In this document: piece after piece, positions 1 to 41,046 of the stretch
Position numbering within the stretch: position 1 is the stretch's first letter
How the letters are laid out: each line of letters starts with the position of its first letter
From: a virus
Lineage: Duplodnaviria > Heunggongvirae > Uroviricota > Caudoviricetes
Length of the DNA stretch: 41,046 bases
IMG/VR virus record: IMGVR_UViG_2529293060_000014
Reading direction: 5' to 3' (one strand)
Made by a program: the position numbers and the translations under genes
Notes under the pieces: model-generated
The model's database searches: none
The model's input: the letters and a program-made list of their open reading frames with translations, nothing else
Told to the model about the DNA's origin: nothing

Positions 1-483
1 ATGACGAAGAAAAAAGCACATAAACCTGGTTCAGCGACCATCGCGCTTAACAAGCGCGCCCGTCACGAATACTTTATCGAAGAAGAGTTCGAAGCGGGAC
101 TTGCCCTGCAAGGCTGGGAGGTTAAATCCCTGCGCGCAGGAAAAGCCAATATCAGCGACAGCTACGTCCTTCTGCGTGACGGAGAGGCATTTCTGTTTGG
201 CGCTAACATCACGCCAATGGCCGTGGCCTCCACGCATGTGGTGTGCGATCCTACCCGTACCCGCAAGTTACTTCTCAACCAGCGCGAACTGGACTCATTG
301 TACGGTCGCGTCAATCGAGAAGGCTATACCGTAGTGGCGCTCTCCCTGTACTGGAAAAATGCCTGGTGCAAAGTGAAAATCGGCGTCGCCAAAGGTAAAA
401 AACAGCACGATAAACGTTCAGATATCAAAGAACGCGAATGGCAGGTGGATAAAGCACGTATCATGAAAAACGCCCACCGTTAA
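1..483 (+). CDS. smpB: SsrA-binding protein SmpB
   Basis: 160-aa ORF with stop at 481-483; sequence matches enterobacterial SmpB as I recall it; lies directly upstream of the tmRNA gene as in E. coli/Salmonella. Confidence 0.95.
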
Positions 484-697
484 ACCTGCACTCCAATTAT
501 TGACCAGTTCCTCACCGCGCCTCCCTCTCCGGCGGCGCGAATGAACATCTTATTGGCTATCACATCCGACACAAATGTTGCCATCCCATTGCTTAATCGA
601 ATAAAAATCAGGCTACATGGGTGCTAAATCTTTAACGATAACGCCATTGAGGCTGGTCATGGCGCTCATAAATCTGGTATACTTACCTTTACACATT

Positions 698-1060
698 GGG
701 GCTGATTCTGGATTCGACGGGATTTGCGAAACCCAAGGTGCATGCCGAGGGGCGGTTGGCCTCGTAAAAAGCCGCAAAAAATAGTCGCAAACGACGAAAA
801 CTACGCTTTAGCAGCTTAATAACCTGCTTAGAGCCCTCTCTCCCTAGCCTCCGCTCTTAGGACGGGGATCAAGAGAGGTCAAACCCAAAAGAGATCGCGT
901 GGAAGCCCTGCCTGGGGTTGAAGCGTTAAAACTTAATCAGGCTAGTTTGTTAGTGGCGTGTCCGTCCGCAGCTGGCAAGCGAATGTAAAGACTGACTAAG
1001 CATGTAGTACCGAGGATGTAGGAATTTCGGACGCGGGTTCAACTCCCGCCAGCTCCACCA
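698..1060 (+). ncRNA. ssrA: tmRNA (transfer-messenger RNA), 363 nt
   Basis: Begins GGGGCTGATTCTGGATTCGACGGG and ends with the tRNA-like 3' arm GGTTCAACTCCCGCCAGCTCCACCA; length and sequence match E. coli ssrA from memory. Confidence 0.95.
1016..1060. repeat. attL core: 45-bp ssrA 3' end, first copy of direct repeat
   Basis: Identical 45-bp sequence ATGTAGGAATTTCGGACGCGGGTTCAACTCCCGCCAGCTCCACCA recurs at 35716-35760. Confidence 0.85.
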
Positions 1061-1071
1061 AATAAATCAAG

Positions 1072-1099
1072 GGGTTACGTGAAAGCGTAACCCTTTTTT
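1072..1099 (+). terminator. rho-independent terminator downstream of ssrA (prophage-derived side)
   Basis: Hairpin GGGTTACG-TGAAA-CGTAACCC followed by TTTTTT. Confidence 0.8.
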
Positions 1100-1183
1100 C
1101 TTTGGTAGTGGCGGCAAAATGGCGACAGACTTTTGCGTCCATCTTGCCTGTCGCCATCTTGAAATCATGCAAAGAGGTTTCAC

Positions 1184-1666
1184 ATGGAAGAACTTCACTT
1201 TGTTTACATCAATGCAAATGGTCGTATCGGTGTTCACTCTATACAGAGCATCAGTTATAGCGAAAATCATATACAGGGCATTTGTAAGAACACCGATCGA
1301 ATAAAAACCTTCCGAAAAGACCGCATTCTTAAACAGTACGATTCACCAGAACAAGCCATTCAGGAATGCGCGTCATTCCTCCCCGAAAGCTACTCACATC
1401 TCACTAAGCAGTCTGGTCCGAAAAAAAATACATTCGATGTGTGTTTCACCGGATTTAAGAAAGCAGATAAAGAAAGATTGGTTGATAAGGCGAATGAACA
1501 AGGATTAACGGTAAGAACCTCTGTAACCCAAAGCCTTCAGATGCTCTGTTGCGGTTACAATGCAGGCCCATCAAAAGTATCGGCAGCCAGGATGAAAGGC
1601 ACAATCATCATAGATGAGCCTGGCTTTATACATTTTCTTGAAACGGGTGAGATCCCAGATGAATAA
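1184..1666 (+). CDS. hypothetical prophage cargo protein with C-terminal BRCT-like domain
   Basis: 160-aa ORF with AAAGAGG Shine-Dalgarno 6 nt upstream of ATG; C-terminal ~75 aa (VCFTGFKKADKERLVDKANEQGLTVRTSVTQSL...GPSKVSAARMKGTIIIDEPGFIHFLETGE) follows the BRCT pattern of NAD-ligase C-termini; N-terminal ~80 aa unassigned. Confidence 0.6.
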   Translation: MEELHFVYINANGRIGVHSIQSISYSENHIQGICKNTDRIKTFRKDRILKQYDSPEQAIQECASFLPESYSHLTKQSGPKKNTFDVCFTGFKKADKERLVDKANEQGLTVRTSVTQSLQMLCCGYNAGPSKVSAARMKGTIIIDEPGFIHFLETGEIPDE

Positions 1667-1667
1667 A

Positions 1668-1694
1668 AACCTGCCGTAGCAGGTTCTCTTTCTC
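1668..1694. terminator. bidirectional hairpin terminator between convergent BRCT gene and ogr
   Basis: AACCTGC-CGTA-GCAGGTT stem-loop flanked by T-rich runs on both strands. Confidence 0.55.
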
Positions 1695-1911
1695 AAAAAT
1701 TCATATGCCCCTGACCACCTGGCAATGGATGTGGAGGAGCAGTAGCAATCAGTGCGGGTGTCACAATAAACCGGACCACTGTTTCATGAGTAACAAAAGT
1801 GCTCCCGCAGTTAATATTTTGGCACTGGCAGTAACGCTCTTTGGTGCTTTCAGTTACTTGAAAACTGCTCCTTGTGTGTGCCGCATGACCACACTTTGGA
1901 CAATTCATCAT
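1693..1911 (-). CDS. ogr: late-gene transcriptional activator, Ogr/Delta zinc-finger family
   Basis: Track ORF 1693-1956; probable start at internal MMNCPKCG (72 aa); CxxC...CxxxxC zinc finger and HPLP motif as in P2 Ogr; located after gene D as in P2. Confidence 0.8.
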   Translation of the reverse strand: MMNCPKCGHAAHTRSSFQVTESTKERYCQCQNINCGSTFVTHETVVRFIVTPALIATAPPHPLPGGQGHMNF

Positions 1912-1979
1912 ATCCAGATCCCTACCTTTGCTATCAGAATCATTGTAATGATACACAAAATATCAATATTGAGAACACT

Positions 1980-3080
1980 TTATTCCATTTCAAGATCATC
2001 AATCTTCACTTCGAGTTCAATACTGGTTGTAAAACCGTTATCCGGGCTGACGGTATGTGTCAGAGTCGTAATGGTCCATTCCGCATCATCTATCGGCTGT
2101 TTAAAACCACTGACCTTCACAGGCATTTCCGTGTAGAGATCTGCCCGCCCTTCTGCCAGTTGTAGCGAAAATGACGCAACGCCGCGTTGCAGGCGTTCCC
2201 ACTGCATTTTCGCCGCTCGTTCGGCGTTGCTCCGGTTGGCATAAGTGCGATTAAGTACCAGCACGTTTTCATCCGTACCCACCAGGTAATCGCCCTGCTT
2301 CGCTTCTGGCTCTTTCTTCTGCTTCTTAGTTCTGCGCTTACGCTTCACCGTGGTGCTTTCTTTCTTCGCAGGTTCGCGGGTATGCAACCAGCTGGCAATT
2401 ACGCCCGTGTAGGCTCCGCGATCTGCCAGGGTAAATCGGTGACTGTCGCCGTCCTTGCGTGTGATAGTGATCACTGGCAGAGGTTTACCAGTGGCGCTTT
2501 TGCCCTGCCCCTGCCTGATGAATAACAGATTGCCATTTTTCACCGACGCGATGGCACCGTACTGTCGCGCCAGCCGCATCAGAAAACTGCCGTCACTCTC
2601 ATTAGTCTGGTCTATATGCTCCACGGGCTTATCCGACAGGTCTTTACCCAGTGCCATCTTCAGCTTGTGCCGCACGGCTATTTCCTTCACCACTTCCCCG
2701 ACGGTGGTCTTATGCCACGATTTTTCACGGCGGGTATTCAGCGTTTCCCGAAAATCAGCACTTCGCGCCCGGATAGTCAGGCGGTCCGGTGCGCCAGTGT
2801 GTTCAATCTCGTCCACCGTGAATGCTCCTTTCGGGAAAAGCGGCTGCCCCTTCCAGCCCAGCGCCAGCGTAATGACAGCACCACGGCGCGGCAGCGCTAT
2901 TTTTCCATCGGCGTCGTCCAGCTCCAGATCAAGCTGGTCCGCTTCAAAGCCCCGGTTATCCGTCAGCGTCAGCCTCATCAGGCGGTTATCCAGCACAGTG
3001 GTGATATCCCTGCCCTCAATACTGATGCTGAATGCGGGAGTTTTGTTGCCTTTGTTAAGCAGTTCAGAGCTGAAATTCAC
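1980..3080 (-). CDS. D: tail protein D (late control / tail formation)
   Basis: 366-aa ORF in P2 gene order FI-FII-E-T-U-D-ogr; size and sequence character consistent with P2 gpD. Confidence 0.85.
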   Translation of the reverse strand: MNFSSELLNKGNKTPAFSISIEGRDITTVLDNRLMRLTLTDNRGFEADQLDLELDDADGKIALPRRGAVITLALGWKGQPLFPKGAFTVDEIEHTGAPDRLTIRARSADFRETLNTRREKSWHKTTVGEVVKEIAVRHKLKMALGKDLSDKPVEHIDQTNESDGSFLMRLARQYGAIASVKNGNLLFIRQGQGKSATGKPLPVITITRKDGDSHRFTLADRGAYTGVIASWLHTREPAKKESTTVKRKRRTKKQKKEPEAKQGDYLVGTDENVLVLNRTYANRSNAERAAKMQWERLQRGVASFSLQLAEGRADLYTEMPVKVSGFKQPIDDAEWTITTLTHTVSPDNGFTTSIELEVKIDDLEME

Positions 3081-3562
3081 GACAGCAGCCCTCCCACCGT
3101 TTTACCGATATCGCTTAAGGCAGACGTTGCCGTGTCCTGCAGATTATTCAGTTGCGTACTGAGATCACCGAACATATCGGACAGGGATTCATCCACCCGT
3201 TTGAGCGACAGGGTGAACTCAATCCGGCGCGGCATACCATCGCGGAAAAACTCCGTTTTAGTCTGATTTATTCCCTCAATCACATACATGCCGTAAATGG
3301 TGCCGCTGCCTTCAATCAGGGGCCATGCTTTCCCCTGTTCTGCCATCTGCTCCAGTGCCAGCAACGACAGCCTGCCACCTGTTATCTCCGGCATAAGAAC
3401 ACCGGAAAGCGTCAGCATGTCGTTGTCCGGCCCCAGAAACTGCGTGGACGGACGTCGGTTTACCCGGCTGTTTGCCGCATGTCGCCAGCTGCGTTGATAC
3501 TGCAGCTCCTGATACGGCACGGTGCGCAGCATAAACACGTACAATCCCAGCACCATCATCAT
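3077..3562 (-). CDS. U: tail protein U
   Basis: 161 aa; start/stop overlap with neighbours; position between T and D as in P2. Confidence 0.85.
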   Translation of the reverse strand: MMMVLGLYVFMLRTVPYQELQYQRSWRHAANSRVNRRPSTQFLGPDNDMLTLSGVLMPEITGGRLSLLALEQMAEQGKAWPLIEGSGTIYGMYVIEGINQTKTEFFRDGMPRRIEFTLSLKRVDESLSDMFGDLSTQLNNLQDTATSALSDIGKTVGGLLS

Positions 3563-6500
3563 GCGTCGTATCCCCCCTGATCGCTGTAGTTACTCCTGGC
3601 TTTTGCCTTCAGCCTGCGTTCACGTTCATCAAGCTGGCGGGCCACCTCCCGCGCAATATCCTGCGCACTTTGTCCTGGCTGCGTCTGGATGATGATCTGC
3701 GTCGGTGCCTCAATCCTGTAAACGGGCGGCACAGTGGCTGCGCGACTCACAATTGCTTCTCCACCTTTCGCGGGAAGTGCCAAAGGGTGCAACGGTGGAA
3801 GCTCTGCTGGCGCGGCAGCAACGCCCATCATTCCGGCGACAACCGCAGCCAGTGCAGCGGTATTTCTCCGGCTGGTCACGTTTGCCGGGCCGTTGACAAT
3901 TTCAGGCCCGTTTTCACCGACAATGCCAAACTGCCCGCGCGGGATATACCCGCCGCTGTCATACATCCCCGCAAAGCCATATCCCCATGATGGAAAACCA
4001 CCCGATGGTATCATCACTTTACCGTCTGCATTCACCGTCACAGGTTGCTGACGCGTCACGCTTTCCGGCAGTTTTGCCTTTGCGGCCTCTTTACTGACAA
4101 TGCCAAGTTTCTCCAGTAACCAGGAAACACCGGATTTCAGGGAGTCCAGCGGATGCATAACCATATTCAGCCCTTCCGCCAGTGCCTCCCCGAATCGTCG
4201 CCCCATTGCCGCTGCGCTCTGCAGTTCGGCAGAGGTCGACTTAACGGGCGTCAGCAGATCAGTAAACCAGCCCCACAGCGCCTGTACTTTATCGCCAATC
4301 CACTGAAATACAGGCTTAAGTGGTTCGAATGCTGCACTGACGGGACTAGCCGCCGCTTTGAATCCTTCCACCACGCCACCGAGAAATGCGTTGATGGGTT
4401 GCCAGTATTTCCAGACAACCAGTGCCACACCCGCCAGTGCAGTAACCACAAGACCTATCGGACTGAGCAGAGCACCTAACAGACCAGATATGGCATACAG
4501 GGCAACGCGCAGCATCGCCAGCGGACCGGATGCCAGTACTCGCAGCACCGCGCCTGCGGCAGCCAGTCCACCGCGTAGTGCTGCCAGTGGATTCATAAAC
4601 ATCACAACAACAGCACGTAAACCGGATAATCCAGACCGCAACAGTGCAACCGGCACACCTGCTACAGTTTTCAGGACATTCCCCGTCAGTGATGCCGTGC
4701 GGTGCAAAGACGACAACGGCGCAGTAAGTAAACCCGCTGCGTTGCCCGATGAAGCAAGCCCGCGTCGCAGCAGTGCCAGTGGAGCGCCAGCTAACCAAGA
4801 CAACGCTCTGCTGGTTCGTGTTACTGCTGCCGTAACGGAAGGTAACGTTTTGATACCCAGCACAGAGAATCCCAGACGGATGACTGCCAGCGGCCCCAGC
4901 ACTGCAGCCAGCGCCACCGCTAAGGTGCCGAGGCCTACGGTAACCGCAGCCACAACAGCCGCTACTTTCATCAGTGTGCCTGTCAGTTCCGGGTTAGCTT
5001 CCACCCAGCGGCGCAACGCCCCCGTGATGCTTTTCACCGTGTACAGAATATCCATCAGCGGCTGGCGCAGCGTTTCGCCCAGGCTGCTGAAGGTGTTCTG
5101 CGCTCCGGTTTTGACCAGCAACCACTGAGCAGAAAGTGAGTCTTTGTTGATGTCGGATTCTTTCTGCATGGAACCGAGCGCATCATTGCCCGCTGTCAGT
5201 TTTAGCTGGCGCTGCAGTTCCTGAAGGTTGTTTGCCAGTTTCGCCGCGTCATCACCAAACTCTTTACCAAACAACATGGTCATGGCAGACAGACGCTTGT
5301 CCTGCGGCAGTGCGTTCACCTTCTCCAGCACACGCTGGATAGTTCCCATCGCATCCTTCGTCATCTGCTTTTCAATCACTTCAGGATTGAGTTTCAGCAG
5401 ATTCATCCCTTCAAAGAAACTCTTGCTTTGCATGGTGGCAATGGACAATTCACGCACCATCGCGTTTGCTGCACTGGCTGCAACCTCCGGCGCAGCGCCC
5501 AGTGTCAGAAAGGTGGAACCCAGTGCCGCCGCTTTACGATAATCCAGACGGTCAGCCACACCGCCCAGACGTTGCATCACATCAATGATGTCCGCCCCTT
5601 TCGACATGGCGTTATCATCCAGATAGTTCAGCGCATCGCCGAGCTGTTCAATATTGCGGGTAGGTATTTTGTAGAGCTGGGCGATTTTCCCCAGACTTTC
5701 TGACAGTTCATCCGCTGGCAGCTCAAAGGCTGTTGCCGCCTTTGCTGCCGTACTGGCGAAGGCCAGCAGGTCACGTTTCTGGTCTTCCCAGCTGTCGTCA
5801 GGGTCTGCGACGTTCATGCGCGCACCACCTTCAACCAGTGCAGCGAAGTCCACCGCACCGTTTTCCATCGGCAACTGTTCGCTGGCAGCCTTGATGGCAT
5901 CCTGCATTTCATAAAAACGTGCAGTACGGTTTCCATTATCGTCACGCAGACCATTGACCTGCTTTGCCACACCTTTCATGGCATCTTCCATGCTGGTATA
6001 GCTTTTTACTGCCGCCATCACTGGCGTCCCCATTGCCAGCCCTGCAGCCGTGGTAGTGGCTCCGGCTCCTGCAATACGATCGCGCACCTCCAGCGAACGG
6101 GCATAACTGGCACGCGCCGCATTCATCCTGCGCTGAGCTTCACCCAGTCGCTTCAGCCGCGCCTCCTGTTTCGACAATTCCTGGTTATAACGTGATGTTT
6201 CACGGGCTAAACGGGCAGTTGCTCCCGCATCATCTTTCGCAGAAATTCCCGCCCGGTACAGTTCTGCACGCACAAGCGCCGTTTGCTTCTGCAAATATTT
6301 TTGTTGTTCTTCCAGGCGTTGGACTGCCAGCGTTTGCCGACCTAAAGCCACAAGGTGCCGTTGTGATGGTTGTTCCATCGCCTCCAGCTCAGAGCTAAGC
6401 AAATTAGCCTTCTGTCTGGCATAGTTCAGCCTGTCGCCTAACTTCTTGTTATCGGCCTGCAGCTTGCGAAATTTTTCCAGGCTGTTACCCGCCTGATTGA

Positions 6501-6636
6501 GTTGCTTTAATGCGTCACGGGAGTTTCTGATTGCACCAGCCAGCTCTTTCGAACTGGCCTGTGCAGCACGGAATGGGCGGGTGAGTTTGTCAACCGCATT
6601 AAGAATGACCTGCAGGCGCAGGTTGTTATCACTCAT
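3559..6636 (-). CDS. T: tail tape-measure protein
   Basis: 1025-aa ORF with coiled-coil N-terminus and Ala/Gly-rich hydrophobic repeats; follows E/E' as in P2-family tails. Confidence 0.9.
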   Translation of the reverse strand: MSDNNLRLQVILNAVDKLTRPFRAAQASSKELAGAIRNSRDALKQLNQAGNSLEKFRKLQADNKKLGDRLNYARQKANLLSSELEAMEQPSQRHLVALGRQTLAVQRLEEQQKYLQKQTALVRAELYRAGISAKDDAGATARLARETSRYNQELSKQEARLKRLGEAQRRMNAARASYARSLEVRDRIAGAGATTTAAGLAMGTPVMAAVKSYTSMEDAMKGVAKQVNGLRDDNGNRTARFYEMQDAIKAASEQLPMENGAVDFAALVEGGARMNVADPDDSWEDQKRDLLAFASTAAKAATAFELPADELSESLGKIAQLYKIPTRNIEQLGDALNYLDDNAMSKGADIIDVMQRLGGVADRLDYRKAAALGSTFLTLGAAPEVAASAANAMVRELSIATMQSKSFFEGMNLLKLNPEVIEKQMTKDAMGTIQRVLEKVNALPQDKRLSAMTMLFGKEFGDDAAKLANNLQELQRQLKLTAGNDALGSMQKESDINKDSLSAQWLLVKTGAQNTFSSLGETLRQPLMDILYTVKSITGALRRWVEANPELTGTLMKVAAVVAAVTVGLGTLAVALAAVLGPLAVIRLGFSVLGIKTLPSVTAAVTRTSRALSWLAGAPLALLRRGLASSGNAAGLLTAPLSSLHRTASLTGNVLKTVAGVPVALLRSGLSGLRAVVVMFMNPLAALRGGLAAAGAVLRVLASGPLAMLRVALYAISGLLGALLSPIGLVVTALAGVALVVWKYWQPINAFLGGVVEGFKAAASPVSAAFEPLKPVFQWIGDKVQALWGWFTDLLTPVKSTSAELQSAAAMGRRFGEALAEGLNMVMHPLDSLKSGVSWLLEKLGIVSKEAAKAKLPESVTRQQPVTVNADGKVMIPSGGFPSWGYGFAGMYDSGGYIPRGQFGIVGENGPEIVNGPANVTSRRNTAALAAVVAGMMGVAAAPAELPPLHPLALPAKGGEAIVSRAATVPPVYRIEAPTQIIIQTQPGQSAQDIAREVARQLDERERRLKAKARSNYSDQGGYDA

Positions 6637-7065
6637 CGTTGGCCCCGCTTCTCTGAATCGCTTTATACCGCCATTCCAGCACTTCGGTCAGCGGCATAAC
6701 GTCAGTAACGGATGGCGGCCAGTGAAAAATGGTGGCGATATCTGCCACCAGATCGTCAACCGTCAGGCTGTCGGTAAACCGGCAAGCACCGACTTCTTCA
6801 ACAAAAAAGTGACAACCTCAACCGACATGGCTGTGAGATCTGCCGGGTCCATCTCTGCGATTTCCTGTGCAGTCAGTGCCGGACTGGAGATGCGGGGGAT
6901 CACGGTCATCATCGCGTTCACATCCATATCCATAATGGCCTGCAGGCGTGTGCCGCGCAGCGCACCAGACTGCGGTTTACGCAACACAATTTCGGTAATT
7001 TCTGTTTTACCGCGCATGATGGGGGTATCCAGTTGAATGGTCTTTTCAGTCTGTTTATCGCTCAT
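6629..7065 (-). CDS. E+E' fusion produced by programmed -1 frameshift (inferred)
   Basis: After slippage at TTTTTTG (minus strand, plus-strand 6802-6808) the -1 frame stays open (VEEVGACRFTDSL...RSGANDE) and ends at a TGA overlapping the T start codon (ATGAGTGA); same logic as P2 E/E'. Confidence 0.6.
6763..7065 (-). CDS. E: tail assembly chaperone E
   Basis: 100-aa ORF upstream of T; contains the slippery heptamer T-TTT-TTG near its 3' end. Confidence 0.8.
   Translation of the reverse strand: MSDKQTEKTIQLDTPIMRGKTEITEIVLRKPQSGALRGTRLQAIMDMDVNAMMTVIPRISSPALTAQEIAEMDPADLTAMSVEVVTFLLKKSVLAGLPTA
6802..6808 (-). other. -1 ribosomal frameshift slippery site TTTTTTG
   Basis: Plus-strand CAAAAAA in the ACT-TTT-TTG codons of E. 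Confidence 0.6.
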
Positions 7066-7119
7066 TTTGTTGTCCTGTAAATTAGGTTCTGGCGCGGCAT
7101 TCCGCGCCGTTCAGATACA

Positions 7120-7635
7120 TCAGAGGCCGAGGGCGTTGCGGTGCGCTTCCATCAGGTCCACACCGTCCACAATTTCCACCATGTTGATAAGGTCCACTTC
7201 ATAGAGCACCTCACCATTGATGGTCAGCTTCGCGTAGCTGTTGGTACTGGTCACTTTGGTGGTGTTGCTTTCGCCCGTCTTCCACTCGCCGGAATCCACT
7301 TCTTTGTGACGTCCACGCACGACAAGCTCCACGGCCTGCACTTCCCCGGTATCGTCACGCTGGATAGAGCCGGTAAAGCGCAGCTGGATGCCATCCACCG
7401 TGGATTTGCCCATCTGCTTAAACAGCAGCAGTTCAGTACCACCAATGGAAAATTCTGTATCCAGTGCACTGTCATCCAGTCCCAGATCCACATCCACCGC
7501 CCCCGGCATACCGCCGCCGCGATACTTCTCATATTTGCGGGTGAATTTCGGCAGCGTCAGCGACTCAACGATCCCCTGCCAGTTGTTCCCGTCGTTAAAC
7601 AGGTTCAGATGTTTTAATTTGCGTGGTAAAGCCAT
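7120..7635 (-). CDS. FII: tail tube protein
   Basis: 171 aa, directly downstream of the sheath gene; P2 FII is about the same size. Confidence 0.85.
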   Translation of the reverse strand: MALPRKLKHLNLFNDGNNWQGIVESLTLPKFTRKYEKYRGGGMPGAVDVDLGLDDSALDTEFSIGGTELLLFKQMGKSTVDGIQLRFTGSIQRDDTGEVQAVELVVRGRHKEVDSGEWKTGESNTTKVTSTNSYAKLTINGEVLYEVDLINMVEIVDGVDLMEAHRNALGL

Positions 7636-7644
7636 GTTGTCCCC

Positions 7645-8817
7645 TTACGCGCTGACCTGGCTGGCGAAATTCACCAGGTACTGATCGGTGATGCGCTGGC
7701 GCAGCATCAGATTTTCAAGTGGCGGCATTGGCGTGTAGTCATAGTCGATGGTGAGTTTTCCGGCTTTCAGCGTGTCTTTGTCGTTCACCGACTCATCCAG
7801 CCAGCAATCACCACCAATGAGATACCCCTGACTGACCAGGCTGCGCATTTTGGCGCGGATACCTTCGATAATGTCGCGGGCCAGCGACGGGTTAAGCGGT
7901 TTATCCACCGCCCACATGTGTGCTTCTGCCATCGTGTCCATCAGCACCTGCGCCGTGCGGGTGTAGTTTTCGAAGGCAAAGAGCGGGTCATCACTCAGGC
8001 AGCGGGAACCCCAGAAGCGGAAACCGTCTTTACGCACAAGCGTGGTGACGTCGTTCTGGTTCAGCAGACCTGCATCGGTTGCCGGGTCCTGCAGATCCCA
8101 GAACACATCAGCAGAAATTCCGGTGACACCGTTCACGCCCACGTTGGACAGGCTTTTGTGCCATCCAGTCTGCTCATCAATTTTGGCGCGCAGACCGAGC
8201 GCACGAGCGGTGGCATATGCCGTTGCTTCGGCATTCAGCACCGTGTCCCAGCCAGTAAAGTCAGGCCAGATCAGCATCCCTTCGCGCTGGCTGAAGTTTT
8301 CGCGGTAAGTGATCGCCTCCTGCACTGTCTTGCAGCCATACGCTGACAGGTAAGCAAACCCACGCAGGCTTTGCGCCACGCTCAGCAACTCAGTAGCTAC
8401 CGCCTTGGTGTCGTGGCCTGGCACGCCGAGAATGCGCGGTTTAACGCCGAGCTGTGACTGGGCAGATAACAGGGCTTTCATACCTGTTTTTTTACCTTCA
8501 GCAGTCACTGCGCCGATGATATTGGTCGTGGTTTCTTCTTCCGTTTCACCCTGCGGCACACGCACAACAACGGTCACGGGTTTTGCCTGGTCAGCGATGG
8601 CATCCAGCGAGCGGGCCAGTGTGCCGGACTCACCCGCTTTACCGCTGGCAGTCAGCACATCAGTGATCAGCACGGGTTTATTAAGAGGAAACATTTTTGC
8701 ATCGGCATCATCGCCCGTGCAGACCATACCCACGATGGCGGTGCTCACCGTGGTAATAGATCGGGTGCCTTCGTTGACTTCAACAACGCGCACCCCGTGG
8801 TGGTAATCCTGAGCCAT
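7645..8817 (-). CDS. FI: contractile tail sheath protein
   Basis: 390 aa, first gene of the F operon; P2 FI is about the same size. Confidence 0.9.
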
Positions 8818-8893
8818 AGTGGCGAACCTCCTGATTGGATTAGGCTTCGCCCTATGTTGAAGTGATTGTGCCTGACAAACAGCTAAGCGCAGT

Positions 8894-8911
8894 TGTACCG
8901 TTATTCATACA
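8894..8911 (-). promoter_or_regulatory. candidate Ogr-type late-promoter activator site (TGT-N12-ACA) for the FI operon
   Basis: TGTACCGTTATTCATACA centred about 86 bp upstream of the FI start codon; same spacing as the site upstream of O. Confidence 0.4.
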
Positions 8912-8959
8912 AAATGACGGTATTTGTCTGCTTGCAGGGATAATCAACATAATGCTGAT

Positions 8960-9532
8960 TCAGGGGGATTCATTGCTCTTATTTGCCGGAAATTTTCTAT
9001 AAATTGTGGAAACACCTACATCAAAAATCAGTGCAATACGCTGTCTTGATTCTCCGGCCTCGAGTAAACGTCCAATCTGTGCCCACTGTTCGGTGGTCAA
9101 CTTAGGACGGCGTCCACCTACTCTGCCTTTGGCGCGAGCTGCAGCAAGCCCCGCCCTGGTACGTTCAACTATCAGTTCGCGCTCCATTTCAGCCAGGGCA
9201 CCCATGACATGAAAAAAGAAACGGCCCATTGGGGTACTGGTATCAATACTGTCAGTCAGGCTTCGGAAATTCACGCCACGCTGGCGCAGCTCTTCTATCA
9301 GCGTAACGAGATGCCGCATACTGCGCCCCAACCTGTCCAGCTTCCAGACAACCAGAGTGTCACCTGCCGATAATGTCCTGAGCAGTTTTTTCAGTCCCGG
9401 TCTGTCGGACTTAGTGCCACTGATTTTGTCCTCAAAAATCCGCTCACATCCCGCGCAGTTCAGCGCACTACGTTGCAAATCGGTGTTCTGGTCATTTGTT
9501 GACACGCGTACATAGCCAATAAGCATGATCAA
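8960..9532 (-). CDS. site-specific DNA invertase, serine recombinase of Hin/Gin/Cin/Pin family
   Basis: 190 aa; N-terminal YVRVSTNDQ catalytic-serine motif, resolvase core and C-terminal HTH (GVSTIYRKF). Confidence 0.9.
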   Translation of the reverse strand: MIMLIGYVRVSTNDQNTDLQRSALNCAGCERIFEDKISGTKSDRPGLKKLLRTLSAGDTLVVWKLDRLGRSMRHLVTLIEELRQRGVNFRSLTDSIDTSTPMGRFFFHVMGALAEMERELIVERTRAGLAAARAKGRVGGRRPKLTTEQWAQIGRLLEAGESRQRIALIFDVGVSTIYRKFPANKSNESP

Positions 9533-9581
9533 TCCCCTGAATAAAAACCGGGGATGATGCCAGTTAGCCGTTATCTCTGCA

Positions 9582-9607
9582 TTTTCATAAACGTTGGTTT
9601 GGGAGAA
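9582..9607. repeat. candidate invertase crossover site (gix/hix-like), invertase-proximal
   Basis: TTTTCATAAACGTTGGTTTGGGAGAA, imperfect 26-bp dyad; right half resembles the GGTTTTGGATAA half-site of gix/hix as recalled; shares an 11-of-13 core with the site inside H. Confidence 0.45.
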
Positions 9608-9937
9608 GCCAGATATGTCATTCAGCGAGGAGCTAATGCCAATGGTGCATGGATACGCTGGTCAGATGGTGCAATAGAAGTATTTGGAACCGGTGGATCT
9701 AATGATAATGGACTGGCTAAAGTTGTTTACCCAATTGCACTGCCTAAACTTTCACGTTTTATCAGTATCGCGGAAAGAATAAGAACGGATTACGAGAGCA
9801 CACCTAATAATGTTCACGTTTCAATGATCGTGGATGATCAGGTAACAAATACCGGCTTTTATGCCCGCTGCCAGATGTACGACGGCAGACCATCATCAAA
9901 TGCTTTTTCCTGGAGGGTTTATTGTGCGCCTGTTTAA
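9590..9937 (+). CDS. alternative (currently silent) tail-fibre C-terminal cassette
   Basis: Open frame from the crossover core (VGLGEARYVIQRGANANG...) with no credible start of its own; would be fused to the constant part of H after inversion. Confidence 0.5.
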   Translation, partial: NVGLGEARYVIQRGANANGAWIRWSDGAIEVFGTGGSNDNGLAKVVYPIALPKLSRFISIAERIRTDYESTPNNVHVSMIVDDQVTNTGFYARCQMYDGRPSSNAFSWRVYCAPV

Positions 9938-10121
9938 TCCAGTTACTTTGACTGAAGTAATCCCCGGTCTTCATGACGTGACCGGGGCTATTGAATTACC
10001 GGAGGACAACTGGTTTTTTACTATGACAGAAATTCCTCAGGGCATGGAGCTAACAATTAATGAGAAAGGCGAACCAATACTAATTGAGGTTAATCAGTCT
10101 CAGGGAATACAGGCCAAATAA
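9924..10121 (+). CDS. small ORF of the silent cassette (possible alternative fibre chaperone)
   Basis: GTG start with GGAGGG SD; 65 aa; 3' end overlaps the 3' end of tfa convergently. Confidence 0.35.
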   Translation: MRLFNPVTLTEVIPGLHDVTGAIELPEDNWFFTMTEIPQGMELTINEKGEPILIEVNQSQGIQAK

Positions 10122-10695
10122 TATCAGGCGCGGTGCTGGTATCTGTTGCCGTCACCGCGTCAATGTAATCCAGCACAGCGTTAAGCCGGGTTGTTTCTGC
10201 CTGCGTCAGTTTCCGCCCGGCCTGTAATTTCAGCTGAATCAGACTGATGGAAGCCATAGCAGCATCAATCAGAGACTGGCGCTGTACTTCTGCTGCATCT
10301 ACTGCGGCGCTATGCTGTGCCTCGGTATCTGTTACCCATTTCTCACCATCCCATTTATCGTATGGCGTTAATGGGGCAAAAGTGGTCGTATTTTCAGGGT
10401 AATCCCCCGGCACAGTAATTTCTTTTGATTCCCCCGTTTCGATGCCATAGACAATTTCACCGCGATGGTCTGGCACATATTCCCATGAGTTAAAATCTGC
10501 AGAACGGCAGATTGCATAACCAGCTTTGTATGCGCCTGGAGCATCTAAACAGGAACATGCCGGAATGCCGACACCAACGGCAAGATATTCAGTCGATATG
10601 GAAATATATTCCCGTGTTTCACCATCATAATTATAGACAGTAATATTCCCCGCCTTCGTGGCAATAAACTCGCTATTTAATACAGTGCTATCCAT
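10090..10695 (-). CDS. tail fibre assembly protein (Tfa / gpG family)
   Basis: 201 aa, directly downstream of H; C-terminal region typical of Tfa/U chaperones. Confidence 0.85.
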   Translation of the reverse strand: MDSTVLNSEFIATKAGNITVYNYDGETREYISISTEYLAVGVGIPACSCLDAPGAYKAGYAICRSADFNSWEYVPDHRGEIVYGIETGESKEITVPGDYPENTTTFAPLTPYDKWDGEKWVTDTEAQHSAAVDAAEVQRQSLIDAAMASISLIQLKLQAGRKLTQAETTRLNAVLDYIDAVTATDTSTAPDIIWPVFPETD

Positions 10696-12209
10696 TATGC
10701 AGCCCTCACAATGTAGTTAAATGCGATGTTGCGTGGACGGACACCGAAATAAGAAGTAACACCATTCATTGTCAAATTTCCAGAGCCAAAAGCGGTAAAA
10801 CCAGAACCAGCATTAACTGCCGAATCCGCGTTTCTGACAAAGTTTTTGGGAGGTGAACCGGAAACACCAGCCGAAATATCATCAGCATTACCGCCATTGC
10901 CGTGGTGGTTAGTTATCTTTGTTTCCGCCTGCGCCGTCAATAAACCTCGTCCAGAGTCAACCCCGCGCCCGTCATCCCAGCCGCGAATAAACTCACCACG
11001 TAAATCAGGCAATTTATTTGTCGGATAAGCCTTTGCCAGTTCCGGGTATTCTTCAGCAGAAAAAGCCGCGCCGTTGCATTTCAGCCAGCCTGTTGGCGGA
11101 GTGGCGGAAGGCCATGGAACAGGGACACCAACGGGTAATGCAGAGCCTTCTCCCAAACCAAGGTATGCGAGAAGACCAGCTACATCCTTTCCACTCAAAT
11201 TGGTAAGCGTATTGTCCAGCGGTTGTTTACCTGCCAGCGCATTAAGCATTGTCGTGGCAAAGTTCGGATCATTCCCCAGTGCCGCCGCCAGTTCGTTCAG
11301 TGTATCCAGTGCCGCAGGTGCAGAACCCACCATTGCTGCAATCGCTGATTTCACAAAAGCTGTAGTGGCAATCTGTGTATTGTTGACCGACTGTGCCGCA
11401 GTAGGTGCTGTTGGCGTTCCGGTGAGTGCCGGACTCGACAGCGGTGCTTTTAGTGCCAGCGCATTGTTAATGGTGGTACTGAATTTCGGGTCATTGTTAA
11501 TGGCTGCGGCAATTTCTTTCAGTGTGTCCAGCGTGGCTGGCGCACCGTTAATCAGAGCAGTAATAGCGGCCTGAACAAACTCAGTGGTCGCAATCCGCGT
11601 GGTGTTATTTCCTGCTGCAGGCGTCGGCGCTTTTGGTTCTCCGGTAAATGTCGGATTATGTTTCTGCGCATACTGGGTATGAGGATCTTGTGCGGCAATG
11701 TGGTTTCTCATCTGGTCATCCACATACAGCTTTAATTCCAGGACTTCATCATCCACGTATTTACGGGTTGCCAGCACTACAGCAGGGTCGATTTTCAGGG
11801 TGATATTGTCCGTACTGCTGGTAATCAGCACCATGCGCACGGTCTGGGTGCGCCCGCTGCCTTCAGCCAGTTGCGGCTTATAGCTTTCCGGGCAGTTGCC
11901 CACGGCAATCAATGCCCCGGACTCATCAAACAGGCCCACTTCACGTATCCACCAACCGCCCTCGTTTTCAGGGATCACCTGTTCAGCAATAATCTGGCTG
12001 CTGTTCTGCGGGTCGATATAAAGCATATTCAGCGCAGCCCGGCGTTTCTCATTTACCAGTGCCGTCTGCTTTGCGTCCGGAGTTGGCAATACTCCGCCGC
12101 CATCGCCCACCGCCATATGGGTAATTTTTAGCGGCACACCGAGCGCGGCGGCGCTGGCAAGTTTCGCCGCGCCAATATCCGTCAGCAGGGTATAAAATTT
12201 TGTGCTCAT
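10695..12209 (-). CDS. H: tail fibre protein
   Basis: 504 aa; two tandem ~45-aa repeats (ATTEFVQAAITALINGAPATLDTL... / ATTAFVKSAIAAMVGSAPAALDTL...); position after I and J. Confidence 0.9.
   Translation of the reverse strand: MSTKFYTLLTDIGAAKLASAAALGVPLKITHMAVGDGGGVLPTPDAKQTALVNEKRRAALNMLYIDPQNSSQIIAEQVIPENEGGWWIREVGLFDESGALIAVGNCPESYKPQLAEGSGRTQTVRMVLITSSTDNITLKIDPAVVLATRKYVDDEVLELKLYVDDQMRNHIAAQDPHTQYAQKHNPTFTGEPKAPTPAAGNNTTRIATTEFVQAAITALINGAPATLDTLKEIAAAINNDPKFSTTINNALALKAPLSSPALTGTPTAPTAAQSVNNTQIATTAFVKSAIAAMVGSAPAALDTLNELAAALGNDPNFATTMLNALAGKQPLDNTLTNLSGKDVAGLLAYLGLGEGSALPVGVPVPWPSATPPTGWLKCNGAAFSAEEYPELAKAYPTNKLPDLRGEFIRGWDDGRGVDSGRGLLTAQAETKITNHHGNGGNADDISAGVSGSPPKNFVRNADSAVNAGSGFTAFGSGNLTMNGVTSYFGVRPRNIAFNYIVRAA
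10828..10853. repeat. candidate invertase crossover site inside the tail fibre gene
   Basis: GCGTTTCTGACAAAGTTTTTGGGAGG; the minus-strand codons ...CCC-AAA-AAC-TTT-G align with TTC-ATA-AAC-GTT-G of the site at 9582-9607. Confidence 0.45.
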
Positions 12210-12811
12210 GGATTCACTCTCATTGTGTCAATAACATGGACCGCCCCGCCTTCATGCGCGGTGCCACCGGAAATAATCGTTTCGTTGATATACGGATAGA
12301 TCGTGATTTCTTCGCCAAGATAGCTGGCAACCCCCATCCAATGTGGGCCGCTGGTCTGCAGATTGATGGACATGCCGATCATGTGACGGCTACATGGTTT
12401 GGCATCACTTATCAGCCTCTCAAGTTCCAGATAGGTATCTTCAGTGATGCCCTGGTCCTGCACGCCGATATCCAGGCGAAACGTTCCCGGTGCTTCTCCG
12501 GTCTGCCACCATTCAATAATGCGGATCAGGAAGCCGAACGGCTCCACCACCCGCCGCACAGCACTGGTGGTTCCTTTATGCTGATGTATATAAAAAGCAT
12601 CCTTCACCACCTGGCGTTTGACGCTTTCTGTCCAGCTCTCGTCCCAGCGATCCACAGAGAACGCCCAGGCGAGATAAGGCAGGAAACTGACTGGACAGGT
12701 TGCCGGATTCCACAAGTCACGCAGCGGCACCTGCAAATCAGAAATCCCGCTGCACGCTTGCGCCAGTCGGCGCTCCAGTGGCGTTGAACCCGGTGGCAGC
12801 AGACTATTCAT
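12206..12811 (-). CDS. I: baseplate assembly protein I
   Basis: 201 aa, P2 gene order. Confidence 0.85.
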   Translation of the reverse strand: MNSLLPPGSTPLERRLAQACSGISDLQVPLRDLWNPATCPVSFLPYLAWAFSVDRWDESWTESVKRQVVKDAFYIHQHKGTTSAVRRVVEPFGFLIRIIEWWQTGEAPGTFRLDIGVQDQGITEDTYLELERLISDAKPCSRHMIGMSINLQTSGPHWMGVASYLGEEITIYPYINETIISGGTAHEGGAVHVIDTMRVNP

Positions 12812-13712
12812 CAGTTCCCCCGTTGGTTACGCTCCACTGCGTACATGATGCCGCCTGCGTTTTGTTCAGGACCACATCCGCCAGCGGCGAAGCCAGTTCC
12901 ACACGCTGCACACCTTCAACATGCAACGCGGCAAAGATGGCGCTACGGCGAATATCCCGACCAAGCCGCGTCTGACTGGCGATGTACTTCTGCAGGCTGG
13001 CTTTTGCCGCTGCCATTACCGGCTCTGCTTCTGGTCCCGGATAGAGAAAAATGGTGGCTTCCACGCGGTACGGGATGATTTCTGCACTGCGAACCGTCAG
13101 ACGGTCAGCCACCGGGCGGACGTTCTCACTGTTCAGAGCTTTTTCCACCACGTCCAGCAGGTCTTTTTCTGCAGTTCCATCGCCTTCGCGGCTAAGGACA
13201 GTCAGCACCACCTCTGCAGGTGCCGGGCTGGTTGCACTGGCATCCGCCACCCGACCGTCGGCGCTTCGGGCATGAAATTCATAAGCTGCAGTTGGCCCCG
13301 CAACTGAAAGCCCTTCAAAGGCTGCAGGCACACGCAGGCGTAACGCTTCATCGCTTTCCATCACAGCTGCAACGGGCGGCACAGCGTCATTATCAGCAGG
13401 CGTCACCGTCAGGCGTTTCACGTTGTAGTTGGCAGCGAGCTGGTCAAGATCGCTGCCCATCGCGTAAGCCACCATCACAGCCTGCGCGGCTTCGTTAATG
13501 CGCTGGCGCAGAAGCAACTCACGGTAAGCGTTCTCCTGCAGCAATTTGGTGACGGGTTCAGATTCCAGTTCCAGCGTGCGGATCACTGCTTCCTGCTCAT
13601 CTTTCGGATGAAGCGCCACAAATTCTGCCTTGCGTTCGGCAAGCAGCGTCTCAAAGTCCGGCACATCCACAATCTGCGGCGCAGGCAACTGCGAAAGGTC
13701 AATCACTGCCAT
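12804..13712 (-). CDS. J: baseplate assembly protein J
   Basis: Track ORF extends to 13751; start set at MAVIDLSQLPAP by analogy with the P2 gpJ N-terminus. Confidence 0.85.
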   Translation of the reverse strand: MAVIDLSQLPAPQIVDVPDFETLLAERKAEFVALHPKDEQEAVIRTLELESEPVTKLLQENAYRELLLRQRINEAAQAVMVAYAMGSDLDQLAANYNVKRLTVTPADNDAVPPVAAVMESDEALRLRVPAAFEGLSVAGPTAAYEFHARSADGRVADASATSPAPAEVVLTVLSREGDGTAEKDLLDVVEKALNSENVRPVADRLTVRSAEIIPYRVEATIFLYPGPEAEPVMAAAKASLQKYIASQTRLGRDIRRSAIFAALHVEGVQRVELASPLADVVLNKTQAASCTQWSVTNGGTDE

Positions 13713-14058
13713 TCTCTGCTCCTGTTGATACGGAAAGGGAAACAGGCACACCGTTATTACGCCGCCCGGTCAGCTCCACCACCATTGAACCGTCAAAATT
13801 GCTGTTGATGGTGATGGAATCCAGCGTCAGCCGTGGCTCCCAGCGACTCAGCGCCACATACACTGCCGACATGACCTGCAGGCGTAATGCCGGATTTTGT
13901 GGCTGGTCTATCAGTGTCGACAGCAGGGAACCATATTCACGACGGGCAATGCGGCTACCCTGCGGTGTCAGTAGAATGTCCCGCACCGACTGACGCAGAT
14001 GGTCAATATCAGTAATGGCTTTACCGCTGGTATTGTTCATCCCGATATAAAGCGTCAT
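13699..14058 (-). CDS. W: baseplate wedge protein W (gp25-like)
   Basis: 119 aa, P2 gene order. Confidence 0.85.
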   Translation of the reverse strand: MTLYIGMNNTSGKAITDIDHLRQSVRDILLTPQGSRIARREYGSLLSTLIDQPQNPALRLQVMSAVYVALSRWEPRLTLDSITINSNFDGSMVVELTGRRNNGVPVSLSVSTGAENGSD

Positions 14059-14633
14059 ACCGGGCCTCCGGTTGTATCGCCGCCTTTCAGGACGCCAGTA
14101 TGCTGATGCGCATCAACCACGATCCCGTTAGAACTCATCGCTCCGCCGCCCTGGGTAACGCCACCATTGATCACCACTTCACTGTTAATGCGCGTGCGGT
14201 CAGCCTCCAGTACAAACTCACTGGTTTTCATGGTGATGTTGTCAGCGGCCTCAATGACCATTGATTTGATGCCCCTGACATGCCAGCGTCCGGTGGCGGG
14301 TTCGTATTCAAACCAGCCACCGTCAGGATGTTCTGTCACGCAGGCGTCCGCCGACGTCGACGGTGGCGCGAACTGATTCGAATAGATGGCGGGTAACGCA
14401 AAGGCGGTTTCCAGATTGCCGCCCAGACTCAGCAGCACCACCTGCTCACCTTCCGATGGTCGCCACCATGTGCGGGCATTCCCGGCACGCAGCGTCAGCC
14501 AGCTGATCCAGTTAGTTTCAAGCTCGCCCGTTTTCACCCGGCAAAGCCAGTTTTCCCGGTCCACTTCGGTGACTACACCTGTGCGGATCAGGTTGGTGAT
14601 AAGGCGCATGATTTCGGTTAATTGTGCGTTCAT
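14055..14633 (-). CDS. V: baseplate spike protein V
   Basis: 192 aa; N-terminus resembles P2 gpV as recalled. Confidence 0.85.
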   Translation of the reverse strand: MNAQLTEIMRLITNLIRTGVVTEVDRENWLCRVKTGELETNWISWLTLRAGNARTWWRPSEGEQVVLLSLGGNLETAFALPAIYSNQFAPPSTSADACVTEHPDGGWFEYEPATGRWHVRGIKSMVIEAADNITMKTSEFVLEADRTRINSEVVINGGVTQGGGAMSSNGIVVDAHQHTGVLKGGDTTGGPV

Positions 14634-14701
14634 AGGGAAAGGTTGCCATCAGGGGAAGAAAGGCGGCAGTGCCGCAACTTGTATCAGTGCTGGTACAAAA
14701 A

Positions 14702-15148
14702 TCACCCCGCCAACCATTGCAGAATCATGTCGCGGGTCATTGCCTCAACATCATCATTTACGCCCAGAAGGCGACGCTCTGCGTAACGGACCTCCGGTCC
14801 TTTGCGGCTGACGCGATCACGCAGGCCATAATGGTGAACGCGGGCAATGCGCTGCACCTTACCTTCAAACTGCACGCTGGCAGAATCCTCGCTGGCGGCG
14901 GTTTTCAGGTATTTTGTGGTGCGAAGTTTTGTAAACATCTGCCGTTTGATACGGCCTTTTTTACTGCGTGCTGTTACTCGCCTCGGTTCATAGCTGCTGC
15001 CATCAGGATTGAGTTGCATCCTGATGTTCTGCTGCTGTGTCCGGCGCAGTTCCTGCGCCAGCTGGCGCATCATGCGGCTTCTTGCGGCTGGTTCCAGATT
15101 CGCCAGCAAAGCACTCAGCCAATCGTCCACCTTCTGCAGTTCAGCCAC
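14702..15148 (-). CDS. S: tail completion protein S
   Basis: 148 aa, P2 gene order. Confidence 0.8.
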   Translation of the reverse strand: MAELQKVDDWLSALLANLEPAARSRMMRQLAQELRRTQQQNIRMQLNPDGSSYEPRRVTARSKKGRIKRQMFTKLRTTKYLKTAASEDSASVQFEGKVQRIARVHHYGLRDRVSRKGPEVRYAERRLLGVNDDVEAMTRDMILQWLAG

Positions 15149-15593
15149 GTTTCACCGTCCACATTTCTTCAGGTTCATCGGGTTCCGCTACCGCTTCAAC
15201 ACTCGACACACTGCCGTCAGTGCTGACCAGCACACGCTCCGTCAGTTGCAGGTTAAGGCTGATATCACAGACATCGTTGCGCAAAATATCCACCTCAAAG
15301 GTGAATAGTTTTTCCCGTAACGCCGGGTTATTGATGGCATCGGGCTGGTTATCACGCAGCCACAGCAAAACCGGGGCCATCAGCAGATTCTGGTCGCCGC
15401 TGAAATCCTCAATCACCACGTTGAGGGTATAACGGTACTCCCATGACATGGAGCTGGCCCCCGTGGCAACCAGCGAACCGTTATCCACAAACAGATGCAG
15501 TTTGTCCGGGTTATTGCGGACATAAGGCACTGCTTTATTGAGGGCGTGGCGCAGGGACTGTGGTTTGTTCACTGTTTCGCTCCTGACACGCAA
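15141..15593 (-). CDS. R: tail completion protein R
   Basis: 150 aa, P2 gene order. Confidence 0.8.
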   Translation of the reverse strand: MRVRSETVNKPQSLRHALNKAVPYVRNNPDKLHLFVDNGSLVATGASSMSWEYRYTLNVVIEDFSGDQNLLMAPVLLWLRDNQPDAINNPALREKLFTFEVDILRNDVCDISLNLQLTERVLVSTDGSVSSVEAVAEPDEPEEMWTVKRG

Positions 15594-15825
15594 TAATCAT
15601 GTCCACTTTGTCTGCACAGACCGCCCAGGCGGCCTCCGTTTCATCCAGCAATGCGTTCAGATCACCGTTAGTGCGCGGCGCTGCCTGCTCCAGCCGACAC
15701 GGCGTCACTCGCGGACAACCACTGACGGTAAGCTGCACCTCCGGTGAGTGCCGGACGTTCCCGCAGCCGGATAATGTCAGCAGGCAAAGGAGTATCAGCC
15801 CAGCGGCGTAAATCCTCGTTCTCAC
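15535..15825 (-). CDS. o-spanin (Rz1 / LysC-like outer-membrane lipoprotein)
   Basis: Signal peptide with lipobox LTLSGC; Pro-rich; frame overlaps the i-spanin gene and the R start. True start uncertain. Confidence 0.65.
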   Translation of the reverse strand: MRTRIYAAGLILLCLLTLSGCGNVRHSPEVQLTVSGCPRVTPCRLEQAAPRTNGDLNALLDETEAAWAVCADKVDMIIACQERNSEQTTVPAPRPQ

Positions 15826-16096
15826 GTTTCAGTTCCTCGATCCGGCGTTGTTGTTGTCTCAGCAGTGCGCTGGTCTGTTCTGCTTCGGCGTAGAGCCGCG
15901 CCTGCTCCCGATTGTTGGTTTCAGCCAGAATGGACAGACCGATCAGCTGGCTGTTTTTCTTCGTCAGTTCTTGCGCTTTACTTTTCAGCGCCGCGCGCTG
16001 CGTTTCGATGGTGTGGCTGGCGCTGTTAAGCCGCCACGACTGCCAGCCCAGCGTAACGAGTGCCAGCGCCCCCACTACTGCCAGCGCACGCGTCAT
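15668..16096 (-). CDS. i-spanin (Rz / LysB-like)
   Basis: 142 aa; N-terminal transmembrane helix then coiled-coil periplasmic domain. Confidence 0.75.
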   Translation of the reverse strand: MTRALAVVGALALVTLGWQSWRLNSASHTIETQRAALKSKAQELTKKNSQLIGLSILAETNNREQARLYAEAEQTSALLRQQQRRIEELKRENEDLRRWADTPLPADIIRLRERPALTGGAAYRQWLSASDAVSAGAGSAAH

Positions 16097-16608
16097 AGTC
16101 CAGCTCCTTTAAGGCACCAGGCCATCTCCCGCGCACGGCGGTTATCCAGCCCCTGATTAAACACACCTTTTACATACACCCAGCGCGGCAACTGTCGGCA
16201 CGCATCCGCCCAGCGCCGCTGATTGAGCAATTTCACCAGCGTGGAACTGCAGGCATTGCCCGTACCCACGTTGAAGGCAAACGACACCGCAGCGTCATAC
16301 ACCTTCTGCGGCGGCTGTTGCTTCACACACCTTTCCAGCGCCCGCTCCACACGCAGCACGTTGGAGATCAGCCCTTCTGCTGCCTGTCGCTCCGTAATGG
16401 TTTTGCCGGGAATGACGCCCGACGTATTACCAATGCCGTCGGTCCAGACACCCGCGCTGCACTGATACGGCTGCAGACGACAACCTTCGTAATCGGCAAT
16501 CAGTTTCAGTCCCTCCACGGAGGTGTGAAGCTGCTGAAAACCCGGCAGCGTGGCAGCAATAGCCAGCACGGTCCCGACAAGGCAGCGTTTAACGATTGAT
16601 GGATTCAT
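16093..16608 (-). CDS. SAR-endolysin (T4-type lysozyme with signal-anchor-release N-terminus)
   Basis: Gly/Ala-rich weakly hydrophobic N-terminus followed by the E...C..PY.C.AGVWTDGIGNT catalytic motif, as in P1 Lyz / phage 21 R. Confidence 0.9.
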   Translation of the reverse strand: MNPSIVKRCLVGTVLAIAATLPGFQQLHTSVEGLKLIADYEGCRLQPYQCSAGVWTDGIGNTSGVIPGKTITERQAAEGLISNVLRVERALERCVKQQPPQKVYDAAVSFAFNVGTGNACSSTLVKLLNQRRWADACRQLPRWVYVKGVFNQGLDNRRAREMAWCLKGAGL

Positions 16609-16804
16609 AGTCCTCCCGCGAGATCTGCCCGTCGCGCAGAAGCTGGTAGGCTTTGTGTTTGTAGTACCAGTTGATAGCCAGCATCAGCACACCAATCATC
16701 AGGCCGCCCAGCGTTGAGGCATCTTTGATGGACAAATCGCCCAGCCAGGCCAGCACGACGGCGATGCAATACGTGATAAAGGCGCTGATTCGCTCAAGCG
16801 TCAT
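16589..16804 (-). CDS. holin (probably pinholin, two TMDs)
   Basis: 71 aa; two hydrophobic helices and a charged C-terminus; directly upstream of the SAR-endolysin. Confidence 0.75.
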   Translation of the reverse strand: MTLERISAFITYCIAVVLAWLGDLSIKDASTLGGLMIGVLMLAINWYYKHKAYQLLRDGQISREDYESINR

Positions 16805-16807
16805 AAT

Positions 16808-17011
16808 TCAGTCCCATAGCTGGACGGTCTGCACGGTGGTGGTGGTCGGAATGTCCGGCAGCTCCACCTGCAGCCCGTGAGGTAAAAAGGGGCCGTATTC
16901 GGCAAGCCCCGGATTTGCCTTCAGTACCTGCTCCGTGACACCCTGCGTGCGCCCGTAATGACGCCAGCAAAGCGCGTCCACCGTGTCATACTGATGCGCA
17001 CGCACTTTCAT
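16808..17011 (-). CDS. X: tail protein X
   Basis: 67 aa, LysM-like; position between L and the lysis cassette as in P2. Confidence 0.8.
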   Translation of the reverse strand: MKVRAHQYDTVDALCWRHYGRTQGVTEQVLKANPGLAEYGPFLPHGLQVELPDIPTTTTVQTVQLWD

Positions 17012-17538
17012 CAGATAAGCTCCACTGTGCAGTGCGGCGCGTCCTGCACCCGGCTGATGGCCCAGCGGGCGTCACGCCACAAATCACCGCTGGCTTCTGC
17101 CAGTTCTTCGCCTCGCTTCACACCGGATGCCGTGGCGTCATAGTCCTGGTATCGTTCGTTGAGCATGGCGCGTGCCCAGCAGTAAACCGCGTTGAAATAG
17201 TGCTGAATGCGCTCACTTTTGCCGTCCAGCTGCTCCGCCGGAACCTCTGCCAGCGAGGCATATCCCAGCATCTGCTGGCGTCTGCGAAACTCATACAACT
17301 CTGCGTTGACCTCCGAAATTGCCGACAGCGCAACCTGCTTTAAACGCGGCTGCGTCACCGTGCCGTCAGTGCGCATGACACTGCGAAACTCCGACAGGTC
17401 CACATCAGGCCAGAACGGCGTGTTTCTGATGATTTCCGCCTGTTCCGGTGCCTGTTCTGGCGCAACAAACTTCATGCTGCTTTCTCCTGAAATAGAGGGC
17501 GGTGGACGGGGTTTTGATGTGGCAGTGCCTTTCGCCAC
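17011..17538 (-). CDS. L: head completion / stabilisation protein
   Basis: 175 aa, P2 gene order. Confidence 0.8.
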   Translation of the reverse strand: MAKGTATSKPRPPPSISGESSMKFVAPEQAPEQAEIIRNTPFWPDVDLSEFRSVMRTDGTVTQPRLKQVALSAISEVNAELYEFRRRQQMLGYASLAEVPAEQLDGKSERIQHYFNAVYCWARAMLNERYQDYDATASGVKRGEELAEASGDLWRDARWAISRVQDAPHCTVELI

Positions 17539-17570
17539 CCCGTGCCGCCCGTGCGCGGGGGCACGTTCTG

Positions 17571-18221
17571 TCAGCGGCTGTCATTGCGCAGTCTGCGCTC
17601 CAGCTGCTGTTTGTCTTTTTTCACGCCACAGCGGGGATCGAGCTGTAACGCATGGTTGAGATGATTAAGGGCGGAAGCCGGGTTGCTTTCACTCAGGACA
17701 GCGCCAATCGCTTTATGCAGACGCGCCCGTGACTGGTCCGGCATATCCAGACCGTCTGTCAGCTCCAGCGTCTGCAGCAACAGATCGGCATCAAAGCCGG
17801 TGGCGGCAAGCATTGCGCTCTGCGCCGCGTCTGCCATTTCCTCTGCCAGCACGGTCTGCACATTGCGATTACCCAGCGGCATCACCCAGCCATGACGCAG
17901 GGCATGACGCCCGATCTCCAGCGCCCCGGCATAATCTCCGGCATCAATGCGCCACAGCATCACGTACATCAGCACGTCATCCTGTTGAGCGCCTCCGGCA
18001 GTCAGGACACCCTCTGCCCAGGCGACGTATTTCGGCAGCAGCTCCACCTTGATTTCCGCTTTTTTGACCGTGGACTGAACGCCCTTGAGACGGCGGCGGT
18101 CTTCCGCCAGTTGCAGCAGCATCAGGTCATAGCCCGACGCGTGGCGAACACTGCCGCCCTCGCGGGCGGCCTGTTCAGCCTGAACGCGCAGGCGATGCTG
18201 CCGTGCGGGACTCAGGCTCAT
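17571..18221 (-). CDS. M: terminase endonuclease (small) subunit
   Basis: 216 aa, P2 gene order between L and N. Confidence 0.8.
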   Translation of the reverse strand: MSLSPARQHRLRVQAEQAAREGGSVRHASGYDLMLLQLAEDRRRLKGVQSTVKKAEIKVELLPKYVAWAEGVLTAGGAQQDDVLMYVMLWRIDAGDYAGALEIGRHALRHGWVMPLGNRNVQTVLAEEMADAAQSAMLAATGFDADLLLQTLELTDGLDMPDQSRARLHKAIGAVLSESNPASALNHLNHALQLDPRCGVKKDKQQLERRLRNDSR

Positions 18222-18224
18222 GGA

Positions 18225-19283
18225 TTACGCTCCGGTTTCTGCTGCGGCGGCGCTGAAGTCGCCAATCTGGATGTTTTCCACCAGTGCGGCGCAGCGGTAG
18301 TCCTCAACCACATAGGCTTCGTTAACGGATTCAAAGTTTTCAATCCGGTCACGTTTCGGGTTGTCGATAACTGAACGGCGGCGAGTGTCTTCCTGCCAGT
18401 AGATGGACAGGTTATCCAGACGGGTGATCAGCAGCGCATTCGGCGGGAAGAACGGCGCACGCACGGCCTGCAGGCCACCCATGCGTTTCTGGCTGATGAT
18501 CATATCTGCAGCCAGTTTTTCACTGTTCTCCTGCTCTTTGTTGACCAGCGGGAAATACTTGTCAGACAACAGTTCACGACCGCAAATCACCACCAGATCG
18601 TCATCGTCCTGGTAAACCACGTCGATAAGCTCATTAACGGCATCCATCACCACGGCGTCCAGGTTGGCATATTCGCCACCTTTACCGACTTTCACCGCGC
18701 CCGGTGTGGTTTCACCGCCCGTGGTGGTGCTGCCCATGACGTGATCCGGTGCATCCTCACGGATTTTCTGTAGCCAGCCTTTATTCACATCCTGCAGCAG
18801 CGGGTTTTCGCTGCGGTTGGAGGTTTTCGCACGCTTCACGCCGTTAAAGCCGATCATGATGCGGTCCAGTGCCTGACGTTTCACGATGGCGTCACGGATA
18901 CGCACCTGGAAATCCTGAAACTTCGCCCACAGGTCCAGCTTCGCGTAGGTCAGCACCGTGTCAAAGTTGGTCTGCTCGCATTTATATTCCACATCGACCA
19001 TCAGCGTCGGATCGACAGGCTCACGCTCTTTTGCGGTGGTATCAGTGGTTCCGGCAATGGTGCTGCCAACACCCAGCCCCAGCAACTGACCAGACTGCTC
19101 AGTCACTGGCGTGACGTTAATCAGCGTCAGGAATGCGGCGGATTGCTGGATCTGGTCTTCCAGCGTCTGCTGCACAGACGGCTCTACAGTAAACTTGCTG
19201 GACAGTTCTTCAACTGCCACACCGTTCAGACGCGCCAGCTGCTGCAGGTAAGCGTTAAAAGCAAAGCGGGTATTCTTCTTCAT
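18225..19283 (-). CDS. N: major capsid protein
   Basis: 352 aa; P2 gpN is about the same size. Confidence 0.9.
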   Translation of the reverse strand: MKKNTRFAFNAYLQQLARLNGVAVEELSSKFTVEPSVQQTLEDQIQQSAAFLTLINVTPVTEQSGQLLGLGVGSTIAGTTDTTAKEREPVDPTLMVDVEYKCEQTNFDTVLTYAKLDLWAKFQDFQVRIRDAIVKRQALDRIMIGFNGVKRAKTSNRSENPLLQDVNKGWLQKIREDAPDHVMGSTTTGGETTPGAVKVGKGGEYANLDAVVMDAVNELIDVVYQDDDDLVVICGRELLSDKYFPLVNKEQENSEKLAADMIISQKRMGGLQAVRAPFFPPNALLITRLDNLSIYWQEDTRRRSVIDNPKRDRIENFESVNEAYVVEDYRCAALVENIQIGDFSAAAAETGA

Positions 19284-19299
19284 CAGGTTTTGTGCTCCA

Positions 19300-20133
19300 T
19301 CAGCAATTGGTCAGAGTGTCAGCGGGGGCGTTACCGCCTGTTGCACGCTGGCGGTAGTCCTGGCGGCTGTCTTCATGGCTCAGCTTGTCCACCAGTTCGT
19401 TAAAGGCGGTCTGCTGTGCCTGCAGAACAGTCTCCAGCTCAGACAGGCGTTCTTCCTGCTCAGACAGGGATTTTTCGGTGCGCGCACTCAGGTTCTGCTG
19501 CTCAGTGGCAACCAGTTCCACGGCCTTATGCACATCAGAGAACCGGGCGTCATCGGACTGCTCTTTTTTGGTGAACAGCGCCGTGACGCGGGAAAACAGG
19601 GACGGTTTGTCATCCTGGATTTCTTCCAGTTCGATCACCGTTTCCTCTGCAGCAGTAAAAAGATTGGCGGGATTCTGCTTGCGGTTTGCCAGCGGGTTAT
19701 GGGCTGCACTGGCGCTGAATGTCAGCATTTCCGTACCCAGACTGGCAGGGTCATCAGTGGCAGCCAGGCCGACCAGGTAGGCTTTGCCCGTATCAGCGAA
19801 CTTCGGGCTGACTTCCATAGAGGTGAATAATTTCTGGCCTTTTTTCACCAGCTCCACCAGGGACTCCGTTGGCTCAACGTCGGCATACAGTGCCATCTTG
19901 CCCGCCAGCGGACCTTCCGTGATTTCTTCAGCAAACAGCGCCGTCACCTTGCCGTAGCGGTTAAAGGTGCTGTCCGGCAGATAAGACTTGATGTGCTCAA
20001 GGTTAATCAGCGCGGTATACACCGCCGGGTTGTAGCTGGCTGCCATCTGTTCCAGCCATTCACGCTGGATTTCGCGTCCGTCGGTGGTGGCACCTTCCAC
20101 CCCGATGCGAAAACGCTTTGCTTTCACTGTCAT
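19300..20133 (-). CDS. O: capsid scaffolding protein
   Basis: 277 aa; first gene of the O operon, divergent from P. Confidence 0.85.
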   Translation of the reverse strand: MTVKAKRFRIGVEGATTDGREIQREWLEQMAASYNPAVYTALINLEHIKSYLPDSTFNRYGKVTALFAEEITEGPLAGKMALYADVEPTESLVELVKKGQKLFTSMEVSPKFADTGKAYLVGLAATDDPASLGTEMLTFSASAAHNPLANRKQNPANLFTAAEETVIELEEIQDDKPSLFSRVTALFTKKEQSDDARFSDVHKAVELVATEQQNLSARTEKSLSEQEERLSELETVLQAQQTAFNELVDKLSHEDSRQDYRQRATGGNAPADTLTNC

Positions 20134-20211
20134 GAGCCGTGCTCCGTTAGAAAAAACTTACTGGAGCCTTATGGTTGCGGTGATGGGGGCAGGGAAACAA
20201 TGCGCGGTATT

Positions 20212-20229
20212 TGTACCGACAACCACACA
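20212..20229 (-). promoter_or_regulatory. candidate Ogr-type late-promoter activator site (TGT-N12-ACA) for the O operon
   Basis: TGTACCGACAACCACACA centred about 87 bp upstream of the O start codon, in the divergent O/P intergenic region. Confidence 0.4.
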
Positions 20230-20275
20230 AACCGCAGGCGGGGAAAGCCTTCATTCAAGGCTGTAGGTTTGTGCC

Positions 20276-22042
20276 ATGAACACCACACTGACACCCGCAG
20301 ATCTCGATCCCCGTCGGCAGGCCATGCTGCTGTACTTTCAGGGATACCGCGTAGCCCGCATTGCTGAAATGCTGGGCGAGAAAGTTGCAACCGTTCACAG
20401 CTGGAAAAAACGCGACAAGTGGGGTGACTATGGGCCGCTGGATCAGATGCAGCTCACCACCGCCGCACGCTACTGCCAGCTCATTATGAAGGAGCACAAA
20501 GAAGGGAAAGATTTCAAAGAGATTGACCTGCTGGCGCGCCAGTCGGAACGCCACGCGCGGATCGGCAAGTTTAACAATGGCGGCAACGAAGCCGACTTAA
20601 ACCCTAACGTCGCCAACCGCAACAAAGGCCCGCGCCGTCAGCCGGAAAAGAATGTTTTCACCGATGAGCAGATTGAGAAGCTGGAAGAAATCTTCCATTC
20701 CTCCATGTTCAACTACCAGCGCCACTGGTGGGAAGCCGGAAAAACCAACCGCATCCGCAACCTGCTGAAGTCACGCCAGATCGGCGCGACCTTTTACTTT
20801 GCCCGTGAAGCCCTGATTGACGCTCTGCTTACCGGACGTAACCAGATTTTCCTTTCCGCCAGCAAGGCACAGGCCCACGTCTTTAAGCAGTACATCATCG
20901 ACTTCGCCAAAGAAGTGGAAGTGGAGCTGAAAGGCGATCCGATGGTGCTTCCCAACGGGGCCACACTGTATTTCCTCGGCACCAATGCCCGCACGGCCCA
21001 GAGTTACCACGGCAACCTGTATCTGGATGAATATTTCTGGATACCGAAATTCCAGGAGCTGCGCAAAGTGGCTTCCGGTATGGCTATTCACAAAAAATGG
21101 CGACAAACCTATTTTTCCACGCCATCCAGCCTGACACACAGTGCTTATCCGTTCTGGTCCGGTGCGCTATTCAACCGTGGGCGCAATAAAGCCGACAAGG
21201 TGGACATCGACCTGTCCCACAGCAATCTGGCTCCAGGCCTGCTGTGTGCAGACGGGCAATACCGCCAGATAGTCACCGTGGAAGATGCGGTGCGCGGCGG
21301 CTGTAACCTGTTCGACCTTGACCAGTTGCGCATGGAATACAGCCCGGACGAATACCAGAACCTGCTGATGTGTGAATTCGTGGACGATCTCGCGTCCGTG
21401 TTCCCGCTCAGCGAGCTGCAGGCGTGCATGGTGGACAGCTGGGAAGTCTGGACCGACTTTCATGCACTGGCCCTGCGCCCGTTTGGCTGGCGCGAAGTGT
21501 GGATCGGTTATGACCCGGCAAAAGGTACGCAAAACGGCGACAGCGCCGGGTGCGTGGTGGTGGCACCGCCAGCCGTGCCGGGCGGTAAGTTCCGCATTCT
21601 TGAGCGTCACCAGTGGCGCGGGATGGACTTCCGCGCCCAGGCTGACGCCATCAAAAAACTGACCGAACAGTACAACGTGACATACATCGGCATCGACTCA
21701 ACTGGCGTCGGCCACGGGGTTTACGAGAACGTGAAAGCGTTTTTTCCAGCCGTCCGGGAGTTTGTCTACAACCCCAACGTTAAAAACGCCCTGGTACTCA
21801 AGGCCTACGACATTATCAGCCACCGCCGTCTGGAGTTTGACGCCGGGCACACCGACATTGCGCAGTCATTCATGGCAATCCGTCGCGCCACCACCGCCAG
21901 CGGCAACCGCCCGACCTATGAAGCCAGCCGCAGCGAAGAAGCCAGCCACGCCGATCTGGCTTGGGCAACGATGCACGCATTGTTTAACGAACCGCTGCAG
22001 GGCGAATCCGCCAATACCAGCAATATTGTGGAGATTTTTTGA
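20276..22042 (+). CDS. P: terminase large (ATPase) subunit
   Basis: 588 aa; N-terminus resembles P2 gpP as recalled; followed by the portal gene with overlapping stop/start. Confidence 0.9.
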   Translation: MNTTLTPADLDPRRQAMLLYFQGYRVARIAEMLGEKVATVHSWKKRDKWGDYGPLDQMQLTTAARYCQLIMKEHKEGKDFKEIDLLARQSERHARIGKFNNGGNEADLNPNVANRNKGPRRQPEKNVFTDEQIEKLEEIFHSSMFNYQRHWWEAGKTNRIRNLLKSRQIGATFYFAREALIDALLTGRNQIFLSASKAQAHVFKQYIIDFAKEVEVELKGDPMVLPNGATLYFLGTNARTAQSYHGNLYLDEYFWIPKFQELRKVASGMAIHKKWRQTYFSTPSSLTHSAYPFWSGALFNRGRNKADKVDIDLSHSNLAPGLLCADGQYRQIVTVEDAVRGGCNLFDLDQLRMEYSPDEYQNLLMCEFVDDLASVFPLSELQACMVDSWEVWTDFHALALRPFGWREVWIGYDPAKGTQNGDSAGCVVVAPPAVPGGKFRILERHQWRGMDFRAQADAIKKLTEQYNVTYIGIDSTGVGHGVYENVKAFFPAVREFVYNPNVKNALVLKAYDIISHRRLEFDAGHTDIAQSFMAIRRATTASGNRPTYEASRSEEASHADLAWATMHALFNEPLQGESANTSNIVEIF

Positions 22043-23073
22043 TGGGAAAGAGTAAGAAGAACCGCGCTGCGTCACAGAACCAGACCCAGCATAAAAGCCA
22101 GACTTCAGCCGAAGCATTCAGCTTTGGCGATCCCATTCCTGTACTGGACCGCCGCGAACTGCTGGACTATGTGGAATGCGTACAGACAGATCGTTGGTAT
22201 GAGCCGCCAGTGAGTTTCGACGGGCTGGCGCGCACCTTTCGCGCCGCCGTGCATCACAGCTCACCGATTGCAGTAAAGTGCAACATTCTGACCAGCACCT
22301 ACATCCCTCACCCGCTGCTCAGCCAGCAGGCTTTTTCACGTTTTGTGCAGGACTATCTGGTATTTGGTAACGCCTACCTGGAGAAACGCACGAACCGCTT
22401 CGGTGAAGTTATCGCCCTTGAACCGGCCCTAGCAAAATACACCCGACGCGGGTTAGACCTGGATACCTACTGGTTTGTGCAATACGGCATGACCACGCAG
22501 CCGTATCAGTTCACGAAAGGCAGTATCTTTCATCTGATGGAACCGGACATCAACCAGGAGATCTACGGCCTGCCCGGTTATCTTTCTGCCATTCCATCCG
22601 CCCTGCTCAACGAGTCCGCCACGCTGTTCCGTCGAAAGTATTACATTAACGGCAGTCATGCTGGCTTCATCATGTACATGACCGATGCCGCGCAGAACCA
22701 GGAGGATGTGAACAACCTCCGCAACGCGATGAAAAGCGCCAAAGGTCCAGGCAATTTCCGCAACCTGTTTATGTACTCCCCCAATGGCAAAAAGGATGGT
22801 ATTCAGATCATCCCACTGTCAGAGGTAGCGGCAAAAGATGAGTTTCTGAACATCAAAAACGTGAGCCGGGATGACATGATGGCTGCCCACCGCGTGCCGC
22901 CTCAGATGATGGGGATTATGCCTAGCAATGTTGGGGGGTTTGGTGATGTGGAAAAAGCAAGCAAAGTGTTTGTTAGAAATGAATTAATCCCATTGCAAAG
23001 AAGGATTCAAGAACTTAACGAATGGCTTAACATAGAAGTTATTATCTTTTCTCCATATAATTTATCCAATTGA
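22039..23073 (+). CDS. Q: portal (capsid vertex) protein
   Basis: 344 aa, the size of P2 gpQ; transcribed toward the cos-like site. Confidence 0.9.
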   Translation: MMGKSKKNRAASQNQTQHKSQTSAEAFSFGDPIPVLDRRELLDYVECVQTDRWYEPPVSFDGLARTFRAAVHHSSPIAVKCNILTSTYIPHPLLSQQAFSRFVQDYLVFGNAYLEKRTNRFGEVIALEPALAKYTRRGLDLDTYWFVQYGMTTQPYQFTKGSIFHLMEPDINQEIYGLPGYLSAIPSALLNESATLFRRKYYINGSHAGFIMYMTDAAQNQEDVNNLRNAMKSAKGPGNFRNLFMYSPNGKKDGIQIIPLSEVAAKDEFLNIKNVSRDDMMAAHRVPPQMMGIMPSNVGGFGDVEKASKVFVRNELIPLQRRIQELNEWLNIEVIIFSPYNLSN

Positions 23074-23080
23074 ATTTAAT

Positions 23081-23097
23081 GGGTAGTAAAACTACCC
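23081..23097. terminator. hairpin between convergent Q and DprA-like gene
   Basis: GGGTAGT-AAA-ACTACCC; only weak flanking T-runs. Confidence 0.4.
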
Positions 23098-23098
23098 A

Positions 23099-24076
23099 CT
23101 AAATCAGAAAGTGACTCATATTAGATCTATAAATATCAGAATTTATCTTAATTTTGCTTATTGACTCAGATATTACATTCATCAGTGAATCATAGTCTTG
23201 ACTAGTGCGCAAGGGATTAGCCAATTCATTATCAACAAGTTGTTGAGTTCCTTCGCAATTAAGTCCCAGTGGATTATCAGCCTTATGCGGTACAACAGCA
23301 AAAATAGGTCTTGCCGCTTTAATAGCAAAATCCGCCTGCGTCATTGTCCCACTATTTTTTGCTGCTTCGATTAGTATCGAAACTGCTGATAAACCTACCT
23401 GGATTCTGTTGCGTTGCACAAATGACTGCTTGAATGCAGGCCTCCCTACAGGATACTCAGAAATCCAAGCCCCACCGTTAGATAAAATTTCATTTGCTAA
23501 TCTAGCATTTTGTTTAGGCTTAGCGCTCTCTAAACCATGAGCTAATACAGCAATTGTTTTAGCACCTGCCTTAAGAGCTGCCTTGTGTGCATTTGTATCA
23601 GTACCAATAGCTAGGCCGCTTACAATCACCACACCTCTTTCACAGATTTTCTTGGTAATTCTCTTCGTAATTTCTTCCCCTGCCATAGAAACTTCACGAG
23701 AACCAACAATTGCAACTCCTGGCATCTCACTAAGAATATTTACGTCCCCCTTCAAATATAACATTGCTGGGGGATTTGGCGTAATTGCTAAACAAATAGG
23801 GTATTTAGCATCTCCAAAAGGAATTGGAACAATCCCCAATGACAAATGCTTGCTCAAATAGTCTTCAGCATTATGCAATGACGCTATAGAAAAGGCGGAT
23901 TTTAAAATCCCGGCTGAATTAACACACTCAACCAATTCATATTCATCGGAAATAATATGGAATGGAATATCGTTAAATAATTTAAGCAACCCTTGTTCTG
24001 ATGCAAGTCTATCAACCTGTACCGATAGACCTAACAATATTTTGAATTGGGAAGGGTGCATTATTTCACTCCTCAT
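23099..24076 (-). CDS. DprA/Smf-like Rossmann-fold protein (ShosA-like putative antitoxin)
   Basis: 325 aa; central VAIVGSREVS...GVVIVSGLAIGTDTNAHKAALKAGAKTIAVLAHGLE...YP...RNRI matches the DprA nucleotide-binding fold; AT-rich; overlaps the upstream PRTase gene by 11 nt. Confidence 0.7.
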   Translation of the reverse strand: MRSEIMHPSQFKILLGLSVQVDRLASEQGLLKLFNDIPFHIISDEYELVECVNSAGILKSAFSIASLHNAEDYLSKHLSLGIVPIPFGDAKYPICLAITPNPPAMLYLKGDVNILSEMPGVAIVGSREVSMAGEEITKRITKKICERGVVIVSGLAIGTDTNAHKAALKAGAKTIAVLAHGLESAKPKQNARLANEILSNGGAWISEYPVGRPAFKQSFVQRNRIQVGLSAVSILIEAAKNSGTMTQADFAIKAARPIFAVVPHKADNPLGLNCEGTQQLVDNELANPLRTSQDYDSLMNVISESISKIKINSDIYRSNMSHFLI

Positions 24077-24635
24077 AATTAGCTGTTTCTAGTAACGCCA
24101 GTGGCAATATTGTCTTTGCGCCTGCATATCTTAACAGATAATAGCACGCCGTCATACTCCCCCCAGTTGTAGTAACATCATCAATAAGGAGAATAACCTT
24201 ATCAGCCACATTGGATGTAACTCCGATTGTTGACATATGATGTTCGACAGAACGATCTCCGCCCCCCTTATGAGCACTCACTACTGTTGTTTTTCTCTGT
24301 AATGATTGGTTATATACAGCATTAGGAAATTTTTTCGCAATATCTTGCGCTATTTTTATTAAAGCTTGAGATACTTTTCCCTCAGCATGAGAAGGAACAA
24401 TTGTTATCTCAAAGGGCACGTCGGTAAAAGCAACCCTACCAATCACATAGCTTTGGAGGCTAGAAGTTAAAAGTTGGGTAAAAATATTAACAGCCTTTGC
24501 ATACCCGGAATTTGAAGCGTCCTTCAAATCCATCATTGCCTTTGAAAGTCTATCCCCGGAACGAGGATTTCGCTCTCCTCGATATCGCCAAGGATGATAT
24601 GTACCGCAAGAGTAAATTTTGATTGGCCCCATCAT
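24066..24635 (-). CDS. phosphoribosyltransferase-domain protein (ShosT-like putative toxin/effector)
   Basis: 189 aa; C-terminal type-I PRTase motif VILLIDDVTTTGGSMTA; AT-rich codon usage unlike the phage core. Confidence 0.7.
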   Translation of the reverse strand: MMGPIKIYSCGTYHPWRYRGERNPRSGDRLSKAMMDLKDASNSGYAKAVNIFTQLLTSSLQSYVIGRVAFTDVPFEITIVPSHAEGKVSQALIKIAQDIAKKFPNAVYNQSLQRKTTVVSAHKGGGDRSVEHHMSTIGVTSNVADKVILLIDDVTTTGGSMTACYYLLRYAGAKTILPLALLETANYEE

Positions 24636-24761
24636 TTTTCTGCGCCTTAAGAGTAGATATATCCATATTAAATGGATACTTACATCATTTACAACCCAAA
24701 AAATGACACCAAGTTATCACTAATGACTTAGGTTCAAATGCCAAACTAACTCTCTGCGCGC

Positions 24762-24781
24762 GCTCGTATCCCCGCCACGCC
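24762..24781 (-). other. candidate cos cohesive-end site
   Basis: Minus strand reads GGCGTGGCGGGGATACGAGCGCGCGC, resembling the P2/186 cohesive ends I recall (GGCG[A/T]GGCGGGGAAAGCA) followed by a GCGCGC tract; no search run. Confidence 0.4.
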
Positions 24782-25123
24782 TGCCCGCTTTATGTAGTGG
24801 TTTTCATGCAGGTGCATGATCTACGCAAAAGCCCGCCAGTTCTGGCGGGCTTTAGCAAAAACGATCCTCAAACGATCATGCAATCTCATGCAGCATAGAC
24901 ATGCACAGACGAGTAAAGCGAATCGGACTTTACGCAAGGTGAACTCCTCAGCGGGCATAATCAGTATGTCGGAAGATCTCTAAAAATGAATAATTCGGTT
25001 AACAGGTATGCTTACAAAAGCATATATTTGATTAAAAATCATGTAAGGGGGAGGATCTCAAACTGAATCGCCACGGGTTTTACAAATTTCGATAGTCTCT
25101 CTAACGTTTCGGCTGAGGTCAAA

Positions 25124-25549
25124 ATGAAAAGCTTTTACGTATTAATTTTAATTCTGGTTGCAAGCTTTGTTAGCGTCCCAGTTCAGGCGGTAACAGCTAA
25201 AAACTATGAGAAAGGAACTAAAGCTCAACAGAAATCAATATCTTACCTTTCATGTGCATTCTATGGCAGTAGCACACAATTAGATCCTAGCTACACGGAG
25301 CAAGTACCTACAGCCGATATCAAGATATTACAGAAAGCAGCTTACCACGCTTACAACGATGCGCTCTCATACTTTGGTTATGAGGAACCAGATCACGAAC
25401 AACGCATAATTGATTATGCTGAATTTGTGGCGTCGCAAGAAGCTGTGTTATGGGATAAACCGGGAATGAATGGAAAGCAGGTAACACTAATTGCTCGTTC
25501 TCTCTACAATGAGAGTAACTGTAACTTGTTACTGGACTCAATTAAGTAG
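25124..25549 (+). CDS. hypothetical secreted protein (signal peptide, cleavage after VQA)
   Basis: 141 aa; N-terminal MKSFYVLILILVASFVSVPVQA; AT-rich; no recognisable domain. Confidence 0.6.
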   Translation: MKSFYVLILILVASFVSVPVQAVTAKNYEKGTKAQQKSISYLSCAFYGSSTQLDPSYTEQVPTADIKILQKAAYHAYNDALSYFGYEEPDHEQRIIDYAEFVASQEAVLWDKPGMNGKQVTLIARSLYNESNCNLLLDSIK

Positions 25550-25708
25550 GAAAAAGATGGTATTTTGCCCGTAGTTTCAACCTTAATCTCCGAACCTGTC
25601 GCAGAACGGGCGTTCACTCATCAAATAAACGCCACACCTAACGCCTCACTGTACTCGTTGTTCAACCTTGCTGACGCCAGAAGCAATTTCAGACGCCAGC
25701 AACGTTTC

Positions 25709-26014
25709 TTAATGCAGCCAGCTGTCGTCTTCCCACACCTTCTGCATAATTTTCATCACTTGTTTTCTTTCTTCGTCCAGTTGCAGTCCGGTCAGTTCCA
25801 CACCGTTAGAGCTACCTTTACGGATACGGATTACCGTTTTGGGATACAGGGGGCGCAGATTGCGGTAAAGCTCGGATTCAAGGGCGTCCAGGGTAGACTG
25901 GCTAATCTTCTGCTCTTTATCGATCATTATTTCAATGCGCATAAAAGTCACCTCAGCTGATGACATCCATTGAGCGGTTGTATTCGTGGGTTCTGATTTT
26001 TGCCATGAGTTCAT
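25709..26014 (-). CDS. DinI-family protein (possibly the C-terminal part of a 186 Tum-like SOS antirepressor)
   Basis: From MRIEIMIDKEQKISQSTLDALESELYRNLRPLYPKTVIRIR...KVWEDDSW the ORF resembles DinI; start ambiguous (26014, 25966 or 25942). Confidence 0.6.
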   Translation of the reverse strand: MNSWQKSEPTNTTAQWMSSAEVTFMRIEIMIDKEQKISQSTLDALESELYRNLRPLYPKTVIRIRKGSSNGVELTGLQLDEERKQVMKIMQKVWEDDSWLH

Positions 26015-26141
26015 CAGTCAATTCAGAAACCCACTGCAGAGCCAGCCCCTTCTCTTCATCACTACACTCACTAGCCGCTACAAGCTTAAGAAAAAAATCA
26101 ATGCGCTGGAGCTTCAAAGACTCCAAAAAATAGTCCTGCAT
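25953..26141 (-). CDS. small SOS-controlled protein (62 aa), possible Tum N-terminal part
   Basis: Start at MQDYFLE with AGGAGG SD 4 nt upstream; lies immediately downstream of a consensus LexA box; track ORF extends to 26243 but that would place the LexA box inside the coding region. Confidence 0.5.
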   Translation of the reverse strand: MQDYFLESLKLQRIDFFLKLVAASECSDEEKGLALQWVSELTDELMAKIRTHEYNRSMDVIS

Positions 26142-26183
26142 CTTTCCTCCTATGACACCACACGCAACACTGTATGTATAACC

Positions 26184-26202
26184 ACTGTTTATATTTACAG
26201 TA
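26184..26202. promoter_or_regulatory. LexA box (SOS operator)
   Basis: CACTGTTTATATTTACAGT: CTGT-N8-ACAG with AT-rich spacer, close to the consensus TACTGTATATATATACAGTA. Confidence 0.7.
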
Positions 26203-26294
26203 TATAATAATCTTACTGATGTAAAACGTTTTTTTACGTTCATCAGCCTGATATGCCTGGTATTATTAAGAGCACGAATTGTTAACCCGCGTAA

Positions 26295-28709
26295 TTAATA
26301 CAGGTTCCGCCACTGATCATCTTCCTGCAAACGCTGGTTCCGATAGAAGATACGCAGGCCTGCTCCTGACGGAATACTGCCTCCGCGAAGGAGTAAATCG
26401 ACCTCTTTCTCGCTGCCATCAAATCCTCTGGACTTCAGCTCATACACGAGCTGCAGTCGCTGATGGTCTGTAATTCGCTGTTTGTAGTCTTTACGCCGTT
26501 TCGGTTTCACCAGGCGTAACCTTGCTGCCAGTTCCCGGCGCTCTTTTTTGCTCATACTGTGCAGGTAATCGTGCAACTCCTTGTCATCCATGCGGGTAAT
26601 GTCCGTCCTGGTATCCCCATCAGCTGATTTATCTTTCCCTTGTTGGTTCAAATTTTCAGCAAGGGGACAGTTATTGCCACGAGTCCAAGGGGCGCAAGCG
26701 CCCTGGTCGGCTGCCGCCTCCTGAACGTCAACGGCTTTACGAACCATTTTCCACTTCACTGCATGAGTGCAGATCTTGCCCTCTGCAATGGGTGACCAGA
26801 TGCCATAAATACGAATACCGTGATCGCCATAGGCGGTCGGCTCTTCGTTGATTTCATAAGCGGTTCTGATGAGGTGATATTTACGGGGAACCAGTACGCC
26901 GCCCTGCTTCATGATGTAGGTGGCAAAGCAACCAGCATCAGCTGCAGCCAGAATGGCATCAAGGCGCGGGTTATCCAGTACCGGCGCACCTGCTTTTTTG
27001 TCACCCTGTTGCCTTGCCGCCTGACCAGCCAGCAATCGCAGTTCACGGTAAGCCTGACGCCCCGGAATGCCAAAGAAGCGGAATTGCTGAACACGATGCA
27101 GAGACGCCCAGGCATTAACGTATTCAGCGTTATTACGCAGAGATTTACCCGTTTCCTTGCTGATCTCGCCAGCCAGACCACGCCCGTCAATGTTCTTACT
27201 GATATATTTCGCGATGTAGCTTGTCGGCGTTCCTTTGCGCGGGTTAATCAACTCAGACTTAAAGCGCGGCCCAGTGTTATTGCCCAGCTCCTCGCGGTCT
27301 TCACGGATGGCAAACTTACGCAGTAATGCAGTGATGGCGCGGCGATCTTTTTTGCGCATAAAACACAACAGGTGCCAGTGAACTGTACCGTCATGATGCG
27401 GCTCAGCCACCCGCACGCCATACCAGCGCAATCCGGCTTTGTGCATCGCCTTACGAAATGCAGCAAACATGCCGACCAGATAGTCGCTGCTTTGTCTTAC
27501 CGTCGAGTTTGTCCAGGTCGGGTTGGGTCTGCCGTTATTGAGCGTGGAATGGAAACGCGACGGACAGGTGATAGTGTAGAAAACGGCGCAGTCACCGCGC
27601 ATTTCCGCGATAAGCTCCAGACCTTTAACACAGGCCATCATCTCATTGCGGCGATGCGCCGGGTTGCTGCTGCTGGCGTTTACCACATCTTCCATATCCA
27701 GCGTGTCGCCGTCTTCGTTCACCAGTTCATGAGAACGGAAAAACTCCAGCGACTTACGGCGCTGCTCACGTTTATGCATCACGGCTTCATAGCTGACATA
27801 GGGGGATGCTTTTTTGCTGACCAGGCAGACAGCACGCAACTGCTCTTCCCGCCATTCGCAACGCATCTTCCATAATTTCCGATACCACCAGTCGGCACAC
27901 AACATACGCGCCAGCGAACCCGGAATGAGTTCATAGGGCACGGGTTTACGGCGGTTTCTTTTCCGACGGAGTTGCTCAAACGCAGGCGGAATAACATCCA
28001 GACGCAGGGTTTCCGCTGCCACCTTTTCCCATGTTTTGCGGATTTCTTCTGGCTTAACGTCATCGGTGGCATACAAATCACCACAAGCGGCATCAAGGCA
28101 CATGCTCATATGCGCAGCGACAAGGGTGGACAGGCGCTTCACCTGATCCTGACTCATTTCAGGCAGGATAAGCAGGCCATCCAGCCCTTCATGGCTTGCC
28201 ATAAAGCGAAAAGAAGTGGATAGCTGACAGTCGCGGACATGCTCCAGTCGTTCCAGACATGGCTTAATCGTCTCACGCAAATAGCGGGAATAAGCCTTTG
28301 GCCTGCCCAGGCTGCTGAAATATTCAATACGTTGCATCAGCGGCTTGCTGATATGGGAAGGCTGGGCGTTGACGTCAGCCAGAATGACCATGTCCGGATT
28401 AAAACGCTGCTGCTCATGCGCCAGCTTTGCCCGGCTAATGAGCTTATCCTGCTCCATTTCGCGCTGGACAGGATCACGGGATTCATTAAAGAAATAACGC
28501 TCCCAGACCTGATCACTCAGTGCCTCGCGGCGCAGTTGTTCCTGCTCGTTATCGGCAGCGTACAGAGTGATCAGGTTTGAAAGTGCAGAAACCGGCGCAA
28601 CTTCCGCCGGGTCCAGATAAGGGTTAATGGCCTTTTTTGGGCTGTTCCATGAGAATGCTGCGGCGACCTCGTTAAAGCCGCTGCAGTTGTTCATATCAGC
28701 ATGGCTCAT
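26295..28709 (-). CDS. A: replication initiation endonuclease A (rolling-circle initiator)
   Basis: Track ORF of 813 aa; start set at MSHADMNNC because its ATG overlaps the dam stop (ATGA); size and position match P2/186 gene A. Confidence 0.85.
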
Positions 28710-29563
28710 GCACGCACTCCGTACACGGCGGAACAATCCACGCCACGCGAAGGATCAAATCCTATCCAGCAGCGCGGCCCGGCAACAGCAATGATTTCTG
28801 TTGCAGATTTACTCTCACCAGCTGCCACGCCGATGCTGCGTTTTGCCTTGATGTAGTGGTGAGTAAAATTGCGATACAGCGAACGGATCAGGGATGTGTC
28901 ACTGTTAGAAATAATGACCGGATATCCTTCTGATGACCGATGTTCAAGAACGGATGCCAGGTGATACTGGTCATCTTCAGTGAAACCATCAGTGTGATAG
29001 CCGGAAAACGTACCGTCATAAGGCGGATCGCAATACACCACATCCCCCGCGTGCAACATCGCCAGCGTTTCATCGAAGCTGGCGCAGATAAACGTTGCCC
29101 GCTGGGCTTTTACTGCAAATGCACGAATTTCTTTTTCAGGAAAATACGGATTTTTATAATTACCGTAGGGAATGTTGAAATGCCCGCTCTTGTTATAGCG
29201 ACATAAACCACGGTAACCGTGACGATTGAGATACAGGAAATATATCGCTTTCATGAAATCAGTAATTTCAGTTGAGTAATTAAACTCCTGCCTTATGTTG
29301 TAATAATCCATCTCCCTGTTTGCGTTCTCAAATAAAACTCTGGCGCGAGATATAAACGATTCACAATCAGCGGCAACCTTTTTATAGAGGTTGATTAAAT
29401 CAGGATTAATATCCGCAACCAGATAGCTGGGATAATCCGTCTCCATCATCACAGCACAGGAACCCGCGAAAGGTTCAACCAGTCGCGGGCCAGCAGGAAG
29501 ATGTTTTTTCAGTTCGGACATTATGGCAGTTTTATTTCCCGCCCATTTCAGGATGGTGCTCAT
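28706..29563 (-). CDS. dam: DNA adenine methyltransferase (Dam, GATC-specific family)
   Basis: Start at [11 protein letters not shown] (ATGA overlap with upstream stop); colinear with E. coli Dam: LKWAGGK, EPFxGxG SAM motif, LYLNR.GY.GLCRYN, DPPY catalytic motif. Confidence 0.9.
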
Positions 29564-29787
29564 ACAGCACCTCCGTTGTAATGTTTGCCTTTCAGCTCTG
29601 CGATTTCCTGACAGGTAATGCAAAGCTGCACACCCGGAATGGCACGGCGGCGTGCTGGCGGAATTGGCGCTTCACACTCAATGCAAAGCACGCGGGACAC
29701 GCCCGGCGTTTTGGCACGGGCAGCACGGATATGGCGTTGGCGTTCTTCTTCAACGCGCTGCTGTACGAGATCCATTGCATCAGCCAT
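29560..29787 (-). CDS. TraR/DksA-family C4 zinc-finger protein
   Basis: 75 aa with CIEC...CITC. Confidence 0.7.
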   Translation of the reverse strand: MADAMDLVQQRVEEERQRHIRAARAKTPGVSRVLCIECEAPIPPARRRAIPGVQLCITCQEIAELKGKHYNGGAV

Positions 29788-30026
29788 TAGTGGATCTCCT
29801 GCGCTTCGTTCTGGATTGCTTCAGCAGTCACACGAAGCAGTTCTGCCGCTTCCACGTGGTTTAGCTGGCGGGATGAGATATGAAACGCCAGGCTATCAAG
29901 GCGAGCTGCCATTGCTTCAGCCCTTGCCCGGCGTTCTTCCAGACGAGCCTCTGTCAGTAAAATATTAAGCCCTGCGTCAGCCGGTCCGGTTTTGGTCGAG
30001 AGGGTTTCAATATTACGCATAATCAA
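29787..30026 (-). CDS. hypothetical early-region protein
   Basis: 79 aa; start/stop contiguous with neighbours in the early operon. Confidence 0.5.
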   Translation of the reverse strand: MIMRNIETLSTKTGPADAGLNILLTEARLEERRARAEAMAARLDSLAFHISSRQLNHVEAAELLRVTAEAIQNEAQEIH

Positions 30027-30087
30027 TTCTCCTGAATTTAGATAAAGGGATGCCCGGCGGGTTTACGCCATTAATTTCATTAGTTGG

Positions 30088-30429
30088 TTAATTCGGCATG
30101 GTTAGCCGTCTGGGAAATAAGCTCACCACTGCACGAAAATGATTCATTGCTTTAATCAACTCCCGCTTTTCGTCAGTGGTCAGCTCATTAATGCTGATGC
30201 TATGACGTTCAGCTGGAATTTTTGCCATAAAGAATATGGCAGCCAGTGCCCGTTTATTTTGTTCGCTATTAATATCGCGTGGATCACGCATATCTTTAAT
30301 AAACCGTTCAAGCTCTGACTCAATATTCAGACCAAAAACTTTCGCCCTTAACTCCGCAATGTGATTAAGTCCATTCAGGCGTTCACCGGGGCCTAATGGA
30401 ACAGTCGCCGCAGCGCCATTAATTGCCAT
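30088..30429 (-). CDS. hypothetical early-region protein
   Basis: 113-aa ORF in the operon downstream of cII. Confidence 0.5.
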   Translation of the reverse strand: MAINGAAATVPLGPGERLNGLNHIAELRAKVFGLNIESELERFIKDMRDPRDINSEQNKRALAAIFFMAKIPAERHSISINELTTDEKRELIKAMNHFRAVVSLFPRRLTMPN

Positions 30430-30451
30430 AATTCATATTCCCAAAACGCAA

Positions 30452-30676
30452 CTATCGCTCTTTGTTCTTACGGTAACGCTCAAGAGGAGATATATTTTTT
30501 CGTATCATCTCTTTAACCTGCTCTCCCCGTAAAAACGTCCCATCCTTTAGCGTGAAAAAGTAACTGCCATCGCCCGACAACGACGGATAACAACAGAGCA
30601 AATCATCTTCAGATACTGAATAACTCTCCCCTCTGTAACGAAACTGATAAACCACTTCACTTTCCGCTGCATACAT
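30452..30676 (-). CDS. hypothetical early-region protein
   Basis: 74 aa with GGAG SD about 8 nt upstream of ATG; overlaps the frame of the preceding ORF. Confidence 0.45.
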   Translation of the reverse strand: MYAAESEVVYQFRYRGESYSVSEDDLLCCYPSLSGDGSYFFTLKDGTFLRGEQVKEMIRKNISPLERYRKNKER

Positions 30677-30843
30677 TTTGACTTTCTCCGTTTCCCCGTG
30701 GTCAATTCAGACAGCAATTCATCTTGTGAACGGCACGGATGCCAGCGTTTACCATCCTCACCCATGATCCAGCCGTGACCGTAGTGCATTGCCGGGCTTT
30801 GTTTTACCAGCAGCGATGCAAATGATGGTTCTTTCGTCAGCAT
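30547..30843 (-). CDS. hypothetical early-region protein (possibly the Fil/Dhr position of 186)
   Basis: Track ORF 30547-30873; likely start MLTKEPSF 8 bp after the cII stop; 3' part overlaps the next ORF in another frame, so the extent is uncertain. Confidence 0.4.
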   Translation of the reverse strand: MLTKEPSFASLLVKQSPAMHYGHGWIMGEDGKRWHPCRSQDELLSELTTGKRRKSKCMQRKVKWFISFVTEGRVIQYLKMICSVVIRRCRAMAVTFSR

Positions 30844-30850
30844 AAGCACC

Positions 30851-31360
30851 TCACAGCAAACCGAATGAAGCACCGAGGCCAGTCACGGTATCAACTGCAC
30901 TCGCCATCGCAGGATTAGCCTGTAAACGGGCCTGCAATGAAACAGCAGCCAGCGCCATCAGTCGTGTTACAGAGTTAATGCTGCTGATAGCATCACGACG
31001 ACCTGCACTGGTTTTTACATCGCCAGATACCGCACCTGCAGCAACACGCCCGATCTCTGCGGTTGCACTCATGACGTAATGTGGCAGTTTCTCTTTTGCC
31101 ACCTCATTAATCGGTACACATGGCAGACAATGAATCTGTGCCAGAAAACCATCTATCAGCGTTGAGTCTTCTGTCAGATCGGTAAGCAGCCAGATTTCTG
31201 GCGCATTGAGCTGATGCGGTTGATCTGGGTTGAGTTTGTTTCGCAGTGTCTGAACATTCATTCCTGCACGTTCTGCCAGCTTCGCCATATTGTGACGTAG
31301 TGCAAAAGCTCTACAGGCTTCATCAAAATACGGATGTTTGGAAATCTTGTAATCAAACAT
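30851..31360 (-). CDS. cII: CII-like lysogeny establishment activator (186 CII family)
   Basis: 169 aa, the size of 186 CII, and similar to it as recalled (…RHNMAKLAERAGMNVQTLRNKLNP…LLTDLTEDSTL.DGFLAQIHCLPCVP…); position after apl. Confidence 0.75.
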   Translation of the reverse strand: MFDYKISKHPYFDEACRAFALRHNMAKLAERAGMNVQTLRNKLNPDQPHQLNAPEIWLLTDLTEDSTLIDGFLAQIHCLPCVPINEVAKEKLPHYVMSATAEIGRVAAGAVSGDVKTSAGRRDAISSINSVTRLMALAAVSLQARLQANPAMASAVDTVTGLGASFGLL

Positions 31361-31392
31361 GCTGCCCCCTTAGAAAGTTCCCATAATTGAAC

Positions 31393-31635
31393 TTACTTAC
31401 CAACAATGACGCGGAAGTTGGAATGTCCGAGGGATTCACGGACCTGATCAGTTTTGTACATCAGATAACGCAGACTTACGCGGCCTTTGTTTTTTTCTTT
31501 CTTGACCATGTACTTAGCAAGTTGACCATGGTGAATTTTTTGGTAAACAGAGCCGCGGGAAATGCCCTCCCACTCTGCGAACTCAGCAGGTGTTGCCATC
31601 TCTTTTGGTACACGAATTGAAATATCAGTACTCAT
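31393..31635 (-). CDS. apl: Apl/Cox-like excisionase and lysogenic-promoter repressor
   Basis: 80 aa with helix-turn-helix (ATPAEFAEWEGISRGSVYQKI); first gene of the lytic operon facing cI. Confidence 0.6.
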   Translation of the reverse strand: MSTDISIRVPKEMATPAEFAEWEGISRGSVYQKIHHGQLAKYMVKKEKNKGRVSLRYLMYKTDQVRESLGHSNFRVIVGK

Positions 31636-31681
31636 AGTGCAGTATCTCTTACTTTGTGTGCGTGTTAGTTCGTTTTAGCCC

Positions 31682-31737
31682 GTCTCTTAAACTCTCACAT
31701 CAAGAGACAAGAAAACATTACGATCTTGATTCAAGAT
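31682..31737. promoter_or_regulatory. pR/pL switch region with candidate operator palindromes
   Basis: GTCTCTT...AAGAGAC inverted repeat (31682-31709) and 15-bp palindrome ATCTTGATTCAAGAT (31723-31737) between the divergent apl and cI genes. Confidence 0.5.
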
Positions 31738-31756
31738 TGTCAAATGGAGATTACCA

Positions 31757-32389
31757 ATGTTAAACATCAGAATGGGTTCCGATACGGGAGGTAAAGCAGC
31801 TATTGAGAGGCTGCTTGCGGCTTATGGATTCACAACTAAGCAGGCATTAAGTGAGCACCTGAATGTCTCAAAAAGCACTATGGCAAACAGAGTGTTACGT
31901 GACAGCTTTCCTGCTGACTGGATAATTCAGTGCGCACTAGAAACCGGTGTTTCGTTGCTTTGGTTAGCTACAGGACAGGGAAGCATGAAAGCAGGATCTG
32001 AGACTGAAAAAAGATCTCACAATGAGAACAAACAAGCAATTAAACCGTTATCTAAACTCATAACTCCATCTATTCCTAAAGGAACCTTGGAGAATGGACA
32101 ACTCAGTATTGATGAAGAGATTTTCCTAGACCACAGCATATTACCTGCAAATTATGAAGAATCGATGTTCTTAGAAACCCCTACTGATTGTTATCTCATC
32201 GATAAATCAGTTAAACAAGTCAGCAATGGATTCTGGCTTATCAATATTGATGGAATGATTATTATTGCAAAAATTATGCGGATTCCCGGCAATAAGATTG
32301 TAGTAAATCAAGATGAAGCGTCTTTCGAGTGCTCTGCTGATGATGTGGAAGTTATTGGGCGTGCAGTCAAAGTAATAAAGAGTATCTAA
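31757..32389 (+). CDS. cI: CI immunity repressor (186 CI family)
   Basis: 210 aa; N-terminal HTH; ...CALETG..L.WL.TG.G motif and C-terminal domain resembling 186 CI as recalled. Confidence 0.8.
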   Translation: MLNIRMGSDTGGKAAIERLLAAYGFTTKQALSEHLNVSKSTMANRVLRDSFPADWIIQCALETGVSLLWLATGQGSMKAGSETEKRSHNENKQAIKPLSKLITPSIPKGTLENGQLSIDEEIFLDHSILPANYEESMFLETPTDCYLIDKSVKQVSNGFWLINIDGMIIIAKIMRIPGNKIVVNQDEASFECSADDVEVIGRAVKVIKSI

Positions 32390-32391
32390 AC

Positions 32392-33408
32392 ATGACTGTC
32401 AGAAAACAGCCAAACGGCAAATGGTTGTGTGAGTGCTATCCCAATGGACGCAATGGCAAGCGCGTGCGTAAGCAATTTGCTACGAAAGGAGAAGCCATTG
32501 CTTTTGAAAGCTTCACAATGGAAGAAGTGAATAAAAAACCGTGGCTAGGTGAAAAGGATGATCGGCGACGCCTATCAGAATTAATTGAGCTTTGGTATTC
32601 CCTGTATGGCCAGACACTCGCAGACCCCAAGCGCCTCATGGCGAAACTTAGAATTATCTGTAATGGTCTAGGCGACCCCATCGCCTCAGAACTGACAGCC
32701 GGTGACTTTACAAAATACCGCGAAGCACGGTTAAAAGGCGACGTTCGTAACGAAGACGGCACACTAATGTCGCCAGTAAAACCACGCACGGTGAATCTTG
32801 AGCAACGTAACCTATCATCGGTTTTCGGCACATTGAAAAAACTAGGCCACTGGTCAGCACCAAATCCTCTCGCCGGGCTGCCAACATTTAAAATCGCTGA
32901 GGGGGAACTGGCGTTCCTGACCTCGGAAGAAATTAAACGTCTGCTAGATGCCTGCGCTGATTCTCAAAACCCCAGTCTGCTTTTGATTGCAAAAATATGC
33001 CTGGCCACCGGCGCACGCTGGAGTGAAGCCGAAAACCTGCAGGGCCATCAGTTATCTAAATACCGCATCACTTATACCAAGACGAAGGGCAAGAAAAACC
33101 GCACCGTGCCGATATCTCAAGATCTGTATGACGAACTCCCCAAGAACAGAGGGAAGCTATTCACCCCGTGCAGAAAAGCCTTTGAACGGGCAGTAAAGCG
33201 AGCTGGCATCGAGCTGCCAGAGGGCCAATGCACTCACGTGCTACGTCATACATTCGCCAGTCATTTTATGATGAATGGCGGAAACATACTGGTCCTACGC
33301 GATATTCTGGGCCATGCCGATATAAAAATGACGATGATTTACGCCCACTTTTCGCCGGATCATCTTGAAGATGCAGTTACTAAAAACCCTTTATGCAACT
33401 TAAGATAG
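32392..33408 (+). CDS. int: tyrosine integrase (P2/186 type)
   Basis: 338 aa; C-terminal HVLRHTFASHFMMNGGNILVLRDILGHADIKMTMIYAHF (R-H-R-Y catalytic box); directly downstream of cI. Confidence 0.9.
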   Translation: MTVRKQPNGKWLCECYPNGRNGKRVRKQFATKGEAIAFESFTMEEVNKKPWLGEKDDRRRLSELIELWYSLYGQTLADPKRLMAKLRIICNGLGDPIASELTAGDFTKYREARLKGDVRNEDGTLMSPVKPRTVNLEQRNLSSVFGTLKKLGHWSAPNPLAGLPTFKIAEGELAFLTSEEIKRLLDACADSQNPSLLLIAKICLATGARWSEAENLQGHQLSKYRITYTKTKGKKNRTVPISQDLYDELPKNRGKLFTPCRKAFERAVKRAGIELPEGQCTHVLRHTFASHFMMNGGNILVLRDILGHADIKMTMIYAHFSPDHLEDAVTKNPLCNLR

Positions 33409-33786
33409 AGTAACTTATGAAAATAAACTCAAATTATTTACAAATATAATATTCAGCAGGTTATCCATTCTTATTTAACTCTTCAGACTGAGATTAGATT
33501 TTATTTATAGAATAAGATAATTTCATATCACAAAAAACCTGTAAGCCCTCATCTTTGTTGTATAAAAACATAAAAGACGCCATATTCAAAAAAGTCGAAA
33601 AGCATTGCAATGCAACATTAAAAATAAGCCAATAAAAACCAGTCATTAGAAAATGAAAAAAAACAAAAACATTTTTTATCAAAGCTTCAGTCTGACTACT
33701 AGTTTGACTCTGCAATTAACTATCAAGATGATCAATATTTATTGATCATCTTGAAGTTGCCCTCAGGAAAGATGAGTATAATATTT

Positions 33787-35523
33787 CTACTCAAGAAGAT
33801 ATTCTAACTCATCTTTTATCGGGATAACTTGCTCATAAAGTCGGTGATATGACTTCCCAATTGCGCCTCTGAATTGTATTAACTTTGGTGGCTTGTTACC
33901 TATATTAATAATATGGTCTTGAGCTATACCTGGGTAGGGATCAATAAATACAATTTCAGATATACCTAACTGATAAGCTTTTTTCGCACACAGCTCACAG
34001 GGACTGGCAGTTGTATATAACCTCCCCCCCTGAACGCCAATGCCACCATATTTTGCAAGTTGTAAAAATGCGTTTTCCTCAGCATGTAATGCACGTGTAT
34101 GAACTTGATTACCTTTTTTATCTTTATCAAGATCATTATGTATATCTTTAAAACAATAAGATAAGTTCCTGCCTCTATAAATATCACCAGTTTTATCTAT
34201 CGCCCTAAAATTTAATAGTTTCTCATTAGCTTTAATTCTGAAAGAACTATTATTTCTCTCATAATAACTGTACACTTTTTCATCAAAGTCGTTCATTAGG
34301 CCATCTAGCGATCTCATAGAGCAAGGAATCTGACCGTTGGCGACATCATTCCAACCCACTGATTTTATTGAATTTTCACCATCAGTTACTACAGCTCCCA
34401 CCTGTCTAGATATACAACCAGAGTTTAATTTTACCGTATACGCAACTTGCATAACCCTTTCCATTGCAGTAGGTGTTATCAGACCAGGATGCTTCATCAG
34501 TGCGATGTACCACGCTAATTGTGCTTTTAAAATATTGTCATTATCAAATTCATTTTTTGGGTTAAAAATGTGTATATCTGATAGTTCAATGCATTTAGTT
34601 ACATTTGGATTAGTGAGATGTTTGTAAGAGTTATCACCTTTACCTGACTCTACAGAATCTATTTCCTCTATCTGCTTTTCAGAAAACTTATGTAGTTTCC
34701 GCAAATAGTTTGTTCGATGTTCATCTGGGGCATTTATTGACATTAAATGAAATGCAGAATATCTATCCTTAAAAAATTTTGCTTCATATGGATTTCTAAT
34801 AGCATCTATGACAATTAATGCGTTATCTCTTTTGCTTTTTCTTATTAATTTAATAACCCTATTAATAGTTTCCGGCAAATGAAAAACAGATTTAGGTATA
34901 AACTCTTTATCTTCAAAATCGACTTCAATACGCCCACGGCGTCTAATTGACTTACCTGCTAACTGATAGACTGAAACATATAAATTTGAGTTTATCGCAT
35001 TTAGTTCAGCTTTGAATTCCTTAGTAAATTTTCTAACTAACCTCAAAATTGATATAAATTTATTAATCGTTTTTTCATTAAGCTTCAATTCACTATTATG
35101 ATCAAGCAAATTCTCAATTACATTTTTAAATCTTGTTAAAATGAGATTATCTGAAAATACACCAAAAGTTAATACATTATCTAAATGCTCTTTACTGATA
35201 GATTTATTAGATGATAGAATAAACTCAGAAGCTTCTTCAACTGTTAACATCAAAAGATACGCTGAGATTAGGTCACTCACCTTAATTGAGTAAAAATTTT
35301 CCCAGTGATTTTCTGCGAATTTTTTAACTATATTATAACGATGGACATCCAATCCCTTGTAAAAACCCTGTAATTTACTTACATCAGGGAAGACTGTTTT
35401 TTCGTTTTCAAGAATATTAGCTGTTGTTGTGCAACCAGAACCAGTTCGACCTGTCAAACCGACTAAAATAAACTGCCCATTTTCAAGGAAAAGCTCACTA
35501 ACGAATTTTTTTTCTTTCATCAC
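33787..35523 (-). CDS. P-loop NTPase/kinase + cytidine (dCMP/dCTP) deaminase fusion protein, AvcD / anti-phage dCTP-deaminase-like
   Basis: 578 aa; N-terminal Walker-A-like GLTGRTGSGCTTT (Cys in the usual Lys position); C-terminal zinc-deaminase signature HAEENA...SPCELCAKKA; about 30% GC, unlike the phage core. Confidence 0.6.
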   Translation of the reverse strand: MMKEKKFVSELFLENGQFILVGLTGRTGSGCTTTANILENEKTVFPDVSKLQGFYKGLDVHRYNIVKKFAENHWENFYSIKVSDLISAYLLMLTVEEASEFILSSNKSISKEHLDNVLTFGVFSDNLILTRFKNVIENLLDHNSELKLNEKTINKFISILRLVRKFTKEFKAELNAINSNLYVSVYQLAGKSIRRRGRIEVDFEDKEFIPKSVFHLPETINRVIKLIRKSKRDNALIVIDAIRNPYEAKFFKDRYSAFHLMSINAPDEHRTNYLRKLHKFSEKQIEEIDSVESGKGDNSYKHLTNPNVTKCIELSDIHIFNPKNEFDNDNILKAQLAWYIALMKHPGLITPTAMERVMQVAYTVKLNSGCISRQVGAVVTDGENSIKSVGWNDVANGQIPCSMRSLDGLMNDFDEKVYSYYERNNSSFRIKANEKLLNFRAIDKTGDIYRGRNLSYCFKDIHNDLDKDKKGNQVHTRALHAEENAFLQLAKYGGIGVQGGRLYTTASPCELCAKKAYQLGISEIVFIDPYPGIAQDHIINIGNKPPKLIQFRGAIGKSYHRLYEQVIPIKDELEYLLE

Positions 35524-35715
35524 GTCCCACTTATGAATGTAAGAATATTCAACATATTAATTATAATTTATTAACTCATTTTGTTCTAGATACTTGATGT
35601 AATGGCGGCACTTTGGCGACGGAGCATTAAAAACGCGTAAGACGAGCAAATACAACAAAACACTAACACATTGTTTTTAAATATAAATAGCTGTTTTTAC
35701 TATACTAAAAATGGT

Positions 35716-35760
35716 ATGTAGGAATTTCGGACGCGGGTTCAACTCCCGCCAGCTCCACCA
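35716..35760. repeat. attR core: second copy of the 45-bp ssrA 3' end
   Basis: Identical to 1016-1060; the upstream tmRNA body is absent, so this is a displaced 3' fragment. Confidence 0.85.
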
Positions 35761-35796
35761 CTTTTTAGTTGTTTGAAGTTCAATGAAGTCTACTAA

Positions 35797-35828
35797 GCCC
35801 ACACAGCACAAGCTCTGCGGGCTTTTTT
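35797..35828 (+). terminator. rho-independent terminator after the displaced ssrA 3' fragment
   Basis: GCCCACACAGC-ACAA-GCTCTGCGGGC hairpin followed by TTTTTT; probably the original chromosomal ssrA terminator. Confidence 0.55.
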
Positions 35829-35925
35829 ACGTCTATTGTCGTCCAGTGAGAATTGCTGAGAACTACGAGTTATGGCACCCTGAATGGGACCCACTAAGAA
35901 GGGTCCAAAAACCGAGGGTCCCAAA

Positions 35926-37155
35926 ATGGCAAAAATCGCTAAGAAGCTCACTGACACTGAAATCAAAAGCACCAAGCCAGCCGATAAAGAAATCAACTTG
36001 TTTGACGGTGATGGTCTGATTCTACGAATCGCTCCTTTGGCGAAAGGAGGCAAGAAAAATTGGTATTTCAGGTATGCAGTACCAGTGAGCAAGAAAAGAA
36101 CCAAAATGAGCCTTGGGACATATCCTCACCTTACCCTTGCAAGAGCCAGAGCCTTACGTGATGAATATCTCTCCTTTCTGGCAAATGGTGTTGATCCCCA
36201 AATCCATAACAACGATAAGGCGAAGGCATTAAAGAGTGCTACTGAGCACACTCTCCAAGCCGTAGCGCGGAAATGGTTAGATGAGAAGGTAAAGACATCA
36301 GGTATCTCACAAGACCATGCAGCAGACATCTGGCGCAGCTTAGAGAGAAATGTCTTTCCCGGTCTGGGTAATGTCCCTATCAATGAGATCCGACCTAAGC
36401 TCTTAAAACAACACCTTGATCCTATTGAGCAACGAGGCGTATTGGAAACTCTACGCCGTATCATTTCACGTCTGAATGAAATCTTCCGGTGGGCAGCTAC
36501 TGAAGAACTTATTGAGTTCAACCCGGCTGACAACCTTGGTCAAAGATTCAGTAAACCAAAAAAGCAAAATATGCCTGCCCTTCCCCCAAGCGAATTGCCA
36601 AGGTTTATGGAATCTTTGACGAATGCGTCAATCCGGTTGGAAACACGTATGCTAATTGAATGGCAATTGTTGACATGGGTTCGTCCGGGTGAAGCCGTTC
36701 GCGCAAGGTGGTCTGATATTGATACAACCAACAGCATTTGGAACATTCCTGCTGATTTCATGAAAATGAAAAAGCTTCACAAAGTTCCTTTGAGTAAAGA
36801 AGCTTTGCGCATCCTTGAATTAATGAAATCAATAAGTGGGCATAGAGAATGGGTTTTCCCCAGCATAAAAGCGCCTCTTAATCATATGCATGAACAAACA
36901 GCCAACGCAGCTATCATCCGAATGGGGTTCGGAGGCGAGCTTGTAGCTCACGGTATGCGTTCTATTGCACGAACAGCGGCAGAGGAGTCTGGTAAATTCA
37001 GAGCTGAAGTTCTTGAGGCAGCGCTTGCCCACTCGAAAAAAGATGAAATTATCGCAGCATACAATCGTGCAGAATATCTGATAGAGCGACAGAGTTTGAT
37101 GCAATGGTGGAGTGATTACGTTCAAGCTCAAAGATCAAATGCTCTGGTAGCCTAA
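35926..37155 (+). CDS. intA: P4/CP4-57-type tyrosine integrase
   Basis: Track ORF 35884-37155; start set at MAKIAKKLTDTEIKS by similarity to E. coli IntA (MARKTKPLTDTEIKAAKP...) as recalled; conserved HGMRSIARTAAEE and AYNRAEYL boxes. Confidence 0.85.
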   Translation: MAKIAKKLTDTEIKSTKPADKEINLFDGDGLILRIAPLAKGGKKNWYFRYAVPVSKKRTKMSLGTYPHLTLARARALRDEYLSFLANGVDPQIHNNDKAKALKSATEHTLQAVARKWLDEKVKTSGISQDHAADIWRSLERNVFPGLGNVPINEIRPKLLKQHLDPIEQRGVLETLRRIISRLNEIFRWAATEELIEFNPADNLGQRFSKPKKQNMPALPPSELPRFMESLTNASIRLETRMLIEWQLLTWVRPGEAVRARWSDIDTTNSIWNIPADFMKMKKLHKVPLSKEALRILELMKSISGHREWVFPSIKAPLNHMHEQTANAAIIRMGFGGELVAHGMRSIARTAAEESGKFRAEVLEAALAHSKKDEIIAAYNRAEYLIERQSLMQWWSDYVQAQRSNALVA

Positions 37156-37193
37156 GTATCAGAATAGCTAATATAATCCTGAAGGTAAAGAAA

Positions 37194-37610
37194 ATGGAAA
37201 CCCTATTCAAAGTTTTTGAAAAATTTAGTTCCAGACCACTTTTTTTTATTTTTTTCGGACTCTCACTTTGTGAATTTTTTCAGAAACAATCTGTTCTGAT
37301 GAATCCATCAGCAGATAACATCGCGAAATTATTCGCAGCCATGATATTAGTTGTTTTTTTTACTTGGGGATTTGAATGGCTAATCTTCAAGTTCAATGTA
37401 AACCTTGAACCTCATGATCAAGGCGATATTGGACCAACAATTGGAACGGCTACTTTAGCTGTATACTTAGTTTATGCCTTTCACTTTCTCAGTGAAAATC
37501 CTGAAGCATTAAATTTAAAGTTATTAACTAACTCTGGCTTTATATACAGCACAACTCTATTATTATTCTCATTAGAATGCATGAAGCTTAGAAGACTTAA
37601 ACAAAAATAA
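37194..37610 (+). CDS. hypothetical small integral membrane protein
   Basis: 138 aa with 3-4 predicted hydrophobic helices; AT-rich. Confidence 0.5.
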   Translation: METLFKVFEKFSSRPLFFIFFGLSLCEFFQKQSVLMNPSADNIAKLFAAMILVVFFTWGFEWLIFKFNVNLEPHDQGDIGPTIGTATLAVYLVYAFHFLSENPEALNLKLLTNSGFIYSTTLLLFSLECMKLRRLKQK

Positions 37611-37641
37611 ACAACATCATTGTGATGATAAATATAAAATA

Positions 37642-37670
37642 GGCATGGCGAAAAAAAAATCACCACGCCT
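37642..37670. terminator. hairpin between convergent membrane-protein gene and receiver-domain gene
   Basis: GGCATGGCG-A9-TCACCACGCC imperfect stem-loop. Confidence 0.35.
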
Positions 37671-37682
37671 AAAATATAATAA

Positions 37683-39449
37683 TTATGGTAGCATCATTGA
37701 TACATAATCCACACCAATCCTTGAGCTATACTGAGACGCTATAGCCTGATATCTTTCTGCATAACCAGTTCTCAGTTGAGATTTAAGTTTGAGTCGGACA
37801 GGAACATTTTGCACGTTGCCATCCATATTACTTAAAAACACGGCAGAAATAATATTTTTTTCTTCGCCATCAACTGTTGTTCCATGATTCAACACCACCA
37901 TATAATCAACAACAGGAAGCGTTTTATCCCCTTCGAAAATAGAGAGATATTTTCTTTGATTTTTATGCATTACATATATATATTTCGAATGTTCAGCAAA
38001 TGGCAATGCTTTACTCTGACTGGCGTTAAAAAGCTCCAGAACTTTAATGAGCCTGTGCGGACTTAATCTTACATGGTGAGGGTCGTTACCCTGAGTAGGA
38101 ACCAAATCACATGCCGCAGATACACATAAATACCATTTGTTCGACTCTGTATCAAAGAAAATAGTGCCAGTAGAAATATGACCATCTTCAAAATTCTTTG
38201 AAGACAAATTCATATTTAAAGCATGATACATTTCGTGATAAGTATCATTATTTGATGGCAGATCCATTTTTGAAGAGCAATATTGGAGCAATGCAGCAAC
38301 TCCGCTGTTAGCGTATTCATTTGAATAGCTATCAAAAACACTTTTGATAAATTCATCCAGCGTATTATTATTTTTAAGTCTTTGATAAAGCTCTTCTGAT
38401 AAATTACCAAATACAAAGTCAATATTTCTACATCTAATATCAGGCGAGTCTGATTTTAATATCTCATTTAACCACGCAGCTTGACCGTAATGATCGTTAG
38501 CCAAATGATTTACAAAAGATAAAGCCTCAGCTTCGATTGCATTCTGAATTTCAGATTTTATTAACTGATAATAAGATGGTTTCCATTCAATGAGAGAATC
38601 ATTGAGAGTTTGCCAAATCCTATCTCCATCGTTTTCATGATCATCTTGAACCTTATGAAATAGGGAGACAAAGATATTACCACATTGAATCCATTTTACT
38701 CCGCTTTCATCACCCCGAATGACATTGCCAGATGTGTTGCTAGAAATAATTGCATTTCTAGACACAGCATATTCTGCAATCATTTTTGCAATGAAGTTTT
38801 TATCCTTTTGATCCTCCAACACAGCATCATCATGTATTAATCTTTTAATTCTTCTACAAGGCTTACTGTCTTTAATATAGGCTATTGTTTCATCTCTTGT
38901 GAGAGCTTTATTACCATTATCATTTAAGTTCGGTAATACAACGTCTTCCCAATAACTTTGGACATCTTCATTATCGTAGTCAATGATCAAGCTGTTGATA
39001 TCCAGAGCACCTTTGAGAGTCGATGATATCTGCATCCAAACCGTTTCTAAATTCTCTCTAGTATATATTACAATCATATTTAAATGATCGGAGTCTTTCA
39101 AATCTTGTAATAGTTTAAGTGTTTTATCAGGTGCATTATTATCAAGATGATAATCTACAATAATAAGATCTGATTTTCTAATCCGATCCACATCGAAATT
39201 AACAGAACCATTGTCAACATCACAAATCATATTTTTAGATTGAAAAAAGCTCTCAAGAGTAGCGGCTCGTTTAGATGAGTCAATTTTGTTGTAGTCTAAA
39301 TCAACTTCGTTATTCAACGCCCTGATTGATTCAGAATACGTCAGAAAATCGTCATCAATCATGACAACGGAACGAATTGCATTTTCGCAGAAAGTTTTCT
39401 GGACAAGAGAATTATAATTTGCCACTGTCATATTAGAACTCCACTCCAT
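37683..39449 (-). CDS. receiver (REC)-domain protein with large uncharacterised C-terminal output domain
   Basis: 588 aa; N-terminus has CheY-like landmarks (VVMIDDDF acidic pocket, IIVDYHL candidate phospho-acceptor Asp, MIVIYT); remaining ~440 aa match no family I recognise; start overlaps the upstream kinase stop by 17 nt. Confidence 0.6.
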   Translation of the reverse strand: MEWSSNMTVANYNSLVQKTFCENAIRSVVMIDDDFLTYSESIRALNNEVDLDYNKIDSSKRAATLESFFQSKNMICDVDNGSVNFDVDRIRKSDLIIVDYHLDNNAPDKTLKLLQDLKDSDHLNMIVIYTRENLETVWMQISSTLKGALDINSLIIDYDNEDVQSYWEDVVLPNLNDNGNKALTRDETIAYIKDSKPCRRIKRLIHDDAVLEDQKDKNFIAKMIAEYAVSRNAIISSNTSGNVIRGDESGVKWIQCGNIFVSLFHKVQDDHENDGDRIWQTLNDSLIEWKPSYYQLIKSEIQNAIEAEALSFVNHLANDHYGQAAWLNEILKSDSPDIRCRNIDFVFGNLSEELYQRLKNNNTLDEFIKSVFDSYSNEYANSGVAALLQYCSSKMDLPSNNDTYHEMYHALNMNLSSKNFEDGHISTGTIFFDTESNKWYLCVSAACDLVPTQGNDPHHVRLSPHRLIKVLELFNASQSKALPFAEHSKYIYVMHKNQRKYLSIFEGDKTLPVVDYMVVLNHGTTVDGEEKNIISAVFLSNMDGNVQNVPVRLKLKSQLRTGYAERYQAIASQYSSRIGVDYVSMMLP

Positions 39450-39818
39450 TGAACTGGATCACAAAATTAGCGCCATCTTTTATTAAATAGTTATCGCCTT
39501 CATCAGGTTCTGAATACCATATTTTATGATGTGCAACAGCAAGGTTTTCTCGACATAGATACAGACCTACCCCATGTCCATTTGCTCTTTTGCTATAAAA
39601 TAGTTCAAATAGTCGCGGGATATCATCGGTATCAATTGCCGGACCAGAATTTGCTATGATAACCAAAGAATTCACAAAACCAATCTTTATGAGCCTATTA
39701 TTTGACAGACTGACCCAATACATTGCATTGTTGATAATATTAGTAAAAACAGGATAGATCCTTGATGGTATATCTGTTATTGCGATTTGCTTAAACTCTT
39801 CACTAAATTCAATAGTTA
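39433..39818 (-). pseudogene. sensor histidine kinase, 3' fragment only (5' part interrupted by IS3)
   Basis: Encodes a HATPase_c catalytic domain (N-box NIINNAMYW, G1 ANSGPAID, F-box FELFY, G2 GHGVGLYLCRENL); the frame runs without a start into the IS3 terminal repeat at 39819. Confidence 0.65.
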
Positions 39819-39883
39819 TGATCTTACCCAGCAATAGTGGACACGCGGCTAAGTGAGTAAACTCTCAGTCAGAGGTGACTCAC

Positions 39884-40183
39884 ATGACAAAAACAGTATC
39901 AACCAGTAAAAAACCCCGTAAACAGCATTCGCCTGAATTTCGCAGTGAAGCCCTGAAGCTTGCTGAACGCATCGGTGTTACTGCCGCAGCCCGTGAACTC
40001 AGCCTGTATGAATCACAGCTCTACAACTGGCGCAGTAAACAGCAAAATCAGCAGACGTCTTCTGAACGTGAACTGGAGATGTCTACCGAGATTGCACGTC
40101 TCAAACGCCAGCTGGCAGAACGGGATGAAGAGCTGGCTATCCTCCAAAAGGCCGCGACATACTTCGCGAAGCGCCTGAAATGA
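39884..40183 (+). CDS. insE: IS3 transposase OrfA
   Basis: 99 aa from ATG at 39884 (the track begins at an upstream GTG); HTH-containing IS3-family OrfA. Confidence 0.85.
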
Positions 40184-41046
40184 AGTATGTCTTTATTGAA
40201 AAACATCAGGCTGAGTTCAGCATCAAAGCAATGTGCCGCGTGCTCCGGGTGGCCCGCAGCGGCTGGTATACGTGGTGTCAGCGGCGGACAAGGATAAGCA
40301 CGCGTCAGCAGTTCCGCCAACACTGCGACAGCGTTGTCCTCGCGGCTTTTACCCGGTCAAAACAGCGTTACGGTGCCCCACGCCTGACGGATGAACTGCG
40401 TGCTCAGGGTTACCCCTTTAACGTAAAAACCGTGGCGGCAAGCCTGCGCCGTCAGGGACTGAGGGCAAAGGCCTCCCGGAAGTTCAGCCCGGTCAGCTAC
40501 CGCGCACACGGCCTGCCTGTGTCAGAAAATCTGTTGGAGCAGGATTTTTACGCCAGTGGCCCGAACCAGAAGTGGGCAGGAGACATCACGTACTTACGTA
40601 CAGATGAAGGCTGGCTGTATCTGGCAGTGGTCATTGACCTGTGGTCACGTGCCGTTATTGGCTGGTCAATGTCGCCACGCATGACGGCGCAACTGGCCTG
40701 CGATGCCCTGCAGATGGCGCTGTGGCGGCGTAAGAGGCCCCGGAACGTTATCGTTCACACGGACCGTGGAGGCCAGTACTGTTCAGCAGATTATCAGGCG
40801 CAACTGAAGCGGCATAATCTGCGTGGAAGTATGAGCGCAAAAGGTTGCTGCTACGATAATGCCTGCGTGGAAAGCTTCTTTCATTCGCTGAAAGTGGAAT
40901 GTATCCATGGAGAACACTTTATCAGCCGGGAAATAATGCGGGCAACGGTGTTTAATTATATCGAATGTGATTACAATCGGTGGCGGCGGCACAGTTGGTG
41001 TGGCGGCCTCAGTCCGGAACAATTTGAAAACAAGAACCTCGCTTAG
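40180..41046 (+). CDS. insF: IS3 transposase OrfB (DDE catalytic domain), normally expressed as an OrfAB frameshift fusion
   Basis: 288 aa with the rve-type integrase core; ATG overlaps the orfA stop. Confidence 0.85.

Follow-up and report, generated by a model that had tools for sequence, protein, structure and literature searches.

The 3′ end of the tmRNA gene ssrA in the 41,046-nt stretch of E. coli DNA that we analyzed in full (hereafter, the window) is very probably occupied by two independent elements in series: an old, decayed P4-type island and a newer, intact Fels-2-type P2-like phage. This stack of phage on island is real, yet events of this kind are well known. It is established that such elements regenerate their target and leave a displaced fragment, and that they form tandem arrays (Islander, PMC4383910); the tmRNA gene is their most enriched target (PMC4383910; PMC10121019), and in E. 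coli its locus is recognized as a hotspot for multiple elements (PMC10121019). Both stacking at ssrA and the carriage of defense cargo in the slot between int and attP have already been described.

The Repeated ssrA 3′ End and the Prophage It Encloses

Upstream of ssrA lies the chromosomal smpB (1..483, plus strand), an open reading frame for which smpB is annotated at the equivalent place relative to ssrA in related genomes. ARAGORN and Rfam agreed on a full-length, intact tmRNA gene at 698..1060 (plus strand) with the tag ANDENYALAA (RF00023, 295.8 bits, model positions 1–374), identical to K-12 ssrA at 363/363 positions, although its last 45 nt now come from the attL of the prophage. No Rfam family other than tmRNA was found in the window. 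The 45-mer ATGTAGGAATTTCGGACGCGGGTTCAACTCCCGCCAGCTCCACCA occurred exactly twice, on one strand (plus) and with no mismatches, at 1016..1060 (the attL core, forming the ssrA 3′ end and matching the annotated attP core of Fels-2) and at 35716..35760 (the attR core, a displaced ssrA 3′ fragment), the copies being 34,700 bp apart from start to start. Because the bases flanking the two copies differ on either side, the identity is exactly 45 bp. No such repeat arose in 100 shuffles, and a search of the window for a third or partial site-related copy of at least 12 nt found none. The locus bears the Islander signature of tDNA elements, with an intact ssrA, a displaced, equally oriented 3′ fragment downstream of it, and a tyrosine integrase (32392..33408) inside the interval, 2.3 kb from attR.

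A complete prophage, P2-like and of the Fels-2 type, fills the interval between the two copies. A reading made earlier from the sequence alone had proposed an exact 45-bp repeat of the tmRNA 3′ end bracketing a P2/186-like prophage of about 34.7 kb, and this is borne out by the two same-strand copies, the complete P2-like gene set recognized between them by Pfam and PHROG, and ∼96% identity to P2-like records. The P2 late set (portal, terminase, capsid, sheath, tube, tape measure, U, D, and ogr) was complete, and a 186-type CI/Apl/CII switch was present (both from Pfam and PHROG). From the left, the prophage comprises an ogr/delta-like late-gene activator (1693..1956, minus strand; Pfam Ogr_Delta, E 1.5e-20) and a P2-type late region (1980..23073; PHROG matches with E 1e-69 to 1e-212) encoding D, U, tape measure, tail tube, sheath, tail fiber and its assembly, baseplate, lysis, capsid, terminase, and portal functions, which aligned to P2-like prophage and phage records with 92–96% coverage at ∼96% nucleotide identity. 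Within it, a tail-fiber inversion module (8960..11173) includes a DNA invertase (8960..9532, minus strand; phrog_125, E 5e-101) and, between 27-nt inverted repeats (9582..9608 and 11147..11173), an invertible segment. The early leftward operon (26295..31635, minus strand) encodes replication endonuclease A, a Dam methylase, small genes, CII, and an Apl/Cox-like excisionase (31393..31635), with PHROG assignments that agree with how PGAP annotates this phage in strain KK19-02. It is followed by a 186-type CI repressor (31757..32389, plus strand; Pfam Phage_CI_repr and Phage_CI_C) and the phage tyrosine integrase (32392..33408, plus strand; Pfam Int_N and Phage_integrase). The latter shared 92.9% identity with the Int of Fels-2, 93.5% with that of Escherichia phage Cartapus, and 100% with that of the KK19-02 phage; the 92.9% identity, together with the identical 45-bp core, assigns it a predicted Fels-2-type site specificity.

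The Reconstructed attP and Its Flanking Cargo

Joining 35595..35760 to 1061..1700 produced a synthetic excision junction that was colinear with the attP region of Cartapus (94.7% identity over 808 bp), and since this is the attP of a free phage, the predicted junction is real. The reconstructed attP thus occurs in free element forms, colinear with both the Cartapus attP and the annotated attP of Fels-2. The P′ arm (1061..1134, plus strand) is conserved in Cartapus, Fels-2, RE2010, and SopEPhi; it contains a terminator hairpin that the phage provides to ssrA (1069..1096, with a T run; by terminator scan) and a candidate arm-type site for Int, TGGCGGC-N4-TGGCGAC, at 1109..1126, with an inverted half-site further to the right (1150..1156). 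The P arm (35595..35715, plus strand), conserved in Cartapus and Fels-2, carries the second candidate at 35603..35620. The motif occurred only these two times in the whole window, against 0.04 expected, and the copies probably represent Int arm-type sites. With two identical cores, Int and the Apl/Cox-like excisionase should be able to excise a 34.7-kb circle, and the prophage is therefore predicted to be capable of excision at the present day.

An integrative element closing at these cores would have its attP flanked by a deaminase gene on one side and a BRCT gene on the other, as the sequence-only reading had suggested; the attP of Cartapus and of Fels-2 do close at the 45-bp copies, and both open reading frames held up as genes, at 33787..35523 (minus strand) on the right side and 1184..1666 (plus strand) on the left. 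The former sits in a variable cargo slot between int and attP (33409..35594, minus strand), where homology to other phages ends with the int stop codon and is regained at 35595, and where related phages hold different contents. Its product scored 422.5 bits against the NCBIfam equivalog NF041025 (cut-off 400) and E 8e-145 against the PADLOC dCTPase model, has a C-terminal dCMP_cyt_deam_1 domain at residues 354–526, in keeping with the family layout of a deaminase domain at the C-terminus of a protein of about 550 aa, and is assigned by homology to the known anti-phage dCTP deaminases of the AvcD/DCD family. The attP-ogr slot, empty in Fels-2, holds the 160-aa BRCT-domain accessory gene, whose match to Pfam BRCT (E 0.0011) was under the gathering score and whose match to PHROG 2561 was full-length (E 2.5e-77).

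It could be argued that the deaminase gene, the BRCT gene, or both are not phage genes but make up a small element of their own at ssrA. Both genes are missing from Fels-2, and their GC contents of 31.5% (deaminase) and 42.7% (BRCT) are low against about 50–55% for the prophage backbone. We nevertheless consider this highly improbable, as the deaminase gene lies internal to the attP P arm and adjoined a P2-type int in 20/20 E. coli genomes carrying it, and the BRCT gene lies internal to the P′ arm, is shared with the free phage Cartapus (98% identical), has homologous DNA in Yersinia phage MLG42 (73.5% identity), and was followed by ogr in every match listed for the ssrA-BRCT junction, which was present in 165 genomes. 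Neither gene was thus seen without a P2-like prophage, a finding that would have spoken for a separate element: the deaminase gene stood beside a P2-type int in all 20 cases, and the BRCT gene before ogr among the matches listed. The two genes are best described as exchangeable cargo within the phage, not separately integrated elements. If both attP flanks are exchangeable cargo slots in Fels-2-type phages, accessory genes would come to lie at the outermost left and right of the prophage, as seen here.

The BRCT gene lies directly downstream of the strongly transcribed ssrA. We tentatively raise, as a rather doubtful extension of the view of Fels-2-type attP flanks as cargo slots, that the conserved, attP-adjacent BRCT protein (PHROG 2561) may be a candidate lysogen-expressed defense or anti-defense factor whose expression would be tied to integration.

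A further defense locus, the ShosA/ShosT (Shosta) pair, was recognized by PADLOC in the slot between the portal and replication genes (tin/old; 23099..24635, minus strand). ShosT (24066..24635; E 2.7e-18) and ShosA (23099..24076; E 2.6e-70) overlap on one strand, and the pair has a GC content of 39%.

A P4-Type Island Behind the Second Core

Beyond attR, the window contains a 4-kb remnant of an island cut by IS3. Its integrase (35884..37155, plus strand; PGAP start 35926) matched Pfam Arm-DNA-bind_3, Phage_int_M, and Phage_integrase as well as NF007246 (440 bits, cut-off 434). The proposal of a P4/CP4-57-type integrase island after the second copy therefore stands as regards a P4-type integrase (Pfam, NF007246), and fails as regards CP4-57 itself: the integrase is only 48% identical to K-12 IntA and the cargo is unrelated, so that the integrase family alone is held in common and an identification of the island as CP4-57 was rejected. 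The cargo (37194..39819, mixed strands; Pfam) consists of a 138-aa hypothetical protein (plus strand), a Response_reg_2 protein (37683..39449, minus strand), and the 3′ fragment of a HEF_HK histidine-kinase gene (39433..39819, minus strand) that is full-length in strain A11; no PADLOC family matched this cargo. Homology to other island copies stops at 39819, and an IS3 copy cutting the kinase gene begins at 39820 with the IS3 end TGATCTTACCCAGC, includes an rve-family orfB, and continues on the plus strand to the window end within IS3 (39820..41046). The right end of this island copy lies beyond the window and departs from the common configuration, IS3 being located inside the kinase gene and oppositely oriented.

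The second 45-bp copy had been thought to keep the original chromosomal terminator of ssrA. This does not hold. The terminator at 35797..35828 (plus strand, by terminator scan) is identical in the island-only strain A11 and has homologues in two further islands, at the left ends of CP4-57 in K-12 and of the P4-type island of FDAARGOS_1250, and it was absent after ssrA in empty-site genomes and phage-only strains. Being homologous to that of CP4-57 and missing from island-free strains, it is island-borne and would have served ssrA before the phage came.

States of the ssrA Site and Order of Arrival

We surveyed the site in 5,426 complete E. coli genomes and found all four states, namely empty, island, phage alone, and the stack of phage plus island. 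The ssrA site was empty in 1,389/5,426 genomes, and the island region was present in 559/5,426. In A11, the island-only strain inspected, the island directly abuts the intact ssrA, and in island-only strains the sequence directly after intact ssrA is 100% identical to the window from 35761 onward. The phage of the window was found, at 99.8% identity, in differing chromosomal contexts: in KK19-02, an example of phage alone, it occupies ssrA with ypjA downstream instead of the island, and FDAARGOS_1250 has it, deaminase included, in front of another P4-type island. Conversely, related P2-like prophages precede the same island in C2 and 120899, with the same 45-bp fragment before it, and in O103:H2 an unrelated prophage precedes it and a 27-bp fragment is left.

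These configurations bear on whether phage and island might be a single composite mobile unit running from ssrA to a distant fragment, with the internal 45-bp copy as a relic. The two are adjacent and both have tyrosine integrases aimed at ssrA, but each occurs without the other, the attP of free Cartapus and of Fels-2 close exactly at the two 45-bp copies, and no outer fragment was present in the window or the related loci examined. We regard such a unit as hardly credible and retain two independent elements in series.

For these two elements, the map by itself is symmetric as to order, and a reverse order, in which the P2-like phage took ssrA first and the P4-type island later entered the 45-bp fragment at attR, can be envisaged. 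The last ∼15 nt of ssrA, at which CP4-57 starts in the K-12 record, lie inside this fragment, and a P4-type integrase could in principle use them. Against this, neither the window nor the full A11 island locus yielded a displaced ssrA fragment of the island's own of at least 12 nt, and all three full-length island copies inspected at their right end (A11, C2, and PV16-126) finish in one and the same IS3/ygaQ′ junction, with a prophage in front or not. Since the island lacks such a fragment and has the same deletion junction whether no prophage, a P2-like one, or an unrelated one precedes it, it was already immobile and could not have moved in later. The island region is also found in 559 genomes, as against 20 for the phage, and the phage is seen in three different downstream contexts (KK19-02, FDAARGOS_1250, and the window). 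The reverse order is thus very unlikely. The island is best viewed as an immobile remnant older than the phage, and the earlier suggestion that the phage entered an ssrA site already occupied by the island agrees with the identity from 35761 onward to post-ssrA sequence of island-only strains, the missing fragment, and the fixed right end. The exact phage-plus-island junction of the window was absent at full identity from the 5,426 complete genomes, where the six full-length junction matches were only 78–89% identical because other island alleles are involved. We therefore infer the arrival of the phage after the island from sister configurations rather than from this strain's own ancestors.

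The sequence of events that we consider very probable would begin with integration of the island at the ssrA 3′ end, bringing its own terminal nucleotides of the gene and its own terminator. An IS3-associated deletion would then have removed the right end of the island together with the displaced ssrA fragment, fixing the island in the lineage. Subsequently, Int would have recombined the phage attP, which carries the last 45 bp of ssrA, with the intact ssrA in front of the island. In the resulting attL, the chromosomal 5′ part of ssrA runs into a 3′ end and a terminator that both come from the phage, and in attR the displaced 45-bp fragment is still joined to the terminator and integrase gene of the island. 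After excision of the 34.7-kb circle, ssrA would remain intact and once more adjoin the island.

Comparison with Known Systems

The closest parallel is Fels-2 (a Salmonella Typhimurium LT2 prophage; Felsduovirus, Peduoviridae), which is likewise integrated at ssrA, although in Salmonella rather than E. coli. Its annotated attP core has the same sequence as here (45 bp plus AA), its P and P′ arms are conserved, including TGGCGGC-N4-TGGCGRC motifs, and the order cII-apl-cI-int-attP-ogr-D is common to both. Fels-2 differs in having no cargo on either side of attP, with int-attP and attP-ogr distances of 117 and 115 bp; the present prophage has a dCTP deaminase module (2.2 kb) in the first of these positions and the BRCT gene (0.55 kb) in the second. 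The free P2-like phage genome of Cartapus (OV696611, Elveevirus) is colinear over the attP region at 94.7% identity and shares the BRCT gene (98% identical) and Int (93.5%), whereas its int-attP slot holds, in place of the deaminase, a 401-aa gene on the opposite strand annotated as a RES-domain protein. With respect to the defense hotspots of P2-like phages (Rousset 2022; preprint 10.64898/2026.02.27.708500), ShosTA here likewise occupies the classical slot, with the replication gene on one side and the portal on the other; we find no substantive difference, and the present prophage is one more instance.

As in tandem island arrays (Williams; Islander), the target is regenerated, a displaced 3′ fragment marks the element end, and several elements share one tDNA. 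The second element here has its own integrase, the P4-type gene at 35884..37155, and lacks its own ssrA fragment; as the Islander rule calls for one fragment per array member and that of the island is lost, the phage is the only formally delimited member. CP4-57, the K-12 cryptic prophage, also has, directly downstream of ssrA, a P4-type integrase belonging to the NCBIfam family seen here, and a homologous terminator, but it carries alpA, yfjH, and others instead of the HEF_HK kinase and Response_reg_2 protein, and the present island is without a right end. Excision of CP4-57 harms ssrA through deletion of T357 (PMC10107115), whereas excision of the phage described here would give back an identical ssrA 3′ end.

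A P2-Like Prophage Between Two Copies of the ssrA 3' End

The window starts with smpB (1..483), which is followed by a full-length tmRNA gene, ssrA (698..1060; ARAGORN tag ANDENYALAA; Rfam RF00023, 295.8 bits, model positions 1-374), identical to K-12 ssrA at 363 of 363 positions. Its last 45 nt (1016..1060, attL) are repeated exactly and on the same strand at 35716..35760 (attR), 34,700 bp away. Because the bases beside the two copies do not match, identity is limited to exactly these 45 bp. No comparable repeat arose in 100 shuffles, which confirms the direct repeat of the tmRNA 3' end described in a sequence-only reading of this DNA. That reading had placed a P2/186-like prophage of about 34.7 kb between the copies, and the interval is indeed a complete P2-like prophage, with a full P2-like gene set and a 186-type CI. 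From attL, a BRCT-domain ORF (1184..1666, + strand) and ogr (1693..1956, − strand) are followed by D, U, tape measure, tail tube and sheath genes, a DNA invertase with an invertible tail-fibre segment, and fibre, baseplate, lysis, capsid, terminase and portal genes up to 23073. Beyond these lie ShosA/ShosT (23099..24635, − strand), replication endonuclease A, Dam methylase, CII and an Apl/Cox-like excisionase, CI (31757..32389), a tyrosine integrase (Int, 32392..33408) and a 578-aa deaminase (33787..35523, − strand). E. coli and Klebsiella records of P2-like phages and prophages cover 92–96% of the late region at ∼96% identity, and public genomes already include annotated copies of this phage.

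Two further modules were observed within the prophage. The invertase gene (Din family, 8960..9532, − strand) adjoins a ∼1.6-kb segment with 27-nt inverted repeats (9582..9608 and 11147..11173), which holds an alternative fibre tip ORF (9554..9937, + strand), a fibre-assembly gene and the 3' end of the fibre gene; this module (8960..11173) is a tail-fibre host-range switch. The ShosA/ShosT (Shosta) defence pair lies between the portal gene and the replication gene, in the classical cargo slot of P2, and has a GC content of 39% vs. ∼55% in the adjacent late genes. Small ORFs between ShosT and the replication gene (24700..26294) may be further cargo: one (25124..25549, + strand) matches phrog_7437, of unknown function, and another (25565..25960, + strand) had no family match.

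Reconstructed attP and Its Flanking Cargo

The phage circle junction (attP) was rebuilt in silico by joining 33409..35760 to 1061..1700, and was compared with the free phage Cartapus (OV696611, Elveevirus), with which it is colinear from 35595 through the core to 1700 (94.7% over 808 bp). The Salmonella prophage Fels-2, whose Int is 92.9% identical to that of the window, likewise has an annotated attP with the same core and conserved arms. These comparisons uphold the proposal that attP was flanked by the deaminase gene on one side and the BRCT gene on the other. “Escherichia phage 500465-1” was rejected as a free-phage attP witness because its record is a chromosomal fragment with smpB and ssrA; Cartapus and Fels-2 were used in its place. 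The 41-kb window contains just two copies of an 18-nt motif, TGGCGGC-N4-TGGCGAC (0.04 expected), one in the P arm (35595..35715) at 35603..35620 and one in the P' arm (1061..1134) at 1109..1126. Both copies are kept in Cartapus and Fels-2, and we infer that they are candidate Int arm-type sites. A strong terminator hairpin directly 3' of ssrA (1069..1096) likewise comes from the phage arm.

In Fels-2, int lies just 117 bp from attP, and attP just 115 bp from ogr, whereas both positions are filled in the window phage. The int-attP slot (33409..35594; 31.5% GC) holds the deaminase gene, which passes the NCBI equivalog NF041025 for anti-phage dCTP deaminase (422.5 bits vs. a cut-off of 400) and matches the PADLOC dCTPase family (E 8e-145); in a PDB sequence search, the catalytic dCMP-deaminase core was the only part matched. 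AvcD-type deaminases are controlled by the small AvcI RNA. Non-coding AT-rich DNA was observed in the module on both sides of the gene (378 bp 3' of it, 33409..33786, and 72 bp 5', 35524..35594). Members of the dCTP deaminase family deplete dC nucleotides once phage infection shuts off host transcription (PMC10511110).

The content of this slot varies: in Cartapus it encodes a RES-annotated protein of 401 aa, in E. coli strain C2 it has two hypothetical genes, and in strains AR_0017 and 120899 it has one hypothetical gene each. The deaminase module was present in 20 of 5,426 complete E. coli genomes and joined to the P2-type int in all 20; a related int is present in another 121 genomes, where homology ends at the int stop codon or no more than ∼50 bp from it. 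We considered whether the int-side cargo was gained from a neighboring island through aberrant excision and rejected this, since the conserved P arm (35595..35715) separates the cargo from the core. In strain FDAARGOS_1250 (L006 614..962), the same deaminase phage has an internal deletion, its CII gene being fused to part of a lysis gene; it keeps its ends and the deaminase and is a decaying copy retaining its defence gene.

On the other side of attP, the BRCT ORF matches PHROG 2561 along its entire length (E 2.5e-77), is 98% identical in Cartapus, and has homologous DNA in a Yersinia phage (73.5% identity). A single-sequence AlphaFold2 model of its protein was unusable (mean pLDDT 44). The ssrA-BRCT junction occurs in 165 genomes, with ogr after the BRCT gene in every match listed. 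With the deaminase joined to int, the BRCT gene present in a free phage and ogr following it, the genomes therefore argue against a separate element at ssrA bearing the deaminase or BRCT gene.

The Downstream Island

The second 45-bp copy had been read as leading into a P4/CP4-57-type integrase island, and the integrase there is of P4 type (Arm-DNA-bind_3, Phage_int_M and Phage_integrase domains; NF007246, 440 bits vs. a cut-off of 434), 48% identical to K-12 IntA of CP4-57. The island region was present in 559 of the 5,426 genomes, and window positions 35761..39819 are 100% identical to the DNA directly 3' of intact ssrA in strain A11, which has the island alone. The one point on which the sequence-only reading needs correction is the terminator after attR (hairpin plus T run, 35797..35828), which it took for the original chromosomal one. 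This terminator is identical in the island-only strain and recognisably homologous both to the post-ssrA terminator of the CP4-57 left end in K-12 and to that of a different P4-type island in FDAARGOS_1250. Neither the empty site nor the DNA beyond attR in KK19-02, a phage-only strain, has it; a different sequence follows ssrA there and leads to ypjA. The terminator is thus island-borne.

Island cargo (37194..39819) comprises a 138-aa hypothetical protein, a 582-aa Response_reg_2 protein (PF19192) and a HEF_HK-type histidine kinase (PF19191 plus HATPase_c), the last interrupted in the window at 39819/39820 by a copy of IS3, which continues to the window end. The kinase/Response_reg_2 pair lies beside a P4-type integrase in 559 of the 5,426 genomes (full-length copy at L001 7434..11392), matched no PADLOC family, and could be an uncharacterised conflict system. 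IS3 lies inside the kinase gene in + orientation in the window; in the three full-length islands whose right end was inspected (A11, C2 and PV16-126), it lies 150 bp past the intact kinase gene, in the opposite orientation and beside a truncated ygaQ. The comparison suggests a further IS3-mediated rearrangement in the window strain; the window ends within IS3.

Order of Arrival

The map alone gives no order, because integration of the island into the phage's 45-bp fragment would yield an identical arrangement. Comparison with strains whose ssrA is unoccupied, which the earlier reading had called for, showed the empty site in 1,389 genomes, and all four states of the site were found: empty, island alone (e.g., A11), phage alone (KK19-02, with the same phage at 99.8% identity and Int 100% identical) and stacks. 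No third ssrA fragment, displaced by and delimiting the island, was found in the window or the related loci examined. The island has the same right end in A11, C2 and PV16-126, an IS3/truncated-ygaQ junction that lacks ypjA through ileY; in front of the island stands nothing in A11, a related P2-like prophage in C2 and an unrelated prophage in the O103:H2 strain PV16-126. An element without its right end is not a recent arrival, and the newcomers in front of it differ. The deaminase phage, in turn, was seen with three different downstream neighbors (in KK19-02, FDAARGOS_1250 and the window). An island without its right end, varied newcomers and a phage with varied neighbors together point to an older island and a newer phage. 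These comparative data decide the order in favor of integration of the phage at an ssrA site already occupied, as had been proposed, with the island the apparent old, immobilised occupant and the phage the recent arrival.

The PV16-126 prophage, which has a different integrase, is followed by a 27-bp rather than a 45-bp ssrA fragment (L009 6974..7000), consistent with a different integrase subfamily and a different crossover position in ssrA.

Comparison With Known Systems

The feature is real, its original reading stands save for the terminator, and it is of a known kind. Fels-2 is the classical P2-like phage at ssrA. It is established that tDNA targets are regenerated, that fragments are displaced, that elements form tandem arrays and that the tmRNA gene is a specially enriched target (Islander, PMC4383910), and the tmRNA locus is hotspot #9, with prophages, satellites and other elements, in a survey of E. 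coli defence islands (PMC10121019). No mention of ssrA or dCTP deaminase was found in Rousset 2022; the dCTP deaminase, Shosta and the int-att cargo position have all been described already. Particular to the window is only the combination of this phage, this island and IS3 in the kinase gene. The exact deaminase-attR-island junction gave only six full-length matches among the 5,426 complete E. coli genomes (78–89% identity), all to other island alleles, and the configuration of the window strain is therefore absent from that collection.

Beyond annotation the importance is small. As a clean and fully delimited case, the locus shows how mobile elements accumulate at ssrA: a newcomer inserts between ssrA and the prior occupant, each contributes a 3' end and a terminator of its own, and earlier occupants decay where they stand. 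It also places dCTP deaminase and Shosta, both recognised defence systems, and a variable attP-adjacent slot in one E. coli prophage, which is useful for cataloguing defence islands and for predicting phage excision that spares tmRNA.

By the proposed mechanism, Int would have recombined the phage attP core with the identical 45 bp at the ssrA end; ssrA would have been regenerated at attL from phage-borne sequence, and the previous ssrA 3' end displaced to attR, still joined to the island. As the cores are identical and the Int and Apl/Cox-like excisionase genes are full-length ORFs, excision of the phage is predicted to be precise and should leave the tmRNA unchanged. CP4-57 differs in this respect, since its excision in K-12 deletes T357 and inactivates tmRNA (PMC10107115).

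Follow-up and report, generated by a model that had tools for sequence, protein, structure and literature searches.

The reading frame at positions 1184–1666 of the window, the 41,046-nucleotide stretch of viral DNA that was analysed as a whole, encodes a two-domain, non-enzymatic protein in which a predicted WYL domain is followed by a predicted BRCT domain of the RFC1/LigA DNA-binding class. We favour, at a probability of roughly 40%, a reading in which this product is a lysogen-expressed reader of ssDNA/5′-phosphate junctions that would act in exclusion or defence. The gene, its signals and its domains are arranged as follows:

1170–1176, plus strand: Shine-Dalgarno sequence AAAGAGG
1184–1666, plus strand: WYL-BRCT protein gene, ATG to TAA, 160 codons, 160 aa
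1190–1339, plus strand: predicted WYL domain, a five-stranded Sm/SH3-like barrel (aa 3–52)
1346–1435, plus strand: two short helices (aa 55–73) and then a variable linker (aa 74–84), from the AF2 model and alignment
1436–1645, plus strand: predicted BRCT domain of the RFC1/LigA DNA-binding type (aa 85–154)
1668–1685: hairpin common to the convergent ORF and ogr, a bidirectional terminator

The ORF is a genuine gene and not a chance reading frame, because orthologues take the same site in six further enterobacterial genera, dN/dS values of 0.04–0.11 (in the comparisons with unsaturated dS) indicate purifying selection, and an intact copy is present in some 171 of 5426 complete E. coli genomes, nearly always between the att core in ssrA and ogr (carriers are those with at least 80% of the ORF length, and nucleotide identity among the 171 is at least 97.9%). 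The good ribosome-binding site noted in the original prediction is borne out by the Shine-Dalgarno sequence, which lies 7 nt 5′ of the ATG and has a conserved equivalent, AAAGGTGA, in the orthologues. The gene had also been credited with a terminator of its own. The hairpin at 1668–1685 does exist, but it folds better as a terminator for the convergent ogr, with −17.7 kcal/mol followed by a U-run in the ogr direction and −10.8 kcal/mol with a tail poor in U in the ORF direction. No sigma-70 promoter for the ORF was found in 1100–1183. Orthologues of other genera contain a possible promoter, TTAACG-N16-TATAAA, within a segment that is missing in E. coli, and transcription of the ORF may stem from ssrA read-through or from a weak promoter of its own.

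The surroundings of the gene place it at the edge of a prophage, with the following features:

698–1060: tmRNA gene ssrA
1016–1060: att core formed by the 3′ end of ssrA, 45 nt, at the ogr-proximal prophage junction; exact direct repeat (100% identity)
1069–1096, plus strand: intrinsic terminator brought in by the phage in place of the native one of ssrA, directly 5′ of the ORF
1109–1158: putative Int arm-type sites of attP, from sequence inspection
1693–1911, minus strand: ogr late activator
32392–33408: int, at the opposite prophage end from the ORF
35716–35760: second copy of the att core, at the int-proximal junction

Since the 45-nt att core is repeated exactly at 35716–35760, the ORF comes first among the prophage genes, and the coordinates agree with its having been described as wedged between the ssrA-proximal att core and ogr. 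The name attL given to this junction is correct in the window orientation only; since int is at the opposite end, P2 nomenclature makes the ogr-proximal junction attR. The terminator at 1069–1096 comprises a 12-bp stem and a T-run (−17.1 kcal/mol, z −4.5) and is kept in six genera. The putative arm-type sites consist of TGGCGGCA-N4-TGGCGAC at 1109–1127 and an inverted copy, CTGTCGCCAT, at 1149–1158. A comparable putative pair is present in the other arm at 35603–35623, and GTGGCGGCAAAATGGCG(A/G)CAG, likewise a putative arm-type site, is kept in six genera. A further repeat (D4, 1116–1141 versus 21094–21119, 77%) was judged to be a probable chance match. The ogr allele is linked to the ORF, with this ogr found in 185 genomes and the ORF in about 171.

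The N-terminal 80 residues had been left unassigned beside what was seen as a stand-alone BRCT domain. Rather, residues 1–53 are predicted to form a WYL domain, an assignment based on the modelled fold and on relatives. The barrel strands (residues 3–9, 15–25, 29–34, 40–44 and 48–52) have pLDDT values of 91–96 in the AF2 model, and the N-terminal domain modelled alone reaches 91.4. The top PDB folds retrieved with this domain by Foldseek are PafBC, DriD, BrxR and CapW, at probabilities of 0.97–0.99 and E-values of only 0.015–0.2; the DriD and CapW structures among these matches are bound to ssDNA through the WYL region. The window protein carries the WYL signature (Y8 ... hIQGiC ... KTFRKDRI), and its motif aligns, non-significantly, with those of PafBC and PafC. 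Pfam WYL (PF13280) gives no match to the window protein at E ≤ 10; it is matched by 4 of 35 family members, exceeds the 21.8-bit threshold in three relatives (P0152, 28.5 bits; P0157, 25.1 bits; P0203, 27.6 bits) and is a precomputed assignment for a relative, P0097. The linker that follows the two short helices has a pLDDT of 70 in the block 71–80 and corresponds to indel-rich alignment columns. With a pTM of 0.52, the relative orientation of the WYL and BRCT domains is therefore undefined. None of the HTH families matched the window protein, and its model comprises the WYL barrel, the two short helices and the BRCT domain only.

The C-terminal half is predicted to adopt a BRCT fold of the RFC1/LigA DNA-binding class. 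Such a fold had been proposed earlier, with structure prediction as its test, and the AF2 model, the Foldseek match to RFC1 and the profile matches to RFC1 and LigA all agree with it. The model of the 160-aa protein has a pLDDT of 91.7, with 89–96 across BRCT residues 85–154, and the C-terminal half retrieves many solved BRCT domains at a Foldseek probability of 1.00, the best being RFC1. The structural matches to the RFC1 and LigA BRCT domains have an rmsd of 2.1–2.3 Å over 73–75 residues with 26–27% identity (RFC1, 2.1 Å over 73 residues), and profile searches detect both domains at E-values of 2.6e-5 to 2e-4. Pfam PF00533 scores 19.5 bits with the window protein, compared with a gathering threshold of 21.3; the Pfam BRCT model is matched by 27 of 35 family members (E ≤ 0.01), and relatives reach 23–75 bits. 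Within the family alignment, T89, G90 and K131 show no variation, K96 reaches at least 90% conservation, and a conserved tail, ETGEIPDE (1646–1663), follows directly after the domain. In the RFC1/LigA subclass, the phosphate/DNA-binding surface is made up of a T/S-G after strand 1, a basic residue in helix 1 and the Lys of the G-x-x-K loop. Profile alignment with yeast Rfc1 pairs T89, G90, K131 and K96 with T166, G167, K209 and R174, and positions of the T89/K96/K131 type are presumably equivalent to human T415/R423/K458. K209 of yeast Rfc1 is a DNA-channel residue, and the RFC1 BRCT domain, as summarised in the same paper, binds DNA with a Kd of ~10 nM and a preference for a 5′-phosphate end with a 3′ overhang (PMC9293009). 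The RFC1/LigA class as a whole shares this DNA binding and end preference.

Database records name the protein as an enzyme, either a DNA ligase (PHROG 2561 and RefSeq phage records) or an exonuclease (the Cartapus annotation), a reading to which we give next to no chance. PHROG 2561, labelled ‘DNA ligase’, matches the window protein at 2.5e-77, NCBIfam returns weak matches to LigA and to DEDDh exonuclease, and annotations of phage records bear both names. However, the ligase matches of NCBIfam and PHROG are restricted to the terminal BRCT domain (profile positions 549–650 of 652 for LigA), the match to the DEDDh exonuclease (NF004719) is that of a BRCT tail (positions 229–307 of 331), and the name of PHROG 2561 is an inherited label; the 160-aa model contains a WYL barrel and a BRCT domain but no adenylation, OB or DEDD domain. 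As specific candidates, the NAD+-dependent ligase LigA was rejected, because the protein is too short and has no NTase, OB, Zn-finger or HhH domain, and a DEDDh exonuclease was rejected for want of the DEDD exonuclease domain. The domain content thus already refutes a ligase or exonuclease identity, which corrects misleading “DNA ligase” and “exonuclease” labels that are propagating through phage databases.

Small BRCT proteins had been regarded as unusual in prophages, a view contradicted by the 197 clusters (50% identity) that a family search recovers at E ≤ 1e-30 and that recur in P2-like phages. The carriers are P2-like and some lambda-like temperate phages and prophages of many genera, and about half of the species-level loci lie outside recognisable prophages, with heterogeneous neighbours. 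A scan of IMG/VR yielded almost only near-identical E. coli prophage ends and no added diversity. Many relatives are fused to 1–5 transmembrane helices; transmembrane segments occur in ~30% of family representatives, and transmembrane-like segments in 43 of 62 long ones. The fused parts of the long relatives have no Pfam matches, and neither their ~230-aa C-terminal extension nor their soluble N-terminal extension has sequence matches in the PDB. The free-standing protein itself bears no recognisable effector.

Across this range, the gene usually follows the immunity repressor directly, within a repressor-int operon, and its characteristic place is not the att edge as such. In PHL101, PV94 and L007, cI is followed by the WYL-BRCT gene after a gap of 3–26 nt, and a lambda-like Pseudomonas phage has the same repressor-then-gene arrangement. 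A repressor lies immediately upstream on the same strand at 14 of 48 species-level loci, with one gene between in 3 more. The upstream genes (n = 39) include matches to Phage_CI_repr (8), Peptidase_S24 (9) and HTH_3 (11), and three repressor types are therefore involved. The order in free phage DNA is cI-int-attP-ORF; because this E. coli lineage has attP placed between int and the WYL-BRCT gene, integration moves the gene to the far prophage end, 3′ of ssrA. No recurrent partner gene was found among the heterogeneous neighbours, and Flk_N precedes the WYL-BRCT gene in two related loci only.

The position next to the immunity repressor, together with co-expression with it, would suit a modulator of lysogeny or induction. 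Such a protein would bind ssDNA gaps at the 5′ junction in the lysogen and either keep RecFOR/RecA away from them, which would damp SOS and spontaneous induction, or report DNA damage to the prophage switch. PafBC, DriD and CapW are described in their PDB titles as ssDNA-activated damage sensors, and this prophage also encodes DinI-like genes, both of which would fit. Yet we consider a role of this kind unlikely, given that the repressors accompanying the gene are of unrelated types, P2 C-like HTH repressors included, and that no co-variation with repressor type was seen. The protein is devoid of an HTH or other output domain, and the membrane-anchored variants and non-prophage loci fit poorly. 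Moreover, P2-type prophages are classically non-inducible.

Evidence for expression comes from LF82_783 (CARTA_32) of phage Cartapus in E. coli LF82, one of the two Cartapus morons by RNA-seq (PMC9928086). CARTA_32 has 98% amino-acid identity to the window protein, occupies the same position between ssrA and ogr, and has coordinates equal to those of the match in the LF82 genome. Its log2 fpkm is 6.6–6.9 in LB and 9.1–9.5 in DMEM, compared with 5.0–5.1 (LB) and 8.0–8.4 (DMEM) for Cartapus cI and ~3 for the neighbouring D gene; expression in the lysogen is thus above cI and 15-fold over the prophage background (PMC9928086). In the Cartapus paper the gene is annotated as ‘putative exonuclease’, with no further analysis there. 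By these values, lysogens of pathogenic E. coli, among them AIEC LF82, express the gene at a high level.

The transcription of the LF82 ortholog in the lysogen, together with the variability of the slot, sustains the earlier description of the gene as a moron at the att edge. The slot between att and ogr holds an alternative cargo of 237 aa in one strain and is empty in another, and a P2-like prophage with ogr directly beside host DNA exists, as expected from the statement that P2 has no gene at this place. The related D gene is found in ~1311 E. coli genomes and the WYL-BRCT gene in ~171–177, and the ORF is not absent or disrupted in nearly all related prophages. The gene is therefore supported as lineage-specific accessory cargo that qualifies as a moron, the evidence for its transcription coming from the LF82/Cartapus ortholog.

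The same observations bear on a second alternative, in which the protein helps the phage with its own DNA transactions at infection or lysogenisation, either binding annealed cos nicks or ends, for protection or for LigA recruitment, or aiding Int recombination. The BRCT domain is LigA-like, the gene is transcribed with cI-int in free phage DNA and adjoins attP and int in several phages, and a structurally similar 162-aa protein in Vibrio phage SSP002 might indicate a function in the phage's own DNA metabolism. Against this, the gene is missing from most P2-like prophages, as the D-gene counts indicate, so that the life cycle can do without it; its association in PHL101-like phages is with the repressor and not with int, the LF82 ortholog is highly expressed in the established lysogen, and variants fused to transmembrane segments exist. 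We regard this function as rather improbable.

A third possibility, which we find distinctly improbable, is a counter-defence protein or decoy that sequesters ssDNA or DNA-end signals of host immune or WYL-regulated systems, or that titrates a host partner by mimicry of the LigA BRCT domain. Defence and anti-defence genes occur together in phage accessory slots, and a small, effector-less protein made up of binding modules only would be a suitable decoy. In addition, the WYL regulators CapW and BrxR control CBASS and BREX (PDB titles). However, constitutive expression in the lysogen, beside the prophage's own defence cargo, is unlike that of an early lytic gene. Among 50,697 phage records, the members detectable by sequence come only from temperate phages of the P2-like or lambda-like kind, and the transmembrane fusions likewise speak against a decoy.

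Of the possible roles named at the outset (interference with host repair or ligation, defence, counter-defence), the genomic context favours defence, or else exclusion. The genes that share the slot are established or candidate defence genes (PDC-S20 KAP NTPase and PDC-S39), Shosha and a dCTP deaminase occupy the other cargo slots of this prophage, and the int-primase and int-att regions of P2 are minor defence hotspots (PMC13586616). The family is absent from the defence-system literature that was examined, which holds no experimental link between it and phage resistance, and PADLOC-DB v2 has no full-length match to a system component, the only match being to the BRCT domain of the candidate PDC-S48. 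The transmembrane-like segments of long relatives, the lack of a conserved partner gene and the purifying selection also count in favour of such a role; the missing effector of the free-standing protein, the loci outside recognisable prophages and the similar SSP002 protein count against it. Within the literature on WYL with BRCT, BRCT with defence or prophages, PDC-S48 and K139 glo, the family was found only in the LF82 moron table and in one passing line on the WYL-BRCT fusion in Makarova et al. 2014 (PMC4012209).

For a reader acting in exclusion or defence, we suggest that the WYL and BRCT domains jointly recognise an ssDNA/dsDNA junction, a gap or a resected end. Such structures would arise from invading or replicating foreign DNA, and the prophage would use the protein against superinfecting phages or other incoming DNA. 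The free-standing form may occupy these structures, so that ligation, recombination or replication restart is blocked, or may recruit a host factor. The transmembrane-fused relatives would link this sensor with the membrane, as a tether or as an effector. More tentatively, and with some doubt, WYL-BRCT proteins could be widespread, previously unrecognised single-protein immune sensors, in which, on foreign DNA that is resected or gapped, WYL sits on the ssDNA arm and BRCT on the 5′-phosphorylated end of the duplex. Their expression in temperate phages would come from the immunity operon (in this lineage, after integration, from behind ssrA); the free form would block processing of the invader's DNA, and the transmembrane forms would cause membrane damage, as Cam1 does for CARF. 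If the preferred reading is true, a very small DNA-structure reader, effector-less or membrane-fused, joins the genes of prophage competition, the repressor-adjacent slot of P2-like phages becomes a further cargo or defence site, and WYL domains gain an output other than transcription control. Should the role fail, the gene would be an ordinary conserved moron.

The overall architecture is similar to, but distinct from, that of several known systems. The predicted barrel has the fold of PafBC, DriD, CapW and BrxR, and its signature (...QGiC...tFRkDRi) aligns, non-significantly, with the motifs of PafBC and PafC. The window protein has neither the N-terminal wHTH nor the WCX dimerisation domain and bears a BRCT domain as its output; it is therefore not a transcription factor of their type. 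RFC1 and LigA resemble it in BRCT fold, in profile similarity and in the conserved T-G, basic and G-x-x-K positions. Here, however, the BRCT domain is joined to WYL, in place of the AAA+ clamp-loader module or the catalytic core of a ligase; the window protein has no enzymatic domain, and its binding to DNA is suggested by the homologous domains. The C-terminal BRCT domain is shared with PDC-S48 (window protein residues 83–153 versus profile positions 335–406 of 411, E 1.8e-7), and longer relatives match the same BRCT stretch, but the ~330 N-terminal residues of PDC-S48, itself a computational candidate only, are missing here. In lambda, rexAB lies behind cI, and Rex combines a cytoplasmic sensor with a membrane protein. 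The likeness to rexA-rexB would be one of analogy and not homology, as the two are unrelated in sequence and fold, no membrane partner is encoded beside the stand-alone form, and an exclusion role is suggested here by layout. Like rexA-rexB and other exclusion genes of immunity operons, the WYL-BRCT gene is positioned directly behind the immunity repressor, is non-essential and is transcribed in the lysogen, and the membrane-bound forms of the family recall the pairing of cytoplasmic sensor and membrane protein in Rex.

The ORF at 1184–1666 (+, 160 aa) encodes a conserved, lysogen-expressed, non-enzymatic WYL-BRCT protein, which is carried by temperate phages as immunity-operon cargo. In the window, it lies at one end of a P2/186-like prophage of ~34.7 kb that is bounded by two 45-nt copies of the att core. 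From the ssrA side, the gene order is ORF (+), ogr (−), D, U and T, then tail, lysis and head genes, and later replication gene A, cII, apl, cI and int. Near-identical prophages, among them phages 500465-1 and Cartapus, are assigned to Wadgaonvirus or Elveevirus.

Features of the window and domains of the ORF protein
1–483, smpB, at the window start
698–1060, tmRNA gene ssrA
1016–1060, att core (45 nt) at the ssrA 3′ end, with an exact second copy at 35716–35760
1069–1096, strong, phage-supplied terminator for ssrA (−17.1 kcal/mol)
1109–1127, with an inverted copy at 1149–1158, putative Int arm-type repeats; similar pair at 35603–35623
1184–1666, +, WYL-BRCT gene
residues 3–52 of its product, WYL domain, a five-stranded barrel in the predicted model
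residues 85–154 of its product, BRCT domain (AlphaFold2, Foldseek, profile search)
1693–1911, −, ogr, convergent with the ORF
23099–24635, −, ShosA/ShosT (Shosha, DprA-like plus PRTase; DprA-PRT), from PADLOC
31757–32389, +, cI
32392–33408, +, int
33787–35523, −, dCTP deaminase, 577 aa (PADLOC dCTP-deaminase model, 1.2e-144)

The label attL, proposed for the ORF-side junction, holds in window orientation only; under the P2 convention, attR is the junction next to ogr. Directly after the second att core lies a P4-type tyrosine integrase gene (35884–37155, +), whose product shares 29% identity (E 5e-53) with an Arm-DNA-bind_3/Phage_integrase protein, so a second element is integrated in tandem at ssrA. 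In the near-identical E. coli genome of locus L005, a lambdoid prophage carrying NleG effectors takes the place of this element on the right.

The reading frame between the att core and ogr is confirmed by its start, Shine-Dalgarno sequence, conservation and selection: the ATG, 123 nt from the att core, is preceded by AAGAGG 7 nt upstream, a good ribosome-binding site as predicted, and dN/dS is 0.04–0.11 across comparisons with unsaturated dS, indicative of strong purifying selection. The terminator originally assigned to the ORF, a hairpin at 1668–1685, is real but better suited to the convergent ogr, in whose direction it reaches −17.7 kcal/mol plus a U-run, as against −10.8 kcal/mol and a U-poor tail in the ORF direction. 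Repeats of the form TGGCGGCA-N4-TGGCGAC on either side of the att core (1109–1158 and 35603–35623) probably serve attP as arm-type binding sites for Int, judging by their sequence. The ssrA terminator and the left repeats are kept in six other enterobacterial genera, with prophages at ssrA of identical gene order. These arm-type-like repeats fill the space where an ORF promoter would be expected.

No sigma-70 promoter match was found upstream of the ORF, and the strong terminator stands between it and ssrA. The ssrA transcript is very abundant, and low-level read-through from it would be enough to explain transcription of the ORF. The prediction of a moron is borne out by E. coli LF82, where 'LF82_783 putative exonuclease' (CARTA_32), the 98%-identical ortholog, was reported as a Cartapus moron transcribed 15-fold over the prophage background (Misson et al. 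2023, PMC9928086). The LF82 match to the ORF has exactly the coordinates of LF82_783, 2736109–2736591 (S1 Table, PMC9928086). Its log2 fpkm is 6.9/6.6 in LB, 9.1–9.5 in DMEM and 8.8 then 7.6–7.8 in macrophages; the values for cI are 5.1/5.0, 8.0–8.4 and 9.3 then 8.1, respectively, and that for the D gene is ~3 (PMC9928086).

The AlphaFold2 model of the protein, built with a 35-sequence alignment, has a pLDDT of 91.7; its low pTM (0.52) and a confidence dip at residues 71–80 indicate that the two domains are independent and joined by a flexible linker. The BRCT fold foreseen for the C-terminal half is recovered by Foldseek, where solved BRCT domains in the PDB match at probability 1.00, led by those of yeast and human RFC1 (rmsd 2.1–2.3 Å, 26–27% identity), as well as by the family profile, which matches the PDB sequences of the RFC1 BRCT (E 2.6e-5) and Thermus LigA BRCT (3.2e-5). 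Pfam BRCT matches 27 of the 35 family members, with the window protein just under threshold (19.5 versus 21.3 bits). T89-G90 and K131 are family-invariant and K96 nearly so; in the profile alignment they correspond to T166-G167, K209 and R174 of yeast Rfc1, K209 being a residue of the DNA channel at the RFC external DNA site, and the isolated RFC1 BRCT binds DNA with a Kd of ~10 nM, preferring a 5′-phosphate end with a 3′ overhang (PMC9293009). A rival reading, in which the protein assists the phage in its own DNA transactions, is one that we consider quite unlikely. Past the last BRCT helix, the end F-x-x-F-L-E-T-G-E-I-P-D/E is conserved in the family alignment A1 (T154 and G155 at ≥90%), and this extreme C-terminus (tail at aa 155–160, window 1646–1663) may bind a partner.

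Rather than a stand-alone BRCT, the protein is WYL plus BRCT. Modelled alone (pLDDT 91.4), the N-terminal domain, initially left unassigned, finds its best PDB matches in PafBC, DriD (ssDNA-bound forms included), BrxR and ssDNA-bound CapW at probability 0.97–0.99, the weak E-values (0.015–0.2) being expected for a 50-residue domain. The WYL signature (Y8 ... hIQGiC ... KTFRKDRI) aligns, though not significantly, with PafBC and PafC motifs; relatives exceed the Pfam WYL gathering score, and 4 of the 35 alignment members match that family. This architecture has been named once, within a list (Makarova et al. 2014, PMC4012209). Database labels of ligase (PHROG 2561 'DNA ligase', NCBIfam LigA) and exonuclease (NCBIfam DEDDh; Cartapus 'putative exonuclease') were both rejected, since the matches reach no further than the BRCT tail that such enzymes carry; that the protein is an enzyme is extremely improbable.

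Gene context is the most informative result of the analysis. At 6 of 48 species-level loci taken from GTDB genomes, the order is ssrA-gene-ogr-D as in E. coli; at 14, a repressor lies immediately upstream on the same strand, mostly with gaps of 7–32 nt, and at 3 more a single gene intervenes. Pfam assigns Phage_CI_repr to 8, Peptidase_S24 to 9 and HTH_3 to 11 of 39 upstream genes, so the gene travels with three different repressor types. In Mannheimia PHL101, Vibrio PV94 and the 186-like contig L007, it lies 3–26 nt past the immunity repressor stop on the same strand and is followed by int or D; Serratia-like prophages have the order C-like repressor, Flk_N, gene, (YebY), int, and a lambda-like Pseudomonas phage S24 repressor, small ORF, gene. 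The other ~24 loci have mixed neighbours with no recurrent partner gene; mobile-element or defence genes are scattered among them at most (integrases, Mrr, McrB-like, AbiTii and AbiGi). A protein encoded beside repressors could be a modulator of SOS or prophage induction, which we regard as possible though unlikely. The orders in Yersinia phage MLG42, a virion-derived, circular record (cI-int-(287 nt)-gene-...-D, one strand), and in Cartapus (cI-int-cargo-gene) place the gene downstream of the cI-int operon in free phage DNA, with attP between. Integration parts it from that operon and places it behind ssrA.

The ORF is present in 177 of 5426 complete E. coli genomes (171 over ≥80% length at ≥97.9% identity), and its association with P2-like prophage ends is seen as the full ssrA-ORF-ogr-D arrangement in 164. 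It goes with a single ogr allele, present in 185 genomes, as compared with 1311 for a related D gene. In E. coli PEC1011, the att-ogr slot (L062 1600–2313) holds a different 237-aa hypothetical in the same orientation (WP_000347141.1; no Pfam or PADLOC match). In CH4794 (L063), where the P2-like prophage occupies another site, the slot is empty and ogr directly adjoins host DNA, as it does in P2, consistent with the statement that P2 has no gene here.

Searched exhaustively with HMMER, 1.84 billion cluster representatives yield 2736 matches at E≤1e-3, of which 886 reach 1e-10 and 197 reach 1e-30, so that a small prophage BRCT protein of this kind is not the rarity first supposed. Top matches are mostly free-standing (155–190 aa). 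Hydrophobic TM-like segments (1–5, mostly N-terminal) occur in 43 of 62 representatives >200 aa among the matches listed and in ~30% of WYL-BRCT representatives, for example proteins P0131, P0145, P0171, P0173 and P0204 (loci L046, L050, L054, L057). In P2-like prophages (Pasteurellaceae and other taxa), some extended forms likewise sit next to the repressor; a ~230-aa C-terminal extension in other long relatives has no Pfam or PDB match. Across 50,697 phage records, every member detectable by sequence belongs to a temperate phage, either P2-like (Escherichia, Yersinia, Mannheimia, Burkholderia and Vibrio) or, in one case, lambda-like (Pseudomonas). The best viral structure match (BFVD) is H9EB15 (162 aa, 'putative DNA ligase') of the non-P2 Vibrio phage SSP002, which aligns full-length at 16% identity and may be a distant analogue from beyond the temperate P2-like group.

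The company of the gene is rich in defence candidates. In other P2-like prophages, genes between it and int (L035 10468–11922, L032 11644–13164, L038 10527–12314) match the PADLOC candidates PDC-S20 (KAP P-loop NTPase, 1e-82) and PDC-S39 (DUF7380/DUF4209, 2e-214), and the repressor-int interval thus acts as a slot for cargo or defence genes. In the window, known defence systems fill the other cargo slots. The DprA-like gene (23099–24076; ShosA, 2.6e-70) overlaps the phosphoribosyltransferase gene (24066–24635; ShosT, 2.9e-18) in the Q-A interval (portal to replication gene A), the classical P2 hotspot. The dCTP deaminase, with a C-terminal cytidine/dCMP deaminase domain, is cargo of the int-att interval and is encoded antiparallel to int. 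This slot differs among near-identical prophages, holding a 401-aa protein annotated RES/NAD+-binding in Cartapus (L060 1508–2713) and a 343-aa hypothetical in strain SMN152SH1 (L005 34902–35933), both with no Pfam or PADLOC match. The protein might serve as a counter-defence decoy, which we consider very unlikely. Rather, we suggest, with a probability of roughly 40%, that both domains jointly read DNA structure and that this is used against incoming or competing DNA. WYL and BRCT together would recognize an ssDNA arm beside a 5′-phosphorylated duplex end, a structure expected at gaps and resected ends and in intermediates of replication or recombination. With it, the prophage would interfere with incoming or competing DNA, and relatives fused to TM segments would link this sensor with the membrane.

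The gene is less a surprise than a good and inexpensive candidate for experiments. A 2026 survey that describes int-att and int-primase as minor hotspots for defence genes in P2-like phages does not mention it (PMC13586616), nor was it found in the defence-system literature checked. Already known are its description as a 'BRCT domain-containing protein' in recent RefSeq and its status as a transcribed moron; new are the assignment of the N-terminal domain to WYL, the conserved place beside repressors of different types, the split at attP, the forms fused to membrane segments and the neighbourhood rich in defence genes.

Follow-up and report, generated by a model that had tools for sequence, protein, structure and literature searches.

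In the G segment of phage Mu (invertase Gin, with S/U and S'/U') and the C segment of P1 (Cin), the crossover splits a fibre gene into a constant and a variable part, the invertase gene lies adjacent, and the 26-bp sites share the architecture AAACC-NN-GGTTT. The P segment of the cryptic prophage e14 in Escherichia coli K-12 (stfP/tfaP, tfaE/stfE', pinE) has convergent cassettes with overlapping 3' ends, the invertase gene being located just outside the segment. The Fin invertases of the Salmonella phages Fels-2 and SopE-phi belong to related systems, and both of these phages integrate at ssrA. For P2-like E. coli prophages, such as those of the EPEC strain E2348/69, inversion has been shown experimentally by sequencing, including switching within single-colony cultures (PMC4272514), and an invertase is known in the G-to-FI hotspot of P2 (bioRxiv 10.1101/2024.10.15.618418).

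The locus described here (positions 8,960 to 12,209) is part of a Caudoviricetes sequence of 41,046 nucleotides, which was analysed as a whole and is referred to as the window. Very probably, it represents a two-state, invertase-driven host-range switch in a P2-type prophage located beside ssrA in E. coli. This reading is carried by the crossover sites, an intact invertase, an in-frame fusion and the repeated natural occurrence of the exact inversion in near-identical elements of other strains, all of which were demonstrated. According to the RefSeq annotation of 98%-identical loci, the surrounding genes form a P2-type (Peduoviridae) tail module in the order V-W-J-I-H-G / FI-FII-E-E'-T, and the Pfam families of the neighbouring genes (Tail_P2_I, Phage_sheath_1, Phage_tube, Phage_P2_GpE and PhageMin_Tail) are likewise of P2 type. 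The arrangement is that of the Mu G, P1 C and e14 P segments: the crossover lies within the fibre gene, and two convergent cassettes, each consisting of an alternative C-terminus and its own accessory gene, are present, one of which is joined to the constant part.

Two pix/gix-type crossover sites of 26 bp in inverted orientation delimit the segment, each built of two imperfect half-sites of 12 bp that flank a 2-bp core. The invertase-proximal site at 9582..9607 (TTTTCATAAACG-TT-GGTTTGGGAGAA, core 9594-9595), where an earlier note on this DNA had already placed a junction at about 9590, is identical in all 26 bp to the invertase-proximal pix site of e14 in K-12. The distal site at 11148..11173 (TTCTCCCAAACC-AA-GGTATGCGAGAA) is located inside gene H with its core, 11160-11161, within codon Leu350, and is conserved in loci with other cassette pairs. 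The sites are identical at 21 of 26 positions, with matching cores (TT and AA), and form the best inverted repeat of the region (9582-9608 with 11147-11173; 27 nt, 81%). The identical half-site plus core, TTCTCCCAAACCAA, is present exactly twice in the 41 kb; on the gix/hix-type 26-bp consensus both sites score 17 of 17, the next best 26-mer of the window reaching 13. A search of the window for a third copy of the half-site, allowing up to three mismatches, returned none, and a multi-state shufflon as in EPEC was rejected because no third site was found.

Next to the proximal site, a DNA invertase of the Pin/Gin family is encoded on the minus strand (8960..9526; 188 aa). The ATG at 9526 is its likely start, the list of open reading frames also containing a TTG at 9532. 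The Pfam domains Resolvase (2.7e-53) and HTH_7 (1.5e-15), found at 8960-9532 on the minus strand, provide the N-terminal catalytic domain and the C-terminal helix-turn-helix of a small serine recombinase, in agreement with the Hin/Gin/Cin-family invertase previously assigned to this place beside the segment. Residues 3-186 give a strong, full-length match to Mu Gin (PDB 3UJ3; E 4e-92), and the protein is 86% identical to PinE of e14. Aligned with Gin, the protein keeps the catalytic Ser9; aligned with Gin and gamma-delta resolvase, it has counterparts of all of Y6, R8, S10, Q14, Q19, D36, S39, R45, D67, R68 and R71. A mutation of the catalytic site, which the earlier note had named as an observation that would speak against the switch, is therefore absent. 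Invertases that are activated by Fis and an enhancer are marked by particular residues, in Hin K47, R48 and K51 as well as Q151, R154 and L155 (PMC3798978). Read from the alignment, the invertase of the window carries K, K and R for the three basic residues (RPGLKKLLR) as well as Q, R and L (EQWAQIGRLL); the Lys-Lys-x-x-Arg patch lies in helix B, and Gln/Arg/Leu belong to helix 1 of the DNA-binding domain.

A putative Fis-dependent recombinational enhancer was assigned, by position and homology, to 9440..9506 (minus strand) in the 5' end of the invertase gene. Its distance from the proximal crossover site would be about 90-150 bp, the arrangement described for hin being one of about 100 bp (PMC3798978); in this family, the enhancer normally resides near the 5' end of the invertase gene, at about that distance from one of the sites. 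The stretch at about 9440-9506 aligns with the same part of e14 pinE and of Mu gin, in the latter the part said to hold the enhancer, but because it also encodes the catalytic motif, this conservation is not independent evidence. The candidate Fis 15-mers are 49 bp apart compared to the 47 bp stated for hin (PMC3798978), and the enhancer is therefore kept as a putative feature. A promoter scan for the invertase gene yielded nothing above chance and no convincing match.

All of these parts might also be present in a fossil switch, in which the segment is locked in the strain of the window by the exchange N20S, by a lack of invertase expression or by a non-functional enhancer. Position 20 of the invertase is indeed a serine, in contrast to the asparagine of PinE, of Gin and of the enzyme in the flipping strains 82.0311 and 82.0312, a good promoter match is missing, and locked variants do seem to exist, as the cores are mismatched in a related locus (L026), which may be locked. 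However, the cores in the window match (TT/AA), both sites and all catalytic residues of the invertase are intact, and the exact Ser20 allele is very common, the identical protein being listed in 1429 blocks of the public collection. Furthermore, this allele occurs together with one and the same 1984-bp segment in both orientations (locus L022 versus L023, 99.7% identity). We thus consider a locked segment distinctly improbable.

The invertible segment extends over 9595..11160 and measures 1566 bp from core to core. Three apparently clonal E. coli pairs that carry near-identical elements (82.0311/82.0312, 61/64 and DG342-2/DG341-1) are identical over 6.6-8.6 kb save for an exact inversion with its end points inside the sites; in the sibling strains 82.0311 and 82.0312, the 1538 bp that separate the repeat arms are exactly reverse-complemented, and this is the sole difference. 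The natural breakpoints are at 9594-9608 and 11147-11161, inside the arms, and are not placeable more finely because the arms share 15 identical bases. Similarly, the window flipped in silico aligns unbroken with E. coli EC43 and 82.0312, at 100% coverage and 98.0% identity, values equal to those of the top matches obtained with the unflipped window. Of the complete E. coli genomes matching at a coverage of at least 80%, 41 have the orientation of the window and 20 are flipped. Near-identical elements (98%) reside in E. coli W and other RefSeq genomes, the RefSeq annotation of the two states giving fibres of 504 aa and 463 aa, and the homologous segment of other genera appears, in their draft assemblies, as a stand-alone contig that ends in the crossover cores.

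General (RecA) recombination at short inverted repeats, with the invertase uninvolved, would offer another origin of these inversions between genomes, and the 15 identical bases of the arms, which limit the resolution of the breakpoints, leave room for it. Fifteen bases, however, are by general knowledge far below the normal need of RecA, the repeats are canonical 26-bp invertase sites of which one is identical to a pix site, an intact Pin-type invertase adjoins them, and three independent lineages show the identical event; we therefore attach hardly any probability to this origin. The anatomy drawn in the earlier note, in which about 1.25 kb, from about 9590 to about 10844, would invert and fuse ...SPPKN to VGLGEARYV, finds the 8-bp AAAC(G/T)TTG at both places and an implied fusion that is in frame, but it is as good as dismissed, as the area around 10844 scores at most 10 of 17 on the site consensus, the half-site has no third copy, the motif occurs six times in the window with about 2.5 expected by chance, the natural inversions, three out of three, already refute it by ending at 11147-11161, and a flip constructed at 11160 aligns with other genomes without a break.

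The motif at about 10844 is a chance 8-bp resemblance that was mistaken for the second site: when the junctions are compared with the gix/hix-type consensus, 9582-9607 and 11148-11173 fit and the area around 10844 does not. The right boundary had consequently been drawn 316 bp too far in, and the end coordinate given for the feature, 10853, shortens it by about 320 bp. With the right site at 11148-11173, the segment measures 1566 bp and not about 1.25 kb. What holds of that first interpretation is its core, an invertase of the Hin/Gin/Cin/Pin family that switches fibre C-termini along with their accessory genes in a P2-type tail module, whereas it was wrong on the distal site, the fusion codon, the length of the segment and the size of the expressed variable part.

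The fibre gene H occupies 10695-12209 on the minus strand. Its constant N-terminal part of 350 aa (11160..12209, minus strand), with the Pfam domain Phage_tail_fib at residues 1-150, is located outside the invertible segment and is the same in both orientations. At the fusion codon, Leu350 (...LLAYL/GLGE...), it is joined to the variable C-terminus of cassette A (10695..11159, minus strand), the currently expressed state, which comprises the 154 aa from GLGEGSALPVG to IVRAA and the stop codon rather than the 47 aa after ...SPPKN taken for it before. A Pfam Collar domain is found at residues 361-408 of H, and the tip, which resembles the collar regions of T4 gp37 and gp12, is 56% identical to StfE of e14, the first 66 aa and the last stretch being identical. 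On the same strand, as had been recognized, follows a TfaE-like tail-fibre assembly protein of 201 aa (10090..10695, minus strand; Pfam Caudo_TAP, PF02413, 5e-30), 88% identical to TfaE of e14.

The silent cassette B lies on the plus strand and begins with a fibre tip of 113 aa (9596..9937; GLGEARYV...CAPV and stop codon) with a gp53-like C-terminal domain, as indicated by phrog_2557 (2e-15) and, weakly, by Pfam Gp53-like_C (0.0023). Inversion in silico creates an in-frame fibre of 463 aa (...LLAYLGLGEARYV...CAPV and stop codon), and in the flipped strain 82.0312 the annotated fibre, likewise of 463 aa, ends in this tip. In the position of the assembly protein, the tip is followed by a conserved small open reading frame of 65 codons (9924..10121, plus strand) that starts with GTG and has a GGAGG 7 nt upstream. 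Both the alternative C-terminus (VGLGEARYV..., 9593-9937) and the 65-aa frame (from the GTG, 9924-10121) had been seen correctly on the plus strand, as had the unequal size of the cassettes, a 113-aa tip with 65 aa against a 154-aa tip with 201 aa.

The 65-aa protein, which is found in the usual position of the assembly protein without the usual C-terminal domain, is the sole mildly new item of the locus. It has 123 homologues across the Enterobacterales, almost all of 57-91 aa, and the start MRLFN is conserved in 18 of 18 aligned homologues. The protein is always encoded directly after a gp53-like tip, and in Candidatus Erwinia dacicola no gene other than its homologue occupies the Tfa position. 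No Pfam family was matched. The protein corresponds to positions 1-66 of the 145 positions of phrog_5400, which suggested that a 145-aa protein had recently been truncated; the idea was dropped, since the 123 homologues are with few exceptions short and the start is conserved. Tfa proteins (Caudo_TAP, PF02413) are composed of a variable N-terminal domain and a conserved C-terminal helical domain. The 65-aa protein is weakly related to the former (hhalign probability 61%), and at their length nearly all of its homologues are too short for the latter. Judged from its sequence, it is thus a protein in the Tfa position, yet not a standard Tfa. A single-sequence AlphaFold model was unusable (pLDDT 51). 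It might be speculated, tentatively and with the odds somewhat against it, that the protein represents an uncharacterised class of minimal fibre-assembly factor, a Tfa cut to its fibre-binding N-terminal domain that lacks the conserved helical domain for trimerisation and is dedicated to gp53-like tips. The folding of gp53-like tips would in that case be assisted in another way than the current two-domain Tfa model describes. The 65-aa partner of the gp53-like tip poses a small, testable question on fibre assembly.

For the switch itself, we propose that the 188-aa serine invertase binds the two inverted 26-bp sites, of which the proximal one is situated 56 bp upstream of its start codon and the distal one within H. 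It would cut both at the central TT/AA dinucleotide, and rotation and rejoining of the DNA would invert the 1566 bp. The H promoter and the first 350 codons would stay fixed and be joined by the flip to one of two ends, either the 154-aa collar-type tip followed by the TfaE-like assembly protein, as in the window, or the 113-aa gp53-like tip followed by the 65-aa protein. By analogy with the family, the reaction is expected to depend on Fis and the enhancer, to proceed by cleavage at the 2-bp core and to change the host range, as virions of the two states should bear different receptor-binding tips.

Beyond correct annotation, the significance of such a textbook host-range switch is small. Gene callers render the silent cassette as 'hypothetical proteins' and the length of the fibre varies with orientation, such segments split short-read assemblies and leave stand-alone contigs of about 1.2-1.7 kb, and host-range prediction for this prophage has to consider two receptor-binding tips, not one.

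Compared to the known systems, the likeness to e14 extends from the convergent cassettes, with their overlapping 3' ends, and the position of the invertase gene to the distal site, which shares the half-site and core TTCTCCCAAACC-AA with that of the window. In contrast, e14 is a lambdoid remnant, whereas the element described here has a complete P2-type tail module; its constant fibre part is P2 H-like (Phage_tail_fib), and a gp53-like tip with the 65-aa protein takes the place of StfP/TfaP. The sites follow the architecture of those of Mu and P1, with the core AA/TT as in pix, while that of gix is GA/TC. The segment has 1.57 kb compared to about 3 kb in Mu, and in contrast to Mu and P1 the cassettes are very unequal, one accessory gene encoding the 65-aa protein instead of a full-length Tfa. 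The closest counterparts are the P2-like E. coli prophages, which are of the phage type found here, alternate likewise between two states of the fibre C-terminus and have the invertase gene at the same place, flanked by tfa and the sheath gene. In EPEC, one prophage carries three repeats and switches among four states (PMC4272514), compared to two sites and two states in the window. Thus, the switch is an ordinary member of a system already documented in P2-like E. coli prophages, from which it differs in its particular cassette pair and in nothing of principle.

The tail genes of the window form a P2-type row on the minus strand in which J (12804-13751), I (12206-12811) and the tail-fibre gene H (10695-12209; 504 aa, with a Phage_tail_fib N-terminus and a Collar domain) are followed by tfa (10090-10695; 201 aa, Caudo_TAP), a recombinase gene (8960-9532; Resolvase and HTH_7 domains) and the sheath gene (7645-8817). 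Between tfa and the recombinase gene, the plus strand carries two ORFs without an upstream gene of their own, one reading ...NVGLGEARYV...CAPV* and ending at 9937, the other a 65-aa ORF (9924-10121) with a GTG start at 9924, seven bases after GGAGG. The sequence thus contains the pieces named in the earlier note. The 3' ends of tfa and the 65-aa ORF converge and overlap by 32 bp (10090-10121), and the last codons are therefore common to both cassettes, on opposite strands; a comparable overlap of 29 bp is found in the cassette pairs of e14, phage 500465-1 and CPF6.

The best inverted repeat in the region 8800-11200 pairs 9582-9608 with 11147-11173 (27 nt, 81%) and contains two 26-bp sites, a proximal one at 9582-9607 (TTTTCATAAACG|TT|GGTTTGGGAGAA) and a distal one at 11148-11173 (TTCTCCCAAACC|AA|GGTATGCGAGAA), which agree at 21 of 26 positions when aligned in inverted orientation. 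In the e14 prophage of E. coli K-12, the pix site nearest the invertase has exactly the sequence of the proximal site, and both window sites share the build of Mu gixL and gixR. The two sites have a complete half-site plus core, TTCTCCCAAACCAA, in common, and the 41-kb window contains no other exact copy of it; a search allowing up to three mismatches added a single match, with three mismatches, in the flanking island (36581). When 26-mers are scored against a gix/hix-type consensus, the two sites each reach 17 of 17 and the next best in the window 13. The left junction placed at about 9590 in the earlier note falls inside the proximal site, whereas the right one, at about 10844, has no site-like 26-mer scoring above 10 in its vicinity, and the strongest repeat pairs elsewhere; the AAAC(G/T)TTG core that the two junctions had been said to share occurs six times in the window, with about 2.5 copies expected. 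Core to core, the invertible segment spans 9595-11160 and measures 1566 bp rather than about 1.25 kb. The crossover lies inside codon Leu350 of H (...LLAYL|GLGE...), dividing the gene into a constant part of 350 aa (11160-12209, minus strand) and an expressed variable end of 154 aa (10695-11159, minus strand), which is followed by tfa (cassette A); the variable end had previously been taken as the 47 aa after SPPKN, a motif that falls within the divergent centre of this tip. Silent cassette B consists of a 113-aa fibre end (9596-9937, plus strand) and the 65-aa ORF, and flipping the segment in silico yields an uninterrupted fibre of 463 aa, ...LLAYLGLGEARYV...CAPV*.

Both orientations occur in nature. 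Complete E. coli genomes, among them N44, 82.0311 and DETEC-P881, match the unflipped region 8800-11400 over its full length at 98.0%. The flipped version finds equally good single-piece matches in EC43 and 82.0312, and it also matches E. coli W, where an IS3 element is inserted. At a coverage of at least 80%, the window-type orientation is found in 41 genomes and the flipped orientation in 20. A base-by-base comparison covered three pairs of isolates that are evidently clonal, 82.0311/82.0312, strains 61/64 and DG342-2/DG341-1, over 8601, 6720 and 6646 bp, respectively; all three pairs are identical save for an exact reverse complement of 1538, 1658 and 1583 bp between the repeat arms, with natural breakpoints corresponding to window positions 9594-9608 and 11147-11161. 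In drafts of Intestinirhabdus, Pantoea and Xenorhabdus, the homologous segment is a stand-alone contig of 1.25-1.68 kb bounded by terminal inverted repeats of 12-15 nt, which are the crossover cores, and many E. coli contigs with the 65-aa gene measure 1.55-1.64 kb. Since assemblers yield such segment-sized contigs when the sequenced culture holds both orientations, the stand-alone contigs are an assembly signature of mixed orientation. We are highly confident that the mechanism is an invertase-driven, two-state switch of the fibre end. The earlier observation is partly confirmed and its interpretation partly supported: the kind of system had been recognised correctly, while its distal boundary has to be moved to the repeat arm at 11147-11173.

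The invertase aligns to Mu Gin (PDB 3UJ3) over residues 3-186 (E 4e-92) and shares 86% identity with PinE of e14. A catalytic-site mutation, which the earlier note had named as evidence against the switch, was looked for, and alignment to gamma-delta resolvase revealed equivalents of the full set of serine-recombinase catalytic residues. The protein also retains the basic K-K-x-x-R patch of helix B and the Q/R/L residues in DNA-binding helix 1, which are conserved only in Fis/enhancer-dependent invertases (PMC3798978). A putative recombinational enhancer may lie in the 5' coding region, which can be aligned with the corresponding parts of gin and pinE and is separated from the proximal site by about 90-150 bp, the position of the enhancer in hin. 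Codon 20 (9467-9469) encodes Ser, whereas the invertase of the flipping strains 82.0311 and 82.0312, like PinE and Gin, has Asn. It is unlikely that the Ser20 enzyme is dead, because this exact protein is very common (listed in 1429 blocks of a public collection) and accompanies one 1984-bp segment that lies in opposite orientations in loci L022 and L023, at 99.7% identity. A further locus with the same allele, L026 (CP099129.1), has mismatched cores, TT versus GA, at positions 1024 and 2920, and no recognisable second tip was found there; this switch is probably locked and decaying. In the window, a hairpin with a T-run after it (9546-9565, minus strand) is located between the start codon of the invertase and the proximal site; its 3' arm overlaps the likely ribosome-binding site AGGGGA, and it could limit invertase expression.

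The tfa product of cassette A is 88% identical to TfaE, the e14 assembly protein, and the tip is 56% identical to the e14 tip StfE in a mosaic fashion: the two proteins agree throughout their first 66 residues and almost throughout the last 15 or so, and the central 75 or so (10743-10961, minus strand) are unrelated and presumably form the receptor-contacting part. Judged by these identities cassette A is e14-like, and its tip is similar to the collar regions of gp37 and gp12 of T4. The cassette B tip matches Gp53-like_C weakly and phrog_2557, and no solved structure of a relative was detectable by sequence. We recovered 123 homologues of the 65-aa ORF, down to about 60% identity, in E. coli, Enterobacter, Salmonella, Citrobacter, Hafnia, Xenorhabdus and Erwinia; no Pfam family matched. 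A truncated gene is ruled out by the lengths of these homologues (almost all 57-91 aa) and by the MRLFN start of all 18 that were aligned. The 65-aa protein behaves as the partner of the gp53-like tip, because this tip directly precedes the small gene in every locus recovered and because Candidatus Erwinia dacicola has the order H, tip, small gene, sheath, with neither an invertase nor a second cassette. Residues 23-59 show a weak link to the Tfa N-terminal domain (hhalign probability 61%, E 8e-5), and the protein is devoid of the Tfa C-terminal helical domain; a passage of PMC9608196 citing North et al. 2019 describes the former domain as binding the fibre and the conserved C-terminal helices as driving trimerisation.

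From its sequence the window is E. coli, with 99.5% identity between its flank and E. coli genomes; the prophage, bordered on its left by an ssrA with the E. coli tag peptide (698-1060), extends from about 1.1 to 33.4 kb with a terminal P2-type integrase (32392-33408). Beyond its right end follow a second integrase (35884-37155) and a gene pair with Response_reg_2 and HATPase_c domains (to 39834), which suggests a tandem of two mobile elements at ssrA. A ShosTA-type defence pair (23099-24635, minus strand; DprA-like ShosA, 2.6e-70; phosphoribosyltransferase-like ShosT, 2.7e-18) occupies a known P2 cargo hotspot beside the portal gene, and a dCTP-deaminase-type defence gene of 578 aa (33787-35523, minus strand; PADLOC dCTPase, 8e-145) lies just past the prophage integrase.

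The feature is a host-range switch of the type of Mu G, P1 C and e14 P, located in a P2-type phage, in the gap between G and FI. It is of an already known kind, since inversion in E. coli P2-like prophages has been shown by sequencing single-colony cultures, with e14 confirmed by PCR (PMC4272514), invertases have been noted at the P2 G-to-FI hotspot (bioRxiv 10.1101/2024.10.15.618418), and the same layout occurs in annotated phage records, among them Escherichia phage 500465-1 and Cartapus. The same invertase allele and constant part of H occur with at least six other cassette pairs, an instance of the modular exchange of receptor-binding modules already known from that hotspot (bioRxiv 10.1101/2024.10.15.618418).

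Follow-up and report, generated by a model that had tools for sequence, protein, structure and literature searches.

A ShosTA-like phosphoribosyltransferase–DprA gene pair in the cos-proximal defence hotspot of a P2-family prophage

The P2-family prophage in the window (the whole stretch of 41,046 nucleotides that was analysed) carries a phosphoribosyltransferase (PRTase) gene followed by a DprA-family gene between its portal gene Q and cos. The module is a variant of the known ShosTA defence system in a known hotspot, and not a new class. The genes and their homology, conserved catalytic and DNA-binding residues, a strict pairing of the two genes and a defence-hotspot context were all observed. 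We consider it probable that the module is a minimal ShosTA-type toxin–antitoxin or abortive-infection cargo cassette in the cos-proximal hotspot of a Fels-2/186-type P2-family prophage by ssrA, with transcription towards Q from a weak promoter of its own next to cos and a mechanism assigned by homology. The wording 'ShosTA-like' is used rather than 'ShosTA', because the N-terminal pyrophosphatase domain is absent from the toxin and the two genes stand in the opposite order. The locus has the following layout.

22039..23073, plus strand: portal gene Q, 344 aa (open reading frame; RefSeq annotation 'phage portal protein')
23020..24755, no strand: variable cargo cassette of the Q–cos hotspot (similarity to relatives with other cargo breaks off and then returns; composition)
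23081..23097, no strand: hairpin GGGTAG-TAAAA-CTACCC, read from the sequence, in the 25-nt gap that separates the stop codons of the convergent genes Q and shosA
23099..24061, minus strand: shosA-like gene of the DprA family, 320 aa, or 325 aa from the upstream start at 24076 (PADLOC, Pfam, structural model)
24066..24635, minus strand: short shosT-like gene, 189 aa, consisting of the PRTase domain without a pyrophosphatase/HAD domain (PADLOC, Pfam, AlphaFold model, hhalign)
24763..24781, no strand: 19-nt cos core CTCGTATCCCCGCCACGCC (reverse complement GGCGTGGCGGGGATACGAG), from comparison with related loci

An earlier sequence-only reading had described two AT-rich genes, convergent to Q and lying between Q and a cos-like site, and this layout was borne out. 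Both open reading frames are present on the minus strand (PRTase, 24066..24635, 189 aa; DprA-like, 23099..24076, 325 aa in its longer form) and face Q on the plus strand. The GC content is 0.39 over positions 23074-24755, versus 0.55 in the prophage backbone. The module is placed between Q and cos because the cos core matches related loci and aligns with the P2-type cos sequence GTGCTTTCCCCGCCTCGCC in the pFR105 fragment. The core is identical in 73 of 76 scorable related loci and differs by one base in the other three. It belongs to a conserved region from ~24756 to ~24906, retained in 47 deposited P2-family phages and one P4-like satellite. In this deposited-phage collection, the module itself was absent and only the cos region gave a match. 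The cos label for 24763..24781 depends on work on P2 and P4 cos (Ziermann and Calendar 1990, as cited in PMC9122126).

Similarity to relatives with other cargo ends at 23018-23028 (at 23059 in one relative) and restarts at 24753-24757. Within these limits, the cassette runs from the end of Q (its last ~15–18 codons) through a terminator hairpin, shosA, and shosT to the leader with the promoter region. The final Q codons (about 23020-23073, GC 0.29) are cassette-specific; Q tails vary with the type of cassette, and the pattern WL....I.F..Y.L is retained. The hairpin at 23081..23097 is likely a bidirectional terminator. In Cronobacter, Salmonella, Pectobacterium, and a second E. coli variant, the gap between the stop codons likewise holds a GC-rich hairpin, of different sequence. 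We also considered whether the cassette encodes a retron ncRNA or an RNA antitoxin, and rejected this after an Rfam search of the cassette returned no RNA.

Comparison of the Q-to-cos interval across related prophages, which had been proposed as a check, showed that it is hypervariable in all 76 relatives. The distance from the Q stop codon to cos ranges from 519 to 3529 nt, and the interval holds 72 protein clusters. According to PADLOC and Pfam, the cargo of the relatives includes retron reverse transcriptases, AbiU, PIN, AAA_15/21, GmrSD, TIR, Schlafen, Cap4 nuclease, and SieB. The Q–cos site is the P2-family cos-proximal (gpA–gpQ) defence hotspot of Rousset 2022. A DprA + PRTase pair of this hotspot protects against T7 and lambda (PMC9122126), and the PRTase of the window, WP_016245841, is itself a candidate entry in Table S5A of that study. 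The sequence-only reading had treated the position on the Q side of cos as a departure from the P2 layout. This did not hold: the position is ordinary for the Fels-2-type lineage, with cargo on the Q side in all 76 close relatives and in phage Fels-2, and we rejected the idea of an exceptional location.

The reference for the comparison is the characterised ShosTA of E. coli APEC O1 / KTE181 (Rousset 2022, pFR105; Millman 2022; Pu 2025, PDB 8ZVA-8ZVD; Yang 2026, PDB 9VZO). ShosTA is a type IV toxin–antitoxin system, in which ShosT is toxic alone and is neutralised by ShosA without direct binding. The antitoxin is unstable and is lost upon transcription shut-off. ShosT comprises 424 aa, with a HAD-like pyrophosphatase at residues 1–164 and the PRTase at 165–424.

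The proposed search against ShosT and ShosA profiles was run, and these were the best defence-family matches of the two proteins in PADLOC (ShosT PDLC03962 for the PRTase, 64.7 bits, E 2.7e-18; ShosA PDLC03961 for the DprA-like protein, 235 bits, E 2.6e-70). The score of the 189-aa PRTase is modest as compared with APEC O1 ShosT, which reaches 180 bits on the same model. The narrow APEC-type ShosT model PDLC03012 did not match. In Pfam, the protein hit Pribosyltran (8e-7, 28.9 bits, cut-off 26.3), and no HAD or hydrolase match was obtained. The AlphaFold model (pLDDT 88.8) was compared with known structures using Foldseek. The first three ranks were all ShosT (8zvc, 8zvd, and 8zvb, E 7.5e-7 to 1e-5), the best being 8zvc (E 7.5e-7, TM 0.59, rmsd 2.6 Å over 165 columns). 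H. pylori ComF (7p0h) followed at rank 4 with E 1.8e-5, and ordinary PRTases ranked lower.

Sequence comparison required family profiles on both sides, because the simpler searches gave nothing or the PRPP loop only. A phmmer search of the PRTase against the PDB found no match, single-sequence hhalign against APEC O1 ShosT aligned the PRPP loop alone, and BLASTP against the characterised toxin covered only a 41-residue stretch around that loop. With profiles of the short family and the long ShosT family, hhalign gave a probability of 98.8% (E 5.5e-17). The alignment spans residues 72–187 of the window protein and 229–365 of ShosT, with ~21% identity over 116 aligned core columns. It pairs H83 with H240, R114-x-TT with R274-x-TT, and D152/D153 with D331/D332. 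When short and long toxins were aligned with MAFFT, the residue equivalences were unreliable beyond the PRPP loop and were left out. One feature is needed here.

24156..24194, minus strand: PRPP-binding loop ILLIDDVTTTGGS, residues 148–160, with D152/D153 (BLASTP and hhalign alignments)

These positions matter in the characterised toxin, where D331/D332 and R285 are the PRPP-binding residues essential for toxicity and H240 and K280 contribute. The D331A/D332A substitution abolishes toxicity and H240E lowers it (PMC11961720, PMC12961424). D152/D153 and H83 are invariant among the closest relatives of the short PRTase, and D152/D153 also in the wider family. The ShosT K280/R285 region is a flexible loop in which the alignment is unreliable. 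K123 and the invariant R128 show the same K-x4-R spacing, and may be regarded as candidates for the K280/R285 equivalents. The homologous PRTase core, with the PPi-loop His and the essential Asp–Asp pair, is kept; domain 1–164 of ShosT and its last ~60 residues at the C-terminus have no counterpart. Since toxicity is lowered only marginally in the ShosT pyrophosphatase mutant R56A (PMC11961720, PMC12961424), a toxin made up of the PRTase alone is plausible. Members of the short family have 187–197 aa and a region of their own at the N-terminus, which bears an invariant C-G-x-Y-H-P motif and a single conserved Cys (C10).

For the DprA-like protein, Pfam returned DNA_processg_A (2.4e-60). Its model (pLDDT 94.4) consists of helices at 3–74 forming a SAM-like N-domain, a Rossmann core at 77–284, and a long C-terminal helix at 287–317. 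The fold matched DprA 3maj, ShosA 8zva, and DprA 3uqz; both fold comparison and PDB sequence search put the protein equally near to genuine DprA and to ShosA. Identity to the validated APEC O1 ShosA is only 34% (201 aa). The ssDNA-binding arginines R139/R234 of ShosA correspond to R122/R217, which are family-invariant, and K183 is the counterpart of K200, the principal contact with RecA. In contrast, conservation does not extend to ShosA R206 (a RecA contact) or to the dimer contacts L181/F182. The long disordered C-terminal tail, which has been linked to ShosA instability, has no counterpart in the model, where only three C-terminal residues are of low confidence.

Taken together, the profiles, the structures, the hhalign result, the Asp–Asp pair and the defence hotspot upheld the ShosTA-like assignment of the sequence-only reading. 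Like ShosTA, the module pairs a PRTase toxin gene with an adjacent, co-oriented gene for a DprA-like antitoxin in the cos-proximal gpA–gpQ hotspot of P2-family prophages. Unlike ShosTA, it has the order toxin–antitoxin, whereas in APEC O1 shosA (5229-6212) is ahead of shosT (6214-7488). The APEC O1 system is also found on the A side of cos, and the present module on the Q side.

An 11-nt overlap between the two genes had been proposed. The tight coupling stood, but the overlap itself depends on the choice of start. An internal shosA ATG at 24061 (MHPSQF..., 320 aa) is the start used by RefSeq and most homologues, and a 4-nt gap is therefore more likely than an 11-nt overlap. The genes are closely coupled under either start. 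The junction and the leader contain the following elements.

24069..24074, minus strand: GAGGAG Shine–Dalgarno sequence for shosA, 7 nt upstream of the ATG at 24061 (sense-strand sequence TATGAGGAGTGAAATAATGCAC)
24660..24678, no strand: inverted repeat TATCCAT-N5-ATGGATA, overlapping the candidate –10 hexamer
24665..24694, minus strand: candidate sigma-70 promoter, TTGTAA at 24694-24689, an 18-nt spacer, and TAATAT at 24670-24665 (sense-strand reading)

The Shine–Dalgarno sequence sits within the final two sense codons of shosT, and this placement suggests translational coupling of shosT and shosA. The candidate promoter would be directed from cos towards shosT. It is weak, agreeing with the consensus at 8 of 12 positions; it fell below the threshold in a consensus promoter scan of the minus strand, which gave no promoter for the module. 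The Cronobacter module has identical hexamers and spacing at this site.

The inverted repeat was confirmed, with arms that each extend one base further than first described. The suggestion that it serves as an autoregulatory operator, to which a module protein would bind, did not gain support. A perfect 7 + 7 nt repeat overlapping a candidate –10 hexamer is what such an operator might look like, but when the 127-nt leader was shuffled with its dinucleotides preserved, 7% of the shuffles had a repeat as good or better. Two non-compensated changes disrupt the repeat in the Cronobacter module, which is 88% identical, and Pectobacterium has no repeat. Pfam revealed no recognisable sequence-specific DNA-binding domain in either protein, ShosA binding to ssDNA is non-specific, and ShosA does not bind ShosT. 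An operator function is improbable, and the repeat is probably fortuitous.

The pairing of the two genes was followed through exact-protein look-ups. These were used in place of a contig scan with the family alignment, which gave four loci, two of them spurious PRPP-loop matches. In 13 of 13 contexts sampled independently, the order is short PRTase gene, then DprA-like gene, with a spacing of –11 to +13 nt, i.e. overlaps or gaps. The contexts comprise P2-like, P4-like, and Mu-like elements and islands. Such pairing is far above chance. The short PRTase lineage forms 754 clusters at 50% identity (E<=1e-10). About a thousand public contigs carry the exact PRTase, where the annotation says no more than 'phosphoribosyltransferase' and 'DNA-processing protein DprA'. 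Vassallo 2022 makes no mention of such a pair.

Other defence systems combine similar components. The PsyrTA / RqlHI system also joins a PRTase-domain toxin to a DprA/SLOG-like antitoxin, and the short PRTase profile matches over its entire length, N-terminal part included, the C-terminal domain of large PsyrT-size fusions (for example, 545–705 of a 708-aa protein). The large N-terminal helicase-type region of PsyrT is missing from the 189-aa protein, however, and the PADLOC scores for PsyrT (37 bits, model positions 553–686 of 689) and PsyrA (101.7 bits) are both under those for ShosT and ShosA. Retron-associated PRTases, Ophion OpnC, and the SLOG + PRTase system 98 of Rousset Table S5B share a PRTase effector of the defence-associated clade (PMC9122126; bioRxiv 10.1101/2025.09.30.679545). 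Unlike them, the module has no reverse transcriptase, ncRNA, radical-SAM or PHP partner, and its DprA is a full-length SAM + Rossmann protein, not a short SLOG protein.

The spread of the short form allows a bolder interpretation, which we offer tentatively and consider possible but rather doubtful. The pair may be a distinct, widespread, minimal toxin-first lineage instead of a degenerate ShosTA, with the two-domain ShosT and the helicase-fused PsyrT as elaborations. Its toxin would work without pyrophosphatase coupling, and might use another acceptor or simply drain PRPP by way of the N-terminal C-G-x-Y-H-P motif. If true, this would make the short pair the simplest system for identifying the substrate of defence PRTases.

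Returning to the ShosTA-type cassette, we infer toxicity, neutralisation, trigger, and phage protection by homology to E. coli ShosTA. The short ShosT would bind PRPP via His83 of the PPi loop and the Asp152–Asp153 PRPP loop. It would transfer or consume the phosphoribosyl group, perturb the nucleotide (purine) pools, and so cause replication-associated DNA damage. The DprA-like ShosA, presumably coupled to the toxin in translation, would not bind it. Instead, it would hold ssDNA via Arg122 and Arg217 and contact RecA via Lys183; in uninfected lysogens, recombinational repair would thereby compensate for the damage. During infection, the phage would remove or divert ShosA, either by shutting off host expression or through a flood of ssDNA or replication intermediates. 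The pre-existing toxin would block phage and host DNA replication, and the lysogen population would be protected.

We weighed three other explanations against this mechanism. The pair might act in addiction only, as a toxin–antitoxin module that retains the prophage or the cassette and has no meaningful anti-phage activity. Its presence on mobile elements in all sampled contexts would agree with such a role, as would the original report of ShosTA as a toxin–antitoxin pair (Kimelman 2012, as given in a citing paper). However, characterised ShosTA systems from this very hotspot give protection against T7 and lambda, and in relatives the slot holds many defence genes that are not toxin–antitoxin modules. 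Stabilisation as the sole function is unlikely. Addiction and defence are mutually compatible roles.

Somewhat less probable still is a competence-type pair, i.e. a non-toxic recombination or DNA-processing module that loads RecA on ssDNA, for example in the recombination of the phage itself or at cos DNA ends. ComFC is a PRTase-fold protein that acts as the partner of DprA in transformation. ComF is a significant structural neighbour of the PRTase, with the fourth-best match, comF TIGR00201 gives a weak hit, and genuine DprA structures fit the DprA-like protein as well as ShosA does. The sequence-only reading had held that profiles placing the proteins in the ComF and DprA families would speak against ShosTA, but the competence models stayed below their cut-offs and were outscored by ShosT and ShosA. 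For the PRTase, comF TIGR00201 reached 28.5 bits (cut-off 233.55) and GntX 17.7 (304); for its partner, dprA TIGR00732 reached 183.6 (191.15) and E. coli-type DprA NF008007 164 (495). ShosT structures also rank above ComF. ComFC has an N-terminal four-cysteine zinc finger, whereas the short family has one N-terminal Cys (C10) and no such finger. The module is swappable prophage cargo amid defence genes, not a core phage function, in contrast to the chromosomal competence locus.

Least probable of all is a nucleotide-metabolism or counter-defence module, in which the PRTase makes or salvages a (modified) nucleotide for lytic growth and the DprA-like protein shields phage ssDNA: PRTases are usually salvage or biosynthetic enzymes, but no housekeeping PRTase model reached its cut-off (best ribose-phosphate diphosphokinase, 27.1 bits versus 113), the cassette is opposed to the late operon and comes with a leader of its own, unrelated defence genes take its place in sister phages, and the strict coupling to a DprA-like partner echoes the toxin–antitoxin logic of ShosTA and PsyrTA.

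A ShosTA-like reading of the pair bears on the central question of ShosTA, namely what the PRTase toxin phosphoribosylates, since a widespread version consists of a PRTase core and DprA. The short form indicates that the pyrophosphatase domain is not obligatory in the design. Its toxin, being smaller and simpler, lends itself to studies of substrate and structure. Better annotation is possible for the proteins now labelled merely 'phosphoribosyltransferase' or 'DNA-processing protein DprA'. For the host of the prophage, the module probably means abortive-infection immunity.

The module consisted of two minus-strand genes, a PRTase gene followed by a DprA-like gene, both convergent with the portal gene Q:

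24066-24635, minus strand, PRTase ORF, 189 aa (Pfam Pribosyltran, E 8e-7, over the gathering score)
23099-24076, minus strand, DprA-like ORF, 325 aa (Pfam DNA_processg_A, E 2.4e-60)
24061, minus strand, alternative ATG start of the DprA-like ORF (MHPSQF..., 320 aa; GAGGAG upstream at 7-nt spacing)
22039-23073, plus strand, portal gene Q

ORF calls and Pfam matches confirmed both proteins as described in the sequence-only reading. The 11-nt overlap reported there holds for the start at 24076, but the start at 24061, chosen by RefSeq and by most homologues, leaves a 4-nt gap and places the ribosome-binding site inside the last PRTase codons. Either start implies tight coupling of the two genes. 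The AT-richness noted earlier was also found, with a GC content of 0.39 in the module as compared with about 0.55 in the prophage backbone.

The best PADLOC family was ShosT for the PRTase (E 2.7e-18, 64.7 bits; PsyrT second) and ShosA for the DprA-like protein (E 2.6e-70, 235 bits; PsyrA second). As the initial ShosTA-like reading proposed, the pair is probably a ShosTA-type toxin-antitoxin defence module. Homology, conserved residues, context, and the obligate pairing of the two genes are what the analysis showed, whereas a toxic PRTase, its neutralisation by the partner, a trigger, and phage protection are predictions.

When the AlphaFold prediction for the PRTase (pLDDT 88.8, pTM 0.87) was compared with PDB folds, the three ShosT crystal structures came out on top (8zvc: E 7.5e-7, rmsd 2.6 Å, 165 columns), while phmmer returned no PDB match for this protein. 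BLASTP between the window toxin and the long toxin found a common stretch of 41 residues around the PRPP loop only. Aligning the short-family profile with the long-ShosT profile (98.8% probability, E 5.5e-17) paired window residues 72-187 with ShosT 229-365. His83 aligned with the PPi-loop His240, R114-x-T-T with R274-x-T-T, and Asp152/Asp153 with Asp331/Asp332. ShosT toxicity is abolished by D331A/D332A and weakened by H240E (PMC11961720, PMC12961424). The ShosT PRPP contacts K280 and R285 had no confident placement in the window PRTase; K123 and the invariant R128, which have the same spacing, are candidate equivalents. The window toxin has N-terminal ~70 residues of its own, in which the family alignment showed an invariant C-G-x-Y-H-P motif.

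The DprA-like protein shared 34% identity with APEC O1 ShosA over 201 residues. Its model (pLDDT 94.4) showed a helical SAM-like N-domain, a Rossmann core, and a long C-terminal helix, and lacked a long disordered C-terminal tail. ShosA needs R139 and R234 to bind ssDNA and to act as an antitoxin, and K200 is its main RecA-contact lysine. R139, R234, and K200 correspond to R122, R217, and K183 here, and the family alignment shows no variation at R122 and R217. R206 of ShosA and its dimer contacts L181/F182 were not conserved.

The module's position relative to the P2-type packaging site was defined by the cos core:

24763-24781, cos core, 19 nt, CTCGTATCCCCGCCACGCC

This core was unchanged in 73 of the 76 related loci compared, with a single-base difference in the remaining three, and aligned with the P2-type cos sequence of the published pFR105 fragment. 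This places the module between Q and cos, as first proposed. The prophage in the window belongs to the Fels-2/186 type of the P2 family; it encodes a CI-type repressor and is located beside ssrA. The suggested comparison of the Q-to-cos interval was carried out on 80 close relatives of the portal gene sampled from IMG/VR, and it revealed variable, defence-rich cargo in the 76 loci that could be scored. Between the Q stop and the cos core lay 519 to 3,529 nt (76/76), and this interval held 116 ORFs in 72 protein clusters and about 50 cassettes, every ORF (116/116) being convergent with Q. The cargo families included retron reverse transcriptases, AbiU/AIPR, PIN, AAA_15/21, GmrSD, TIR, Schlafen, Cap4-nuclease, and SieB. 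Fels-2 and phage 813R9 have a like layout with one cargo gene each. The contrast with P2 noted at first stands, and in APEC O1 too cargo sits on the A side; the Q-side position is no oddity, however, as it is the norm of this lineage. The interval is the cos-proximal gpA-gpQ hotspot of Rousset et al. (PMC9122126).

In comparisons with relatives carrying other cargo, similarity was lost at 23018-23028 (at 23059 for a single relative), with 15-18 codons left to the Q stop. It returned at 24753-24757, just 6-8 nt short of the cos core. These borders define a cassette of about 23020-24755, which brings its own portal C-terminal tail. This anatomy is very regular across the 76 relatives: the variable segment takes in the last portal codons, so each cassette type has a tail of its own, with the pattern WL....I.F..Y.L kept.

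Three candidate regulatory elements were located in the cassette:

24694-24665, minus strand, candidate sigma-70 promoter TTGTAA-18-TAATAT, sub-threshold, in the 127-nt leader
24660-24678, inverted repeat TATCCAT-N5-ATGGATA, overlapping the candidate -10
23081-23097, GC-rich hairpin in the gap between the convergent Q and shosA stop codons

The promoter match recurred in the Cronobacter module; a consensus promoter scan of the module strand reported none. The inverted repeat upstream of the PRTase start exists, but its proposed role as an autoregulatory operator is unsupported: an equal or better repeat arose in 7% of leader shuffles, two uncompensated changes break it in Cronobacter, it is absent in Pectobacterium, and both proteins lack a domain for sequence-specific DNA binding. 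The hairpin differed in sequence in four other short-ShosTA cassettes (L007, L008, L009, and L097) but kept a 5-7-bp stem, and this structural conservation suggests a cassette-borne bidirectional terminator.

The short, PRTase-only form is a family in its own right and no truncation. A word-indexed search gave 29 clusters at 90% identity in Enterobacterales, 187-197 aa long bar a few shorter fragments. An exhaustive profile search (E<=1e-10) yielded 754 representative clusters, most of 175-200 aa with end-to-end matches; a few were C-terminal domains of large PsyrT-sized fusions. Wherever a context was examined, a 309-325-aa DprA-family gene came directly after the short PRTase gene, with spacing from an 11-nt overlap to a 13-nt gap. 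The pair occurred in P2-like prophages of Cronobacter, Salmonella, Pectobacterium, and a second E. coli variant, in Mu-like prophages of Shewanella and Aeromonas, in integrase- or resolvase-associated islands of Burkholderia, Vibrio, and Gallaecimonas, on one metagenomic contig, and in a P4-like satellite of Hafnia. In the satellite (L011/L012, 4861-7537), it lies beside a cos-like sequence with a 295-aa FRG-domain protein, so the same module moves between helper-phage and satellite hotspots. The exact window module was present in 14 of 5,426 complete E. coli genomes, and the exact PRTase sequence on at least 999 public contigs, named there only 'phosphoribosyltransferase'. The PRTase has the same sequence as WP_016245841, an accession that Rousset et al. 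2022 give in Table S5A as 'Pribosyltran + DNA_processg_A', outside their tested systems (PMC9122126). A third PRTase-containing pair, system 98 of their Table S5B (gpA-gpQ hotspot, 33 occurrences), joins a 186-aa SLOG/DprA-like protein with a 195-aa PRTase (PMC9122126).

The validated ShosTA comes from E. coli APEC O1 / KTE181, and its 424-aa toxin has a HAD-like pyrophosphatase domain (1-164) fused N-terminally to the PRTase (165-424) (PMC11961720). The 189-aa window toxin lacks both this domain and the C-terminal ~60 residues. The order in APEC O1 is Q, cos, shosA, shosT, gpA, with the antitoxin first and on the gpA side of cos, whereas the window module has the toxin first and lies on the Q side. 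Since the R56A pyrophosphatase mutation lowers ShosT toxicity only marginally (PMC11961720), a PRTase-only toxin is plausible.

By homology, the following mechanism appears most likely, although we place less confidence in its details than in the ShosTA-type class. In the lysogen, toxin and antitoxin, their translation coupled, would be expressed from the cassette promoter. The PRTase would use PRPP, disturbing nucleotide pools and damaging replicating DNA, and ShosA would bind ssDNA and RecA, offsetting the damage without contacting the toxin. Shut-off of host expression by a phage (T7 gp0.7, for example), or alternatively competing ssDNA or replication intermediates supplied by the phage, could remove this protection, and replication would then be blocked for phage and host. 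A pure addiction role of the pair is compatible with these data and leaves room for defence too. Fold comparison scored 3maj, 8zva, and 3uqz alike against the DprA-like model and has no power to separate ShosA from genuine DprA, so the ShosA label rests on partner and context. A ComFC/DprA-like recombination module is disfavoured: all competence-type models stayed below their curated cut-offs (comF TIGR00201, 28.5 vs 233.55 bits; GntX, 17.7 vs 304; dprA TIGR00732, 183.6 vs 191.15; E. coli-type DprA NF008007, 164 vs 495), the PRTase lacks the zinc-finger cysteine cluster, ComF ranked fourth behind ShosT among its PDB folds, with housekeeping PRTases below, and the module behaves as a cassette. 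The strict coupling to the DprA-like partner, together with a PRTase that matches no housekeeping family, argues against a metabolic or counter-defence role.

Further features of the window are the following:

698-1060, plus strand, ssrA tmRNA gene (295.8 bits; tag ANDENYALAA)
25124-25549, plus strand, 141-aa hypothetical protein, A side of cos
25709-26014, minus strand, DinI-family protein, A side of cos (RefSeq form shorter, 77 aa)
28706-29623, minus strand, orphan Dam-like DNA adenine methyltransferase (PADLOC oMTase, 1.5e-110)
33787-35523, minus strand, 578-aa protein matching the dCTP-deaminase-type defence family (PADLOC dCTPase, 8e-145; Pfam dCMP_cyt_deam_1)
35884-37155, plus strand, second tyrosine integrase, then a 138-aa ORF
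37683-39834, minus strand, 588-aa Response_reg_2 (PF19192) protein and 133-aa HATPase_c protein, convergent pair

The ssrA gene at the left edge places the prophage and the neighbouring islands at an ssrA integration hotspot, and 35884-39834 looks like a further island in tandem. The dCTP-deaminase-type gene belongs to an AT-rich stretch (GC about 0.30-0.37) directly outside the prophage integrase gene (32392-33408). The methyltransferase gene is directly downstream of replication gene A, and the two share ~30 nt at the 3' end of A. The A side of cos (24782-26294) is not empty and also holds a small conserved ORF; the 141-aa protein had no Pfam or PADLOC match. The DinI-family gene (putatively RecA-modulating) and the ShosA-like gene (putatively RecA-binding) occupy opposite flanks of cos.

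The system type, the hotspot, and the protein accession are already in the literature. As far as we searched, no publication sets the short toxin-first architecture apart as its own form or tests it as such. The founding ShosTA reportedly stems from the Kimelman 2012 / Sberro 2013 work. Given the short form in a Shewanella Mu-like prophage, the founding pair may have been short too, in which case the toxin-antitoxin behaviour of the short architecture would already have been shown.

Follow-up and report, generated by a model that had tools for sequence, protein, structure and literature searches.

The stretch of DNA analysed here (the window, 41,046 nucleotides) carries a 34.7-kb P2/186-like prophage integrated in ssrA. 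Its ends are marked by a perfect 45-bp direct repeat: the attL core (positions 1016–1060, plus strand) forms the 3′ end of an intact tmRNA gene (698–1060), and the attR core (35716–35760, plus strand) is a copy of the last 45 nt of ssrA and coincides with a partial Rfam match to tmRNA (35690–35760). CI, int and CII-type neighbours were found in the prophage, and Escherichia phage Cartapus (Peduoviridae) is 95% identical over 81% of a queried 24.4-kb segment (9000–33400). The tyrosine integrase (32392–33408, plus strand; Pfam Int_N and Phage_integrase), which RefSeq labels 'site-specific integrase' in identical loci, is convergent with the gene that concerns us here, which lies on the minus strand between the integrase and attR. 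This gene (33787–35520; stop codon at 33787–33789) encodes 577 amino acids from an ATG at 35520, the start that was chosen in the RefSeq annotation; the open reading frame as listed (33787–35523) begins at an alternative GTG one codon upstream (35523) and would give a product of 578 amino acids. The coding sequence has a GC content of 32.8%; the structural core reaches 55% and the remaining prophage 51.8%. The initial annotation of this DNA had described AT-rich cargo between the integrase and attR of an att-bounded prophage, and the repeat, the integrase and the base composition bear this out.

With 4,688 homologues of the protein at E ≤ 1e-10, the open reading frame is not a product of chance. 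An identical protein is present in NCBI as 'anti-phage dCTP deaminase [Escherichia coli]', the deaminase occurs at the same locus in 20 of 5,426 complete E. coli genomes (identity of 96–99.8%), and IMG/VR viral contigs also carry the gene, some of them in a form that is 100% identical. The protein scores 422.5 bits against the NCBIfam equivalog NF041025 (curated cut-off of 400 bits) and covers the profile from end to end (positions 1–437 of 437). The PADLOC dCTPase model matches it with an E value of 8.1e-145 and 482 bits; the validated protein of E. coli AW1.7 (WP_045268677.1) scores 496 bits. To this last enzyme, which was tested by Tal et al. (preprint 10.1101/2021.04.26.441389, later Nat Microbiol 2022), it is 72% identical (85% positives) over the full length of 577 residues. 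The proposal that the protein is a P-loop/zinc-deaminase fusion of the anti-phage dCTP-deaminase family is thus upheld by both family models, and also by end-to-end alignment with a characterised dCTP deaminase. We consider it very probable that the P2/186-like ssrA prophage carries, as a moron, a single-gene member of the anti-phage dCTP-deaminase family of Tal et al. The gene is intact, the system is already known and RefSeq already names the gene; that the prophage allele itself deaminates dCTP and defends against phages we infer by analogy with its relatives.

The two domains are both recognizable. In the numbering of the 577-residue form, which is used for all motifs here, residues ~1–345 (34486–35520, minus strand) make up an N-terminal nucleoside-monophosphate-kinase-like (P-loop) domain and residues ~350–577 (33790–34473, minus strand) a C-terminal zinc-dependent dCMP/dCTP-deaminase domain, which is interrupted by an insertion of ~75 residues at roughly 403–475. 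The predicted structure has an NMP-kinase fold at the N terminus and a dCMP/dCTP-deaminase fold at the C terminus; Pfam matches are strong for the deaminase (dCMP_cyt_deam_1, E = 1.4e-14) and weak for the P-loop (AAA_18, E = 0.04). Pfam and the predicted structure together give the AvcD-type architecture, a fusion of a P-loop-kinase-like domain with a dCMP deaminase. The zinc-deaminase signature named in the initial annotation can be read directly from the sequence, with the catalytic H479-A480-E481 at 34078–34086 and the zinc ligands in P507-C508-E-L-C511 at 33988–34002 (both minus strand), and both motifs are invariant in family alignments. The non-canonical Walker A that had been singled out is also present, as the GSGC at residues 27–30 of the P-loop G24-R-T-G-S-G29-C30-T31 (35428–35451, minus strand), in which C30 occupies the usual Lys position of G24-x4-G29-C30-T31. 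This Cys is, however, not peculiar to the present copy, as it is invariant in sets of 13 and of 42 aligned homologues and is found in nearly all of the ~70 loci that were read. In the AW1.7 enzyme, the substitutions G29A and C30A abolish defence (10.1101/2021.04.26.441389). Counterparts of the AW1.7 residues G29, C30, C370 and C401 are all found here, the last two as C369 and C400; the two proteins (577 and 576 residues long) share their two domains, the G29-C30 P-loop and the cysteines that were mutated in that work.

A metabolic role has to be weighed against defence, in which the protein would be a dCMP deaminase like Cd of T4 that serves the replication of the prophage itself. Among proteins of solved structure, dCMP deaminases from phages and from cells are closest in sequence, and the cd genes of T4-like phages are weak tblastn matches; however, these matches span residues 358–530 only, with ~29% identity, whereas the protein is linked to the defence enzyme by its fused kinase-like domain, which has the C30 P-loop, and by 72% identity over the full length. 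The setting of the gene also argues against such a role, as it lies outside the replication module in a variable cargo slot, has a foreign base composition and a putative promoter of its own, and is absent from most relatives of the prophage. We regard a metabolic function as extremely improbable.

Between the integrase and the deaminase stop codon lie 378 nt of AT-rich DNA (33409–33786). Part of this (33419–33605, plus strand) is a frameshifted remnant of a gene for a 208-residue membrane protein; in the versions of the prophage from Siccibacter and Citrobacter, this gene is intact and directly follows int. The remnant was recognized both by tblastn with the 208-residue product of one locus (L089; residues 2–32 and 50–65, ~50% identity, E = 2.6e-4) and by blastn (77–78% over ~205–224 nt, including part of the 3′ end of int). 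Closer to the deaminase, 34 nt past its stop codon, is a palindrome (33724–33753) with perfect 13-bp arms (CAAGATGATCAAT and ATTGATCATCTTG) and a 4-nt centre, which dominates the predicted fold of 33409–33786 (z = −2.1). As it has no T-run, the palindrome was not called by a terminator scan; it is probably a transcription stop or a buffer that separates the convergent genes. We also considered 33409–33786 as an RNA locus and rejected it, since it consists of the pseudogene remnant and the palindrome and is missing from the other alleles.

Upstream of the deaminase, the non-coding stretch extends over 195 nt from the ATG to attR (35521–35715); the initial annotation had counted it from the GTG (35524–35715). 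It has two parts of different origin. The 114 nt next to the att core (35602–35715) constitute an arm of the phage attachment site, with repeated TCGCCA and GCCGCCA that are presumed to be Int arm sites; this arm is kept in all four deaminase alleles that occupy the slot, and it also occurs in prophages with unrelated cargo (in strains C2 and WP3-S18-ESBL-09). The other part (35521–35601, minus strand, ~81 nt) is specific to the deaminase. It is strongly conserved where the same allele occurs in Siccibacter and Citrobacter prophages, and similarity to another slot allele ends 83 nt ahead of the ATG. In a blastn comparison (word sizes of 7–9) of 35521–35920 against the DNA upstream of the gene at 75 family loci, only the att arm was matched.

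The deaminase-specific part is likely to comprise a sigma-70 promoter and a 5′ leader of ~33 nt. It contains a perfect −10 hexamer, TATAAT (35560–35565, minus strand; 45–40 nt before the ATG), with a weak −35 element, and the hexamer is TATAAT in Siccibacter and Citrobacter and TATACT in the TW10598 allele. The number of matches in a promoter scan did not exceed that in shuffled sequence, and none fell within the upstream region, including the att arm, so the promoter call is based on the conservation of TATAAT across species; because the site falls under the −35 threshold of the scan, we infer its function. The same compact layout, with a promoter and a leader of ~40 nt, is conserved in eight AW1.7-type loci.

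Also related to this family are the AvcID (DcdV-DifV) systems of Vibrio cholerae VSP-1, Vibrio parahaemolyticus, Proteus mirabilis and the enterotoxigenic E. coli (ETEC) strain H10407 (Hsueh, Severin et al.); AvcD/DcdV is assigned to the 'dCTP deaminase' family of Tal et al. These proteins likewise join P-loop-kinase-like and dCMP-deaminase domains, and the proposed activity and trigger are the same as for the prophage deaminase. The residues reported for V. cholerae AvcD (S52, E384 and C411/C414; preprint 10.1101/2021.03.31.437871) show that the Walker A Lys is replaced in both proteins (S52 and C30) and that 27 residues separate the catalytic Glu from the first zinc Cys in both (E384 and C411; E481 and C508). 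The published numbering also indicates that V. cholerae AvcD (VC0175; 60.6 kDa when His-tagged) is a shorter and more distant protein, with ~119 fewer residues between the P-loop and the catalytic Glu as calculated from those numbers. The AvcD label therefore rests on shared architecture and family models and not on close identity. V. cholerae AvcD was absent from the results of a representative-genome scan with two family-conserved peptides as the query, and on the H10407 chromosome avcD, which has no DNA-level similarity to the prophage gene, was not located by four family DNA queries.

In AvcID, the deaminase is paired with an RNA (AvcI or DifV) that is encoded 5′ of avcD in the same orientation, of which at least 152–174 nt are needed and whose transcript is ~280 nt long (10.1101/2021.03.31.437871; PMC10511110). 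The initial annotation had pointed to 35524–35715 as a candidate location for such an RNA, and itself flagged this location as unconfirmed. On this reading the locus would be a complete AvcID-type type III toxin–antitoxin pair, in which an RNA from 35521–35715, co-oriented with the gene and either encoded in part by the att arm or constituting a long 5′ leader, would silence the deaminase by binding it until host transcription ceases. There is barely enough room, as 195 nt would just accommodate the minimal AvcI of 152–174 nt. Missing homology does not count against such an RNA, given that the 5′ regions that neutralize the enzyme in V. cholerae, V. parahaemolyticus, P. mirabilis and ETEC share no sequence similarity with each other (10.1101/2021.03.31.437871); and where the family occurs outside P2 prophages, the non-coding DNA upstream of the gene is never shorter than 417 nt. 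However, 35602–35715 is common to prophages with unrelated cargo and is thus not a deaminase-specific partner, and the DNA that travels with the gene amounts to ~81 nt only, within which the conserved TATAAT leaves a leader of ~33 nt. Otherwise near-identical copies differ by an 11-nt indel directly after the −10 hexamer. The upstream stretch folds no better than shuffled sequences on either strand (z = +0.92 and +0.65), Rfam recognizes no family in it other than the ssrA fragment, and the att arm contains no promoter-like site called by the scan. The other three slot alleles are similarly confined, with ~95–115 nt of specific upstream DNA each, compared with the AvcID RNA, which sits in an intergenic region of 504 nt.

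Judged from the sequence, we found no co-transcribed 5′ RNA gene of at least 152–174 nt, and an AvcI-type RNA of at least 150 nt would not fit into the deaminase-specific DNA. The proposed RNA in 35524–35715 thus gained no support, and we consider a complete AvcID-type pair at this locus unlikely. An Rfam match to IsrM at 35751–35828 was dismissed, because its 53 bits lie below the gathering score of 376 and it reflects only the terminator flank of ssrA. At AW1.7, the gene is preceded by 524 nt of non-coding DNA with an element of ~150 nt upstream of the promoter, which is found in five of eight relatives and is absent from the prophage copy. Considered as a possible equivalent of AvcI, this element yielded no persuasive common fold in RNAalifold (−9.6 kcal/mol; covariation term, −0.76), and because it is missing from three of the eight loci we did not treat it as one. 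The conserved upstream blocks of other lineages are not tRNA genes, and the only Rfam match among them was one unrelated tRNA.

The single-gene dCTP deaminase, our preferred reading, suggests the following mode of action. In the lysogen, a compact sigma-70 promoter belonging to the gene itself (TATAAT at 35560–35565) would drive transcription of the deaminase, with a leader of ~33 nt. By analogy with relatives, the arrest of host transcription by a lytic superinfecting phage would activate the enzyme, as transcription shut-off does in the case of AvcD (PMC10511110). It would then convert dCTP, and probably also dCMP, to dUTP and dUMP; the collapse of the deoxycytidine nucleotide pool would stall phage DNA replication and lead to defective particles. 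When present with its own promoter, the cloned AW1.7 gene confers phage defence and dCTP depletion, and both are lost in kinase-motif and deaminase mutants (10.1101/2021.04.26.441389). Both domains would accordingly be required in the homologous prophage enzyme, with the chemistry carried out by the zinc deaminase (H479, E481, C508 and C511). Activity would also depend on the NMP-kinase-like domain, whose G29-C30 P-loop is specific to the family; this domain most likely serves as a nucleotide-binding or regulatory module and not as a true kinase.

The AW1.7 copy and the prophage copy are similar in context as well as in sequence. Each consists of one AT-rich gene that adjoins an integrase on a mobile element and has a compact promoter and a short leader, although the AW1.7 copy is in a tRNA-Phe island and the present one in a P2-like prophage. 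The contents of the slot between int and att vary among otherwise similar prophages: it is occupied by four diverged alleles of the deaminase in some and by a cargo of two genes or of one gene in others. Similarly AT-rich cargo is known from the defence hotspots of P2-like phages (Rousset et al. 2022, PMC9122126; PMC13586616, NAR 2026), among which the integrase–att interval is a minor one, with 3% of P2 systems (PMC13586616). The term dCTP deaminase does not occur in the main text of either paper; that four diverged deaminase alleles occupy this slot is shown by the genome comparison made here. A Shosta-like pair lies in the same prophage at the classic portal/gpA hotspot, which would make this a prophage with two defence systems, the dCTP deaminase at the int–att edge and the Shosta-like pair at portal/gpA.

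The four alleles, each with ~81–115 nt of upstream DNA of its own that would comprise a promoter and a short leader, raise the possibility that the int–att-slot deaminases of P2/186-like prophages function independently of any AvcI-type antitoxin RNA. We put this forward tentatively, as somewhat short of an even chance. If all family members need an RNA antitoxin, this is a locus without an obvious one, which would leave it unexplained that the lysogen tolerates the enzyme. If the slot deaminases do work without one, something else would have to keep them inactive, be it auto-inhibition via the kinase-like domain, a host factor or the leader of their own mRNA, and the RNA antitoxin would be an accessory of some lineages and not a defining part of the system. 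Four diverged alleles in one slot, all with very short private upstream DNA, constitute a natural test of the need for an RNA antitoxin in AvcD-family enzymes.

The deaminase gene between the integrase gene and attR is a known defence gene, already named in RefSeq, and was correctly recognized in the initial annotation. Its description there as an AT-rich gene within a prophage, encoding a P-loop and HAE/PCxxC deaminase motifs, is confirmed by the open reading frame, the motif positions, the GC content and the att repeat. In the ORF listing of the window, the longest form spans 33787–35523 on the minus strand, and the ATG at 35520 is the RefSeq start, which gives a protein of 577 aa. Reading this protein places GSGC at residues 27–30, HAE at 479–481 and PCELC at 507–511. 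The GC content of the coding sequence is 32.8%, compared with 55% in the prophage structural core. Pfam detects a dCMP/cytidine deaminase domain (1.4e-14) and gives only a faint match to the P-loop; the PADLOC dCTPase model matches at 8.1e-145, and the score for NF041025, a curated NCBI equivalog named ‘anti-phage dCTP deaminase’, is 422.5 bits (cut-off, 400 bits). NCBI holds an identical entry under the name anti-phage dCTP deaminase, and the gene is present at the same locus, with the same annotation, in 20 of 5,426 complete E. coli genomes (96–99.8% identity). The family is large (4,688 matches at E ≤ 1e-10) and extends to viral contigs, some of them with 100% identity.

The experimentally characterized family member is the enzyme of E. 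coli AW1.7, to which the window protein is 72% identical over its full length. Cloned with its own promoter, the 576-aa AW1.7 protein confers resistance to several phages and depletes dCTP, and defence is lost with G29A or C30A in the kinase-like motif and with C370A or C401A in the deaminase domain (10.1101/2021.04.26.441389); all four positions are conserved in the window protein. The cysteine at the Walker-A lysine position, initially noted as non-canonical, is indeed present but is not peculiar to this protein. Alignments of 13 and of 42 homologues show it as invariant, and nearly every locus read, from Proteobacteria, Firmicutes and Bacteroidetes, has it; given this invariance and the loss of defence in the mutants, it is a family hallmark. 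The relationship to V. cholerae AvcD, which we compared by published residue numbers (S52, E384 and C411/C414; 10.1101/2021.03.31.437871), is one of common architecture and a shared family model, not of close identity. The spacing from Glu to Cys is 27 residues in both proteins, whereas V. cholerae AvcD has about 119 fewer residues from the P-loop to the catalytic Glu, and we therefore place the window protein in the long ‘Tal-type’ branch. Four family queries did not locate avcD in the ETEC H10407 chromosome at the DNA level, and no solved structure was found for any full-length relative. An unnamed divergent member of the family occurs in E. coli SF-468 (locus L088, 1993–3771), where a 592-aa protein annotated only as ‘hypothetical’ shares 38% identity with the window protein and retains GRTGSGC, HAEE and PCELC (PADLOC dCTPase, 5e-127); its gene lies in another prophage, adjoining tail-fibre genes.

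The last 45 nt (1016–1060) of the tmRNA gene ssrA, detected at 698–1060, are perfectly repeated at 35716–35760, where Rfam also gives a partial tmRNA match. Because the tmRNA 3′ end is perfectly repeated, the 34.7 kb between the repeats is identified as a prophage inserted in ssrA. The queried 24.4-kb segment (9000–33400) is 95% identical over 81% of its length to Escherichia phage Cartapus (Peduoviridae). The prophage carries a CI repressor (31757–32389) and a tyrosine integrase (int; 32392–33408), and in equivalent RefSeq loci the repressor has annotated CII-family and Rha-family regulators as neighbours, with Fil further along in two; together with the Cartapus identity, this content identifies a P2/186-like phage. 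The deaminase gene lies between int and attR and is convergent with int. Four deaminase alleles occupy this slot in E. coli ssrA prophages: the window type, TW10598 (74% identical to the window protein), and 600468 and EC5502 (about 75% identity at the DNA level). The last three lie 9–13 bp from int. Altogether, 38 of the 5,426 genomes have a member whose DNA can be aligned to at least 80% of the query. A survey of P2-like prophages describes the integrase–att interval as a minor defence hotspot, with 3% of P2 systems (PMC13586616). The 378 nt between the deaminase and int stops were considered and rejected as an RNA locus; they contain a frameshifted remnant (33419–33605, plus strand) of a gene for a predicted 208-aa membrane protein and a palindrome with perfect 13-bp arms and a 4-nt centre (33724–33753) that dominates the fold. 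In the Siccibacter and Citrobacter forms of the prophage, an intact copy of the 208-aa gene follows closely after int (L089, Siccibacter colletis, 4874–5500), and its product in L089 has no Pfam or PADLOC family.

On the other side of the gene, an AvcI-type antitoxin RNA had been suggested at 35524–35715. In described AvcID systems, the DifV/AvcI RNA is encoded directly 5′ of the deaminase gene, shares its orientation and is co-transcribed with it, with a minimal active length of 152–174 nt within a 504-nt intergenic region (10.1101/2021.03.31.437871) and a transcript of about 280 nt on Northern blots (PMC10511110). Known AvcI RNAs have no sequence common to one another (10.1101/2021.03.31.437871), so that a divergent RNA could be envisaged here. 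The distance from the ATG to the att core is only 195 nt. The segment 35602–35715, with repeated TCGCCA/GCCGCCA motifs, is conserved in all aligned prophages at the same ssrA site, even in strains C2 and WP3-S18-ESBL-09, in which the slot holds two unrelated genes and a different single gene, respectively, and is best taken for an arm of the phage attachment site rather than a partner of the deaminase. This leaves about 81 nt (35521–35601) of deaminase-specific upstream DNA, and each of the four slot alleles has only about 81–115 nt of its own. On neither strand does the 195-nt region fold better than its shuffled versions (z = +0.92 and +0.65); Rfam yields nothing besides the ssrA fragment, and comparison with the upstream regions of 75 other family loci revealed no similarity. 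The small RNA is thus not supported in this interval, and the P2-borne alleles have too little private DNA for an AvcI-sized RNA, which is the only modestly new point of this analysis. In WP3-S18-ESBL-09 (L100, 3489–3665), a 177-nt RefSeq ‘ssrA tmRNA’ consists of the att arm and the duplicated 45-nt core at attR of a related prophage; the att duplication has led to a spurious annotation here.

The 81-nt stretch instead resembles a promoter and short leader. The same allele occurs in Siccibacter and Citrobacter prophages (88–89% protein identity), and there the stretch is strongly conserved around two blocks, a perfect TATAAT 45–40 nt 5′ of the ATG and the last ~30 nt ahead of the start codon, with an 11-nt indel directly after the −10. 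The same layout recurs in eight AW1.7-type loci of various genera and settings, where an invariant TTGA...-17-...ATAAT promoter about 75–45 nt 5′ of the ATG is followed by a short leader. The weak −35 kept the TATAAT site from being called in a simple promoter scan; we therefore infer the promoter from conservation. Just upstream of the deaminase promoter, five of the eight AW1.7-type loci, from different genera, share about 150 nt of conserved non-coding sequence (L082 of AW1.7, 4170–4345; also L007, L093, L095 and L099) that is absent from the other three and from all P2-slot alleles and has neither an Rfam match nor a convincing consensus fold. In these loci an AATCAA-N8-TTGATT inverted repeat overlaps the −35 and looks like an operator.

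The prophage carries other cargo. A Shosta-like pair on the minus strand (23099–24635) occupies the classic P2 portal/gpA hotspot, which has a low GC content (0.40), and comprises a DprA-like ShosA (23099–24076; PADLOC 2.6e-70, Pfam DNA_processg_A) and a phosphoribosyltransferase, ShosT (24066–24635; PADLOC 2.7e-18); with the dCTP deaminase, this makes a prophage with two defence systems. Just inside attL, a 160-aa plus-strand ORF (1184–1666) with weak matches to BRCT (Pfam E = 0.0011) and PDC-S48 (PADLOC 1.8e-07) lies in a lower-GC stretch (0.43) and may be further cargo. Directly beyond attR is a second island (35884–41046) that encodes a P4/IntA-type integrase (35884–37155), a 138-aa protein with no domain match (37194–37610), a 588-aa Response_reg_2 (PF19192) protein (37683–39449, minus strand) and a 133-aa HATPase_c fragment (39433–39834, minus strand), apparently truncated by an IS3-family element (39875–41046). 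The trio of integrase, small protein and response-regulator receiver recurs adjoining ssrA in other E. coli (L003, L083, L084 and L100) and has no clear PADLOC match. Siccibacter likewise has an additional defence system next to the ssrA site: the DNA past attR of the corresponding prophage (L089, 1–1384) encodes a Septu PtuA-like ATPase (PADLOC 2e-160) and then an HNH protein.

Our direct observations concern family membership, folds, the conserved catalytic and P-loop residues, the position in the prophage and the makeup of the flanks. By analogy with characterized relatives, the enzyme would be made in the lysogen and activated by the shut-off of host transcription that an infecting phage brings about; it would then convert dCTP, and probably also dCMP, to dU forms, so that phage DNA synthesis would fail.
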